64,000 nt of DNA, taken from contig NC_057752.1 of the NCBI RefSeq assembly GCF_004010195.1, forward strand, positions 8,080,317 to 8,144,316, written 5' to 3'. Shown here piece by piece: positions 1-64,000 of the stretch. The stretch's first letter is position 1. Each line of letters opens with the position of its first letter. A program made the translations under genes and the position numbers. The notes below the pieces were generated by a model. It was not told the DNA's origin, did no database searches, and saw only the letters and a list, made by a program, of their open reading frames with translations. The DNA comes from Chiloscyllium plagiosum (Eukaryota).

Positions 1-1763
1 CCAATAGTCAGTAGAAAATTGAGATACAGATAGCTGAGATGTCCTTACAAATTTGTAAGAATAATAGGGTGGCTATGGTTGGGGAAAGCCTTCAAAAATG
101 ATATAATGAGAGTCCAGAGACAGTATATTCCTGCTAGGGTGAAAGGAAAGGCTGGTAGATGCAGGGAATGCTGCTTGACTAGAGACATTGGGGTTTTGGT
201 CAAGAAGAAGAAGGAAGCATACATTAGGTATAGACAGGATAGATAGAGTGAATTCTCAGAAAGAGTAAAAAGGCAGTAGAAGTATATTTAAAATGGAAAT
301 CAGGAGGGCAAAAAGGGGGCATGAGATAGCTTTGGCAAGTAGGGTTAAGGAGAATCCAAAGGGTTTTTACAAATATATTAAGGACAAAAGGGTAACTAGG
401 AAGAAAATAGGGCCCCTCAAAGATCAGTAAGGCAGACTATGTGGGGAACCGCAGGAGATGGGAAAGATACTAAACGAGTATTTTGCATCAGTGTTTACTG
501 TGGTGAAGGACATGGACGATACAGAATGTGAGGAAATAGATGGTGACATCTTGAAAAACATCCATATTACAGAGGAGGAAGTGCTGGATGTCTTGAAACG
601 CATAAAAGTGGATAAATCCCCAGGACCTGATCAGGTGTATGCTAGAACTCTATGGGAAGCTAGGGAAGTGATTGCCGGGCCTCTTGCTGAGATATTTGTA
701 TCATCTATAGTCACAAGTGAGATGCCAGAAGACTGAAGGTTGGCAAACGTGGTGCCATCATCACGATGGGTTTATATTATAGGCCTCCTAATATTCAGCG
801 GCAGATTGTGGAAAGATGTAAAGACAACAGGATTGTAGCAGTGGGTGATTTTAGTTTCTCCAGTATTGACTGGGACTCCTTTAATGCCAGGACTTAGATG
901 GGGCGGATGTGTTAGGTACATTCAGGAGGGTTTCTTGAAACAATATGTAGACAGCACAACTAGACAACAGGCCATACTGGACCTGGTAATGGGAAATGAG
1001 CCCGGCCAGGTGATCAAAATTTCAGCGGGGGAGCATTTTCGTAAAATGAACAAGGGCAGAACCTATGCAGTTAATGGGAGGGCCCTGGGTAGTGCTGTTG
1101 AACAGAGACCTAGGGGTTCAGGTACATAGTTCTTTGAAAGATGTATTGCAGGTAGGCAGGATGGTTAAGAAGGCATTTAGCACACTTGCTTTCATTGCTC
1201 CTTCCATTGAGTATAGGAATTGGGATGTTATCTTGAGGTTGTACGGGACATTGGTGAGGCCACTTTTGGAGTACTGCGTACAGTTTTGGTTACCCTGCTA
1301 TAGCCAGGATATTATTAAATTGGAGGGGTTTCAGAAAAGATTTACCAGGATGTTGCTGGCACTGGAGGGTTTGAGTTATAAGGAGAGGCTGAATAAGCTG
1401 GAACCTTTTTCACTGAAACATAGAAAGTTGAGGGGTGACTTTATAAAATCATGAGGGGCATAAATAAGGTGAATTTCAAATTCCTTTTCGGTAGGGTGGG
1501 GGAGTTCAAAACTAGGGGCCATATTTTTAAGATGTGAGGAGAAAGATTGAGAAAGGTCCTAAAGTATGTGTAATGAACTTCCAGGGGAAATGGTAAATGC
1601 AGGTACAGTTACAACATTTAAAAGACGTTTGGACAGGTAGGTTTAGAGGGATAAAGGCCAAACACAGGCAAGTGGGACTTGTTTGGTTTGGGAAACTTGG
1701 CCAGCATGGACAAGTTGGACTGAAAGGTCTGTTTCCATGCTGAATGCTGTATGACTCCATGAC
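1..1763 (+). mobile_element. CR1 (HER1-like) LINE mosaic, decayed and internally rearranged
   Basis: KSPGPDQVY..LWEAREVIAGPLAEIF (RT start), an out-of-order endonuclease fragment at ~770-1040, LVRPLLEYCVQFW (C-terminus) and a CR1 3' UTR with repeat tail. Confidence 0.9.
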
Positions 1764-2081
1764 CCTCCTTGCAACAAAGTGCCTTTACTTAACATCTTCC
1801 CTTGACAATGATATGTTGGAACACAAATCCCATCTGTTCATGATGCAGTAAATTAGAGTTTTTCAAGGCACAAAAACCATCCAGGGTGATAAAACCGTAC
1901 AGAGATCAAAAGTATTCAATCAAAAGTGCATGCGCTGCACCCATTTTTTTTAATTTAAAAATTCAAGTTTGGTATATATGGTGTCTACAATGAGGGGGAA
2001 TAGGGCACTGTAACCTCTACTATTTGCAATCTCTCCTCCCCTCTTTGCGATCAACTACCTCAACATCTATACAAGTGACTA

Positions 2082-2299
2082 CAGGTCACTCTCTTTACAA
2101 TGTGCGTTTTGTCAGTGTGAATTCGCTGTAAAGCGATTGATGAATAGGGGACGCTGTTTTTAAAGCACACACTTTTAAACCTTGTGTTGGCTGTAACACG
2201 ATTACGTCACCAACACTAAGTGTTATTTGTATTGTGCGATTCTTGTATAGAGTGGGATCACACAGAAATGCGATTATCATGCTGCAGAAGAAATGACTG
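2082..2299. mobile_element. Tc1/mariner (Tigger/pogo-type) MITE
   Basis: TA|CAGGTCACTCT ... AGAAATGACTG|TA: imperfect terminal inverted repeats flanked by TA. Confidence 0.55.
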
Positions 2300-3449
2300 T
2301 ACTACATAGTTCTACTTTATTGGAACAGTGGTTGTGATCTCTGCGATCAAGGTTGTCAAGATCCACAATTGTAAGCTTGTATCAAAATGTGTAACTATGC
2401 TAACAATGTATTTTGCTTCAGAGCCACATCTGTACCTGAAAGAAAGGGAAGATACATTTCACAGGCAAATAACAATCTTTCAATAAGGAATTTCTACCAC
2501 ATCTGATCAGGCAAATTATCAAAAAGGAAATATGTTTTTTTTTTATTGTCGGTTGTGGACCTCACTAACTATACCAATATTTGCTGTCCATTCCTAATTG
2601 CCCTCAAGAAACTTATGGTGAGCTGCCTTCTTGAAACACTGTACTCCATATGTAATTACACCCACAATGCTGTTAGGGAGGGAGCTCCAAGATAATGGAA
2701 GAACGGTGATATATTTCCAAGACAGGATAGTGAGTGGCTTAGAGGGGAATTTACAGGTGGTGGTGCTCGCCGGTGTCTGCTGCCCTTGTCCTTGTAGGGG
2801 GAAGATGCTGCAGTTTGGAAGGAGCTATCCAAGGAGTTTTAGCGAGTAGTCATGTAAATGGCATACATGGCTGCCAATGTGTGTCAGCAAGAGAGGCAGT
2901 AAATGTTTATGACGATAGATGGGGTTCCAATCCAGCAAACTGCTTTGTTCTGGAGTGTGTCAAGTATTTTACATTAGAGCTGCACTCATCCAGGCAAGTC
3001 GATAGCACTCCACCACACTTCTGACTTGCACCTTGTAAGTGACTGACAAGCACTGGGGAGACAGAATGGGAGTTGCAATTTCCTAATCTCTGACCTGTTC
3101 ATTTGCTAATGTATTTATATGGCTGATCCAGTTCAGTTTCTGATCAATAGTATTTTCCCAAGATGTTGGTAATGGAGATTGAGTGACTGTAATCCATTTG
3201 AACATCAAGGGAAGATGGTCTATCCTGCCACAGAGTGTCAGGCAATGTTACTTGTCACTTAACCAGCCCAAACGTGGATACTGTCCAGATTTTGCTGCAT
3301 TTGAACACAGACTGCTTCAGTATCTGAATTGCAAATGATGCAAAACATTGTGCAATCATAAGCAAACATTCCCAATTCTGACCTTATGAAGAAGGTCATT
3401 TATGAAGTGACTGAAGATGATTGGGCCAAAGACACTACTCCAAGGAACT

Positions 3450-3570
3450 GGGGCTCTTATGACACAGTAATAGTGTTCTTACCTCTGAGCCAGAGGCCCA
3501 GGTTCAAGTCCCACTCACTCCAGATGTGCGTCATAAGATGTCTGAAGAGGTTGATTAGAGGTCTTGTTAT
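3450..3570 (+). mobile_element. Short tRNA-derived SINE (related copy at 5045-5160, head fragment at 3740-3764)
   Basis: A-box-like cacagtaatagt, B-box-like GGTTCAAGTCC, and a shared 3' part ending aggttgattag. Confidence 0.6.
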
Positions 3571-3586
3571 ACTAAGGAACCTTGGC

Positions 3587-3713
3587 AAAAGTGAGGACTG
3601 TAGATGCTGGAAGCCAGAGTCTAGATCAGAGTGGTGCTAGAAAAGCACACCAGGTCAGGCAGCATCCGAGGAGCAGGAAAACCGATGTTTCAGGCAAAAG
3701 CCCTTCATCAGGA
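3587..3713 (-). mobile_element. Penelope-type mini-element with hammerhead core
   Basis: Minus strand CTGATGA-A-GGGC-TTTT-GCCT-GAAA-CA-TC. Imperfect ~17-bp TSD atactaa(g/a)gaacc(t)tggc at 3569-3586 and 3714-3730. Confidence 0.75.
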
Positions 3714-3775
3714 ATACTAAAGAACCTGGCTACAGAATGCTATGGCACAGTAGTAGTGTTCCTATCGTGCCAGAT

Positions 3776-5214
3776 TTTGTTCTAAAATATTAACGTTGAT
3801 TGGCAAGCATTGGAGCAAAACCTTACGTCTGCTGGTGCAAAGGGCACCAACATCTTGGGCTCCTTCCCGCAACTGATTGCAGGAATTGCTAACCTTAGCC
3901 TGGTTCCTGGTAGGCCCATGAGTTGAAGGATACTCTGACCAAAGCTGAAACTTTATTGCTGGAACAGCACAGTAGGTCAGGCAGCATCTAGGGAACAGAA
4001 GATTCGACGTTTCGGGCACATGCCCTTCTTCAGGATACTCTGACCAGCCTGGCGCAGAAGCAGTTGAGAGTACAGTTCCTCGAACCACACAATTTGAATT
4101 TAATCCTAGTAAAGAATTTGATCTGCATGTAGTTGTTTTGGTCAAATGTGAGGCATGTGGTCTCAATTATTCTGCATACCTTCTGCAGTCCAATGTTTTC
4201 TTGACCAACAGGTTGTCCTGAGATTTGGGTTGAGCTGAGAGAAGAGATTTTGCTGCTTTATGTATCTGTCAAACTATCACCCTAGTTTAGTACTCAAAAA
4301 TAGAATCCATTTAGGGCACCCTACACTTTCATTCCTGAAATTGTAACTATTTAATATTGCTGGTTTTTGTTTTTACAAAAGAGTCTTTACACTTTTGGTC
4401 TCCTTTTGTGGTTGTTTATTTACTGCACATGAAAGAGATTGAATGAATTCTCTTAACAATGGATTAACCATAGATGAAATGGTCATGATTTCCACCATCA
4501 TGATTGTGTTCATGTTTCGGAAGGTGGTGTCACAATGGCAAACGTAATCATTTTAAACTCTTAAGCTGCACAGTCAAATGCTGACAAAACATCTTAGCTG
4601 CAGCCTAATCTTTGTCTTGATGCAGATATGGACCCAAGAGTTGTATACCAAATGGAATGCAAGAGTAGCAAGTATCCTTGACAGCAAGACAGTATTTAAG
4701 TAGGGGAAGTCAATGAAGTATTGGCAAATATGAATTGGAGTGAAGGTAGTGTCCAGTAAGTGCAGTTGTACTTGATGCAAATGAAGTTCTTTGTTAGGTG
4801 GTCATTGTACACTTGGTTTATCGCTGCAAGATGCCATAAGTTTCCTCAATTCAATCATCTTCAGCTGCTCAATTCTGAATTACGTCCACTTGCCAAAGAT
4901 TGAGTGTGGAGCTGTGGCTGCTGATTAATAGTGTATAACTCTCTTCACAGCTCCAGATAATGAAGTAGCCAGTTAGGTTACAGTAGGATGTGGATATCAT
5001 TGGGGCTTGGGACTTGATCAGCCATTTTCTACTGGTCTTGCCTAGATGGCACAGTGGTGGTGTCCCTACCTCTGGACGAGAAGACCTGGATTCAATTCTC
5101 ATCTGCTCCAGAGGTGTGTCACAACATCTTGAGACAGGTTGATTAGGAATACCTATGTTAATGAAGTCCTGCAGAGATGTCCTGGAGCTGAGATGACTGA
5201 CCTCCAATAACCAT
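3776..5214 (+). repeat. Inverted segmental duplication, copy A (partner 60151-61650)
   Basis: Direct reverse-complement comparison. The spurious ORFs 4869-5207 and 4574-4780 recur almost identically at 60158-60496 and 60585-60791. Confidence 0.97.
3942..4031 (-). mobile_element. Penelope-type mini-element with hammerhead core
   Basis: Minus strand CTGAAGA-A-GGGC-ATGT-GCCC-GAAA-CG-TC. Perfect 15-bp TSD aggatactctgacca (3927-3941, 4032-4046). The paralogous site near 61320 is empty. Confidence 0.85.
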
Positions 5215-6381
5215 AATCATCTTCCTTTGTGCCATGTATGACTCCACCCGGTGGCAAGTTTTATCTGATTCCCATTGTCTACAGTTTTGCTAGGGCTCCT
5301 AGATACCACATTTGGTCAAGTGTGGCCTTGATTTTGAGGGCGGTCACTCTCATCACACCACTCGAATTCAGCTGTTTTGTCCATGTTAGAACCAAGTCTG
5401 TGCACCCTAGTGGAACCCAAACTTAGTATCACTGAGCAGGTTATGCCTTAGCAACTGCTGTTTGATAGCACTATTGGTGGCCCTTTCCATCTTTTTTTTA
5501 AACTGGTGATTGACAGTAGACTGATACGGTGCCAACTGGCCAGGTTGGATTTGTCCTGCTTTTGTACACAGGACATACCTGGGCAATTTTTCACTTCGCC
5601 GGATAGATACTGATGCAGTAGCTATACTGGAACAGACTGGATAGGAAGTGGCAAATTCTGCAGCCTAAATCTTCAGTACTATTGCCAGAATGTTATCAGA
5701 GCCCAGATCCTTTGCATTGTCCAGTACCTTCAGCTATTTTTTGGTATCCCATGGAATTAATTAAATTGACTGAACATTGGCATGTGATACTGGAGGCCTC
5801 TGAAGGAGGATGAGATGGATCATCCACTCAGCATTTCTAACTGAAGGTTGATGCAAGTAAGCCTTATCTTTTGCACTGTGTTGAGCTCCCTCATCATTGA
5901 GGATGGGGATAGTTGTAGAACTACAGTTCAAAATATATTATACCAACGAAGTCATGCAACGTCAAAAAATACGCAATGATCTCACCCTGTTGAAATTTCT
6001 AATCCATCACTCGCAATCTTAACCGCAGAAATACAATGCCAAATGTTCGTTCATGAAGAAATGATATTTTTATGTAAGAAACTGAGCTATTACGTTAAAA
6101 TAACTCGCAGAAATAAAATCGCATTTAAAATTCACATTTTTTCTAAGATGCACGCATTTTAGTGATTCTTTTAAATGTTCTTTACTCCTGCAGATCACCG
6201 TAGGAAATCACAAACCCCCTTGCTAGAAAGGGTTAATTAATGTAGCACTAGGACCCCGCGCATCCCTCCCTGTTCAAATTTTCTGACTGAGATTGTAATT
6301 CCCCATAGAGTCAAAAACTTTGCAGCTAAAAAGATTCTTGTACTTTCTACACAGCGAGACTTCCCGCTGTATGCCCCTTAC

Positions 6382-6708
6382 CCAAGCTGGCAGGCTCTTG
6401 TTTGTTCTTTTTCTGGTGACGTTCTCTTCGTTTTCCAGGAGGTAGAAGGCGTCCCTCAGCTTGTTCTGTTTGCTCTGTCTCCGCATTTTCCACCCCATCC
6501 ACAGCATCAGTCCGAAAATCAGAAAGCTCACACTCAGCCCGAAGTAACCGGTTAGATAGATCAACATGAGCCACAGAAGTGTTTTGCTGAAGCGAGTTAA
6601 CAGAGTCATCATGTCGGTAGCAGCGAGACTTGGAACCCCGGCTTCATCAGGGGTCCCGCCAATTGAGGTTGGCACTCCCTCCTCGCGAGCACTGTACTTT
6701 CGATCCAT
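6382..6708 (-). CDS. ESYT1: Extended synaptotagmin-1, first coding exon (109 codons; N-terminus and hairpin membrane anchor). Gene continues left of the window
   Basis: ATG at 6708. Peptide LLTRFSKTLLWLMLIYLTGYFGLSVSFLIFGLMLWMGWK...LLENEE...LPAW matches the ESYT1 transmembrane hairpin and the LPAW motif preceding the SMP domain. A phase-0 donor TGG|GTAAGG follows LPAW. ZC3H10 lies upstream on the same strand, as in mammals. Confidence 0.92.
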
Positions 6709-7350
6709 GGGGTGATTCCGTTTTGTGTTCAATTTGCGCAAAGGAAAGCTTTGTAAAAAAAAAGGCAGGGCGAACAAAGAATTGAAAACAAATAAAGTGG
6801 ACCAGTTTTAGTGAAGAGAACGGTAAGTCATCTCAGTGCGAGCGGCCGGGGTTCCTCCCAAACTGCAGCAGACCAGGTTCCGGAAAATAACGAATCATAC
6901 GATCTCAACACGATTTACTAGGTGTCAGAGATTCGTACGAAAAATCGCGGCCACATTCACCCTGCGTCTGTTCGCAGTAAGAACTGAAACCGAGCTCTCC
7001 TCCCTTTCTCTTATAGCCTCTTCCTAGAGGGCGTTACTCGCGTCTGCATCCTGAAAAAATTCTTTCCTCAGACTCTCTGCATTTTTTTTCCCCAAGAAAT
7101 TTGCAAGTGGCTACAAATCTCAAATTCATTTCTAACCACGCTTTTTCAACTCAACCAAGCAGTCGAAGAAAGCACTTAATTCATACTGTATCCACAGTGA
7201 CTTAGCTGTCGTGTGTTGTTTTTGAAGTCAGAAAGTTTTGCCTCAAATGAAAGACCAGACCCACGCATAAAGGGGTGAGCCAAACCAAACCCTCCAACCT
7301 CCACTTCAGCCGACTGTAAAAAAACTTCCGTCATATCCGTTCACTCGCAT
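6600..7350. promoter_or_regulatory. CpG-retaining promoter region of ESYT1
   Basis: Local CpG enrichment against a CpG-depleted background, around the first coding exon. ETS-like CCGGAA (~6880) and ACTTCCG (~7324). Confidence 0.6.
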
Positions 7351-8274
7351 TTTTTTTAAAAAGTACCATCTTGTTCTTAAACATATTGGTTATCAGCAGT
7401 TTCTCAGTCCCAGCCCATGGTACGATGACAAGTAAATTATTACCTAATTAAAGATCATACTGCATATTTCAAAGGCCAGGATTTATTCCGAAATTGTCAA
7501 TTATGGAGGTTTTAAGGTTGGACACGTAGAGTTGTCAACAGTATAACAACTGAGAGCTATATTCCGTGAAATGGTAAATCAGTTTAGGAATGGTTTTCCA
7601 AGTTTGTCACAATGAAGGAATGTTCCTTTACCCACATTGAAGTGTACTTATGACGGAGGTATCCGTCCAGACATTGTCACGTTATAAAACCAAACTTGAG
7701 TGACACTCCTAAATATGTTACCACCTCACCTCTCCGACCTCCCCCCCCCCCATCCCCCAGCTTCCAACTACGTACCTCACCAGTTCCCGTACCAGCAACG
7801 ACAAAGGTTGTTTCATTCAGGATCTCAAAAGTTATCCACCATTGTCAGAGTTTCCAACAGCTCAAAATCCCAGCCAAAATAATTTATTGCTGATTGTATC
7901 AGTGGCAGTTTTCGTAAAGAAGCATTCACATTCAAACATACTGAATATAGAATATTCTGAACAGCACCGCAACAGGGAAGATTTTTTTTAAAACCCGGAT
8001 ATCTGGTATCAAAATGTTGTTGCTTCTAACTAGTTCTCATCGGTATAGATATTAGCCTTCTCATTCGCAAAAATAGTTTGAATTGTTCTTAGTTGAATCT
8101 GAATGACAAGTTATCACTATAAGCTGTATTACAACAGATGGTTGCCAGCTTTCTATTGGCAGAATAATAAAGAGCTTTTCAGGCTATAATACGCGTTTGT
8201 CTACAGCTGAGCAGTGCGATCAAATATATGCGAGAATATACTATTTCGTGATGCTATAAGTTTAAAAAAGACAT

Positions 8275-8378
8275 TGATGTAGCACCTTTCATGACCTAAG
8301 TTTCCAAAGCCCTTTACAACCAAACAAGTACTTTTAAAATATGGTTACTGTTGCCATGTAGGAAACACAACAGCCCAT
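8275..8378 (-). mobile_element. DeuSINE (SacSINE1/AmnSINE1-related) 3' fragment
   Basis: Matches the recalled Deu-type 3' end (GGCTG..GTTTCCTACA...ACAGT.AC...AAAAGTAC...TGTAAAG.GCTTTGG...GTC.TGAAAGG.GCTA). Confidence 0.65.
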
Positions 8379-8609
8379 TAACAGAGTAGAAAAATTTGTC
8401 GCTGTTGTGATTACAAGTTTTCAGCTAATTCTTTAGTGGAAAAGCCATACTGAAATTGTAATAATGATATTCCCATAACATTATTTTAAACACTGCTCTC
8501 AAATATTTGATATTTATTTAACAATGCCATAGAAATTTCCAAAGTCTGAGTCTGGCAACTTCTCATCTGATCTTCCAAATTTATAGTCACGGTTCATGGT
8601 GCAGGAGGA

Positions 8610-9430
8610 TAGTGCCATTGCAGGAGGACTAGGACAGGCTAGAAGAATGGGCAAAGAAGTGGCAAATGCAATACGATATGGGAAAATGTGAGGTTATGTA
8701 CTGTGGAAGGAATAGAGACATAGTCTATTTTCGAAAATGGGGAATGGCTTTGGAAATCTGAAGCACAGAAACTTAAGAGAATCCTAAATTAGGACTCCTA
8801 AGGTTGACATTCAGGTTCAATTGATGGTTAGAATGCAAATGCAATGTTAGAATTAATTTAAAGAGGGCTAACCTAGAATACAAGAGCAGGGACATAGAAG
8901 ATGTATAAAGCTCTAATCAATCTGCACTCGGAATATTATGAGCAGTTTTGGGCCGCATATCTAAGGATGTGCGAGCTTTGGAGGGGATTCAGGGAGGTTC
9001 ACAAGATTGATCCAAGGAATGAAGGATTTGTCATTGAGCAGTTGAGGACTCTAGGTCTGTACTCAATGGAACTTAGAAGGATGACGAGGAGGTCTGATTG
9101 AAACTCTCATTAAACTGAAAGGCCTGAATAGAGTGGATGTGGAGATGTTTCCATGAGTAGGAAACTAGGACCTGAGGGCACAGTCTGAGTGAAGGGACAA
9201 CCCTTTAGAACTGAGAGGAATTTCTTCAGCCAGAGGGAAGTGAATCTGTGGAACTCATTGCTGCAGAGGTCAAGTCATTGAGTGTATTTGAGAGATAGCT
9301 AGGTTCTTGATTAATAAGGGGATCAAGGGTTACCAGAGGAAGGTAGGATAATGGGGTTGAGAAACATATCTACCACAATTGAATGGTGGATCAGATCAAT
9401 GGGCCTAATTCTGCTACTATATACCTTAAG
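8610..9430 (+). mobile_element. CR1 LINE 3' portion
   Basis: YKALI..HSEY..QFW motif and CR1 3' UTR. Confidence 0.85.
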
Positions 9431-9529
9431 GACATCTTATGGTTATATTGCTGGCCCAGTAATCCAGAAGCCGGAACTAGGGATCTGAAGACAGTTGGTT
9501 TGCTAAATAAAAAAAGTGTTATGCTGGAA

Positions 9530-9727
9530 ACAAATAAAAGACAGGAATTGCTGGATAAACTCAGCAGGTCTGGCAGCACCTGTGGACTGAAGAGTTAATG
9601 TATCAGGTCTAATAACCCTTCTTCAGAACTGTTCTGAAGGCGGCTCCCTGGACCCGACAAGTCAATTCTGCTTTATCTCCATAGGTGCCGCCAGATCTGC
9701 TGAGTTTTTCCAGCAAATTTGTTTTTG
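9530..9727. mobile_element. Older palindromic Penelope-type mini-element (second subfamily), hammerhead cores decayed
   Basis: Imperfect inverted repeat centred on cagaac-t-gttctg (~9630). Arms gctggataaactcagcaggtctggcagcacct / aggtgccgccagatctgctgagtttttccagc. The minus arm retains CTGAAGAAGGGT. Confidence 0.75.
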
Positions 9728-9729
9728 TA

Positions 9730-9930
9730 GTTGGCTAGCTCAATTGGTTGGGTGTCTGGTTCACAATGCAGTGATGTTCAATTCCCGTACTAGCTGAGGT
9801 TCCCATGAAGGACTCTCCTTCTCAACCTCTCCCCTCACCTGAGGCATGGTGACCCTCAGGTTAAACCACCACGCTGTCTCTCTCTGACGAGACAACAGCC
9901 CTATAATCTGATCAGACTATGGCAACTTTT
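9730..9930 (+). mobile_element. tRNA-derived SINE, family not identified
   Basis: tagctcaattggtt A-box, gttcaattcc B-box, internal hairpin cctgagg..cctcagg. Confidence 0.6.
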
Positions 9931-10412
9931 TTTAAAACAGTTGGGGAATTCAAATTTAATTAATCAAAACTGAAGTGATGAAATGTCCAGCCATTTACCA
10001 GCTTCTCGAAGGCCTTACCTGGATACCGATCGGCGAACTGACTGTGGAGTGGACCTGATGTGGTCCCAATGTCCTCCCTGACCTTGTGGTGTACTGACCT
10101 TTGAGGCCCAATCAGACAAAAAGCAAGACCTCCAGAGTGCCCAAGGCTGCAACCAGTGTCCAAGACCCCCAACAGATGCATCCACTCACATTCCAAATGG
10201 CAGACTATCCACACCGCCTCCTGAACCTGACCAGAAGCAGCCACTTACCAAGGAAACGTGCTGACCGACAGATGAGACTGAAACAATGCGGTTTTAAGTC
10301 CCCCTTCCCCAGTATACTCCTTGCAAATGTCCAAGCCATTGAAAACAAGCTGGACAAACTTAAAGCTAGACTCACCTACCAAAGGGAATTGTGTACTCTG
10401 CTATACAGAGAT

Positions 10413-11480
10413 ATAAGACTGTAAGACATAGGAGTGGAATGAAGGCCATTCAGCCCATTGAGTGTACTCTGCCGATGGGCATTTCAACTCCACTTACCCA
10501 CATTCTCCCCATAGCCCTTAATTCCTTGCGAAATCAAGAATTTATCAATCTCTGCCTTGAAGGTTTCTATTAGATCTCCCCTCAACCTTCTGGACTCTAA
10601 TGAATACAATCCCAGGATCCTTAGCCATTCATCATAGGTTAGGCTTACCATTCCAGGGATCATCCGTGTGAATCTCTGCTGGACACACTCCAGTGCCAGT
10701 ATGTCCTTCCTAAGGTGTGGGGCCCAAAATTGGACACAGTATTCTAAATGGGGCCTAACTAGAGCTTTATAAAGTCTCAGAAGCACATCGCTGCTTTTAT
10801 ATCCCAAACATCTTGAGACAAATGACAACATTACATTTGCTTTCTTAATCACGGACTCAACCTGCAAGTTAACCTTGAGAGAATCCTCGATTAGCACTCC
10901 CGGATCCTTTTGTACTGTTTAGAAAATAGTCCACGTCTGTATTCTTTTTCCCCCAAAGTGCAAGGCCATCGCATTTGCTCACAGTCAATCCTCAATCCAT
11001 GCCAGTAGCTCACATTGAACACCATGGGCCCTCACTGTACTCAGCAGCCTCCTGTGAGGCACCTTATTAAAGGCCTTTTGGAAGTCTGGATAGATAACAT
11101 CCACTGAGTTTCCCTGGTCTAACCTACTTGTTACCTCTTCAAAAGAATTCTAACAGGTTTGTCAGACATGACCTCCCCTTACTAAATCCATGCTGACTTG
11201 TTCTAATCCGACTCTGCCCTTCCAAGAATTTAGAAATCTTATCCTTAACGATGGATTCTAGACTTTTACCAACAACCAAAGTTAGGCTAATCGGCCTATA
11301 ATTTTCCATCTTTTGTATTGATCCTTTCTTGAACAAGGGGCTTACAACAGTGATTTTCCAATCATCTGGGACTTTCCCTGACTCTGGTGACTTTGAAAGA
11401 TCACAACTAACGCCTCTCAGCCACCTTCCTCAGAACTCTAGGATGTAGCCCATCGGGGCCAGGAGATTTATCAATTTTTT
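10413..11480 (-). mobile_element. CR1 LINE nested in Rex/Babar
   Basis: NYRPISLTLVVGK..E, QHGFSKGRSCLTNLLEFF, LYKALVRPHLEYCVQFWAP. Confidence 0.92.
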
Positions 11481-12337
11481 AAAAAAAAATATACGGCTTA
11501 CTTCTGCTTCACCTGACTGTACCTTTCAACTGGAAGGCTTCTCAATCCACCAGATAGACCACACAGGGTCCTCGAGTAAGGCAAAGGGGTCTGCCTCCTG
11601 GTGCTCAGACATGACCTTGGTGAGTTACTGCATCCCGGACTGAGAATATTTTATAGTCGGGGCCATTCTCTACTACCTGCCGCAGGGGTTTACTCTGACA
11701 GTAGTTTACACCCCACCCCACGTGGAAGTGAGGAGCATACTTGATGAAATATATATCACTACAAATAGCCTTGAGATGGAATACCCCAAAGCCTTGCTCA
11801 TCATAACCAGTGACTTCAACCAGGCCAACCTCAAGTGCACTACCAAGTTACCATTAACTCATCTCCTGTTAAACAATCAAAGATGCTGACCACACCATTC
11901 GCCACCCACATTTTGGTAAACCAGACCATATGGCTGTGCTCCTTCTCCCAGCTTACAAACAGAAACTGAAGCATAAGGATCGGTACAGAAAGTCATACAG
12001 TGCTGATCTGAGGTAGTAGACCAGCTCCTACGTGACTGCCTGGAGTCAGTGGACTGGTCCATATTCAAGAACTCAGCAGCCAACCAAAATGAGTCTGCCA
12101 CAACTGTCACAACCTTAATCAGTCAGTGTATAGAGAACAGTGTGCCAAAAGAAGTTAATCCGAGTGGTCCCCAACTGGAAACCATGGATGAACCAGGAGA
12201 TCTACTCTCGACTGAAGTCCAGGTTCAACACACTGAAATCGGGTGACCCTGACTTCTACAGGAAGTCTAGGTACGACCTTTGCAAAGCCATTAGAGATGC
12301 CAAGAGACAAAACCAGACTAAACTAGCGTCTCAAACT

Positions 12338-12447
12338 CTGGATCAGTGGTGCTGGAAGAGCACAGCAATTCAGGCAGCATCCGAGGACAGGCAAAATCGA
12401 CGTTTCGGGCAAATCTGGTTTCCAGCATCTGCAGTCATTGTTTTTAC
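12338..12447. mobile_element. Penelope-type mini-element with inverted 5' part
   Basis: Perfect 15-bp TSD ctagcgtctcaaact (12323-12337, 12448-12462). Body is on the minus strand, 3' tail (tctggtttccagcatctgcagtc) on the plus strand. Confidence 0.85.
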
Positions 12448-13341
12448 CTAGCGTCTCAAACTAACTACATGGAGTCACGTTAACAGTGGCAAGGCTTACA
12501 CAATATAATGAGTTACAAAGCGAAGTAGAGTTGAATTGCTGACAATGCATCCCTCCCTAATGAGCTCAATGAATTCTCTGCTCATTTTGAATAGAAGGCT
12601 AGTGAAATGATTTCACCTGTACCCACAGTCACCACCGTAATCATAAGATCAGCCTTCTTGAGGGTGAACACACAGAAAGTGACTGGCCTGGATAGAGTCC
12701 CTAGCCATGCACCTACATCCTGCACAGACCAACTGGTGAGAATATCTGTGACATCTTTAATCTCTCCTTACTCCAATGCAAGGTTCCCACCCGCTTTAAG
12801 ACCACCACTGTCATCCCAGTGCCAAAGAAAAATTAAGCAACATGCCTTAATGACTACTGCCTGGTGGGTCTGATATCCATCATTATGAAGTGCTTCGAGG
12901 GGTTAATAGTTGCATATATCAACTCCAGCCTCTCAGCTTGCCTTGATCCACTTACAGTTCACCTACCGTCACAATAGGTCCACAGCAGACATCATCCCCC
13001 TGGCCCTATACACATCCTTGTAACATCTACTTCTTGGAACTCTGCTTCCCCTCTCTGCAAATGGATCCTCAACTTCCTAACTCAGACTGCAATCAGTAAA
13101 CATAGGTGACAACACCCCCTCCACAATAATCTACAACACCAGTCCCTGCAAGGCTGCATAGACATGCAAAAGAATTCCCAGAAGCATGGCATTCCAACTG
13201 GATCTCTATCAACACACAGATTTGGACCCCATTTACCACCCTGAGAAAAAGAACAGGAAATGACATCACTGAGGAAACCTCAACACAAATAGAAAGTGGG
13301 TCATAACACCAGCGCTTCACAGCAGGCTCACTAATGATGTT

Positions 13342-13543
13342 GGAAAAGCGCAGCAGGTCAGGCAGCATCCAGGGAACAGGAGAATCGACGTTTCGGGCAT
13401 AAGCCCTTCTTCAGGATTCCTGAAGAAGGGCTTATGCCCGAAACGTCGATTCTCCTGTTCCCTGGATGCGGTCTGACCTGCTGCGCTTTTCCAGCAACAC
13501 ATTTTCAGCTCTGATCTCCAGCATCTGCAGACCTCACTTTCTC
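13342..13543. mobile_element. Young palindromic Penelope-type mini-element
   Basis: 76-bp arms (13341-13416 / 13418-13493, 2 mismatches) plus 3' tail. Perfect 15-bp TSD ctcactaatgatgtt (13327-13341, 13544-13558). Confidence 0.9.
13381..13420 (-). ncRNA. Minimal type I hammerhead ribozyme motif (mirror copy on + at 13414-13453)
   Basis: GGAAUC-CUGAAGA-A-GGGC(UUAU)GCCC-GAAA-CG-UC-GAUUCU: intact core, 4-bp stem II, 6-bp stem I, palindromic ACGU in place of stem III. Confidence 0.7.
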
Positions 13544-13837
13544 CTCACTAATGATGTTACCTAGTATGGTGACAAAACATGTGAAAACAAACCTTCCAGC
13601 TCAGCGAGCAATCTTACATCCATAGATAATAAATGCTGGCTTTACTAGCCAGAGACACATCCGACAAATAGAAAAGTAAAAATTCCTTCTCTAATCACAT
13701 TGTTTGATGACTGCATGTCTTTTTCTTAATTCAAGGTTGTTCAGCCTTCGAATTCTTTTATCCATTTATTCCATATTCAATCTATATCCAACCCTTTTTT
13801 TTTGTTGATGATTACATAGTCAACAGTTTCCTTTATA

Positions 13838-14055
13838 GAGTTTTGTACAGCATGGAAACATACCCTTCGGTCCAAGTATTCCATGCCAACCAGACAGCCT
13901 AAATTCATCTTGTCCTATTTACCTACATTTGGCCCATATCCCTCTAAACCCTTCCTATTCATTTACCCATCCAAATGCCTTTTAAATGTTGCAATTGTAC
14001 CAGCCTCCACCACTTCCTCTGGCAGCTCATTCCATACATGCACCACCCTCTGTGA
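13838..14055 (-). mobile_element. CR1/HER1 3' end
   Basis: Reverse complement of the 33120-33315 type tail. Confidence 0.85.
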
Positions 14056-14994
14056 AAGTAATCCACTCTACTCACTCTTGTAGATTTACACTGTACAACC
14101 TAAGTGATCACAGCTTTCATTTCTTAATCCCGTTCCAAATCCTCCTTTTAGTGCATGCAAGCTGGCTGTGCAGTGCTTCAATTACAATGCTATCTTTATA
14201 ACTTTCAACAGGGTAAGTTTCAACAGATTGTACCACAAAGTGAAGGATATAACATGCACAGCATCAGTTCAGAACAGTTATTATTTTGGAGCTCCAATAC
14301 ATTTCAATTCTTGATGTTCAATCAGTTTATAGAGAATCTGATCACACTAGGTTACCTACTTGATTCCACAACAATTAGCATCTACTTTGACATTTTCATG
14401 TCTGGTCATGGTTCCAGGTGACTCCTAATAATGGCAATGGATCAAACATGACAATCTAAAAACAAGTCTACCAGATTTGATTGTAGAAGTGTTTGCAAAA
14501 CGACTTTAGGTGAAATTCAAAACGTTTTATTCACATTATTTTCAGACATTGCTCTTGCTTGGTATTTACCACCTGTTAAAGGGAGATCTGTTTTTCTTTA
14601 GATATCAAGACATTTTACAGACTAATTGGTGCACAAATGTGCTTTATACAAAAAAGACTGAAACAAAAGTGAAAGAGTAGGTGACTAATTTCAGTGTACT
14701 GTTTACAGTATGATTACCTTTCATGAAAAGTACTGTTGCTTGTTCTATTCAGAAACTAATGAGAGGTCATTACCCAATTAAATTATTTGAAAGGAAACAA
14801 TTCCCCAAATCCATGTCTCTTTATTATTTGGAACCATAGTGAAAAAGGAATAGCTTGATAAGATTCTACACATCCTTTGGATCACTGATATTCATTTTTC
14901 TCCCTTGCACTGTGGGCATAAGCAGTTGTTACTAACCTCTTCCATACCTGATTCTGATCCTGGTACCCAATCAGGTTCTATATTAAAATATCTC

Positions 14995-15410
14995 ACCTGC
15001 ACAAAGGTCATCTCTCAGCCTCCGACATTCCAGGGAATACAGCCCCAGCCTATTCAGCCTCTCCCTATAGGTCAAACCCTCCAACCCCGGCAACATCTTG
15101 GTAAAACTTTTCTGCACCCTTTCAAGTTTTACAACATCTGTCCGATAGCAGGGACAGCAGAATTGAAATTGCAAAAATGACCTGACCAACATCCTGTACA
15201 GCCATATGACATCCCAACCCGTACACTCAATGCTCTGTCCAATAAAGACAAGTGTACTAAATGCCTTCTTCACTACCCTGTCTACGTGTGACTCCATCTT
15301 CAAGGGACTATGAACCTGCACCCCTAGATCTCTGTTCAGAGCTGACCATTAAATGTATAAGTCTTGTCCTAATTTGCCTGACTAAAATGCAACACCTCAC
15401 ATTTATCTGG
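14995..15410 (-). mobile_element. CR1 LINE fragment
   Basis: KLERVQKSFTKMLPGLEGLTYRERLNRLGLYSLE.RRLR. Confidence 0.88.
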
Positions 15411-15599
15411 CCTTTCTTTCAACGAACTTGTCACAGGAGCCATTACAGTGCCGAAATTTAGAATGAGCCTCTGATAAAAACCACTCACGCAAATATATCT
15501 CAAAATGTCATGCTTATTTAAGGCACAGAAAACCCAAGATAGCGCTTATTTTTGTTTCTCGAGCTGTTACTTGGGTTGCACTGTGGACAAAGTCAAACC

Positions 15600-17000
15600 A
15601 GTCCCTTTTGCTTTAGCAAGTTGACTTTTAACTGGATTTGACTAACTTGGCTCGTTGTAACCAAACAGTTGGTTCAAGTGGTGCATCTTCCCAGGTTTAG
15701 CTAACCATCATCAAATCATCAATATAAACAATACCATTAGATTAACCAAGTTATTGAGTATTATCATTGAAAAGTTGCATCTTTCATTTTAAACAGCATA
15801 CTATTACATTGATAAAGTCCAGCTGATATTAAAAATCATGATTTTTTGAGGCTCCATCAAATGAACCTTGTCAACATGTTTTAACAAGTCAATTTTTGCA
15901 ACAAACTGTGCTCGTCTAATCCTCATGATGCAATCCTCCAATTGGATAGGAATTCACCTTGCTATAATCAGTAGGATCTGTGACCAACCCATGCCCTCTA
16001 ATGCACAGCCACTTAAACATGCCACATATTGTGGCACTAATGTCCAGTTCTGGAAGTTGCTGTCACAAAAATTGAAGAAAACAGTTTGTGACCCATCCAG
16101 TTTTGGCAATGCCATAACAAGTGAGGTCCAACTACTAAAACTAGGTACAATAATGTCATTATTCATCATGAACTGAAGTCCCTTACCTCATCAGTTAAAC
16201 CTCTCTGGGTTCAGTCAAAAAGGTTATTTTTTGGGAAACATATAACCTACATTAACATGCAATGATGCTTTATATAGTTTCATAGTCTGTACATTGTTCT
16301 TTCGACAAACTGACACACGTTTAGATCCGTACCTATCAAAACACTAACATTCAGGTCCAAACTGCATTTTCAAACGAAGCAAAATATCTTTCAACCCATC
16401 TTCTAAATTTAGATAAACTTTGATTTCTAGTTAAGTAAATCCCTCAATAGAGTCAGAATCATCCACTGAGTTACTACCTTTTATTTCCTCTTTTATTCTA
16501 AGCTTTTCTCTTTCCAAGTTGTTGGATTTCTTTCAAGAGCTTAGAAATATTGATCTCTAATTTCCCTTTCCATTGCGGTTTGTTTCTGTTTTCTCTAACA
16601 AAAGTTATCTTTCATTCCTAACCTGAATTTTAGCTAAATTCTAGCACCAACATCTCAACTTCAGATGTCCCTCCAGATATCAAAAATTTTAATAGTCCAC
16701 TATTGTCTTCTACTCCCAGAAAAGTATTAGCAACATTCAAAGACATTCTGATAGACCAATCCACATAAATTTCAGAATAGCCCTTATGTCTATTAAGAGA
16801 CACAGATCCCACATAAATTCAATGAATTCCCTATCCTAGCCAATAGCACCCACTTTATGATCCCATCCGATAATAACACTGGACAAACCACATCCCAGAA
16901 TGAAACCTAGGCTTTATAGATTCAGTTTTTTTAAATTGGTTACTGCGGTGCTTAGTCTTTGAACATTTGCAAGCAAACTGCAAAAGCCAAAAGAACACAT
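15600..17000 (-). mobile_element. Decayed Gypsy/Ty3 LTR retrotransposon internal region (gag knuckle, protease, RT)
   Basis: MNNDIIVPSFSSWTSLVMALPKLDGSQ, then NSYP..LEDCI...AQFVAKIDLLK, typical of the Gypsy RT N-terminus. Degenerate zinc-knuckle-like and protease-like stretches at ~16740-16890. Confidence 0.7.
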
Positions 17001-18699
17001 TTACAACATTGAAAACAAAAATGCTGACAGCTTAGAAAGATCTGAACATAAGCACTAAAACCAAGTTTCTAGCAATATCCTTTGCAGATACTCAATTCTA
17101 AAGAAATATCACTTTTACTTCAACTCTAATTTCTTACCTGCTCTTTTCAGTTCCCATTGTTGGAGTGAGCGTTTTATGAATTCTTTCCAAGTAGTACGCA
17201 TGAACCTTTTTCCTATTCTGAGGTTCTAACCCTTTTCTGATCTAACAACTTCGGAAAAAAAATTCTAAAACCTTGGAAGCTTCATAAACCAAAACCCTTC
17301 TGATATCAAAGATTTCAAATAATCCACTACTGTCTTCTACTCCTAGAAAAGTAGCAGCTAAAGTGAATGCTCTTTAGAGCTGAAAACCTGACTCTTCTGA
17401 ACTGAAGTCAAAACTAAACTTGTGGTAAAGTCAGCAGTATAAAACTTTAATCCATCAACACCACAGGTACCCTCCTATGCACTTAACTTCCAAGAAAACA
17501 TGTGATGCAGTCAAGTCTTCAGTTCACTGGTCCAAAAAATCTTGCAACTTCAAAAGTGTTACCGCCACAGAACTGAAACATATATCTGCCTTGATATTAA
17601 AATTCCAGACGATAATATTAAATGTATTTTATCACACCTGTATAAATAACACAGCTCAGTTCACTATAAGTGAAGCAACTTGCTTTGCAATACAAAAGCT
17701 CAGCTTTTGTACAAGAATACAACACCAACCATGAAACGGTCCTTGTAATAAGCCAGACTGCTTGAAACCACTTGCAAGTACTGCCAACTTACATTAGCAA
17801 ATCAAACAAATACTCTTGTGCTTCTTAGATTATATCTATGGCTTCAAAAGTATCACAAGGCAACAATGAAACTCCGTAGAAGCTGTTTTGCACGCTTTAG
17901 TGAAGTTCATTTAATTCTCACATGGGTGAGACACCAGAAATCTTTGTGGTGACTCAAGAGTGTCTTTTGGCACCATAGTAGAGATTTTGGTCTGTAGGAT
18001 CTCACAAAGACCTCAACAGTTTTCTCAATATAGGTGCTATGTTATGCTATGTAGTCTGAGTTTAGTTTGTTTTAATCATGTACTTAGCCAGAGTCCAGCA
18101 TAAAATAAAAATTTATTTTCAAAAAGGAAATGCCATTAAGGCAGTTTATCAAAGCATTCACAGAGGTTGTAAGGTACATAAACAAATAAGCCACCTAACT
18201 GTGTCATACTATACATCAATTGGCCTGTGGAACATTTTCCAATACCACATTTAAAAGAAAGTAAACAGTACAATAAAGATAAAAACTGTTCATTTCAATA
18301 TGGATACAAACAAAAACCAAAACAATCAGAAATAGATAATGTGAAGACAATGGGGCATCAATATAAAGTCACATGTTAAAAAGGTGCCTTGAGGTTCAGT
18401 GGGTAAATGCACCACCTGAGGTAAATACAACCTTTTTTGGGGGGAGGAGTGAGAAGGTGGAGGAAAAACGACAAAAGAGAGAGAGAGAGTGGGAGTGAGC
18501 AAGCGAGAGGGTAGTTCTACTCAGCTAGTTAAGAGACGCATTGGAAAAATGGCATAGGCAACTGTTTTAATGGCTTCAGACATTTGAGAAGGTTGAGAAG
18601 GGATAATGTGCCATAGTAACAGTCATATTGGATATTATTTTGACTATAATTATGACTTTAGTTCTGCAGCAGGGTTAGAAACCCGAGTGGAGAAGTTAA

Positions 18700-19680
18700 A
18701 ATATTGAGTTATTATAAAGATGTTGTAAAGGACAGATTTTGGAGGCAACATGTTCAAGCATTTGGAGAGGAAATGGAGGTTGGAGATGGTGTGGTAGGAT
18801 GCAATGACAGAGACAAAGTTATTTTGAGGAAGCAGTGAAAATTGCAGATTTGAAAGGAACAGTACGGTATCAGAGGAGAGGAAACCATTTATAACATCAG
18901 CTCACATGAGGGCCAGGATGAAAAAGTGGGAAGTCAACAGTTTAGTTAGGAGATAAATGAGAGAACAAAAGATGAAAGTTGAGGAATAGAGCATGAACCT
19001 TAATTTGCTAGGCATAGATGTAATTCAACATTTTCCATGGAGTTCCTCATTTTTTCTTAGGAGGCAGCAGAGAAAATTGTTTCAGCGATGAAAAGAGATG
19101 ACTGGCACAGTAAAAAAAGAGCCAGGGGTTACCTTTGCACTTCAAGGTGAACTGTGCCCAATAGAACTCGATGTAGTCCTGCCAGATCTGCCAATAAATG
19201 AGTAAATCAGGTGTGCATGATATACGCCAAACCTGCACCCTTTGGATGCAAGGAAACAAAGAGGGAGAAATTGCAGCAGGGGAAGAAATGGTTGGGAGAG
19301 AAGGCATCAGACTGGGGTGAAGAGCAACAAAAGGTGTAATTCAAGGCATTGTTGAGCAGATAGGCAACTACAGAATTATTGCAGTCAATGAGAGTATGAA
19401 AATGATGTTGCAAGTGACCTGGAAGTTTTATCCCGCAGGGCTGATGCAGGATGAAGTGGGTTAGAATTTGAAGATGCAAGCTGATAGAGATACAGGAAAG
19501 GATTCAGAGATGGCCTTGTCTATGAATGAGTTGATGACAATAGAGAGGTCATATGTGATTGCAAACATGTAAACAATAGTGCATTCATATGGAAAGAGGA
19601 TAGGAGTACAGGGAACCAAAGGAGAGATGGAACACAAATCACTCTTGGTGGAGAACTTCAAAGACCATCAACTGGAGAAG
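18700..19680 (-). mobile_element. Old L2 LINE remnant
   Basis: Minus strand ISNLHFLSKCL at ~18760-18790 (L2 RT SNLPFLSK motif) within a purine-skewed tract. Confidence 0.55.
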
Positions 19681-19795
19681 CTTGGTAAAATCACTACTGA
19701 CCAAGTTAGCCAAACATAAAGAGCATAGTAGCCTGCATCAGCTGGAGAAAACCAACAAGGAAACATTATTTGATCTTCTCAACAATCCAATTAGT

Positions 19796-20120
19796 GGGCG
19801 GCATGGTGGCACAGTGGTCAGCACTGCTGCCTCACAGCGCCCGAGACCCGGGTTCAATTCCCACCTCAGGCGACTGACTGTGTGGAGTTTGCACGTTCTC
19901 CCCGTGTCTGCGTGGGTTTCCTCCGGGTGCTCCGGTTTCCTCCCACAGTCCAAAGATGTGCAGGTCAGGTGAATTGGCCATGCTAAATTGCCCGTAGTGT
20001 TAGGTAAGAGGTAAATGTAGGGGCATGGGTGGGTTGCGCTTCGGCGGGTCGGTGTGGACTTGTTGGGCCGAAGGGCCTGTTTCCACACTGTAATGTAATG
20101 TAATGTAATCTAATCTAATC
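19796..20120 (+). mobile_element. HE1 SINE (V-SINE), full length, young
   Basis: tRNA-like head, V-domain TGTGTGGAGTTTGCACGTTCTCCCCGTGTCTGCGTGGGTTTCCTCCGGGTGCTCCGGTTTCCTCCCACAGTCC, CR1-like tail with (TAATG/TAATC)n. Confidence 0.93.
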
Positions 20121-20539
20121 ACTTGTTGCAAGTGCACTTGTCCATAACAGCATTGGCAGGACTCATCAATGCACAGCCCTTGTGAAAATGGAGTCCCATC
20201 CTCACTGTGAGGATACCATCTGTCATATTGTATAGTACTACCACTGTGCTAAGTGGGACAGACGCACAGCAGTTCAAGCTGCTCAAAATTAGGTATCCAT
20301 GAGGTTCTGTGGGCCATCAGCAAATTATTCACTGTTGCAATATGAAATGTTGTGGCCCAGAATATCCCCTGTCAGGACAGGGGATCAATTTTGGTTCAAT
20401 GAGAACAGGGAGACAGGTCAGAAGCTGAAGGCCAACTGAATGAAACTACAACATATGACTGCTTACAGTGGAAGTAACATGCAATAAACTGACACAGCTA
20501 AGCAATTCTGTGACCAATAGATTAGACTGAAGTTCTGTA

Positions 20540-20890
20540 GTCTCCCACATCCACTCAAGAATGGTAGGCAAACTAAACAACAGGATAATTAGCTCCACAA
20601 ATATCCCCATCTTCAATGGCAGGGATACCCAAAACATGAGTGCAAAAATGACTGAAGCATTTGCAACCATATTCAGCCAGAAATGAGAAGTGAATGATTT
20701 AGCTCAGCCTCCTCCTGAAGTCCCCATCACAGATGTCAGTTTTCAATCAGCTTGATTCACTCCACATGATATCAAGCAGCTGAACACCTCAAAGGCTGAC
20801 AATTCAAGAGGCAGCTCACCACCACCATCAAGCATAATTAGGATTGAAGAACAAACTCAGTCCCACATGCCATGAATGAATTAAATAAAA
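20540..20890 (+). mobile_element. CR1/L2-clade LINE fragment, internally deleted
   Basis: Reverse complement of the 5780-5920 type sequence joined to the gcagctcaccaccacc 3' end. Confidence 0.65.
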
Positions 20891-21838
20891 AGATTGAAAT
20901 ACAGAACTGTACAAGGAAAAGGAACAGTTAAAAGGTCGAGAGAAGAACAAATCTTTTGGTCATTATTCTAGATATATAGGTACAAGTGTGCATAAGCAAT
21001 CAGAAATCATGGTCAGAGCTCAATTATTCTGAACCTTGTCATGGAAACCTTCCCAGTGTTTCCATGGCTTCTTATTCTTGAGCCTTCACTTCTTGTATAA
21101 ATGTAGATTAATACATTTTAGCTGATCTTATTTTTCTCTGAACATTATTCAACTCAATCCATTGCCTTAACATAACCTTGGAGTAAATATGTGACACGCT
21201 GTTGAGATTGCTTTTTAGTCCCACATTCAACTCTTCCATTTCCTGAATGCAACCTAGGGACTGAGCGTAGACAGGCCACGAGTTTCTACAGGCTGCACTC
21301 TAGGACCAGCATTGAGTTCATCCGCCCAAACCTCTTGTGTTCAAGCAATGAAATCTCAGGATACTGCTGTTGAGAGATAACAATGGTATTAAACTAGTGC
21401 AGAAATTGAACACAGTTTGACAGGTGTGTTAGCACATGCAGAAATTAAATCCCCAAACGTTCCATATTCAAAATAGTTTTTGAAATTGTTGCACACTTTG
21501 CATGGTGACAGAATTTTATTGGGTTTATTAGCAAAATGTTGCATATGCAGCAGCAATGTCCATTTAAAAGATTGCAGTGGTTTGTTAGTTTGGGAATTAT
21601 TGAATTACATTGCCCGAAACATTAATGGAAATAAAAGCACCCACAAAGACCATATTTTTCATGTGTCTATTTAGTCATTCAACACACTTGGCATAAAACA
21701 ACATGGCATTAATAGATACTATAGCTAAAGGCAGATTTCAACATATTTCAAAATGCACAGACAATTGCAAATTAACGTAAAGCAATCAAGTAACACTTCA
21801 CAGCATTGAGGTAATTTGCAAAATTCTACATGAAGATT

Positions 21839-22085
21839 TTGCATTTACTGTACATACAGCTTCTCACCTTCTCAAGGCACTTAAATGTTTTACAACCAGT
21901 GTGCTGCTTGGGGAGTTCAGTTACTATTGTTGGTAGGCAAATGCAGAATCCAATCTGCAAAAGAGATCAGTAAATATTTAATCTGCATTGGTGGTGTTGG
22001 TTCAGGAGGACTGTTAGCCAAGATGCTGTAAGATCTCTTTGCTTTGCTTCAAGAAGTAAAGAGCCATATGATCTTTTTACATTTA
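21839..22085 (-). mobile_element. DeuSINE relic
   Basis: Same Deu-type 3' region as 8275 and 39295. Confidence 0.5.
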
Positions 22086-23059
22086 CTTGAATATATTGAT
22101 CCAGGCAATAGTGTAATCTCTCAATTAAAAGGTAGTATTACCAATAGAGCACTCAAATGAAGCTTCATTATAACTTCTGACTTGGAAAATAGGTGCACCA
22201 ATATCGAGCCAGTTGAAACATATTGATCACACACTACTCTCACAGATAATGAGAATCAAGACAAACAGAATGAAATAAAAAAAATAAATCCATAGCAAGA
22301 GGACGACAAAGTCAAGAGAAAAACACCAACATAGAATGAATTAGAGTAGGAAAAAAAAGAGGCAGTTCCAGGAGGAAACAATTTTGATTTCATTGTCCTG
22401 CGAGTAATATCATGACAGACCAATTAATTGTCATTTTTATAGACTGTTTATGCTCCATATCAACCAAAAGCAAAAACTTCCCAAAGGCTTACACGCAAGC
22501 AGAGTTTCTAACAGTCTGTAAACCTACCTAAAATACCACATTGATTCTTCAACTAAGAATGTGCTTGTTGCAAATCACACAAAAATGTCAAGAATTTATG
22601 GTGCAAGTACTTGGCTCAAAGCTCAAAATGTAAGAATAACTTGCTGATCTTGGATCTGTTCTGGATTGTGAAATAGATTTACTCAAACTAGCATTTACTG
22701 TGGGCATGGAAAGCAAGGGGTTGGATGAAGATTGTTGCTATTTTGTTGCACACTTTGGGCCACTTCACAACTAGAAACTATGCAAGTGCCATTGTAAGAC
22801 AGTGCACAACACAGATCTGCTACATACTTCTAACTTGCCTGTTTTAACTTCAAAATTTCCAGCATATGTGTTTTTACGAGTGAACATCAAAAAACTAGTT
22901 CAATATGAAGTTAAGAGCACAAACTCTGGGAAGTTACACTCAGTTCTGATCATCTGAGTTGAAAGTGAATGCAATGCTGACAGGGTAAAGAGGCTACAAA
23001 ATAAATAATGCAGTTGCTACTTTCTCATAGCTTAGTATATCACAGTTATCAGATAATTT

Positions 23060-25200
23060 TTTTTAAAAATTCACTCACAATGTGGGGATCACTGACTGGG
23101 CAAGCATTTACTGCCCATCCCTAATTGCCCTTGAGAAGGTGATGGTGAGCTGCCTACCCACAATATCATCAGGGGGAGGGGGGGTTTGGAACAGCTGCCA
23201 TAGAGGTTGTGATGGTTGGAGGAGGTCAGTCATCTAAAGGTGCCCCTTTTGGTAACGTCCTTGGCCCAACCATTTTCAGATTCATCAATGACCTGCCTTC
23301 CACCACAAAGCTAGAGGTGGGGGGGGGGGGGGGAAAAAAGAGGGAATTCAAGCATTCTGACCCAGCGACACTGAAGGAATGGCTATATATTTCCAAGTCA
23401 GGATGGCGTCCAACTTATACAACTAGGCGCACAAGTAACTTAGTCTCTCGAGCCTACTCCGCCATTCAATGTGATCATGACTGATCTAATTTCTGCCTCT
23501 ACTCCACTTTCCTGCCTGCTCTTCACAACCCTTCAACCATTTACTAATTAAATATAATTTTGTTCATAAATTTACAGCGTTCTAACATCCACTGCACTGA
23601 GGTACTGAATGTCATAGATCTTTGCAGACTTGGAGGGTAACTTGCAGGTGATGGTATTCCCATGCATCTTGCGACAATACTATGGCTTTAAGAGTGTATT
23701 TTGTCCTGGCTTTTTTTGAAGAGAGTTTGAGAGGTGGTGCTGAGTTCTCTTTTCCAAGCCAATAACGTAAACCTCAAGGGGCCCTGGGTTTTATTTTAAA
23801 AAGTTAGAAGCAGCATGAATGGGTACAGTCAGGCTCCCACAGAACCAGGGTTTAGTTTAGCTTTCAGCAGTTGTTGGGGCTTTGAAGTTGGCTGTGAAAG
23901 CGATTATACATCTTTGTTGGTGACAGCAAAAAGCTTTAAGTTCTCTCTCTCTACTGGAATTTTCTCGGTGTTCTGTGCTCCTGGATTGGAGAAACATCGC
24001 ATGTGAGACAATCTATTTTACTGAATTTGTCTTTGCCAAGGGAGTGCTTATGGGATGTTACTATATTGGAACAGTTGCTGATTAGTAGTTAAATAATCTA
24101 TTATTCTACTACGTTTTCCAATTAGAGTTAAAGTTATACCAATTCTTCTTTCTTTTGTTTGCATGTTAATTGGATGCAAGGATAAAATGTGTGTTACTTA
24201 AAGCCAAGTAGCGTGACCAATTAATTGGACTTGGAGCACAGCACCTTACACGAGCCTTTAAGACAGATGAAAGTTCTGGTCCAGGCTCTCTCTTTGATAT
24301 ATTTGAAGGGAATTTGGTCAGCTCCATAACAATCTATTGCCTGCATTCTTCTAGACCATAGGGACTGCAGGTTTGGAAGGTGCTAAGGAAACTTCAGGAA
24401 TTTCTAAGGTGCATCTTATGGATAGTACACACCACTGCTACTGAGCACCAGTGAAAGGAGTGAATGTTTGCAGACATGGTGCCAAACAAACAGGCTACTT
24501 TCCTGGATGGTGTCAAGTTTCTTGAACGTTGCTGCAGTAGAACCCCCCCAGCCAAGTGCAGAGTATTTCAACATACTCCTGACTTGATCCTTGTGGACAA
24601 TGGACAGGCTTTGGGAAAGCAGGTGGGTCAGTTACACACTGCAAGACTCCTAGCTTCTGACTTGCACTTGCAGCCACAATAACCCAAGATGTTGATAGCG
24701 AGGGAATTCAGTGATGACAATACTACTGAATGTCACGGGGAAATATTAGATCCTCTCTTGGAGATGGTCATTGCCTGGCACTAGTGTGGCATGAGTGTTA
24801 CTTGTCACCTCCCACCTGGTGATTGTCTAGATCTGGCTGCTTTTGGAAATGGACTGCCTCAATATCCAAGTCATCTCAAATGGCAAACATTATGCAATCA
24901 TCAGCGATTATCCTCACCTCCAGCTTTATGATGGAAGGAAGATCATTGATGAAGCAGCTGAAAATGGTTGGGCTGGGCCAAGGACATTACCCAAAGGAAC
25001 CCCTGTAGAGATGTACTGGAGCTCAGATGACTGATCTTCAACCATCACAACCATCTTCCTATACGCCAGATATGACTCCAACCAGCGGAGAACTTTCCCT
25101 GGTTCTTACTAATTCATTTTGCTCGAGGTCCTTGATGCCACACGCAGTCAAACGTAGCCTAGATGCCAAGGGCAATCACTCTCACCTCAGCACTAGAAAT
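23060..25200 (-). mobile_element. Nested CR1/L2-clade LINE fragments, including a CR1 3' end (~23430-23620) and a solo LTR
   Basis: Colinear with 2540-3449 and 5168-5360. A short plus-strand RT piece (VLGPTIF.FINDLP) lies at 23205-23320. Confidence 0.8.
23670..24331. mobile_element. Solo LTR (662 bp)
   Basis: TG...CA termini (TGCGAC...ATAACA), 4-bp TSD ATCT (23666-23669, 24332-24335). The host LINE resumes on both sides. Confidence 0.85.
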
Positions 25201-25353
25201 CATGATTTGATGTTGTTTTAACTGAAATTATTGAAAGTTGAAACTGTGTTTCCACCAGGGCACAATGGTAAAAGCTGCTGTGCATTGATATTACTGCTCA
25301 GATAAGAACAAGTGTCAAGTCTTAATTCTACTGAATAAAGCTGTTCAGTGGAT

Positions 25354-25647
25354 GGGCAGCACAGTGACTCAGTGGTTAGCACTGCAGCCTCATAGCACCA
25401 GAGACCAGGTTCGATTCCAGCCTCAGGCGAATGTCTGTGGAGTCTACACATTCTCCCAGTGTCTGCATACATTTCCTCCCACAGTCCAAAGATGTTCAGG
25501 TCAGGCGAGTTGGCCATGCTAAATTGCCCATAGTGTTAGGTGCATTAGTCAGAGGGAAACTCATCTGGGTGGGTTACTCTTCAGACGGTCGATGTGGACT
25601 TGTTGGGCCAAATGGTCTGTTTCCACACTGTAGGGGAATCTAATCTA
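25354..25647 (+). mobile_element. HE1 SINE, older copy
   Basis: Colinear with 19796-20120. Confidence 0.9.
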
Positions 25648-25799
25648 TAAATATAAGCATCATAAATAGGTTCATCACATCAAATCATTTCAAAATTCAA
25701 AGGTTCAAAATTCAAAAATCCAGAATTCAAAATATTATTGTCCAACAACTCAGTTCCATTAAGTTTATTGCTGACAAGTTTGTGAGGAAAATACACAGA

Positions 25800-26430
25800 G
25801 TATGCAATAAAAGCTGCAAAAAGATACAGGCGGTTAAGTAAATAAGAATACAACAAATGAAATATAATGACAAGTGTGAAGCTATTCACTTTGGAAATAC
25901 AAAAAAAGAGCAATTTCTTTTTGGAAAATGCTGGTTCAGAGAAATCGGGATGTCTGTGTACAATAACCACCAAGTTAGTATGCAGGTACAAGGAATTAGG
26001 AAAGGAAATGGTAAGTTAGCCTTTATTGCAAAGGAGTGGAGTTACCTCTAGGAGGAGAATTTGAGTATACTCAGTCTATACTCCCTATAATTAGAAGAAT
26101 GAAAGGTGACATATAGAAATCTGAAGCAACATGACAGAATATATGCTGGAAAGATGCTCGAGAGTCTCTAGCTACAGATCAGCCATTTAGCTTCAAGATT
26201 TAACAAAAATCAATCAATCCAAAGGTTCTGAATCTTTTAAATTCTCGACCACCAAACTGTGGATGCTTAGCCAGAGTATATTCAAGGCAGAGTTTGATTG
26301 ATTTTTGATTACTAAAGGAACCAAGGTATCTGGGAATAACACAGGAAGGTGGTGTTAATGTAGAATATCAGTTGTGATCTTATTGCATGACAAGGCAGAT
26401 TTGAGGAGTTGAGTATTCTACTCCAAGCCA
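25800..26430 (+). mobile_element. Old CR1 3' portion
   Basis: MKYN.DKCEAIHFG motif and CR1 tail. Confidence 0.7.
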
Positions 26431-28936
26431 TTTACAACTAATGGATCACTTCTAAAACAGTGTCATTATTATATGGCAAAATAGAACAGGCAATTTACAC
26501 AATACATTACAAAAGGGCAAAACAAGAGTCAAGGCTCCAAATTATTATTATTCATGGCTCTACAAGATTGCATGGCATGCGGATATTGAAATAGGCATAA
26601 CTCATTTGTGCTATCAAACATTCAAACTGAAATGACCTGACAATACTCACTCGATTGTGGATAATTCTCATTTGGTCAAGGCACCAGATAGTTGGTGACT
26701 GTCAACAGTTATAGTGTCAGAGTCAGGAATGAATGTCCTGGAAAAGAAAAATGAAATTTAAACAGAGAAATATAAATACAAAAGACATATAGAAAGTGGT
26801 AAGAAACAGATATGATCCAACAGCAAGAACAGTATGCTTTACATTGCTGCGAATGAGGTGGACAAAGAAAGGGATGAAAGAACTGGGAAAACCAAAGATA
26901 AGGAACATAATAGGAGCAAAACAATTAAAGCAAGTTTGGATTGATCAGATTTCATGAGATGACAGATAAAACAAAGATTGTACAGGCAATGCTTCCTCTA
27001 AGGCATAGAATCTGCAAGTTTCCACACAGGCCCTGCACACGCTAGCCATTCTAAGTTATCATGCAAACTAATTTATAGGACCTGAAGACTTAAAATGAAT
27101 CGTCTGTGCACAACAAAAAAATTAGGAGGTACATTGAACACAGTGCTTAAAAAGTAATTCCACGGGAAAAGTTATTCACTTATCCATGTGCTTTGTTGCA
27201 TATACAAAATCCATAAGTGATAAACACTTGCATGGATGGCAATTTATGTTTGAAATCTTACCATCACTGGTAAGGTATTGTGGACAATGATCTCTCAAAT
27301 TATTAAATAGCTATTCCATTAATTCTAAAGTACCTAACTGATTCATTGATTTGTGGCTTCATGAAGGTAATCAAACACTCCTGTTTATGTTGCTTTTCTG
27401 TAAAATCTGGGCATACTTACCAATAACATGGATCAACAAAAGCCAAGGTGTAGCAGTCTCAAGTGCTTAAGGAAACCAATAAGATTTTAAATAAACTAAA
27501 AGTGCACAATTTACTAGAATACTGGTAGGTTTTCCATCACCAGTTCAGCATGATCATCCTACCCATTAAGCATTTGCTTGTAGGAGCCAGATGGGTAGCA
27601 TCACAGACCTCAGAGGTCAAACTCCTACAGATTCCATTACCAAGTCTGAATGGGTAGTCAATCACCATTTGCTCTCTCAAATACAGTGGCCAGTATGGCA
27701 AAGGTATCCACTAGATGATTAACTTGGTTCCATTCTTCCATCATCTGGTACGTTATGTTGGAGGCCAACTCTGCTGGCAGGCTCCGACTAACCCTGGACT
27801 CCCTTGTCAATCATGAATCTAACTCTGCATTGAATACATTCAATGACCCAATCTCTAGGTAAAGAGAATTACCAACACTAAAAGGCCTCTGAAATGCAGC
27901 TCACCTTCCTCCCAGAAGGGAAGAGTCACTATCTGGGCAATAGACAACCGAAAAGTGCCCATCGTGCCAAAAGCAGGCACCAGGAATCCTCAAAAGGCAA
28001 TGTGGTGAGCAGCATAATTCACTACAAAAACACACATTTGTGCATTCTTACATACTGCCTGGAAATAGCATTGGCACATATCACATTCCATTATATAATT
28101 GTTCCACCAGTTAGGTGGAAGGAGTGAACAGCATCCACTATCCTTTCTGCAACTCAATTATTATAGGTCCAAAGCCTTGGACATTTGTAGATTTTCTCAT
28201 ACTTGGTCTTCAAGTTGTGCCCTTCAGCAGTTCTTCAAGATTCAGAATTTATTTGTCACTATTGGTTGCATGAAAGGATTTATGCGGAACAGCTTGAAAT
28301 ATGCCAGCCACCTTAGTGCTCTATTCAAGTTCAACACAGCCCAGGAATGCAATAAATTTGCTATAAGCTGCAAAAAGGAGCAAATTAATCTTTTTTCTGA
28401 CAATGTGTCTTCTATTTGTCACTATAAAGGAAGGTACAAAAGTCCACTATATCAAATATTTTCTTTCTGCGCATGCTCTTACCTTGGCTGCAAATAAACG
28501 TCTTGCTGGGAACTTTGCAATTTTTGACGTAAGTGATCAGCTGAAAAACATCAAAATTTTGATCCTTCATTCAGACTCGGTCAGATCAGACTCCAACGAT
28601 TGTCTCCCACTCTGCTAACAAAATCGGCCTTAGGGTGATTTTAAACAGTGTGGTGCCTGCTCCAAAATAGACAAGTCACAGAGCCACAGGATAACATAGC
28701 TTTACTAGTTAAAACTAGACAATTCCATGTTCTTCTTGCAGTTGATACAAAACTAAATGATGACAAAAAAAATTAAGATAAAAATAGAGAATACGGAGAG
28801 GAAAAAGACAAGATAGCACAGGAGTAACAGTTTCACAATGGTTTAATATGCGCTATTATAGTAAAACTTCAAGAGATCTCAGCTGAATGTCATATTGTGA
28901 GTGACTTTTAAACCTGTTTATCAGATGAAATAACAT

Positions 28937-29200
28937 GTTGCATTTTATATAGCGCCAAAAGCCTCATCATATGAATTATGCCAAACAGCAATGATTATAT
29001 TAATAAATGCAGCAGCCATTTTGCACACAGCAATATCCCATGAACAGCAACAAATAAATGACAAGTTTGTGGTGGTATTGGGTCAGAGAGAAACGTTGGA
29101 TAGGCCATCTCCCTATTCTGTCAAATAATGCATTAGGATTTTTAATATAAATTTATTAAAAGGGACGCACCCCCACTGTATTACACTGAAATTGTACTCC
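28937..29200 (-). mobile_element. DeuSINE relic
   Basis: ttgcattttatatagcgcc and gcagccattttgcacacagcaa.atccca motifs. Confidence 0.55.
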
Positions 29201-29578
29201 AACCAATCTTTTGATCAAGGGCAAAGTGCAAATAAATTATTCGAACTGACCCATAATACTTCAAACTAAAAAGATACTACCAGAAAACCACCATTAGGCC
29301 TTTTATCAAGTTCAAACCTTAATTTGTAATTAACTGCAGCATTGGCACTTTGGAGAAATAAATTTGAGTGTGTTGCATGTCCTTAAAGTATTAATACAAA
29401 AGTTTACCAGAATATTAATACAAGATGGTAGGTCATAATACTGTATTATCCCTGTACATAACGAATGGTAGCATCCACAGTTTAATTTCCTACAGTTAGG
29501 CTGTTGGTCTCAAATCGGGCCAATTGAACTGGCAAGCCTTTTGCACTAAAAACAAAATTTTAGAGGAATGGTTTACTT

Positions 29579-29593
29579 CTCCCCCTAGTGGTT
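29579..29593 (-). promoter_or_regulatory. Candidate CTCF site between ZC3H10 and ESYT1
   Basis: Minus strand AACCACTAGGGGGAG resembles the CTCF core CCACYAGRKGGC(A/G). Motif match only. Confidence 0.3.
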
Positions 29594-32500
29594 TATTATG
29601 AAATGGTGCTACATGGGTCATATACGGTCTAATGGATTTGTATAAAATGTTAAATCTTGTAATATTTTTCCACAGCTGGAATCATGTAAAGCATTTTAAA
29701 TATAATTAGACCATTGCATACTAGCAAACGATTAAAACAAAGTGAAGAAATTCCAAAATCTCAGCTGGGTTCATGACACGAGACATTGAAAATATGATGA
29801 GGTGAGGGAATTGGAAGGGGAACAGAGGTGGTGGTCAGGAATAAATAAAGCAAATTAAGTGGATCTACCTGCTTTCGCGCACTTCCTAATAGCGCTTTAA
29901 CATTAGCGGAAGCCAGGTCTAGTACCTGCCCATTCTCCTGACCTGGGACCTTTACTTTAAAGAGAGGAAGAAAGTGGACGAAGGGGGACAAAAATAAACA
30001 TAGAAGGGGATCACTTAATTCAGGATAATTGCATCACATACTGAAGGTAACTAAAAACTCTTGTCCTTACCAAATCACATCAGTTCAAGGCAAAAATCCA
30101 AACGATTGTTTTGCTTTGGGGACAAGCAGCCATTAATGTTGAGATGTACAAATTACGGCAAGTGGGTCAAATGCAACTTGCAAGTCCCAATAGCCCAGTT
30201 TCAAAATTTAGCTCTATTTGCGCTAATATTTCTTTCTTGTTGGTTTGTTCTATTAGAATAGTGGATACCTGGAGGCTTTAGTAATAGCCGCTTTCAGCGC
30301 TGTTACCTCAATGATGGATAATTCTAAATCAGAACACCAAAATCTGTTAGTATAAGCAAGGTGACATCTGCAAATTAATGCAAACAAGTTTAAACTTCAA
30401 AGTAGCCCCCCATGACATCTACCATTCCAGTTCAAATCTTGGAATATTTCTGTTTACATGACATTGAGAATAAAAGTTTGCTCATCTTGGGACTACATCA
30501 ATTATTACAGAGGGATCCAATTTTAATATGCAAACCCATCTGGCAATTCAGCAATTTGAACTTTCTCCACAACAATCTTCTGCAAACTAAAAGGGAAATG
30601 TATTCAACACTTAAACCAAGTTAATCCACTCTTCCTGATCTCTACTGATGCCTCCTTCCAAGTCATGTTTTTGCTTATTGTTTTACCACAGCATTGCTCT
30701 GAGGCTTCTTGTTTTCACTCCAAGAGTGGCCCAATTCAGATGCCAAAGTTCCTGGACTCAGTCAATGAAGAAAAGACACCTAACCAATGAGGAAAAAGAT
30801 AAAAAAAAATGGATGTTTAATAATAGACACCATAATCACCAACTGGATTTATATTTCATTTGTTGCCATGCTCAGACAATGAGCCCCGGAGGTGATTGCT
30901 ACAGTTTGTATCTTGACATTTCATTGTCTTTATGGATGGACAACGACTTTCATAAACAAATCTTTTGAGAAGCTAACCTTCAGACAGTGTTGTGTAAATT
31001 AGCACAGCTTAGGTCCATTGGATTGTAGTAAATCACTTACCACAGCACCAGACCACTGCATGAGCAAAAGCAATTTGTTGAAGTTTTATTCCAAAACAAA
31101 ATAATACAGAAGCAAAGAGCAGTAAGAAACATTACAGCATAATGAACAAACTTACAAGACAGCCAAATGGGAAAATGGACTCCTTGAAAATACAGCATCC
31201 ATTGTTCTTATAGCTCCTCTTGAAAAGTCCTTAGAAACACTGCCATGGCCAGTAAACACACGAGTATTCTTTTGAGCCTTTATTGCCCATTTCATAAGAG
31301 AAGATGACCAAGGATCACAAGGAAGTTCCTGAATTAAAGGAATGTCTTTTCTGTTGAAGTAGAAGCAGTCCACTCTGAAGATTGTCATCAATAAACAAGC
31401 ATACTAGTCTTAAAGTACACAAGTTAGCGGCTTGGAACGGTCTCTCCTCTTAATGGTTTTCTCGCTCAGCCTGACCAGTTTATTGACATCGTTAATATAA
31501 ATTACATTTTAGACACTCTGCACTGCAATGAATTCACAGAAGTACATCAAAGGATCTTACATAAATAATGGACTGCTTTTTGCCAGCCAGACATAGATAT
31601 GAAACAAACAAAACAATATTTGCATTAACTAAGCTGAAGATGATGGATTGCATGCAACCATCCAAATATATTAACCAGAAAATAAAGGATATTTCAGTCA
31701 CTCCAGAACCACAGCTGGCCAATAATATTTAAAAAAAAACTCAATTTGCTTAATCTAATAAGATTAAATCAAGAAAACATTTCTTTGCCCCTCAAAAGGT
31801 TCTTTGTTTTAGCTTAGGACCAGACTTCAGAATTATACCTGCACTTGTCTTCTCCACCTTAAAACAGGTTACCAGACGTGATACTAAAAGCTACTGGCCT
31901 GACAAACTTACATATATGCATGGTACATAAAAATATGCCTGGCCTGAAAAATATTGCAAATAGAGGCTGAAGAAAGTAATTGAGTTCTGTCTGGCAAAAT
32001 ATAAATATAATCATTAGAAGAAGGAAGATTTGTGACAGGGATAAGGCCAGTGAGGCTTCCCAGGTAACAACTGTGGATGGGGGAAGCAGAACAAGTTGGA
32101 GAATTAATGTTTACAAGCAGAAAGTTTCAAAAATGGTGTGTTGAGGTAAAAGTTTAAAAAAAAGGGTAAGAAATAAAATTCTCAAAGCATCCACTAACTT
32201 TCTCATTTTTTGTGGGATGTGCTCAGTCCACCACCAACCAAGTCTCATGAACTTATTTGTCAACAATGTGTTTATGATTATTGCTTTGGTCAACATGAAA
32301 TCTGGAACCTTACAGGGGCATAATTTTCAGGAGATGCAAAATGCTGGATAGATTCATCACATATTTACATAAAATGGCAATGATGGCCTGGATCAGTTAT
32401 TTGATTTAAATATTTAATTGGAAGCAAAATTTATCCCAAAATAGGAGATTAATGAAATCCAAAAACACCCTTCAGAATTGGACTCCCTGGCAGACTGAGG

Positions 32501-32852
32501 CAGATTGTATTTAAGAGAATAAAATGGCAACAGTTAACACATATACCATCACACTGTGAACACAACACGACTTGATGGTCTAAGTATGAAATGCAAGTAG
32601 ATGCAAGAATCCATTGCATCTTCGAATTATTTATATGGTTTGTTCCATGAACTTTGTTGAACTAGTTATTCACAGCCAAAGTTGTTTGGGTGTTGCATTT
32701 GGCCTCCATATGTCTTTAAGGAAGGGAATAGCACCAGCGTCAATTTTACTATCTAAAACATCAAATGAAGGCAACATTTCAAACACACCAATAGCTTTGA
32801 TTTTGAGTAGTCTCAAAGAATTTTTAAACTATAGCTTCTTATCAGAAAGGTG

Positions 32853-33320
32853 TTGTGAAACTTGAAAGGGTTCAGAAAAGATTAACAAGGATGTTGCCAG
32901 GGTTGGAGGATTTGAGCTATAGGCAGAGGCTGGGGCTGTTTTCCCTGGAGCATTGGAGGCTGAGGGGTGACCTTATAGAGGTTTACAAAATTATGAGGGG
33001 CGTCGATAGGATAAATAGACAAAGTCTTTTCCCTGGGGTCAGGGAGTCCAGAACTAGAGGGCATAGGTTTAGGGTGAGAGGGAAAAGATATAAAAGAGAC
33101 CTAAGGGGCAATTTTTACACACAGAGGGTGGTATGTGTATGGAATGAGCTGCCAGAGGAAGTGGTGGAGACTGGTACAATTGCAACATTCAAAAGGCATT
33201 TGGATGGGTATATGAATAGGAAGGGTTTGGAGGGATATGGACCGGGTGCTGGCAGGTGGGACGAGATTGGGTTGGACCGAAGGGTCTGTATCCGTGCTGT
33301 ACATCTCTGACTCTATGATT
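32853..33320 (+). mobile_element. CR1/HER1 3' end, 5'-truncated, fairly young
   Basis: Open frame KLERVQKRLTRMLPGLE...LRGDLIEVYKIMRG...WNELPEEVVE. Confidence 0.93.
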
Positions 33321-33601
33321 TCTCAGAATCATCTGTTGAGGCCTTAACTATGCAAAACAAGCAATTAATCCAGTATATACTTTCTAAATTAGCTATATAT
33401 CCAAACCGTCATTGAAATTTCCTGTACTTCCCAACTTAACGACCTAGACCTATCTTAAGTAAAAGCAGGTAGCTCATCTGCATTCAGGGTTCTGCCAATT
33501 CTCCAAGAGTAATTCTGGATGAGCTGACCACTAATTCTACCCTCCTGTGATCTGCAGAGTGCAAAAATAAAGACAAATGTACTTAATATATGAAAAATTA
33601 C

Positions 33602-33607
33602 TTTATT
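33602..33607 (-). terminator. Candidate poly(A) signal for ZC3H10 (about 2.8-kb 3' UTR)
   Basis: AATAAA on the minus strand followed ~25 nt later by a U/GU-rich tract (tttgtctttattttt). No recognisable repeats in 33600-36390. Confidence 0.4.
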
Positions 33608-36389
33608 GTTATACACTCACTAATAGGTCTTCTGAAATTTCTACTTTAAAAAGGTGCACAATTCGGCATTAAATGATTAAAGAGGTTCCCCGGTTTTGTG
33701 TTCATGTCGGAGTTAATAAGTAGCATACAACAACAACATTAAAATGGTCTCATTTTTAGGATGTGGTAAAATTTCAATGTAGAATCTCTCCACATTGGAG
33801 CAATCCCTGTTGATTTAAAGTATTTGGAACCCTGAAGATTTTCAGGAAAAAAATTAACCTTGAGAAAAAAAGTGATCAAACTGAAAAGCACTTCTACCAT
33901 ATTTACTAATCAGTATAAATAGTATCACAATTATATATAGTGGAGCATTAAACCTTTAGCCACAAAATAAAGGCATGAAGGCAACAATTAACAATTTTAT
34001 TGCCTTTTAAATCCAGATTAATCATCATCTGCAGCATCTGTTATTCTACTAACCATATCAGATAACTAAAATTCAAAAACATTTAAAACAATGCTTTCAA
34101 GAAAATGATTTTAAAATTTAAAAAATGGAACTCATAAGCATGGCTCAACTATTATAATTCAGATATACGTGTTCAACATTTAATCATGATATTATGGAGG
34201 TCCTGTTTTTAAAAAAAATGTACATAAAAGCACATTTGTCTAAGTGCCTAATCCCATAGGCTGAACTCTTTTTGGGTGAAACTAACACAACTTAACATGG
34301 TATAAAATTTCAAGTTTTGGAACTAATAAGACCAAGAACCACAAGTGAAAAGTGAAATACTATTTTTGAAACTATGCCACAAACAAAGGTTGTAATAATT
34401 GAATATCTCAGCCTTTTTCTCACTAAACATCTGAAGTCTAACAGTTGTCCTGTAACTGCTTTATGAAGCAAACCCTAACAAAGTTCCAGGACACATATAC
34501 TGATGGCCATACAATCTCAGCATCTGTTAATGATGTAAAATGTTCCTGGAGAGCCAACAGCCATTATAGTATAATCATGAGATATTTTGGATCAGATAGT
34601 CTTTAAATTCAAGAGTTCGGTCAGGTTTCCTTGGCTGAAAACGGATTTATAGTGATATGCCCAAGTATTTGTAGGCAAACAACTAAGCTCATGCAGCAAG
34701 TTCATACTTGATTGTATTAGGAGAGAGAAAGATAGAATTTCAGCATACTGGTGTTAAAATGCATTAGGTTGAATACATGTGACATTCAAAACAGCTAAAG
34801 GCATCTACAGAATGTTTCAGTACTGAAAGTGTACATCTCAAGCAATGGCATTATGCGCCTTCTTGCGCACAAATTCTGCTCCGACTCCAATCTGGCATTT
34901 CTTTATTATGTGGCCAAGAGATTAGTCAGCACAACAAAACTGGTAGATAGATACCATCATGGGTTGATCCAATATTTGGTGCAGTCAAATTGTTGATATC
35001 AGATACCATTTTATGAAACATTGTACAGTGTATACAATATTACAGCAACTGAATAAAAATATCAAATTTCAATTACACAGGCTCCTTCACTCAATTACCT
35101 TCTTAGAACTGTAAACTCTCATGCCTTTTTGGAACGGGATGGAAAGGAATTACATAATAATCTGATACCTACATAATTATTGATATCCAATGCGATTATT
35201 ACCAAGTTTTACAGCAGTTTATCTCATTCCAAGCGCAAAAGCGTGAGTGTGATAGAAAGAGCATGTGAGAGCACACATGTTGGGGGTCAGAAGGGGCGAG
35301 GCAGGAGGGGAAGGAGGAGACTAGCGGAGTTGCACAGTGGATATAATCTGTTGGGGTGAAGGGGTCGTGGGGGTGAGCTGTATAGGGGAACTGCAGGAAG
35401 CAGCACAGTGGAGACCCTCTAAATGTTTCAAGGGTATAAAAGGAAATTCGGCTTGTCAAAGATGTTCAGATTGCTAAAAAGTCAAAATGGGCATACATAT
35501 ACATACTGCATTGTCTATTCAGAAAAGATCATTGTGGGCAACATCGGAATCAATTTTAATTCTTTTTTTCCCCCACTACATGCTCGCCACACAGTTTGAT
35601 TTTCAAGGCACCAAAGATCTGAGGGGAGGGAAAGTATTGCAGCTCTATTGTGTCATTAGATTTCAGAGTATTGATGTGACGGATATTGTAACATTGTCAG
35701 AGTTCCTTGCAATAATTTACATTATTGTTTCACTTGTCAGGTGCTGTTCCAGCTCATACGCTTAAAGGGTTTTGGAACTCAGTTGTCGGTGCACTTGAGT
35801 CTAATTCAGCTGAGTCCAAAGGCAACATAGCTACCACCATTCTAAGTCCAAATAGGTTGTAACCCAAAGTCTGTGATGACACTCACACAGAGTGCAGCCT
35901 TGAAATTAACCTGTTGTGTTATACATTGCTTTTTGCACCAAATGGTGTTAAAACAAGCTGCATTTCAATTAATTTTGCCAAAGATTTGCTGCTCCTATGA
36001 TGCTGACATATTTTAGCAAGTATCAGTATTTGCCCTTCAGCTGTTCTTTCAAGTAACAGCTTTTCCCACAGTACCGCTTCAATTAGCAACTGCAACCAGG
36101 AAAAAGTAACCCAGCTAAAATCCATAGGTGGCTCCCACATGGCCTTTTAAAATTGTCAAGAAGCTTGGTATGTTCCTTGATTGGACACGCTGAAGCAATA
36201 AACAGTTTTAGGTCTTGAATGATATTCCACATCCCACATCCCGCACCCCACCCCCCCACCCCAACCCAATGTCACAGGAAGCAGAGTCGAATGCATTTAG
36301 GATCACTGCTGAGATGTTAAGAATATTGGAAATGAGCTCATCCAGAATTACAGGACTAATTTTTAGATTTACAATTTTTGGAAGTAATT

Positions 36390-37229
36390 TTACTCCCAAA
36401 GTCCCCTTGTTTTAAGTCCTGGGGAAGTGCAGTGGCCAAATCTCCCAGCCGTTGTTGTGGGCAAGGAATTCACCATTGCTGCCTTTATTTGGTTGCGGAG
36501 AAATGCATTCTGCTCCAAAAGAACCTCATTGTTACCCATCAAATTTGACACCTGCTTTTTCAGCTCCTCATTCCGGTTTCGCAGCATAAGATTCTCCTCT
36601 TCCAGATATCCTGAATCAACCGACCGGCGACTTGAGAGATCGTATTCGTACACTTCAAACTCAAAACCTTCCAACTTTCTCCTCTTCAAACGGTGGTCAT
36701 ACTCATAGCAAGTGATACCACTATCCTTATCCGATCGTTCATATCTACGCAATGGCTGAGAAAGTGGGGTGTCCCGTGTCAGTCTGAGATCATGTTCTGC
36801 ATTATCACGCTTGAAGTGCCGGAATCTACATTTTGAGCCTCTTTGACAATCACCTTTTAGGTAATCTCGGCATACTGGAATCTCACCTTTATCCGCAGGC
36901 AGATCAGAAACTGACAGACCATAGGTTTCAGCCACCTTGGAGCGCAAATGCAGAGGAAGCTCCCCTGTTTTTTTGTAGTATTCCTCATCCTCTGCTGTAC
37001 CGTGTATGAATGTGCACTTTGCACGGGTACAAACATTATTCATAAAGTAATGACAGAAGACAAACTCATTCTTTTTCACACCTAAATCATGTACCTCATT
37101 TATGTCCGGGTGCAGGTATTTGCAGGTCTTGCCGCGATAGCAGACATTGCGCAGGTAGTCCCGGCAAACGTCTTCTGTGCTCTGGCCAGCCCCGTCTTTG
37201 CCATTGTTAACAACATTATTGTCTGCCAT
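36390..37229 (-). CDS. ZC3H10: Zinc finger CCCH domain-containing protein 10(-like), 279 aa, single main coding exon
   Basis: Three CCCH fingers (CRDYLRNVCYRGKTCKYLH, CHYFMNNVCTRAKCTFIH, CRDYLKGDCQRGSKCRFRH), family linker YKKTGELP, basic LKRRK and coiled coil LEEENLMLR..EELKKQVSNL..NEVLLEQNA. Strong Kozak AAAATGG at 37229. Acceptor ttcttcttttgcag starts the exon at 37263. Confidence 0.93.
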   Translation of the reverse strand: MADNNVVNNGKDGAGQSTEDVCRDYLRNVCYRGKTCKYLHPDINEVHDLGVKKNEFVFCHYFMNNVCTRAKCTFIHGTAEDEEYYKKTGELPLHLRSKVAETYGLSVSDLPADKGEIPVCRDYLKGDCQRGSKCRFRHFKRDNAEHDLRLTRDTPLSQPLRRYERSDKDSGITCYEYDHRLKRRKLEGFEFEVYEYDLSSRRSVDSGYLEEENLMLRNRNEELKKQVSNLMGNNEVLLEQNAFLRNQIKAAMVNSLPTTTAGRFGHCTSPGLKTRGLWE

Positions 37230-37263
37230 TTTACCGATTATTTCTGCGCTGCTCAACAAACAA

Positions 37264-37290
37264 CTGCAAAAGAAGAATGAATCATGTCAG
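37264..37290 (-). promoter_or_regulatory. 3' splice acceptor and branch point for the ZC3H10 coding exon
   Basis: Minus strand reads CTGACatgattcattcttcttttgcAG|TTG: branch-like CTGAC, pyrimidine tract, CAG. Confidence 0.75.
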
Positions 37291-38469
37291 AGAAAAGGAC
37301 TGACCACAAAGTAAGTGTGGTTCATTTTTGCTCCCCACCTCCCCAAGTCAAGAATAAAAATCAACGCAAAGATGATTTCGTTAAAGATCAGCTGGAATGC
37401 TTATACCAAGAGTGTGACAAATTTCCCAAACTGTAAGCACTCTTTTCATGTTTATTAGCCGCCTCATTTTGTAAAAGCAGTCACATTAAGTGTTTGCACA
37501 ATTTTTCAATAAAGCCAATTTTAGCCATTTTGTATTGCGCCAAAATTGTTTCATTGGAGTGCGAGTTCACTTTCCAGCTGTTGGTAAGTGTAGTGAACAG
37601 TAGGCTCTTGAATTTGACATATAAAAACTGCAGCAAAAATGCACATGGTGATATTCACAACTATTTTAAGCTTTGGATTATTTGCCCTCAACTGGCTGAA
37701 ACAAAAACCAATGAATCTTGTTCTGAGCCAAATGCCATTCTATTGGAACTTGATTCCCTCTTTCCAATTGGATGTAGAGATCCAGGAGACAGAAGTTAAT
37801 TAAGATTTAAGTACACAACTTTGATTGGATTAGATGGAAAATAATTCAAGTAGGAATCATAAAAATAGCACACTAAGGGAAAATGTGGACAAAGAAGGAG
37901 CTCAAAGTCAAAGACAGGCCAAGAAGGTTTTGCTTAAAAAGTCTTTTGTTAAATCATTTCAGAATTTTTTTTATACGTTAATAAACAACTGCCATTTCAC
38001 TAGCTTTATTCCTGTAATATTATAGTATGTTTCAACACCATAATATACAGATTGAAGATATAAAAAGATGGTGTTAACCGAGAGAGCCTCAGATTTTCCC
38101 AGGATAGGAGAATATTTAAAAAAAAAGCACTATTCTATAAACTATAAATTGCACAATACTCTATTTATATGCATATATTTTGAACGGCTCCACCCGAGCA
38201 TGCTCTCGAGTTGAGGATCAAGCTAACATACTATTTTATTAGCAGTATCGATACTACCTTTCAGTGGATAAGGTAAAAGGTGTTCTTAAGAAATACTGGA
38301 AAAATTCAAGGTTACCCTAAAAGCAGGTCACAGCATAGAATCCTGAGAAAGCAAACTATTAACAGGAATATGCAGCCAAGACTGAAGCTTGTTGGCAAAA
38401 TGCAAAATTATCATGGAACTTCTTGAACAAAGCTATCTAATTCTAGACTATTTTGAAAAACCTGATTTT

Positions 38470-38580
38470 AGGGAGAAAACGGGAACAGGATACAGAGTTG
38501 GATGATCAGCCATGATCATATTAAGTGGTGGAGCAGGCTCAAAGGGCCAAATGGCTGACGCCTGCTCCTATTTTCTAAGC
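38470..38580 (+). mobile_element. CR1 3' UTR fragment
   Basis: gatcagccatgatcatatt..tggtggagcaggctcaaagggccaaatgg. Confidence 0.75.
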
Positions 38581-39294
38581 TTCTAGATCAATATTCTGTT
38601 GCCTTTCACCCTCCCCATGCACCATTTCCTGATAGAGGAGGAAACTTTCATACTTTTCTGGAAGGAAAACACCTCAAGAAACATGGGACAAAATTCATTA
38701 CTTACTGTTTCTTTGTGCAATGTATGGCATTATATTTCACCTTCAGCACACCACCTCCATCTCAACTTCAAGGTTATGTCTTGCATGACTGTCGTGAGGC
38801 AGTGTATCATAGCTGAAAGTTAATGCACTGCGTCATTCAGTTATGGGGAGCCACAGCAAATGTGATGACAACTTTCAAACTTCTATTTAACCTTGGGTCT
38901 TCTTCTGACAGTCAACACCACTTTTACCATTTCTGGTGGTTTATTCCAGCAAAAAAGCTACTTAATCAAATGATGTTGCCTTATATCCATTGTAACTTTA
39001 TTACCAGGTTCTTAAAACTCTTGGCCCGAATCAGAAATGCCCAAGACTGGGATAACAGCAAGAGATGTTGAATGCTTTTTACAGGTGCACATTTTGATGC
39101 AACTGTTTTTCAAGTTGAAAAGTTGACTTTTCTAATATTTCTCAACTGAAACAATGGCACAGTTATTCTCACAATATGGCAAAATATATTAAGCATTACA
39201 ATATACATAGAAGCAACAATATTCCCCTGTAACGTAGATAGTAAAATAATTCTTCAAATTGTGATACAACATCCTCAAGAGAATGGATTGGCAT

Positions 39295-39505
39295 TTAGTG
39301 CTCTCAGGATGTCATAAAGTGCTTTATAGCTGATGAATTGTTTTTGAAACGCAGTCACCATTGTTTTGTAGGCAAACACTGCAGCCTCTTTGCGCATAGC
39401 AGAGCTTCACAATAATTGAGATAACTGGCAAGCTAATGTGTTTTTAATAATGCTCAATGAGGGATATATATTGCCCACATCACTAGGATAATGCCCGCGC
39501 TCCTC
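39295..39505 (-). mobile_element. DeuSINE relic
   Basis: ctcaggatgtcataaagtgcttta...tttgaa..gcagtcac..ttgt..tgtaggcaaac..gcagcc. Confidence 0.65.
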
Positions 39506-41749
39506 AGGTCCAGCACATTGCATGATTTTATCATCTGCAGTGCCACAAACTATCCAACCAAACAAAAAGTAGTGTAATAATACAAGACCAAGTTTCTCAA
39601 ATTATAAGACAACACTCTTGTGAAGCATTCCCAGGAACAGCACATCTTATGATGCATTTAGTGGTAATTGAACACAAACAAGTGTATAACATTTATGTGG
39701 AGTATTCACATTTAGTGACTTGGTTCACTGCACCCATAAAAATCATGGGATAACTTCACAACATCCTGGTCTAGGGAAGCAAAGGTTCAAGAATCAATTT
39801 GACTATCTTCAACCTGCACTTTGTTAATATGCTCTCTATTCAACACCAGAGGCATAAAATGTTGAGTGATCTGATACTTAATTATTCACTCAGAAATAAG
39901 AAACAGTAAAATTGTCATGAGGTAATGCAACCACTGACAACACTGCAGTGAAGTACTGTTTTTATTTTGCCAGTAACTAGTGGATTAGCAAATATATTTA
40001 TAGAGGAACTGTTTCTCATAGCTGCCAGAGTATTACTACAATTATTCTCTTTTTGCACGTGACTAGTAATATCTGGAATTGGCAGATTTTGCTCATAGCC
40101 ACAACAATGCCAGCTATTCGCAAGGAATAACGCATTTTTTTGCGCATGACTGGCGCTATCCAGAACAGGGGCTAATTGTGCTTGTAGCTACTGACAAAAA
40201 TTTAGTAATTACTTGCCAGGATAGCGCGAAACTCATTTTTTGTTTGCGCATAACTGGTTTATCAGAACTGGCACTGGTTTTGCTTACAGCCGCTAGCACA
40301 GACCTGTTAGTTGTTTGCCACAAAGGCAAAGGCATTGCTTCCAGTTTAAAAAGCAGTATGGCGATGAAATAAAAGCTCTAAAAATTCAGCACGATGTAAA
40401 TGTTCTGAAAGGCCCCCACCAAAGTTTCATACTAAAGTCTGAAAATACTTCATTCTAAACTTGATTCATATTTAAAGCCAGCATCCTTTTTTTTCCTTGA
40501 AGCAATTTGGCTACCAATGCTCAAATGTTGCAAGACACATCATACAGCAAATTAAAGAAAGTACAGAATAGCGCCAGTTGGTGGGGAGGGTAGTTTCTAA
40601 AAATTTTGGAGCCAGGCTTTAAGCTATTCATAAGAAGAATCTTAAGGAACCCTACTAACACTCTTAAAAGCAGTGAAGAAGGTAGCGAACAACAGCAGAG
40701 AGTCTGGCTTTTATTAAATGGACTTTCCTCCATTTGCTATGTTAGTTCAAACATTTGGCATGACTGCAAGCATGAATTCAAATCACACTGCATATGGTTT
40801 TGACAATTAAAGCACAAACTGATTTTTATCAAATGGATGCCAAACAATGTGTCTACAGATTTAATAGACTGCTTAGAAGGTTGCGATTAAGCACCAATAT
40901 ACAATCCAACATTTGCATGTATTGTTCACTTGCATTGTACAAACTATATTTTAACAAAAGTTACTTCAGATTGAACAAAAATCTTAACTCTGAGATCATT
41001 ACTCAGTGCCTATTACAGCATCAAGCATGGCTTTTGGTTTAAATAATACTGAAAGGAACCCACCAGAGTCCATGGAGACAAAGTCCCTTATCTTTTTATG
41101 GAAGGCAAAAAGCTCCAACTGGCCATAAAAGGATCAGGTGTACTGAGAGAAAAACAAGAGCAGAATTATTTGAAGCTGCTGATTTTTCAGGTCACCAAAG
41201 CTGGAAAGTAATTTGTCTCAGGGTATTCAAAACATGGAATATTTCAGCTGAAATTCCTGTCATACATATTTGCGTAACGCCTCATGGGTTATGCAAGTAG
41301 AAATCATGCACAAGTGGAAAGTCTGTACTATTATTTTTTATTAAATCTATAGGTGTGCGAGTCAAAAATTAACAATGCAAATAAGCCTACTGAAAGTCTT
41401 AACTTTCTGGGCATATTAGTATTTCTGATACAGAAATAAAAGTACATGCACCTCCTAGTTTGCCAAAGGGCTAATAAAAATCCATCACTAACTTTGAGTT
41501 CCATCAAGTCTGCACCCTTGTTTCTCTCGAGTTACCTGTCTAAGCCCATTTTCTTGCCCATTCTCCACGCCCTTTAATATCTCAGCTTGTTGAATCACAT
41601 TCACCTCCCTGCACCTTCTCATTTTTTGTCCAAACAACAATTTTGAGTTTCTTTTAAAATAATGTACTGTTTCAGGAAGAGGGCTCAATACAAATTACAC
41701 TGAAGTTTTTTCAACACTGCCCCAAATTTCTGAGATTATCTTGAATTTG

Positions 41750-42230
41750 CACAGTCTTATTATCAAACTCTTAGTGACAGACATCCACCCCATGAAACAC
41801 ATCTCTCAAGTCTCTCATAATGACCACATCTTCTCATCCCTGGTATACTGAACCCATGTTACACCTATCCTATTATTTTCATAAACATCTTATAAATGGT
41901 ATATCCAAGGAAATCTTAAGAATGCTCTAACTGTAGATTGACTGAGGTCCTTTACAAGTTCAAGATCACTTTCTGACTGTTTGAAGTTTTAGATTTTGAA
42001 AAAAAAATCAAGGATTCTGTTTGGTATTGTTAACTGCCTTAATCACTTCAATTTCTACATTCAATGATTTGTGTATCTACACATCAAACTTCTGTTACTG
42101 CTGTTGAAGTATCTCTCGTTACAGCATACTTACTTTCTCTTTCCTTATTTTCAAAATATACTACTTCTACACTGAACTGCATCTGCCACTGTATCTATCC
42201 TTTAGTCCAAGTCCTCTTGTATTCTTTTAT
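41750..42230 (-). mobile_element. Very old CR1 remnant
   Basis: Degenerate similarity to the 10620-11000 region. Confidence 0.45.
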
Positions 42231-42548
42231 TCTTGTATTCCTCGGTTGCCAAGGAGTTAAAACTGGGGAAAGTCTATGTTTCAAACAGGCCCATTATTTA
42301 AAGGAACAAAGCACTTAGGACAAGAGAATGCTTCTGAAATTTAGTCCCAAGACAGTGTTGTAATTTAAAAATGAATGGTGACATTAAAGCTTGCAGCATG
42401 AGTACTACTAAACACAACAAGCATATTTATAAAACTACAAACCACAACTTCTTTCCAAAAAAAACACATTCACTCAAATCATGCTTGGCTTTTAGTAAAA
42501 GAGCAAACACAAGATTTCTAAACAATTTTAAGAACTTTTAAGACTCAC

Positions 42549-42578
42549 CTGTTGCCAGTATTCCTCATTCTGTGCCAG
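42549..42578 (-). other. Candidate 30-nt upstream exon of ZC3H10
   Basis: Long T-rich tract ending tttggtttgcctAG, exon CTGGCACAGAATGAGGAATACTGGCAACAG, consensus donor CAG|GTGAGT. Confidence 0.5.
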
Positions 42579-45500
42579 CTAGGCAAACCAAATCAAAAGG
42601 CAAGGTGACAAGTATAAATCAAAATAAAAAGGTTGAATAAGACACAAGCATATGTACCTCTTAGTGACTTGAATAGAGCCACAAAACTGAAAAAAAATCT
42701 ACTTACTTCTTTATTACAGAGTTTGGAGAACTGCTCTGGAGATGCTCCATTGGACCTAATTTTCATAGTAATAAAAAAGGCATGTTATACCACCTAAGTG
42801 TGTAGCATAGGAGTTAATAATTCATTTGAAGCAAGATAACACAATCCAGAATAATCAAAGAAATAACATTACCTACATTGTAAGGTGTTTCGTATTCTTC
42901 AAATAAAAGTATCCTTCATATACCTCAAGAGAGCCCACGTTACCTACATGGACACAATCCCTTCAGGTGTTTCACTTTGATGTTGCTGCTCATGAGCTTT
43001 TTCCCATCCAGTACCCACATAGACACCATTCATTTGATGTGTAATTTTCCATAGCAAGTAGAACAAAAGGGTAATACATGATAAAACAACATATTATTGC
43101 GCTATGTAGATATAGAAACACACAGGAAATAACAAGGCTTTTGTTAAAAATGGTCCTCTATCAACGCTTTAAGTATGAAGACTGGATATCATAAAAATCA
43201 CTATCACATTTTCAAGAAACATTACATGTTACCAAACATTAATGGTCAAATGGAGAACAGAAAAGAACATAGTCCTACTGAACAAGAGAACCACTCTTCA
43301 CAATGAAAGAGAATTGTCACATGATCAAAATATGGCACCCTCATGCCATAATTTAAAAAGGTCTTGTGTTTGCTATTCCCAAAACGTGTTTGTTTTCGTT
43401 TGGCTGATAATCTGGAATTGTTCCTAGTAGTAGCAAAGATACCCAAAATGAGACAGAATAACCAAAAATCTGCAACTATGAAATAAACAAAGTACAGGAA
43501 AAAAAACTCAATAAAATGTAAATTCAAAGGAGTTTACTCTGAAGGAAGTAAACTCCCTCCCCAGTATCATGACAAATGTTGAATGATTTTGCTTCAATTA
43601 ACCACTTGTTTGCTTTTTGCCTACAGCTTAGTGCACCAAGTGAAATCTAACAAAAGGTATTACAATCACATTTTTAAGACATTAATGCATATTTAAACCT
43701 ATCCAAATTTGTCAAACTTTCCTTCAGGCGTGAAGCACAAATTGCCAGAATACATCAGCAGCTCCCAAGTAAGTAAACATACGAAGTAGCGCGAGACAGG
43801 CCAGGAAGGCATATCAGAAGAATTGTTCTGTAATTAAATGGTTGAAGTTGGATGAAATCATTGTTAAACATAGCGTTCGCCAAATAATTATGAATTGGAC
43901 ACGCTGATACGCACTTTCACCCGAGACCAAGAACAACTGGAAAGACTGAGCATCAATATTACAAAAGGTGCAATTAGGGTTTCAAGACAGTTTTCAGTAC
44001 AAGCGTCTTCAACGTTTTAAGAAACCTTCTACTTTCAGTGTTGTTGTATATTAAGAACATCAAGTTAGAAATCCTTTTTGTGGCACTTTGGTTCATGCAC
44101 AAAGTTCCATTATTGCATGTCACTCAACTTGTACACAATCCTTTCCTATCCAAGATTCAACTCTTAAATCAGTACTTCAAATCCTCAAGCCTGCTTTTGC
44201 AAGGAATCTCATACCTCAAACCCAGATACAAGCTAACTTTTTTTCTGATCGCAGATACTAATAAATGGGTAGTCATTTTCTGGCCTGCCCAGCATATTAT
44301 TTAAAAACAAATGGTCCCAGGCTTTAGCAGCTGCTTGTAAGAAGTGCCACACAATGCTCAAAATAGCAACATTGAAGATATTTCCATCTTTAAGATGTTT
44401 AATAACAAACATTGCAGTCCATACCCGGGCATGCCCAATATACAGTTAGCTGAACTGGCTGGATCTCGCAATCTACACTAAATGCTAAAAACTACTGGGC
44501 CAAGTATCGTATTAGATTTAAATGACCTGGATTATTCCTTTCATACCCTTGGTATTTACCAAACCTAAATAAACCTATATCCCATTATATATGCAGTAAT
44601 GACAAATCTACTGAGAGGAAAGAGAAAGAATAATTTATATTAAGGCTTTAAGCTGCTGTAACAAAATTTATTTTTGGCTTCCTTTCTTGATGGAAGCTTT
44701 TAAGGTTTAAAAGGTGGTAGAGTGAAGAATTGTTGGAGAACAAAGGTTTTGGAAATGCGAGAAGTAGCAAGATGGATTAACCTTCCAGAGGTCAGGGCAG
44801 TGACTAGAGGATTCTGCCGTCAAAGAAGGAATGGAACAGGAGTATGGTTAAACTGACATTGTAACAGGTTCCCTCATGCAAGAGAATGCCCTTCCTTCAA
44901 AATTGCTGTTACTCCATGCTTTAAAAACATGAACTTACCCTCAGCAACTGTGTCCTTCAAACAGTAACTCTCAGGCACCTGTCTTTCTTGGATGTGTTGC
45001 CATCTCCCAAATCCATGCTAATCCTTTTGGATATCTGCCTGAATCTGCCAGTGTGTGTCTTGGCTACTCCCACATCAAAACACCTTCAACCACAGGTACA
45101 ATTAAGATTCTCTGCAACTGTTACTACTACTGGGGCATTATCCCTCCGATACAACCCTCCACCAAATTGGTCTAGTTTTGTGGCATTGGATTGCCTAGTT
45201 CCACTGTTTCCGATTCAGCATACCAGGAAGATCTTCTCTTCCTACATCCAATTCAACCACAGATGAGCTGCTGTCATACATTCTCAGTGCAATGACCACT
45301 GACTTCTCCTTTGGATACGAATGCCCAGCTCTACTTTAGCCCATCTTCCATTGAAGCTTTCAGTTCTACTTCATTTTCTCTGGACTCCATTATTCCAAGG
45401 CTCTTCCATTCTACCCAGTTGTTAAACCAGTTTGTAAGACTATAAAATTCTACTGCCTGTTTCATATCCTACACCAAATCCTGACTCTTTAAAATTACTT

Positions 45501-45670
45501 CTGCAAACTCCCTCTATTTCAAAGTTAAGGTATGTGTAAATGCAAGCTGTTGCTGAGACTGTCAGGAGAATATTCCTGTGTTCTGGATCAGATTTATCAT
45601 GACAACTGTGAGGGATACCCTTTTTACACTCATTCCCCAAATGTCATCAACACTATCAAGCATCATTCAC

Positions 45671-45672
<2 letters not shown>

Positions 45673-45703
<31 letters not shown>
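45673..45703 (+). repeat. (CT)n(CA)n microsatellite
   Basis: Seen directly. Confidence 0.9.
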
Positions 45704-45704
<1 letters not shown>

Positions 45705-46034
45705 TCTTCTGGAACACAAAAATTGAAGTGTTTCAGATCAGTCTATAAATTGGTATCAGGAGAAACAACAAAACTAGTACAATTGGTATTGCTAGAAAGA
45801 AGCATCAGAAGTACAATAGTTTACAAAGTGGTAGTTGTGATTGAAAATACAATTTTGGGAATGAACATTGATGTGCATAAATTTTGCTTTCATGAAAAAA
45901 GGCTTGTAAAAGGTGAAAGATAAGCTCTTCACAACAAAGTATGTCTTGAAAGTGTAATTATAAAACCTACCAGGAAAGCAAGAACAGGTAAAGCAGTCGA
46001 TGCAAGAGATATGAAAAAAAAAGCTATGCAGTGT

Positions 46035-46336
46035 GGGCGGCACGGTGGCTAGCACTGCTGCCTCACAGCGCCAGAGACCCGGGTTCAATTCCCGCCTCAG
46101 GCGACTGACTGTGTGGAGTTTGCACGTTCTCCCCGCGTCTGCGTGGGTTTCCTCCGGGTGCTCCGGTTTCCTCCCACAGTCCAAATATGTGCAGGTCAGG
46201 TGAATTGGCCATGCTAAATTGCCCGTAGTATTAAGTCAGGGGTAAATGTGGGAGTATGGGTAGGTTGCGCTTCGGCGGGTCGGTGTGGACTTGTTGGGCC
46301 GAAGGGCCTGTTTCCACACTGTAATGTAATCTAATC
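46035..46336 (+). mobile_element. HE1 SINE, young
   Basis: Nearly identical to 19796-20120. Confidence 0.93.
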
Positions 46337-46439
46337 GGTACTCTTCAGACAAAAAGGACCAGAAAGGCTCGAGCAGATTCAGAGATAAGAACAAAATGGA
46401 CTGGTGAACAACACAAACTCCGATTTTTGTTTTGGCGTG

Positions 46440-47826
46440 CATTAAAAGCAGGACAAATTCAATCCAATCAATTACGGCCCAATCAATCTACTCTCGATCA
46501 TCAGTAAAGTGATGAAAGGGGTCATCAACAGTGCTATCAAGCAGCACCTGCTCAGCAACAATCTGCTGTGACACCCAGTTTGGGTTTCACCAGGATCACT
46601 CAGCTCCACAGCCTTGGTTCAAACATTGGCAAGAGAGCTAAATTCCAGAAGGGAGGGAAGTGACAGCCCTTGACATCAAGGCTGCATTTGACAGAGTATG
46701 GCATCAAGGAGTCCTAGCAAAGCTGAAATCAATGGGTATCGGGGGCAAATACTCCACCGGTTAGAGTAATACCTGGTACAAAGGAAGATGGTTGTGGTTG
46801 TAGAGGGTCAGACATCTCTACAGGAGTCCCTAAGGATAGTGTCCTAGACCCAACAATCTTCAGCTGCTTCATCAATTACCTTCCTTCTGTCATAAAAGGT
46901 CAAAAGTGGGGATGTTCACCAATGATTGCAGTATTCAGCACCATTCACGACTCCTCAGATCCTGAAGCAGTCGGTGCTCAAATACAATAAGATCTGGGCA
47001 ATATTCAGGCTTGGGCTGACAATTGGAAAGTAATGACCATCTCCAATAAGAGACACTCTAACCACCACACCTCGACATTCAACAGTATTACCATTACTGA
47101 ATCCCCCACTGTCAACATCCTTGAGGTTACCATTGACCAGAAACTCAACTGGACTCACCATATAAATGCAGTGGCTACAACAGCAGGTCAGAGATTAGGG
47201 ATACTGCAGCAAGTAACTCCCCTCCTGGCACCCCAAAGTCTATCCACCATCGACAAAGGCACAAGTCAGGAGTGTGATGGTATACTCCCCACTTACCTGG
47301 ATGGGTGCAGCTCCAACAACACTCAAGAAGTCTGACACCATCCAGGACAAAGTAACCCACTTGATTGGCACTACATCTACAAACATTCAATCCCTCCACC
47401 ACCGCTGGTCAGCAGCAGCGGCGATGTGTATTATCTACAAGATGCACTGCAGAAATTCAAAGATCCTGAGACAGTATCTTCCAAACCCACAACCACTTCC
47501 ACCAAGAAGGACAAGGGCAACAAGTACTTGGGAACACCACCAACTGCATGTTCCCCTCCAAGCCACACACCACCCTGATTTGGAAATATACCGCCGTCCC
47601 TTCAGTCGTTGGGTCAAAATCATGGAACTCTCTCCCGACTGGTATTGTGGGTCAACCCACAGCAAGTGGACTGTAACGATTAAAGAAAGCAGCTCACCAC
47701 CACCTTCTCAAGGGCAAATAGGGATGGGCTATCAACGCTGAAAAATGTGTTGCTGGAAAAGCGCAGGTTAGGCAGCAACGCTGGCTGGTCAGCCAGTAAC
47801 ACCCAAGTCCCACAACTGAATAAAAA
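46440..47826 (+). mobile_element. CR1/L2-clade LINE (RT to 3' end)
   Basis: NYGPINLLSIISKVM, ALDIKAAFDRVWHQG, VLDPTIFSCFIN motifs, and 3' end gcagctcaccaccaccttctcaagggc. A small mini-element fragment sits at 47741-47775 between caacgctg repeats. Confidence 0.9.
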
Positions 47827-48084
47827 AGGATCTCCAAAACCAGATGTCAATGTATCAGCATATCAATTAGTATGCATGGAACCTCAAAGCAAGGTCATGC
47901 AACTTAGCGGGAACACCACTGGCGAGTATTTGCAGAGATTTAATTGGTTTCCCGATTATGACAGCATCAGATTCCAAGAAATGTCCATGTGATCCAAGAT
48001 TGTGTATTAGTTATTTATCCCTCGGCAAAGGGTAAACAAAGTTAATTGTAGATGAGTGGAGTCAGACTGATTTCTTTACCCAGT

Positions 48085-48235
48085 TCTTCAGTCCTGGAAG
48101 GGGGGAGGGTCAGTCACTGGACCTATAACATTAATTGATTTCTCTCCACAGATACTGCCAAACCTCGTGAGTTGTCCTAACAGTTTCAGATGTTGTTTAG
48201 GATTTCCAGCATCTACAGTTCCTTAGTTGTTTTTC
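48085..48235 (+). mobile_element. Decayed Penelope-type mini-element (9530 subfamily)
   Basis: gtcactggacc..aacatta, ctctccacagatactgcc and gatttccagcatct motifs. A further fragment is at ~58465-58505. Confidence 0.55.
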
Positions 48236-48631
48236 CTGTTTGACAGTTCAGAACACTAGAAATTCATGTAAAGGAGGATTAAAAAATACAAAACTCTCAA
48301 GTTTTCTATTTGGCAGTCTTCAAATAGATTCTGGCTTTGATGCAGAAAATAAAACAGAGAATGCAATACTGTGTTAAATAGTTGGAAAAGGGAAACATTG
48401 AAGACACAGCAAGGTAGTGTGGATTGCAATAATATCCCTTGCTGTTGTCAAAATTGTGCCCAAAATGCACCAGAACTTTTAAAGGGGTTGCAGTAGTCAG
48501 TGGGAATTGTATGTCATCAGGCCAGTTATGACCCAAGAAAGCAAAAGTATTTTGTCTGGGGACTTTAGAATACGACTTCTGATAGATGCAACTCTAGACC
48601 TAAAATGAGTGGATGGGAAGGGAGAACAGGG

Positions 48632-49155
48632 CATTGGTTAGGCCACTTTTGGAATATTGCATGCAATTCTGGTCTCCTTCCTATCGGGAGGATGCTGTGG
48701 AACTTGAAAGAGTTCAGAAAAGACTTACAAGGATTGGAGGATTGGTGTCATAGAGAGAGTTGAATAGACTGGGGCTGTTTTCCCTGGAGCATTGGAAGTT
48801 GAGGGGTGACCTTATAGAGGTTTATAAAATCATGAGGGGCATGAATAGGATAATTAGACAAAGTCTTTTCCCTCGGGGCAGTGGGAGTCAAAAGCTAGAG
48901 GGGAAAGATATAAAAAGAACGCAAGGGACAAATTTTTCATGCAGAGGATTCAGAGAGTGTGTGCGTGCGTGTGCGCGGAATGAGCGGATACAATTGCAGC
49001 ATTTAAAGGGCATCTGGATGGGTATATGAATAGGAAGGTTTAGAGGGATATGGGCCAAGTGTTGGCCAGCAGGACATTAGGTTAGGATATTTGGTCTGCA
49101 TGGATGAGCTGGTCCGAAGGGTTCGTTTCCGTGCTGTATATCTCTATGACTCTAT
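48632..49155 (+). mobile_element. CR1/HER1 3' portion
   Basis: LGLFSLEHWKLRGDLIEVYKIMRG and tail ctctatgactcta. Confidence 0.9.
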
Positions 49156-50805
49156 TCAGTAGAGCTATCAGTCTCTACGCAGATTGTAACAAAGGGCATG
49201 TGGCATAGAAGCAAGGCAGGCAGTTATTAAAAGGTGGAAGCAAAGTGCCACAGCGATGCATACATTATATAAACTCAAACAGGTTATGGGCATATCACAT
49301 CTAATGCATCCTGAGCATTCAGCTAGAGAAAAAGGACCTAAACTCAAGGGCAAAGTTCACGTGTTTGAAGTTATTCATCAGCAGACATTTGCTAAATGAA
49401 AAGCTAACGAAATGCTGGAGCCACGTAATAAGGCCATATAAACTGTATGATGGCTGTATCAAAACTAATAGTCAATTCAAATAAAATTGTTATGGTCATA
49501 TACCTTGCTTAGCAGCAAAACAGTGACTTCTAGTTGAGATGATGAATACAACAGATTCATCATGTTGGGAACCATGACAGATAGCAGGATAATTAAATAA
49601 AACTTTCAAAATTTCTACTTACATGTACAGTATAAATATGAGACAGTAAATGAGTAAAAACTGCATAAACACGAAAGCAAAGCCTCATGTATTATAAATT
49701 AATATGTTCTACTAACAGAGAATGCTTTCTGTAGTCATGTAACTTCGCCTAACTGATCAACATAAACTGACATGGCCACACCAAAAGGGACCATGAAGCA
49801 ACTGAAAGTCATTAATGTGGCTTTCAGACTTGAAACATGCTTTTGTTAAACTAGTTTTACATTTAAATTATAAAGACACTAAGAGGGGAAAGAAATCTGC
49901 ATGACTTCTGATAATAGAATTAGGGCAACAGACTAGAATGAAATCTTTTAAGTGGGGACTTAAAGGTTTCTCCACCTGCAATAACAAGAATAGAGGTGAA
50001 AATTCCCTGGCTTATTGTAGCTAGTAACTTGAATTCATAACTCTCGTTCCAGTGCAATCATACGTGTCGTTACTTACTGCCTTTCAGAAAATCTAGATAC
50101 ATGCAGCATTTTCCCCATAGTTACATCACTGCAGTCTTTTTTTCTTGACAGCTGTTATGGAGCATGCTGCTTAATAACTAAACAAACTTTAGTTTGTCAC
50201 TAATATGTTGTGCAGGTTCATTATTTTCATGGGATAACTTCCAAGTTGGGGTCGGGGTACACACAACATACAGATCAGTTGGTAAAGCTGCAACTTTGAA
50301 GGTTTTCCAGTCCAATGTGTACCGAATCAAACACATCGTTTATTATTTTATAAAATTCACTTGTTGGTTTGTTTTCCAATGATCAAAAGGCACAATCACT
50401 CAATTGTGCTCCCAGGCCTTTGGATTCTAACTTCTTGCAAGAAACTAAAGTGGCCATACATCCAATCTAACCCATACTCATTTCATACGGTACAATAAAA
50501 TTTTATAATCCCACCTTATCAATAGAACCATCAATACAGTACATATTTTTCCACAGCTCCAACTCAGACTTAGTGGAAGATTTCCCAGTCTAAGACTAAC
50601 TCCACAAGAGGGATCAACAAGCCTCTCAAACAAAACAGAACTGTTAGAATCGTACCGTTTTTTTTTCCAATTTTACATTTCATGCAGAGTAGCAATTTGT
50701 GAATTAAGAAAAATTATGCAGCTGAACAAAATCATCAAGATTTAGTTAATTTTGAAAAAAAAGGAAAACATCTCAATATCCTTCCCCTCACAATAATACA
50801 TCACG

Positions 50806-51348
50806 GTTAGTTTTATGTACATAGGAAGCAGGAGGAGTAGACATTCAACACCTCAAGCCAAATCAGGTATTCACTAAGATCATCACTGCAGTCTGCGTGT
50901 TGTAGGTAAACCCACAATGCTAGGGGAACTCTAGGATTTGACATAGTGACAGTGAAGAAACTGCATTATATTTCCGAGTCAGGGTGGTTAGTGGCTTGGA
51001 GGGAATACCATCTGCAATTCGTCTCCAAGCAACTCACCGTCTTGACTTGGAAATATCAGTTTCTTCACTGTCACTAGGCCCAAACTCCCAGAATTCCTCC
51101 TCTAAGAGCATTGTGGGTCTACCTACAACAAGCAGACTGCGGTGATTTGAGGCAGCAGCTCACCACTACCTTCTCAAGGGCAATTAAGGTTGGGCATTAA
51201 ATGCTGATCAGCCAGCAACTCCCATGAGAGAACAATTTTTTTAACAAATATGCGGTCTTTATATCAGCCATGATCTTAGTGAATACCTGATTTGGCTTGA
51301 GGTATTGAAGGTCTACTCCTCCTGCTTCCTGTGTACATAAAACTAACG
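50806..51348. repeat. Nested inverted duplication built from LINE ends
   Basis: 50806-50883 is the reverse complement of 51270-51347 (3 mismatches). 50882-51005 is the reverse complement of ~51020-51146. Confidence 0.85.
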
Positions 51349-51399
51349 TAGGTATGGGTAGAGTATGCTGGTTGGCAAGCAAAATGGCCACATCCCACA

Positions 51400-53190
51400 A
51401 GAGAATGTAATAAGAAATTCCTGCCCACTCCCACTGTACCCACACCCCACCCTAATAAATTTTCACTCTCTTACTCAAGAATCTCTGTTCCTTAAAAGCT
51501 CAAAAACTCTGCTTCCAACCTTTTGGAGTGCTCCAAAGACACTCAACTCTCAATTACTCATGTGTCTTAAAATTCCCCATAGACATCCATTTCACATACA
51601 CCCTGTCAAGGCCCCTCAGGATCTTGTACATTGTAGCCAAGTCATTAGTTGCCCTTTTAAACTCTATTGGGTAAAACCTATCCTATCCAACTTATATATG
51701 ACAACCCACCAATTTTAGATAATCTTCTTAGAACTGCTTCAAAACATACTTACATCCTTTCTTAAATAAGACAACTAATACTGTACAAAGTACTCCAGGT
51801 GTGTTCTCCCCACTGCCTTGTATAGCTGAAGCATCACCACCTTGTTATAATTTATTGCAAGGGGAAATGAGTATATTCTATTAGTTTTCCAAACTGCTTA
51901 CTATGCTTACATTTAACCTTTCGCAACACGTGCGTTAGTATGCCCAGAGCCCATCAGTCTCTCTCCATTTAGGTAACATGCTTTATTCTTCCTCCAAAAA
52001 TTAACAATTTCAAATTTTCCCATATTATATTCTATTTGCCAGAACTTTGCCAATTTTTTCAGACTCATGTCCTCTTCACAACTCTCTCCTACCCAGATTT
52101 GTGTCATTAGCAAATTTAGCAACCATGTCCTTGGTGCTTTCTGTAAAATGTTGAGATACAGTACTGATGTTGATGGCACGCCACTTGTTATTCATTTGCC
52201 CATACCATTATGTATTGGCTGGCAAATCTTCAATCCATAACAATGTTACCCCCCCTACACCATAAGCATTTATTTTCCCGAATAATTTTTGACTCAAATA
52301 TTTTCTGTACAAAGTACAGTGCATCCACCAGTTCCCCTTTATCTACAGTATGTATTACCACCTCAAAAGAATTCCAATACATGTAGTCCCTGGGTTACAA
52401 ATGGGTTTCATTCAAGTCGACTTGCTAGTCAATTTGTATACAAGTCGGAATACAATGCAGGACAACATAAAATAGTCGTGTGTGTGTATACAGGAAACAT
52501 TCATGCGTCAGATTTTAAAAATTACACCCTTGCATGAGATCCCATTCTTAAGTGTGCGTATTCATAATGCAGATGTTCATGACTCAAGGAGCCCCTCCAG
52601 ATTGCTTAAACATTATTTCCATTTTGCAAAACTCTACCAGAGTACCTTTTTCTAGATGTCATTATGCATTTAATAATGGCTACTAACAGTTGTGTGGTAT
52701 ACATTAAGTCAACTAGCATTGAGTTTTTCTTTCTCTTCCTCCCTTTCTGGGAATAGTAAACGTTAACTCATCTAATCTAATTTGGCTTTTCCCAAATCTA
52801 GGGAATTTTGCAGCATTACAACCATACATTAACCATCTCATTAATCATTTCAGATCCTAGGGCAAAGCCATGATGCAGGACTCGTCAGCTTACAACTCCA
52901 ATACACCTTCCCAGAGTTTACAATTTTCTGAGTTCCTTCTTCCCTTCAATTTCCTAATTTAGCTATGGAACGTAAGTTCATTCCTCCGTTGTGAAGACTG
53001 ATGCAAAATAACTTTCAATTCATCTGCTGTATCCTTATTTTCTATTGTTTAATTATTTTTATATTTCTAGGTAGCATTCTCTTGCATTCCCGCCCCCGTC
53101 ACCCTTATTAGCTGGAGCCATTCTTCGCTTTGGTCAACATTCTGTCCAATCTTCTAACCTGTTGTCAATCTTTGTGCAACTATATGCTTT
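51400..53190 (-). mobile_element. Old CR1 LINE, with a Tigger-like MITE at ~52380-52597
   Basis: WQIEYNMGKFEIVNF motif and KFANDTNLG-like sequence. MITE ends catgtagtccctgggttac / gttcatgactcaaggagccc. Confidence 0.7.
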
Positions 53191-53484
53191 GAGGGGGAGC
53201 TCCTAGATCTTTTTCTCCCCGAAGTTGTTTCTGAAACTTTAAAAATGAAACACGAGAACAAACTGCACTCCCCCCACCCCAAACCCTGATGATAAAGAAT
53301 TTGAAAGAACTGTTATGGGGCCAACACGAACATAGAGATAAGGTTATAAAGAAAGAGCGTTAAAAGAGATGTCAGTGATGAGTTGATTTTAAAGTTGGAT
53401 TCAGTAAATCTGAAGATTGACCTTTGATAGACCCTCTTGTCTGCAGCCTCCAAAGCTTATCCTCACGATTGCAAGTTTCCTTAC

Positions 53485-53518
53485 CTTTCTTCACACTGTT
53501 GAAATGGTGAAGTCGCCT
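53485..53518 (-). other. Candidate 34-nt upstream exon of ZC3H10
   Basis: tgtatcttttcAG|AGGCGACTTCACCATTTCAACAGTGTGAAGAAAG|GTAAGG. Confidence 0.4.
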
Positions 53519-54393
53519 CTGAAAAGATACAGATGCACTTGTCTAGATGTTCTTTCCCTCCTTGCATCCCCAATGTGTTGAGATCAAGATTAATTGCACA
53601 GTATCCTACTTGTACTCAACATTTCCACATCAGAAAACGTATATTAAAATGATTACAAAGATTTTAATTTTTAAATCAGCAAAACATAAGAACTCGAAGT
53701 ATTATCCCACATTTAACTTGTTTGTAGACATTAGATTTTCCAAAATGTTGCAATCCTTAGCATCTCCGGAGAGGCAACAAGGTTGCTAACAGCAGCCTGT
53801 GTTCTCAAACTGGGATGAGAAGAATCTAGTCTGGATTCTACTCCCAATTGTAATTTACTGTAATCATTCAAGAATAGGTCAAATGCCAGCACAGTTCACA
53901 CGTTTACCAAAATTAATGTCCAAACTCACCATCAAGGGAAGAATATAGAAAACTAATGTAAACAGTAAAATAAATAATCATTTTCCGTATTTCCACCTCA
54001 CTGCTAATGAAAAGCCTGACCATTTGCTGGTAAGAAAACGTAGCAGAGACTTAGGACTTGGAAAACCTCATTGCCAACATAAAAAAACATAACTGCTATT
54101 CTCGAGATCAAAGCTCCAAGACCAATGATGCCAACGCATTGCTTAGTATAGTCTCTTAGTATAGTTCTGGTTGAAGCTAACAGAGGTTGATAAAACAGCA
54201 TCTGTCAGATGATCTATGCATTGGATAATCATTTAGAAGCAACAGCATAACACATTCAGATAGGAAATACCGCATGCAAAAAAAAATGCAATAGGCTGCA
54301 GAATATATCTTTGATATCCATTAAGTGCTTGAGGCAGTTTCCCAGTTTCTCTCTCTAAAAACACAACTCAATGGAACTCCAAAGAAATTGTTT

Positions 54394-57300
54394 GCAGTTT
54401 TCAAGATTTGCAGTTCAGGTTGTAAGTTTCTCTCTGAGCTGGAAGGTTTGTTTTCAGACATTTCGTCACCATACTAGATAACATCATCAGTGAGCCTCCA
54501 GTGAAGTGCTGCTGTTGTGTCCCACTTTCTATTTGTGCATCTTGGTCTCAAGGTGGGCGATATCATTTCTGGTTCTTTTTCTCAGAGAATGGTAGATGTG
54601 GTCCACATCGGTGTGTTGATTGATAGAGTCCCGGTTAGAATACCAGACCTCTAGAAATTCCTGTGTGTCTCGGTTTTGCTTGACCTAGGATGGATGTGCT
54701 GTCCCAGTTGAAGTGGCATCCTCCTTCGTCTGTATATAAGGATACGAGTGATAGTGGGACGTCTTTTTGTGGCTAGTTGGTGTTCATGCATACTGCTGGC
54801 TAGCTTTCTGCCTGTCTGTCTGATGTAGTGTTTGTTACGGTCCTTGCATGGTATTTTATAAATGACATTTGTTTTGCTGGTTGTCTGTATAGGGCCCTTT
54901 AGGTTCATCAGCTGCCATTTAAGTGTGTTGGTAGGTTTGTGGGCTACCACAATGCCAAGGGGTCTGGGCAGTCTGGAAGTCATTTCAGAGATGTCTTTGA
55001 TGTATGGTAATGTGGCTAGGGTATATGGGCTCATTGTGTCTGCTTATTTGGGTTTGTTGTTGAGAAATTGGCAGACTGCTTATATTGGGTACCCGCTGCT
55101 CTTGAGTATGCTGTATCAGTATTTTTCTTCTGCTGTTTGTAGTTACTGGGTGCTGCAGTGTGTTGCAGCCCATTGAAATAATATCCTGATGCATCTTTGT
55201 TTGTGGGTGTTGGGATGATTGCTTCTATATAGTTAAGTATTTGCTCTGTGTGTTACTTTCCTGCAGTCCTGGTTTGAAGTTCTCCATAACTGTTCGTTCT
55301 ACTGTGATATCTAGGAATGGGAGTCTGTTGTCGTTCTCCTCTTTTGTGAATTTTATGCCAGTAAGGATATTGTTGATGCGGTCGTAAGTTTCATCTGATT
55401 TATTTTGTTTAGTGAAGACAAAGGTGTCATCAACGTAGTGGAGCCAAAGTTTGGGCTGTTTAATTGGGAGGGCTGTTTGAGTCTCTGCATTACTGCTTCT
55501 GCTAAGAACCCGGATACTGGTGATCCCACGGGGTGTTCTGTTGATATATTTGTCGGTCTTGTTAGTGAATGTGGAAGCGGGATGTAACACCAGCCCTTCA
55601 CCAGAGGCTCACTGATGTTGTTACCAAGTATGGTGACAAAATGTCTGAAAAACAAACTTTCCAGCTCAGCTATAACCACTATATGAAAATTTCCAAAGAA
55701 AAACCTACTTACACCCTGAACCTCAACCTGAGCTACAAATCTTCTCGAAAACCATAAGCACCTATAGGTGCAATACGCTAAAATTAGCCTGAAGATGGGA
55801 AACCAACGCCATCTGACTGAAGGTCACCCGCGAACAACTGTACTTCCTGCATGAATGCCTCAGGAATCGGGTACTACCAAAATGTCTTAAATACAAACCA
55901 CTGCTCAACACCCCACTAGCCAAAAGAATAACAGAACAGAAAGGCTGCAGAATGTTGAGAGAAATGATTAAAGATGCCCACAACCAATGACACAAATACA
56001 TTGAGGAAATTTCGCACCAAAAAAACTTTTATATACTAACATGACAGACCATGAATGGACAGACATGCTAGAACGAGCCATATGCATCAAACAACAGCAA
56101 ACAATAAATGAAAAAATTAGCCCTACATGAAAAGTTGGACAAGCTCACATTAAAAAGAACAAAGACAACAAAGAGGCTTGGGTCAAAACCTCAGACCAAC
56201 CACTAAGATCATCCAAATAAGAGGGTTAAACTACAATTACAGAGACATGACAAAAAGGACTTCCTAACAGCATTAGGATCAACCCTGAAGGACAATGGAC
56301 TCAAAGAAGAAACCCAGCAGACAAGACAGTTGCACCAGCGTTAAGTGGGAAAAAGGAACGAAACACAGGAAAGCCCTAGAAAGACTCAAAAAAGACAAAA
56401 ACGTTGGCTGCAGGTAGGATTACAAAGGGCGCATGACCGTCATTCTAAATAGAACAGAGTACGTTGACAAAGCAAACTCACTGATCGCAGATACAAACAA
56501 TTACCACTTACTGGCGATAGACCTGAAACCACAACGAGAAAACCATGTCATAGCCACAGTGAAAAGACTTCATGAACCAGGACAAATAAACAAGACAGAT
56601 TTCCAAAAGAAAAAAAAATGAAGCCAGATGGATTCAACACACCCACTTCTACGGACTACCTAAAGTACACAAACCAGGGGGCCCCCTCAGACCCATAGTC
56701 TCACTTACCTGGAACACCGACATACAGACGAGCCAAGGAAATCTACCAAAAACTGAAATACTTAGTAGAAGATTCATGCCACTCCACTCACTCCACCCAA
56801 GAATTCCTGAACACCAAAGACACCAAGATAGAAGACGACAAAATAATTGTCTCATTTGATGGAACAGCCCTGTTCACATCAATCATCAACCAAAACAGTC
56901 AAGGACACAAACACCAGACAGCACCAACTTCATCAGTAAAGACAACATCTTCAACATCCATGTGGCACCACCCACTTCACACTCAATAACAAAACCTACA
57001 AACAAATGACCCATGGGGTCACCAATATCAGGGTTCTAAGCAGAAGCAGCAATGCAGAGACTCAAACAAAAGGCCCTCCCAACTATCCAAACCAAACTTT
57101 GGACTCCACTATGTGAATAACACCTTTGTCATCACAAAATGGAACAAAGTAGATGAAATCTACATCATCAACAATATCCTTACTGGCATAAAATTCACAA
57201 AGGAGGAGAATGACAACAGACTCCCATTCCTAGATATCACAGTAGAATGAACAATTAATGGAGAACTTCAAACCAGCATCTACAGAAAAGTAACACACAC

Positions 57301-58109
57301 ATACACACACACACAGACCAAATACCCAACAACAGAAGCAATTATCCCAACACCCACAAACGAAACTACATCAGGACATTATTTCAATGGTGCGGCACCC
57401 AGGAACTATGAATAGCAGAAGAAAAATACTGATACTTCAAGAATGGATACCCAATAAACACAGTCTGGGTTCGTTGTTGAAAAAAAAACAAACAGACATA
57501 ATGTGCCCAAAAACCCTAGCCACATTACCATACAAAGACATCTCTGAAATGACTTCCAGTCTTCTTGGCATCATGGTAGCCCACAAACCTACAACACATT
57601 TAAACAATGGCTGACGAATCTAAAGGGCCCTATACAGACAACCAGCAAAACAAATGTCATTTACAAAATACTGTGCAAGGACTGTAACAAACATTACATC
57701 GGACAGACAGGCAGAAAGCTAGCCAGCAGTATACATGAACACCAACTAGCCACAAAAAGACATGCCTCACAATCACTAGTATCCTTATATACAGACAAAG
57801 GAAGACACCACTTCAACTGGGACAGCACATCCATCAGAGTCAAGCCAAACAGAGACACGCACGGGAATTCCTAGAGGTCTGGCATTTTAACCAGAACTCC
57901 ATCAATACACACCGATTTGGACCCCATCTACCATCCTCTGAGAAAAAGAACCGGAAATGATGTCACCCACCTTAAGACCAAGACACACAAATAGAAAGCG
58001 GGACATAACACCAGCACTTCAGTGGTGGGTCACTGATACTACCTAGCATGGTGACAAAACATCTGAAAACAAACCTTCCAGCTCAACGAGCAAATTTACA
58101 ACTTGATCC
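54394..58109 (+). mobile_element. Penelope-like element (RT + GIY-YIG), near full length but frameshifted, with pLTRs and a 1.2-kb inverted 5' arm
   Basis: FYGLPKVHKPGGPLRPIVS (~56650), PMGSPISGFLAE, LPFLDITV, NVIYKILCKDCNKHYIGQTGRKL (GIY-YIG, ~57655). Direct terminal repeats ~55575-55670 and ~57995-58085. 54394-55580 is an inverted copy of ~56970-58105 that retains YVDD. Candidate TSD aaattgttt (54385-54393, 58110-58118). Confidence 0.93.
54454..54493 (-). ncRNA. Minimal hammerhead motif in the Penelope pLTR
   Basis: UCA-CUGAUGA-U-GUUAUC(UAGUAU)GGUGAC-GAAA-UG-UC-UGA. Sister copies at ~55610, ~58030 and ~13546 have core mutations. Confidence 0.6.
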
Positions 58110-59767
58110 AAATTGTTTAGAAAATTTCCTGTCTTCCTCTCTCAATTAAGCTTTTCTGTAAAACTTTGAGTTGGATTAAGTTCTAAAATCCAGCAAAAAC
58201 TATAATTCTACCAACACTTCAAAAATGTTATGTAGAAGTCATCAACTGCGATAAACATTGTCAACATGACATCCAGGGTAGTTTAAAGTTGTGGCTCATC
58301 AACTATTTGTTGCATTGAGATTTTGATCAGGGCTTGAAATATCTACAAGAAAGCACAATCTGAACTAGCATAAATTCCCTTCAGACTAAGGAATGCCCTT
58401 GTTGCCTACTGATATTCACCTTCTAAAACTGCTACTGGAAGTCATGACCTGAACTTTTAATTATCTTCACAGATGCTGCCAGATCCGCTGAGCATTTCCA
58501 GCATTGTGTTTTCATTATCCATATTCGAGAATAGGGAGACTACAGCATATGAATCAGCCCAAATGAAGTACCCAAACAGTGACAGGGTATGTTCAAAGGA
58601 AGTAAAGCAAAACTAGCATAGCAAGATTTGCTTGATCAGTGACCAAACCATTGTGTATTGGCCTGGAAGTATTTTATGAACTTTCATAATTACTTACTAA
58701 TTGTCCATGCAATTATTTTATCAGCCTGAATTCAGGAAGCACACAACAATGTGCCCTAATACCCTTTTTTTTGTTTTAGAACTTGAAAATTTGTGAACAG
58801 GACCATTAACTATATTGACTTCAAACCTAATCTAGTCAAGAAATTATTCTGACTCAGAGTTTCTGGGACAGTTCTTTCTTCCAGTCCAAACAGTACAAGA
58901 CTAAAACTTTCAGGAGAACCTTAAATAAGTTGGAACAAAAATGTGGAAAATGTCCAATAGTAAAACAAAACAAACTAACACCAGGTTACGCTTTCTCCTA
59001 CGATCTTACTAATTTCACATCTTCAAATAACTGAAGGTTATTTTCCCTCCTATTCCATGTTTTCCCCAGTCACATTAAAGGTTTCTTTTATTCAATATCT
59101 AACACCCACTGAGTATTTAATTCAACACTTCTTTCAGATGCACACTCACTGTACATTTACATTTTGATAATATTATGTAGGAGTAATGAAAATGGTTTTT
59201 AAAAGCACTTTTTGGTCTCTTACTTCCCTCAGTGTGTCATTCTTGGTGACCATACTTTATTCATCTGGCCCCATTAAGTAACCTTACACATCTTATCCCT
59301 ACATCATAACTTTAATAATATCAATAAGACCTCTCAGTGCCCTCTTGTTGCTTTTGCCTAAATCCAAAGACTTTGAAATCCAAAGTTGGGCAATAACCCA
59401 ATCATGACTGATCTGGTTTTTGCCTCATCACAATTATTTACTTAACCCTTCATAGTGCTTATCCAATATATACCTACTCTTACATTGAGCACCCTCATTG
59501 CTGCATACAAAATCTATTTTTCCACAAAAGGTGGGTGAACAGCTTTCAGAAGAAAATCCTGTGCTGTTTGCTATTATGGACAATGCTGCAATAGTACTTA
59601 ATGCCCATCCTTGGTTGCCTGGAGATGGCCTTAAGTTACTGCAATTCTAAAGATAAGATTTTCATAATTATGAGCAGAAAATTGCAGGATATGCATCAGA
59701 CAACAACTGCCCAAATTGGAACAGTTTAAATTATGGAAGGGAACTTGAAAGTGATATTATCCCTTTT

Positions 59768-60036
59768 TGATTGATTGGATTCCCTACAGTGTGGAAACAG
59801 GCCCTTCGGCCCAACAAGTCCACACCGACCCTCCGAAGAGCAACCCACACAGACCCATTCCCCTACACCTAACACTATGGACAATTTAGCATGGTCAATT
59901 CACCTTTGGACTGTGGGAGGAAACCCACGCAGACACGGGGAGAACTCCACACAGACAGTTGCCCAAGGCGGGAATTGAACCCGGGTCCCTGGCACTTTGA
60001 GGCAGCAGTGCTAACCACTAAGCCACTGTGCCGCCC
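59768..60036 (-). mobile_element. HE1 SINE with internal deletions
   Basis: Reverse complement of the HE1 head, part of the V-domain and the tail. Confidence 0.9.
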
Positions 60037-60150
60037 TTGATATTCTTGTCCATTTCAATGATAGAAGCCCAATGAAGGGAGGTTTTAACGCCTTCTGTAC
60101 ATTGTATAAACTAGCAGCCAAGACCAGAGGTTATCAAGCCTCAAGCCCCA

Positions 60151-61650
60151 ATGATTATTGGAGGTCAGTCATCTCAGCTCCAGGACATCTCTGCAGGAGT
60201 TCATTAACATAGGTATTCCTAATCAACCTGTCCCAAGATGCTGTGACACACCTCTGAAGCAGATGAGAATTGAATCCAGGTCTTCTAGTCCAGAGGTAGG
60301 GACACCACCACTGTGCCATCTAGGCAAGACCAGTAGAAAATGGCTGATCAAGTCCCAAGCCCCAATGATATCCACATCCTACTGTAACCTAACTGGCTAC
60401 TTCATTATCTGGAGCTGTGAAGAGAGTTATACACTATTAATCAGCAGCCACAGCTCCACACTCAATCTTTGGCAAGTGGACGTAATTCAGAATTGAGCAG
60501 CTGAAGATGATTGAATTGAGGAAACTTATGGCATCATGCAGCGATAAACCAAGTGTACAATGACCACCTAACAAAGAACTTCATTTGCATCAAGTACAAC
60601 TGCACTTACTGGACACTACCTTCACTCCAATTCATATTTGCCAATACTTCATTGACTTCCCCTACTTAAATACTGTCTTGCTGTCAAGGATACTTGCTAC
60701 TCTTGCATTCCATTTGGTATACAACTCTTGGGTCCATATCTGCATCAAGACCAAGATTAGGCTGAAGCTAAGATGTTCTGTCAGAATTTGACTGTGCAGC
60801 TTAAGAGTTTAAAATGATTATGTTTGCCATTGTGACACCACCTTCCGAAACATGAACACAATCATGATGGTGGAAATCATGACCATTTCATCTATGGTTA
60901 ATCCATTGTTAAGAGAATTCATTCAATCTCTTTCATGTGCAGTAAATAAACAACCACAAAAGGAGACCAAAAGTGTAAAGACTCTTTTGTCAAAACAAAA
61001 ATCAGCAATATTAAATAGTTACAATTTCAGGAACGAAAGTGTAGGGTGTCCTAAATGGATTCTATTTGAGTACTGAACGAGGGAGATAGTTTGATAGATA
61101 CATAAAACACCAAAAGCTCTTCTCCCAGCTCAACCCAAATCTTAGGACAAACCTGTTGGTCAAGAAAACATTGGACTGCAGAAGGTATGCAGAATAATTG
61201 AGACCACATGCCTCACATTTGACCAAAACAACTACATGCAGATCAAATTCTTTACTAGGATTAAATTCTAATTGTGTGGTCCAAGGTTCTATACCCTCAA
61301 TTGCTTCTGCGCCAGGCTGGTCAGAGTATCCTTCAACTCCACAGTCCAAAAATGTGCAGGTTAGGTGAATTGGCCCATGCTAAATTGCCCGTAGTGTTAG
61401 GTGCAGGGGTAAATGTAGGGGAATGGGTCTGGGTGGGTTGAGCTTCAGTGGGTCGGTGTGGACTTGAAGGGCATGTTTCCACACTGTAAGTAATCTAAAT
61501 CTAAATCCTGGGCCTACCAGGAACCAGGCTAAGGGTAGCAATTCCTGCAATCATTTGCGGGAAGGAGCCCAAGATGTTGGTGCCCTTTGCACCAGCAGAC
61601 GCAAGATTTGCTCCAATGCTTGCCAATCAACGTTAATATTTGAGAACAAA
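60151..61650 (-). repeat. Inverted segmental duplication, copy B
   Basis: Reverse complement of 3776-5214, lacking the 3942-4031 insert and carrying its own HE1 insert at 61340-61507. Confidence 0.97.
61340..61507 (+). mobile_element. HE1 SINE, 5'-truncated
   Basis: Starts at cacagtccaaa and ends in (CTAAAT)n. Absent from the paralogous site at ~3918. Confidence 0.9.
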
Positions 61651-62441
61651 CTTCATATTCTTCAAAGTTTTGCTTTAATGTCAGGCAGTTTTTTTTGTTT
61701 TTCCCATTGGCAGAGCATGTTTAACCAACAACTTCAGTTTAAGGTCATATCTGAGTTTTGCATGTAATAAAAACTTGGGAGGAGTGTTGAAAGGCAACTG
61801 AGACTTGAAGAACTGGAATCCAGCAAACCTTTAGGAGATAAGGAGAAAAAAGGAAAGGAACTACTTTTTAGTTGCCAAGAGAAAGTTGAGAAAACAAAAC
61901 TGGAGCAGTTAATTGCATCCCTTACCCTTTTGTGGTATAACAGCAACAGGTGTAATAATCCAAGTTCAAAATTTTTGAATGCATGCCAAATGAAATTTGA
62001 AATTGAATTGCAACTGTATGAGTAACATTGAATATACTGAATAGAGTGGCAGGAAAATAAATACTGGTTTAGTGACAAAAACAGGACCTGTTCAGGTAAT
62101 ATTCATCTCTCGCATATCCAAACACCATTACCATTTGGCATTATTTCACTTTTGGAGGATTCTTTTAAATTTAGAAAAATAGCTGTCAACTTTCCTATTT
62201 TATTGATTGAGTTTGTTTTCATCAATAAGAGATATATATAAGAGAACTAAAATTTACATTTTAGACACTCACTAAGCACATCCAATCAGAAACAAGACTA
62301 GTAAAGCTCCTCTACTTCAGAAAATCTTGAGAGCTTCCTTGACTGTACTTGCATAGTGTTTTCACTTTACATATAGTGATCTCACTAATTATTTTATGCT
62401 GAATTGGAAGCAAATTATCACATGAACCTATTCCTACCAGA

Positions 62442-62515
62442 GATGGGTATCAACCTACAGATATTCACTTCAAGTGGATGGGCATCAATCTACAGATATT
62501 CACTTCAAGTGGATG
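62442..62515 (+). repeat. 35-bp tandem duplication
   Basis: gatggg(t/c)atcaa(c/t)ctacagatattcacttcaagtg x2 plus gatg. Confidence 0.9.
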
Positions 62516-62779
62516 CAGTAGAATAGTCATGTTCCAGGACTAGAGATGAGAACTAACATCACAACATGACAATTCAAACTCAGCTTTAGAAAATCTAGAA
62601 ATTGTATCATGCAATTTTCTAACAGTTGTAAAAACCAAATTGGTTTATTAATGTCTGTACATTAGAGTCATCACTTCTGTACCATACAAACATGATTCCT
62701 ATCATGTAGCCAACAGGGTAGTCACTTGCATCTCAAGGTAACATTGTGAGAGAGCAAAGGTCAGTATTAAGAGCAGTTA

Positions 62780-63265
62780 CTCAGATTAAAGGATCCACAA
62801 AGTTCACTGCTTAGATCACAATGATTAAGTATTAACTATTTGATTTATTCATAAATCTTCTCAATCAAAATTTGCCAATTATACCAAATATGGTGGTATG
62901 GCAGAGGAAAATGCATCATAAGACACTATAAAACTTACAGTTGAGCAGGAAATAAATTTTCACGTAGATGACTAAAAAGTGATACCCTTTGGTTAGAAAA
63001 GCTGAAACATCACCCACACTTTGGAAAACAAGAAATTAAACAAGGTACAGAAAACAAAAATTTCAGGATAAAAGGGGAATAATTTTTTTTTAATAACAGG
63101 CAAGGCTGGTCAGCAAATCATCAAAAAAATGCTATCAAAGCACTGGGGTTTAGTCTCATGGATATAGAATTTGCAAGTAGAATTTAACTTTGGACTTTGG
63201 TCAGAGCTGTTCTGTGAATAGTTCTGGTTCCCATGCTGTATAAAAAGTATCATGGAGAAAGTAAA
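62780..63265 (+). mobile_element. Very old CR1 remnant
   Basis: KFANYTKYGG-like sequence and degenerate C-terminal motifs. Confidence 0.5.
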
Positions 63266-63292
63266 AAAAAAAAATCCTTCAATCAGAACAGT

Positions 63293-63580
63293 AGGAAGGA
63301 GCCCAAGATATTCGTGCCCTTTTCACCAGCACCTTGCTCCAATACCTAGGCCCCATTAACATTAATATTTTAGAATAAAACCTGGTGCAATGGGAACATT
63401 ATTTAAGAATATGTAGCTGTGTGTTTTCCCCATTGGCAGAGGATGTTTAACCAAACAACTGAAGTTTATAGGCTATGCTTGAATTTTACACAATGAACAC
63501 TTGGGAGAGGTTCTGAAATGCAAGTGCCACTTGAAGAACTGGAACCCAGCAAACACTTAGAGGCAAGGAGAAAAAAAGAA
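63293..63580 (+). repeat. Older direct copy of 61558-61858
   Basis: Shared blocks ggaaggagcccaagat..gtgcccttt, ttaatattt.agaa.aaa, cccattggcagag.atgtttaaccaa, acttggga, cttgaagaactggaa.ccagcaaac. Confidence 0.85.
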
Positions 63581-64000
63581 AATGACTAGAAATAAGTTTT
63601 CAATTTCAAGGATGTTACTGGAGTTGAGCTGATTATAGATATCAGGAAAAAAAATAAAATTAAGAGAGAAGACCTGACAGAGTTGCTTGAAATTATAAAT
63701 GGCTAGACAAGGTAAATTGTGGAAAGAATATTTCCACTTATTGCAGAATCCAAAATTAGGGGTCACAAATTCAAACAGTTCAAAAGGAACAGCATCTAAC
63801 CAAATGGACCATCCATTACTCATCAGTGTCCCTAGCATCATGGCTTCTCTCTGCCTCAAATATTTTCTACAGATAGTGAGAACAAATTTAGCAGGCATGA
63901 TCTATTTATATCTTTCTTACAAAAAAAGATTGAGTCTTAACATTTACCACTCTTCAATGGCTCTCCTGAACATAAACCTTCATATTAGCATGCACACATG

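Follow-up and report, generated by a model that had tools for sequence, protein, structure and literature searches.

We found that the inverted repeat pair in the window (the whole 64,000-nucleotide stretch of Chiloscyllium plagiosum DNA that was analysed) is probably an old low-copy duplication into intron 1 of ESYT1. Non-allelic gene conversion would have homogenised the two copies, leaving the DNA between them without a net inversion. The pair and the insertions private to each copy are as follows:

3776 to 5214, plus strand: copy A of the inverted repeat, within ESYT1 intron 1 (self-BLAST)
60151 to 61650, minus strand: copy B of the inverted repeat, about 55 kb from copy A (self-BLAST)
3925 to 4031: SINE-like insertion in copy A only, with a 15-base target duplication and 85–88% identity to its two closest copies in the window
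61333 to 61502: a different SINE insertion, in copy B only (sequence comparison)

In the assembly the two homologous copies lie on one chromosome in inverted orientation. Self-BLAST of the window aligned 3776–3924 with 61650–61503 (94.6% over 149 columns) and 4032–5214 with 61332–60151 (97.0% over 1184 columns, 1967 bits), both on opposite strands; in five shuffled control windows the best inverted match scored 30–36 bits. Overall 44 of 1333 columns differ (96.7% identity) and, owing to a separate SINE-like insertion in each of the copies, the homology covers these 1333 columns rather than the full 1.4–1.5 kb. The inverted pair described in the earlier note is therefore real, as judged by self-BLAST, the copy-specific insertions and the differing columns. 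The sequence had also been described as mostly non-transposon, a description borne out within the limits of the window, where 364 of the 1439 bases of copy A match other repeats. An Rfam search of the repeat gave no match, the repeat contained no long open frame, and no lysine/arginine-rich RPL41-like peptide was found in six frames. The repeats are most likely without function.

Two genes are represented in and around the block between the copies:

6382 to 6708, minus strand: coding part of ESYT1 exon 1, 109 aa with the membrane anchor, ending in a GT donor
36390 to 37263, minus strand: coding exon of a short ZC3H10-like paralogue, 279 aa (37229–36393), with a splice acceptor at 37264
42707 to 42755, minus strand: internal upstream exon of the ZC3H10-like gene, bounded by AG and GT; its translation agrees with a zebra shark isoform at 12 of 15 aa (E = 0.002)

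When three full shark ESYT1 proteins were searched against the window by tblastn, exon 1 alone was found. Since exon 1 is read from 6708 to 6382 on the minus strand and no further ESYT1 exon is present in the window, copy A lies in intron 1, as had been proposed; copy B lies outside ESYT1, and the repeat holds no ESYT1 exon. A named bamboo shark gene model with an identical exon 1 continues into the next exons, and the named gene model of Chiloscyllium plagiosum ends after 193 aa. The coding exon previously called ZC3H10 is indeed present in the block, but it belongs to a short 279-aa elasmobranch paralogue and not to the 400-aa one; the first exon of this gene was not found in the window. The only CpG-rich stretches in the window are the ESYT1 start region (about 6000–8250), the ZC3H10-like coding exon and SINE copies. 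Both genes are read on the minus strand, and ZC3H10 followed by ESYT1 on one strand is also the human order. The shark locus is probably X-linked.

The differences between the copies were unevenly distributed, with 23 events in 4032–4399 and 12 in 4400–5214, an unevenness equalled by a fraction of 1e−4 of 20,000 random placements. The inner 815 bases are 98.5% alike and include perfect runs of 248, 215 and 169 bases, the longest of which had a P of 0.01. We also compared contigs from 4 of 24 listed runs (at most three samples from two studies), the related species being represented by runs X14 and X15 (organism B; one species, one sample). This species has at least two versions of the repeat, on two contigs covering 4756–5106. 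Over these 351 bases the contigs differ from copy A by 17–18 and 26 letters, compared to 2 letters between copies A and B of the window (2 vs 17 of 351, Fisher P = 6e−4; flank divergence 92/2370). Copies within a species are thus closer than copies between species (2/351 vs 17–26/351, the related-species contigs being unplaced), and both contigs share 6 listed letters at sites where A and B of the window agree. At 4081 and 4095 one of these contigs has B-type letters and the other A-type letters, so that at least two of the letters listed tie the B type across species. The presence of two versions and of both letter types in the related species, on unplaced contigs, would be compatible with a duplication older than the species split, although the contigs may not be orthologues of A and B.

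Within the core of the repeat (4161–4764) the depth in X14 and X15 was 14–120, with 19–31 for flank contigs and 1e5–5e6 for SINE bins, and each place in the core was covered by one or two long contigs. This agrees with the earlier view that the repeat is not a high-copy dispersed element. At several places in the related species the repeat depth is about three times that of the flanks, which is no measure of copy number but hints at a third copy. In runs X1 and X3 depth peaks at the ESYT1 start and was left out of the copy-number reading; the letters at 4670 and 4945 in them are read as ordinary alleles. One contig of X1 (X1-4) carries A-type letters, yet departs from A at 4032, and one of X3 (X3-28) carries B-type letters at 4063–4095 and mostly A-type letters further in. 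Both were dropped as candidate inversion recombinants, as a 31-mer graph can cross between the copies there, A and B sharing an exact 31-base word at 4032–4062 and runs of more than 100 bases. Among the contigs from the four runs, none spans flank, repeat and flank. The two SINE insertions gave too coarse a date to be of use.

The flanks of copy A record the state of the intron before the insert:

3157 to 3448: left half of an old LINE that a 1.7-kb insert has cut in two; it matches an intact copy at 24683–25000
5160 to 5563: right half of the same LINE, beginning inside copy A and extending beyond its inner end, matching 24994–25214 and 46818–46444
3742 to 3765, plus strand: SINE head, repeated at 5046–5069 (20 of 24 letters)

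The LINE copies in the window show that these halves lie on the outer and inner sides of copy A. One LINE is therefore split across copy A, and its outer and inner flanks were joined before the insert. In each run 305–489 other LINE contigs have loose ends at 5163/5167, where they carry the sequence of 3416–3448. The pair 3742–3765 and 5046–5069 appears to enclose the core that was duplicated, in the manner of an old target duplication. An LTR element was discarded as a candidate for 3449–5159, which does not have TG...CA ends. Helitrons have a strong hairpin before a CTRR end and insert between A and T; a Helitron-like element was rejected here since, while CTAG is present, the hairpins reach −1.4 and −2.1 kcal/mol, an A follows in copy A and the homology extends past the supposed start.

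At copy B the following features were identified:

60151 to 60319, minus strand: 169 bases comprising A's own SINE and a cut-off LINE piece, present in B and apparently copied from A to B
60116 to 60155, minus strand: what is left, in diverged form, of the original B sequence immediately inward of the junction; its homology is to A at 4996–5043 (34 of 40 letters, one 8-base gap)
61540 to 61878: old element running through B's outer end, with a 75% paralogue at 63272–63603
61651 to 61690: candidate 38-base micro-inversion at B's outer edge; 1.3% of 5000 shuffles are as good

The flanks of A and B have no homology beyond the short matches named here. B's inner flank is without the LINE (score 22 vs 121 for A) and its outer flank continues the old element (score 187 vs 25 for A; null maximum 43). 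When compared with the repeat core, the inner remnant has a score of 44, which none of 830 control windows reached; when all of copy A is used instead, 6 of the 830 match equally well, all at SINE or LINE copies. Copy B has thus kept older homologous sequence at both ends, and the unconverted margins of the copies are 15–30% apart. The micro-inversion is weak and suggestive only.

We propose that about 1.2 kb of the B locus was copied, reversed, into a SINE within the LINE of intron 1; the direction and mechanism of this step rest on matches of 24–40 bases. The copies would later have paired and repaired breaks from each other in patches, without crossover, a step which is well supported. One tract from A to B appears to have overrun the end of homology, bringing A's SINE and 55 LINE bases, and to have linked up again with native B sequence where a few letters are shared. 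Such pairing could also lead to a crossover, which would invert the 55 kb.

It is unlikely that the repeat is a low-copy mobile or dispersed segment, with B duplicated from A recently and in one step, by template switching, and without a long history of conversion. The depth hinting at about three copies in the related species, the 24-base repeat bracketing the core in A and the abrupt stop of B inside A's LINE would all fit such an origin, but it leaves unaccounted for the older homologous sequence beyond both ends of B, the patchy identity, and both letter types at 4081 and 4095 in the related species. The repeat also has no Rfam match or long open frame, and its end hairpins are only weak. 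The earlier note had suggested that the repeats may be scars of a past inversion. If such an inversion had become fixed, staggered breaks, or a duplication followed by a single crossover, would have placed inverted duplicates at its two breakpoints. Old repeats do pass through A's inner end and B's outer end, the asymmetry which a staggered-break inversion leaves. However, halves of one LINE still flank copy A, the left one being outside it, the inner flank of B likewise shows homology to the core, the human gene order and strand are the same, and a gene model with this ESYT1 exon 1 runs on into exons 2 onward. These contradict the scar, which we consider very unlikely, although it should be noted that an even number of past flips would leave identical flanks. 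The crossover geometry and the low copy number in the earlier interpretation stand, while it missed the age of the copies and their gene conversion.

A standing or recurrent polymorphism, with the 55-kb block in both orientations in living sharks, is more improbable still. The copies paired in the past, as the evidence for conversion indicates, their inner part is closely alike with long perfect runs, and mice without all three Esyt genes are viable (10.1101/2019.12.12.874933). Against this, one and probably two conserved genes would be broken, and among validated human inversions those of 46–95 kb have repeats of at least 9.5 kb, while 1.6-kb repeats flank a 7-kb inversion (PMC3961182, Table 1). 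An assembly artefact, with one copy or its place or orientation wrong, is the most improbable of these explanations. No read or contig ties B to the chromosome position of A, and the species' truncated gene model is a sign of a nearby break in that assembly; however, the copies differ in 44 columns and each has an insertion of its own, a contig of X3 contains all 8 of the B-type letters at 4063–4095, and the window is without N.

With copy A in intron 1 and copy B inverted, the geometry does permit, as had been claimed, a crossover that turns ESYT1 exon 1 away from exons 2 onward. Since both genes are on the minus strand, a flip would sever ESYT1 directly behind its first exon without bringing any exons together within the window. 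It would probably cut the ZC3H10-like gene too, and the earlier proposal that it separates the ZC3H10-like exons from their promoter is plausible. A flip would mean breakage of ESYT1 and not exon switching, and inverted alleles should be rare and selected against. A switch by a programmed recombinase was rejected, as a search for RSS alone gave a single match of this type in the window, which lies at 15585 and well away from either repeat, and a flip gives no productive exon join there.

Among the closest known systems is int1h-1/int1h-2 of F8 (haemophilia A, Inv1), in which, as in the shark, one copy lies in intron 1 and an inverted one outside and upstream, and a crossover detaches exon 1 from the remaining exons. 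The int1h repeat is about 1 kb long and conversion occurs between its copies. IDS and IDS2 (Hunter syndrome) likewise combine short intronic homology with an inverted outside copy, which is a pseudogene with exons, whereas the shark repeat holds no ESYT1 exon. The tract from A to B resembles one-sided invasion, or coupled homologous and non-homologous break repair, in which one end is homologous and the other is joined non-homologously past the homology; in the shark this overrunning end stops at a few shared letters, as read from one fixed junction and not from experiment. The two int1h sequences are almost identical, about 126 kb apart and account for 1–5% of severe cases (PMC7507428). The shark copies, in contrast, are 55 kb apart and 96.7% alike overall with two insertions, and no inverted allele was seen. 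The F8 intron 1 geometry makes rare gene-breaking inversions plausible at this locus.

Primate X-chromosome palindromes and the FLNA–EMD inverted repeats also have copies closer within species than between species, which is read as gene conversion (PMC8327919), and the shark locus is probably X-linked as well. Those arms, however, are many kb long, more than 99.8% alike and often gene-bearing, and their spacers flip freely since no gene is cut; the shark repeat is short, non-coding and inside a gene. Our literature search, in which subscription journals were poorly covered, found no paper on this locus.

A bolder reading is that a recurrent inversion driven by the repeats segregates in bamboo sharks and inactivates both ESYT1 and the short ZC3H10 paralogue on the old shark X, exposed in XY males; conversion and inversion alike would then stem from the unpartnered X folding back to pair with itself. 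We consider this as improbable as the standing polymorphism; if true, sharks would have a natural equivalent of the inversion at intron 1 that underlies haemophilia A. The locus would matter more only if inverted alleles turned up in living animals. For now it is a tidy shark case of non-allelic gene conversion in which a junction preserves the direction that one tract took, and a site at which gene-breaking inversions could occasionally arise and short-read assemblies may err.

The inverted pair described in the earlier note was confirmed: in a self-BLAST of the window, 3776-3924 aligned to 61650-61503 at 94.6% identity and 4032-5214 to 61332-60151 at 97.0% identity, both on opposite strands, and the top inverted match scored 1967 bits vs 30-36 bits in shuffled windows. 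In a global alignment of copy A (3776-5214) and copy B (60151-61650), 8/149 columns differed in the shorter segment and 36/1184 in the longer one. Each copy carries a separate SINE-like insertion near its outer end, and other window repeats match 364 of the 1439 bases of copy A. The core of the repeat is certainly no high-copy repeat at 85% likeness, ruling out the dispersed repeat which had been named as grounds for refutation: in a related species (organism B; runs X14 and X15, one sample) core depth was 14-120 vs 1e5-5e6 in SINE bins. The earlier interpretation was supported in part; we regard the pair as intronic inverted low-copy repeats under gene conversion, a known kind, which are potentially invertible. 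Among the results listed by literature searches for the locus and for such repeats in sharks, there was no paper on it.

A single LINE is split by a 1.7-kb insert at copy A, with both halves still in their original place: of one intact LINE copy in the window, 24683-25000 aligns with 3157-3448, outside copy A, and 24994-25214 aligns with 5160-5387, within and beyond copy A. Contigs from other LINE copies, 305-489 per run in X14 and X15, break off at 5163 or 5167 with loose-end letters matching 3416-3448, and joints connect 3327 or 3389 directly with 5163 or 5167. As a single crossover between the repeats would have parted the LINE halves, there has been no net flip of the 55-kb block, and the suggested scar of a past inversion did not hold up in that sense; an even number of flips would leave the halves unparted. 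Among the 4 of 24 sequencing runs compared with window 2500-7000, no contig covers a whole repeat with both flanks. Mixed-letter contigs were rejected as a sign of inversion, as a 31-mer graph is expected to produce them.

Differences between the copies are unevenly spread: 4032-4399 holds 23 events and 4400-5214 holds 12 (1e-4 of 20000 random placements equally uneven), and there are perfect runs of 248, 215, 169 and 116 bases. Five flank contigs of organism B differ from the window at 92/2370 letters. Two of its contigs, unplaced and from one sample, span 4756-5106 and depart from copy A at 17-18 and 26 letters, whereas copies A and B differ at only 2/351 bases there; the copies are therefore closer within species than between (Fisher P = 6e-4 for 2 vs 17). 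Where copies A and B agree with each other, at least 6 of the letters listed are common to both contigs; the letters at 4081 and 4095 are of copy B's type in one contig and of copy A's type in the other. The same pattern is attributed to conversion in primate X palindromes (PMC8327919). Depth over 4032-5106 in X14 and X15 was approximately three times that of the flanks and was divided two-plus-one among the contigs, which hints at a third copy of the repeat in organism B, although depth does not equal copy number.

The copy B locus is the likely donor and copy A the insert, judging from sequence features, because an old element (61540-61878) runs through copy B's outer end into the flank, a remnant at its inner end matches the core, and two copies of a SINE head (20/24 letters alike) bracket the copy A core. 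The outer-element flank score was 187 for copy B vs 25 for copy A (null maximum 43). The remnant, 60155-60116, lies just on the block side of copy B's inner end and matches copy A 4996-5043 at 34/40 letters, a match equalled by 0/830 control windows to the core and by 6/830 to the whole of copy A, all at SINE or LINE copies. The outer element is 75% identical to 63272-63603, a direct paralogue 1.7 kb away which is either the product of an ancient tandem duplication or a dispersed repeat that has no name. Copy B also carries the SINE of copy A together with 55 bases from the start of copy A's right LINE half, which break off at 60151. These probably passed from copy A to copy B later than the original insertion, in a tract which overran homology and then joined copy B again over a few letters shared by both; "one-sided invasion" occurs as a reference title in PMC4888836. 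A 38-base micro-inversion possibly bounds homology at copy B's outer end (1.3% of shuffles equally good).

Three other repeats were seen in the window. An older inverted pair, 54415-55581 / 58106-56971, is 80% alike and has degenerate reverse-transcriptase-like and GIY-YIG-like peptides, which we take to be Penelope-like; no Pfam families were found in 3 peptides of this pair. A 78-base inverted pair, 50806-50883 / 51347-51270 (96% alike, approximately 390 bases apart), possibly represents the termini of a short DNA transposon, and 62442-62515 holds a 35-base tandem duplication (94%).

The following exons and candidate exons were placed in the window:
6708-6382, minus strand: exon 1 of ESYT1
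37229-36393, minus strand: ORF of the short ZC3H10-like gene
42755-42707, minus strand: internal exon of the short ZC3H10-like gene
42580-42550 and ~43720-43930, minus strand: further candidates for non-coding exons of the short ZC3H10-like gene, suggested by their splice sites only

Copy A does lie inside ESYT1 intron 1: the exon 1 peptide shares 90% identity with zebra shark ESYT1 and agrees at all 109 residues with an ESYT1 record labelled Chiloscyllium plagiosum, and no further ESYT1 exons were found in the window. This record, which may share the window's assembly, runs on past exon 1 into the next conserved sequence, so the gene model joins the two in one orientation. It is only 193 aa vs 1114 aa in close relatives; the truncation probably reflects a break in the assembly or an incomplete gene model at a later point in the gene, unrelated to the repeats because the record passes intron 1. 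The block does hold a ZC3H10-like coding exon, but this encodes a 279-aa protein conserved in sharks and rays rather than the 400-aa ZC3H10, which is absent from the window. Sharks and rays have both a 400-aa form and a 279-280-aa form without the C-terminal region (59-61% alike); as records of both lie on contigs equal in size to ESYT1's in several species, they are probably an old tandem duplicate. The first exon of the short gene was not found in the window and, as had been noted, there is no second CpG island inside the block.

The locus is probably X-linked, since the X of sharks shares homology with a portion of human chromosome 12 (10.1101/2022.10.17.512540), Nabp2 is on bamboo shark X (10.1101/2025.03.13.642935) and one 12q13.2-13.3 deletion holds human ZC3H10, ESYT1 and NABP2. 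ESYT1 and ZC3H10 are unnamed in the main text of the two shark sex-chromosome preprints searched for them. Organism B depth in flanks vs scattered LINE contigs (20.8 vs 19.9; 26.1 vs 26.7) is neutral on X linkage.

Both genes are read from the minus strand, and in human too the pair shares one strand (PMC2953495, PMC6262175), so a flip would put all block exons on the plus strand. It would cut ESYT1 after exon 1, as the earlier note proposed, and would cut the ZC3H10-like gene if its promoter is outside the block, but it would join nothing within the window; a flip would thus be a loss-of-function event and no switch. The closest case is F8 int1h-1/int1h-2 (PMC7507428); the repeats that flank polymorphic inversions of 46-95 kb in human are far longer (PMC3961182). 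Mice tolerate the loss of all three Esyt genes (10.1101/2019.12.12.874933), and therefore an inverted ESYT1 allele need not be lethal.
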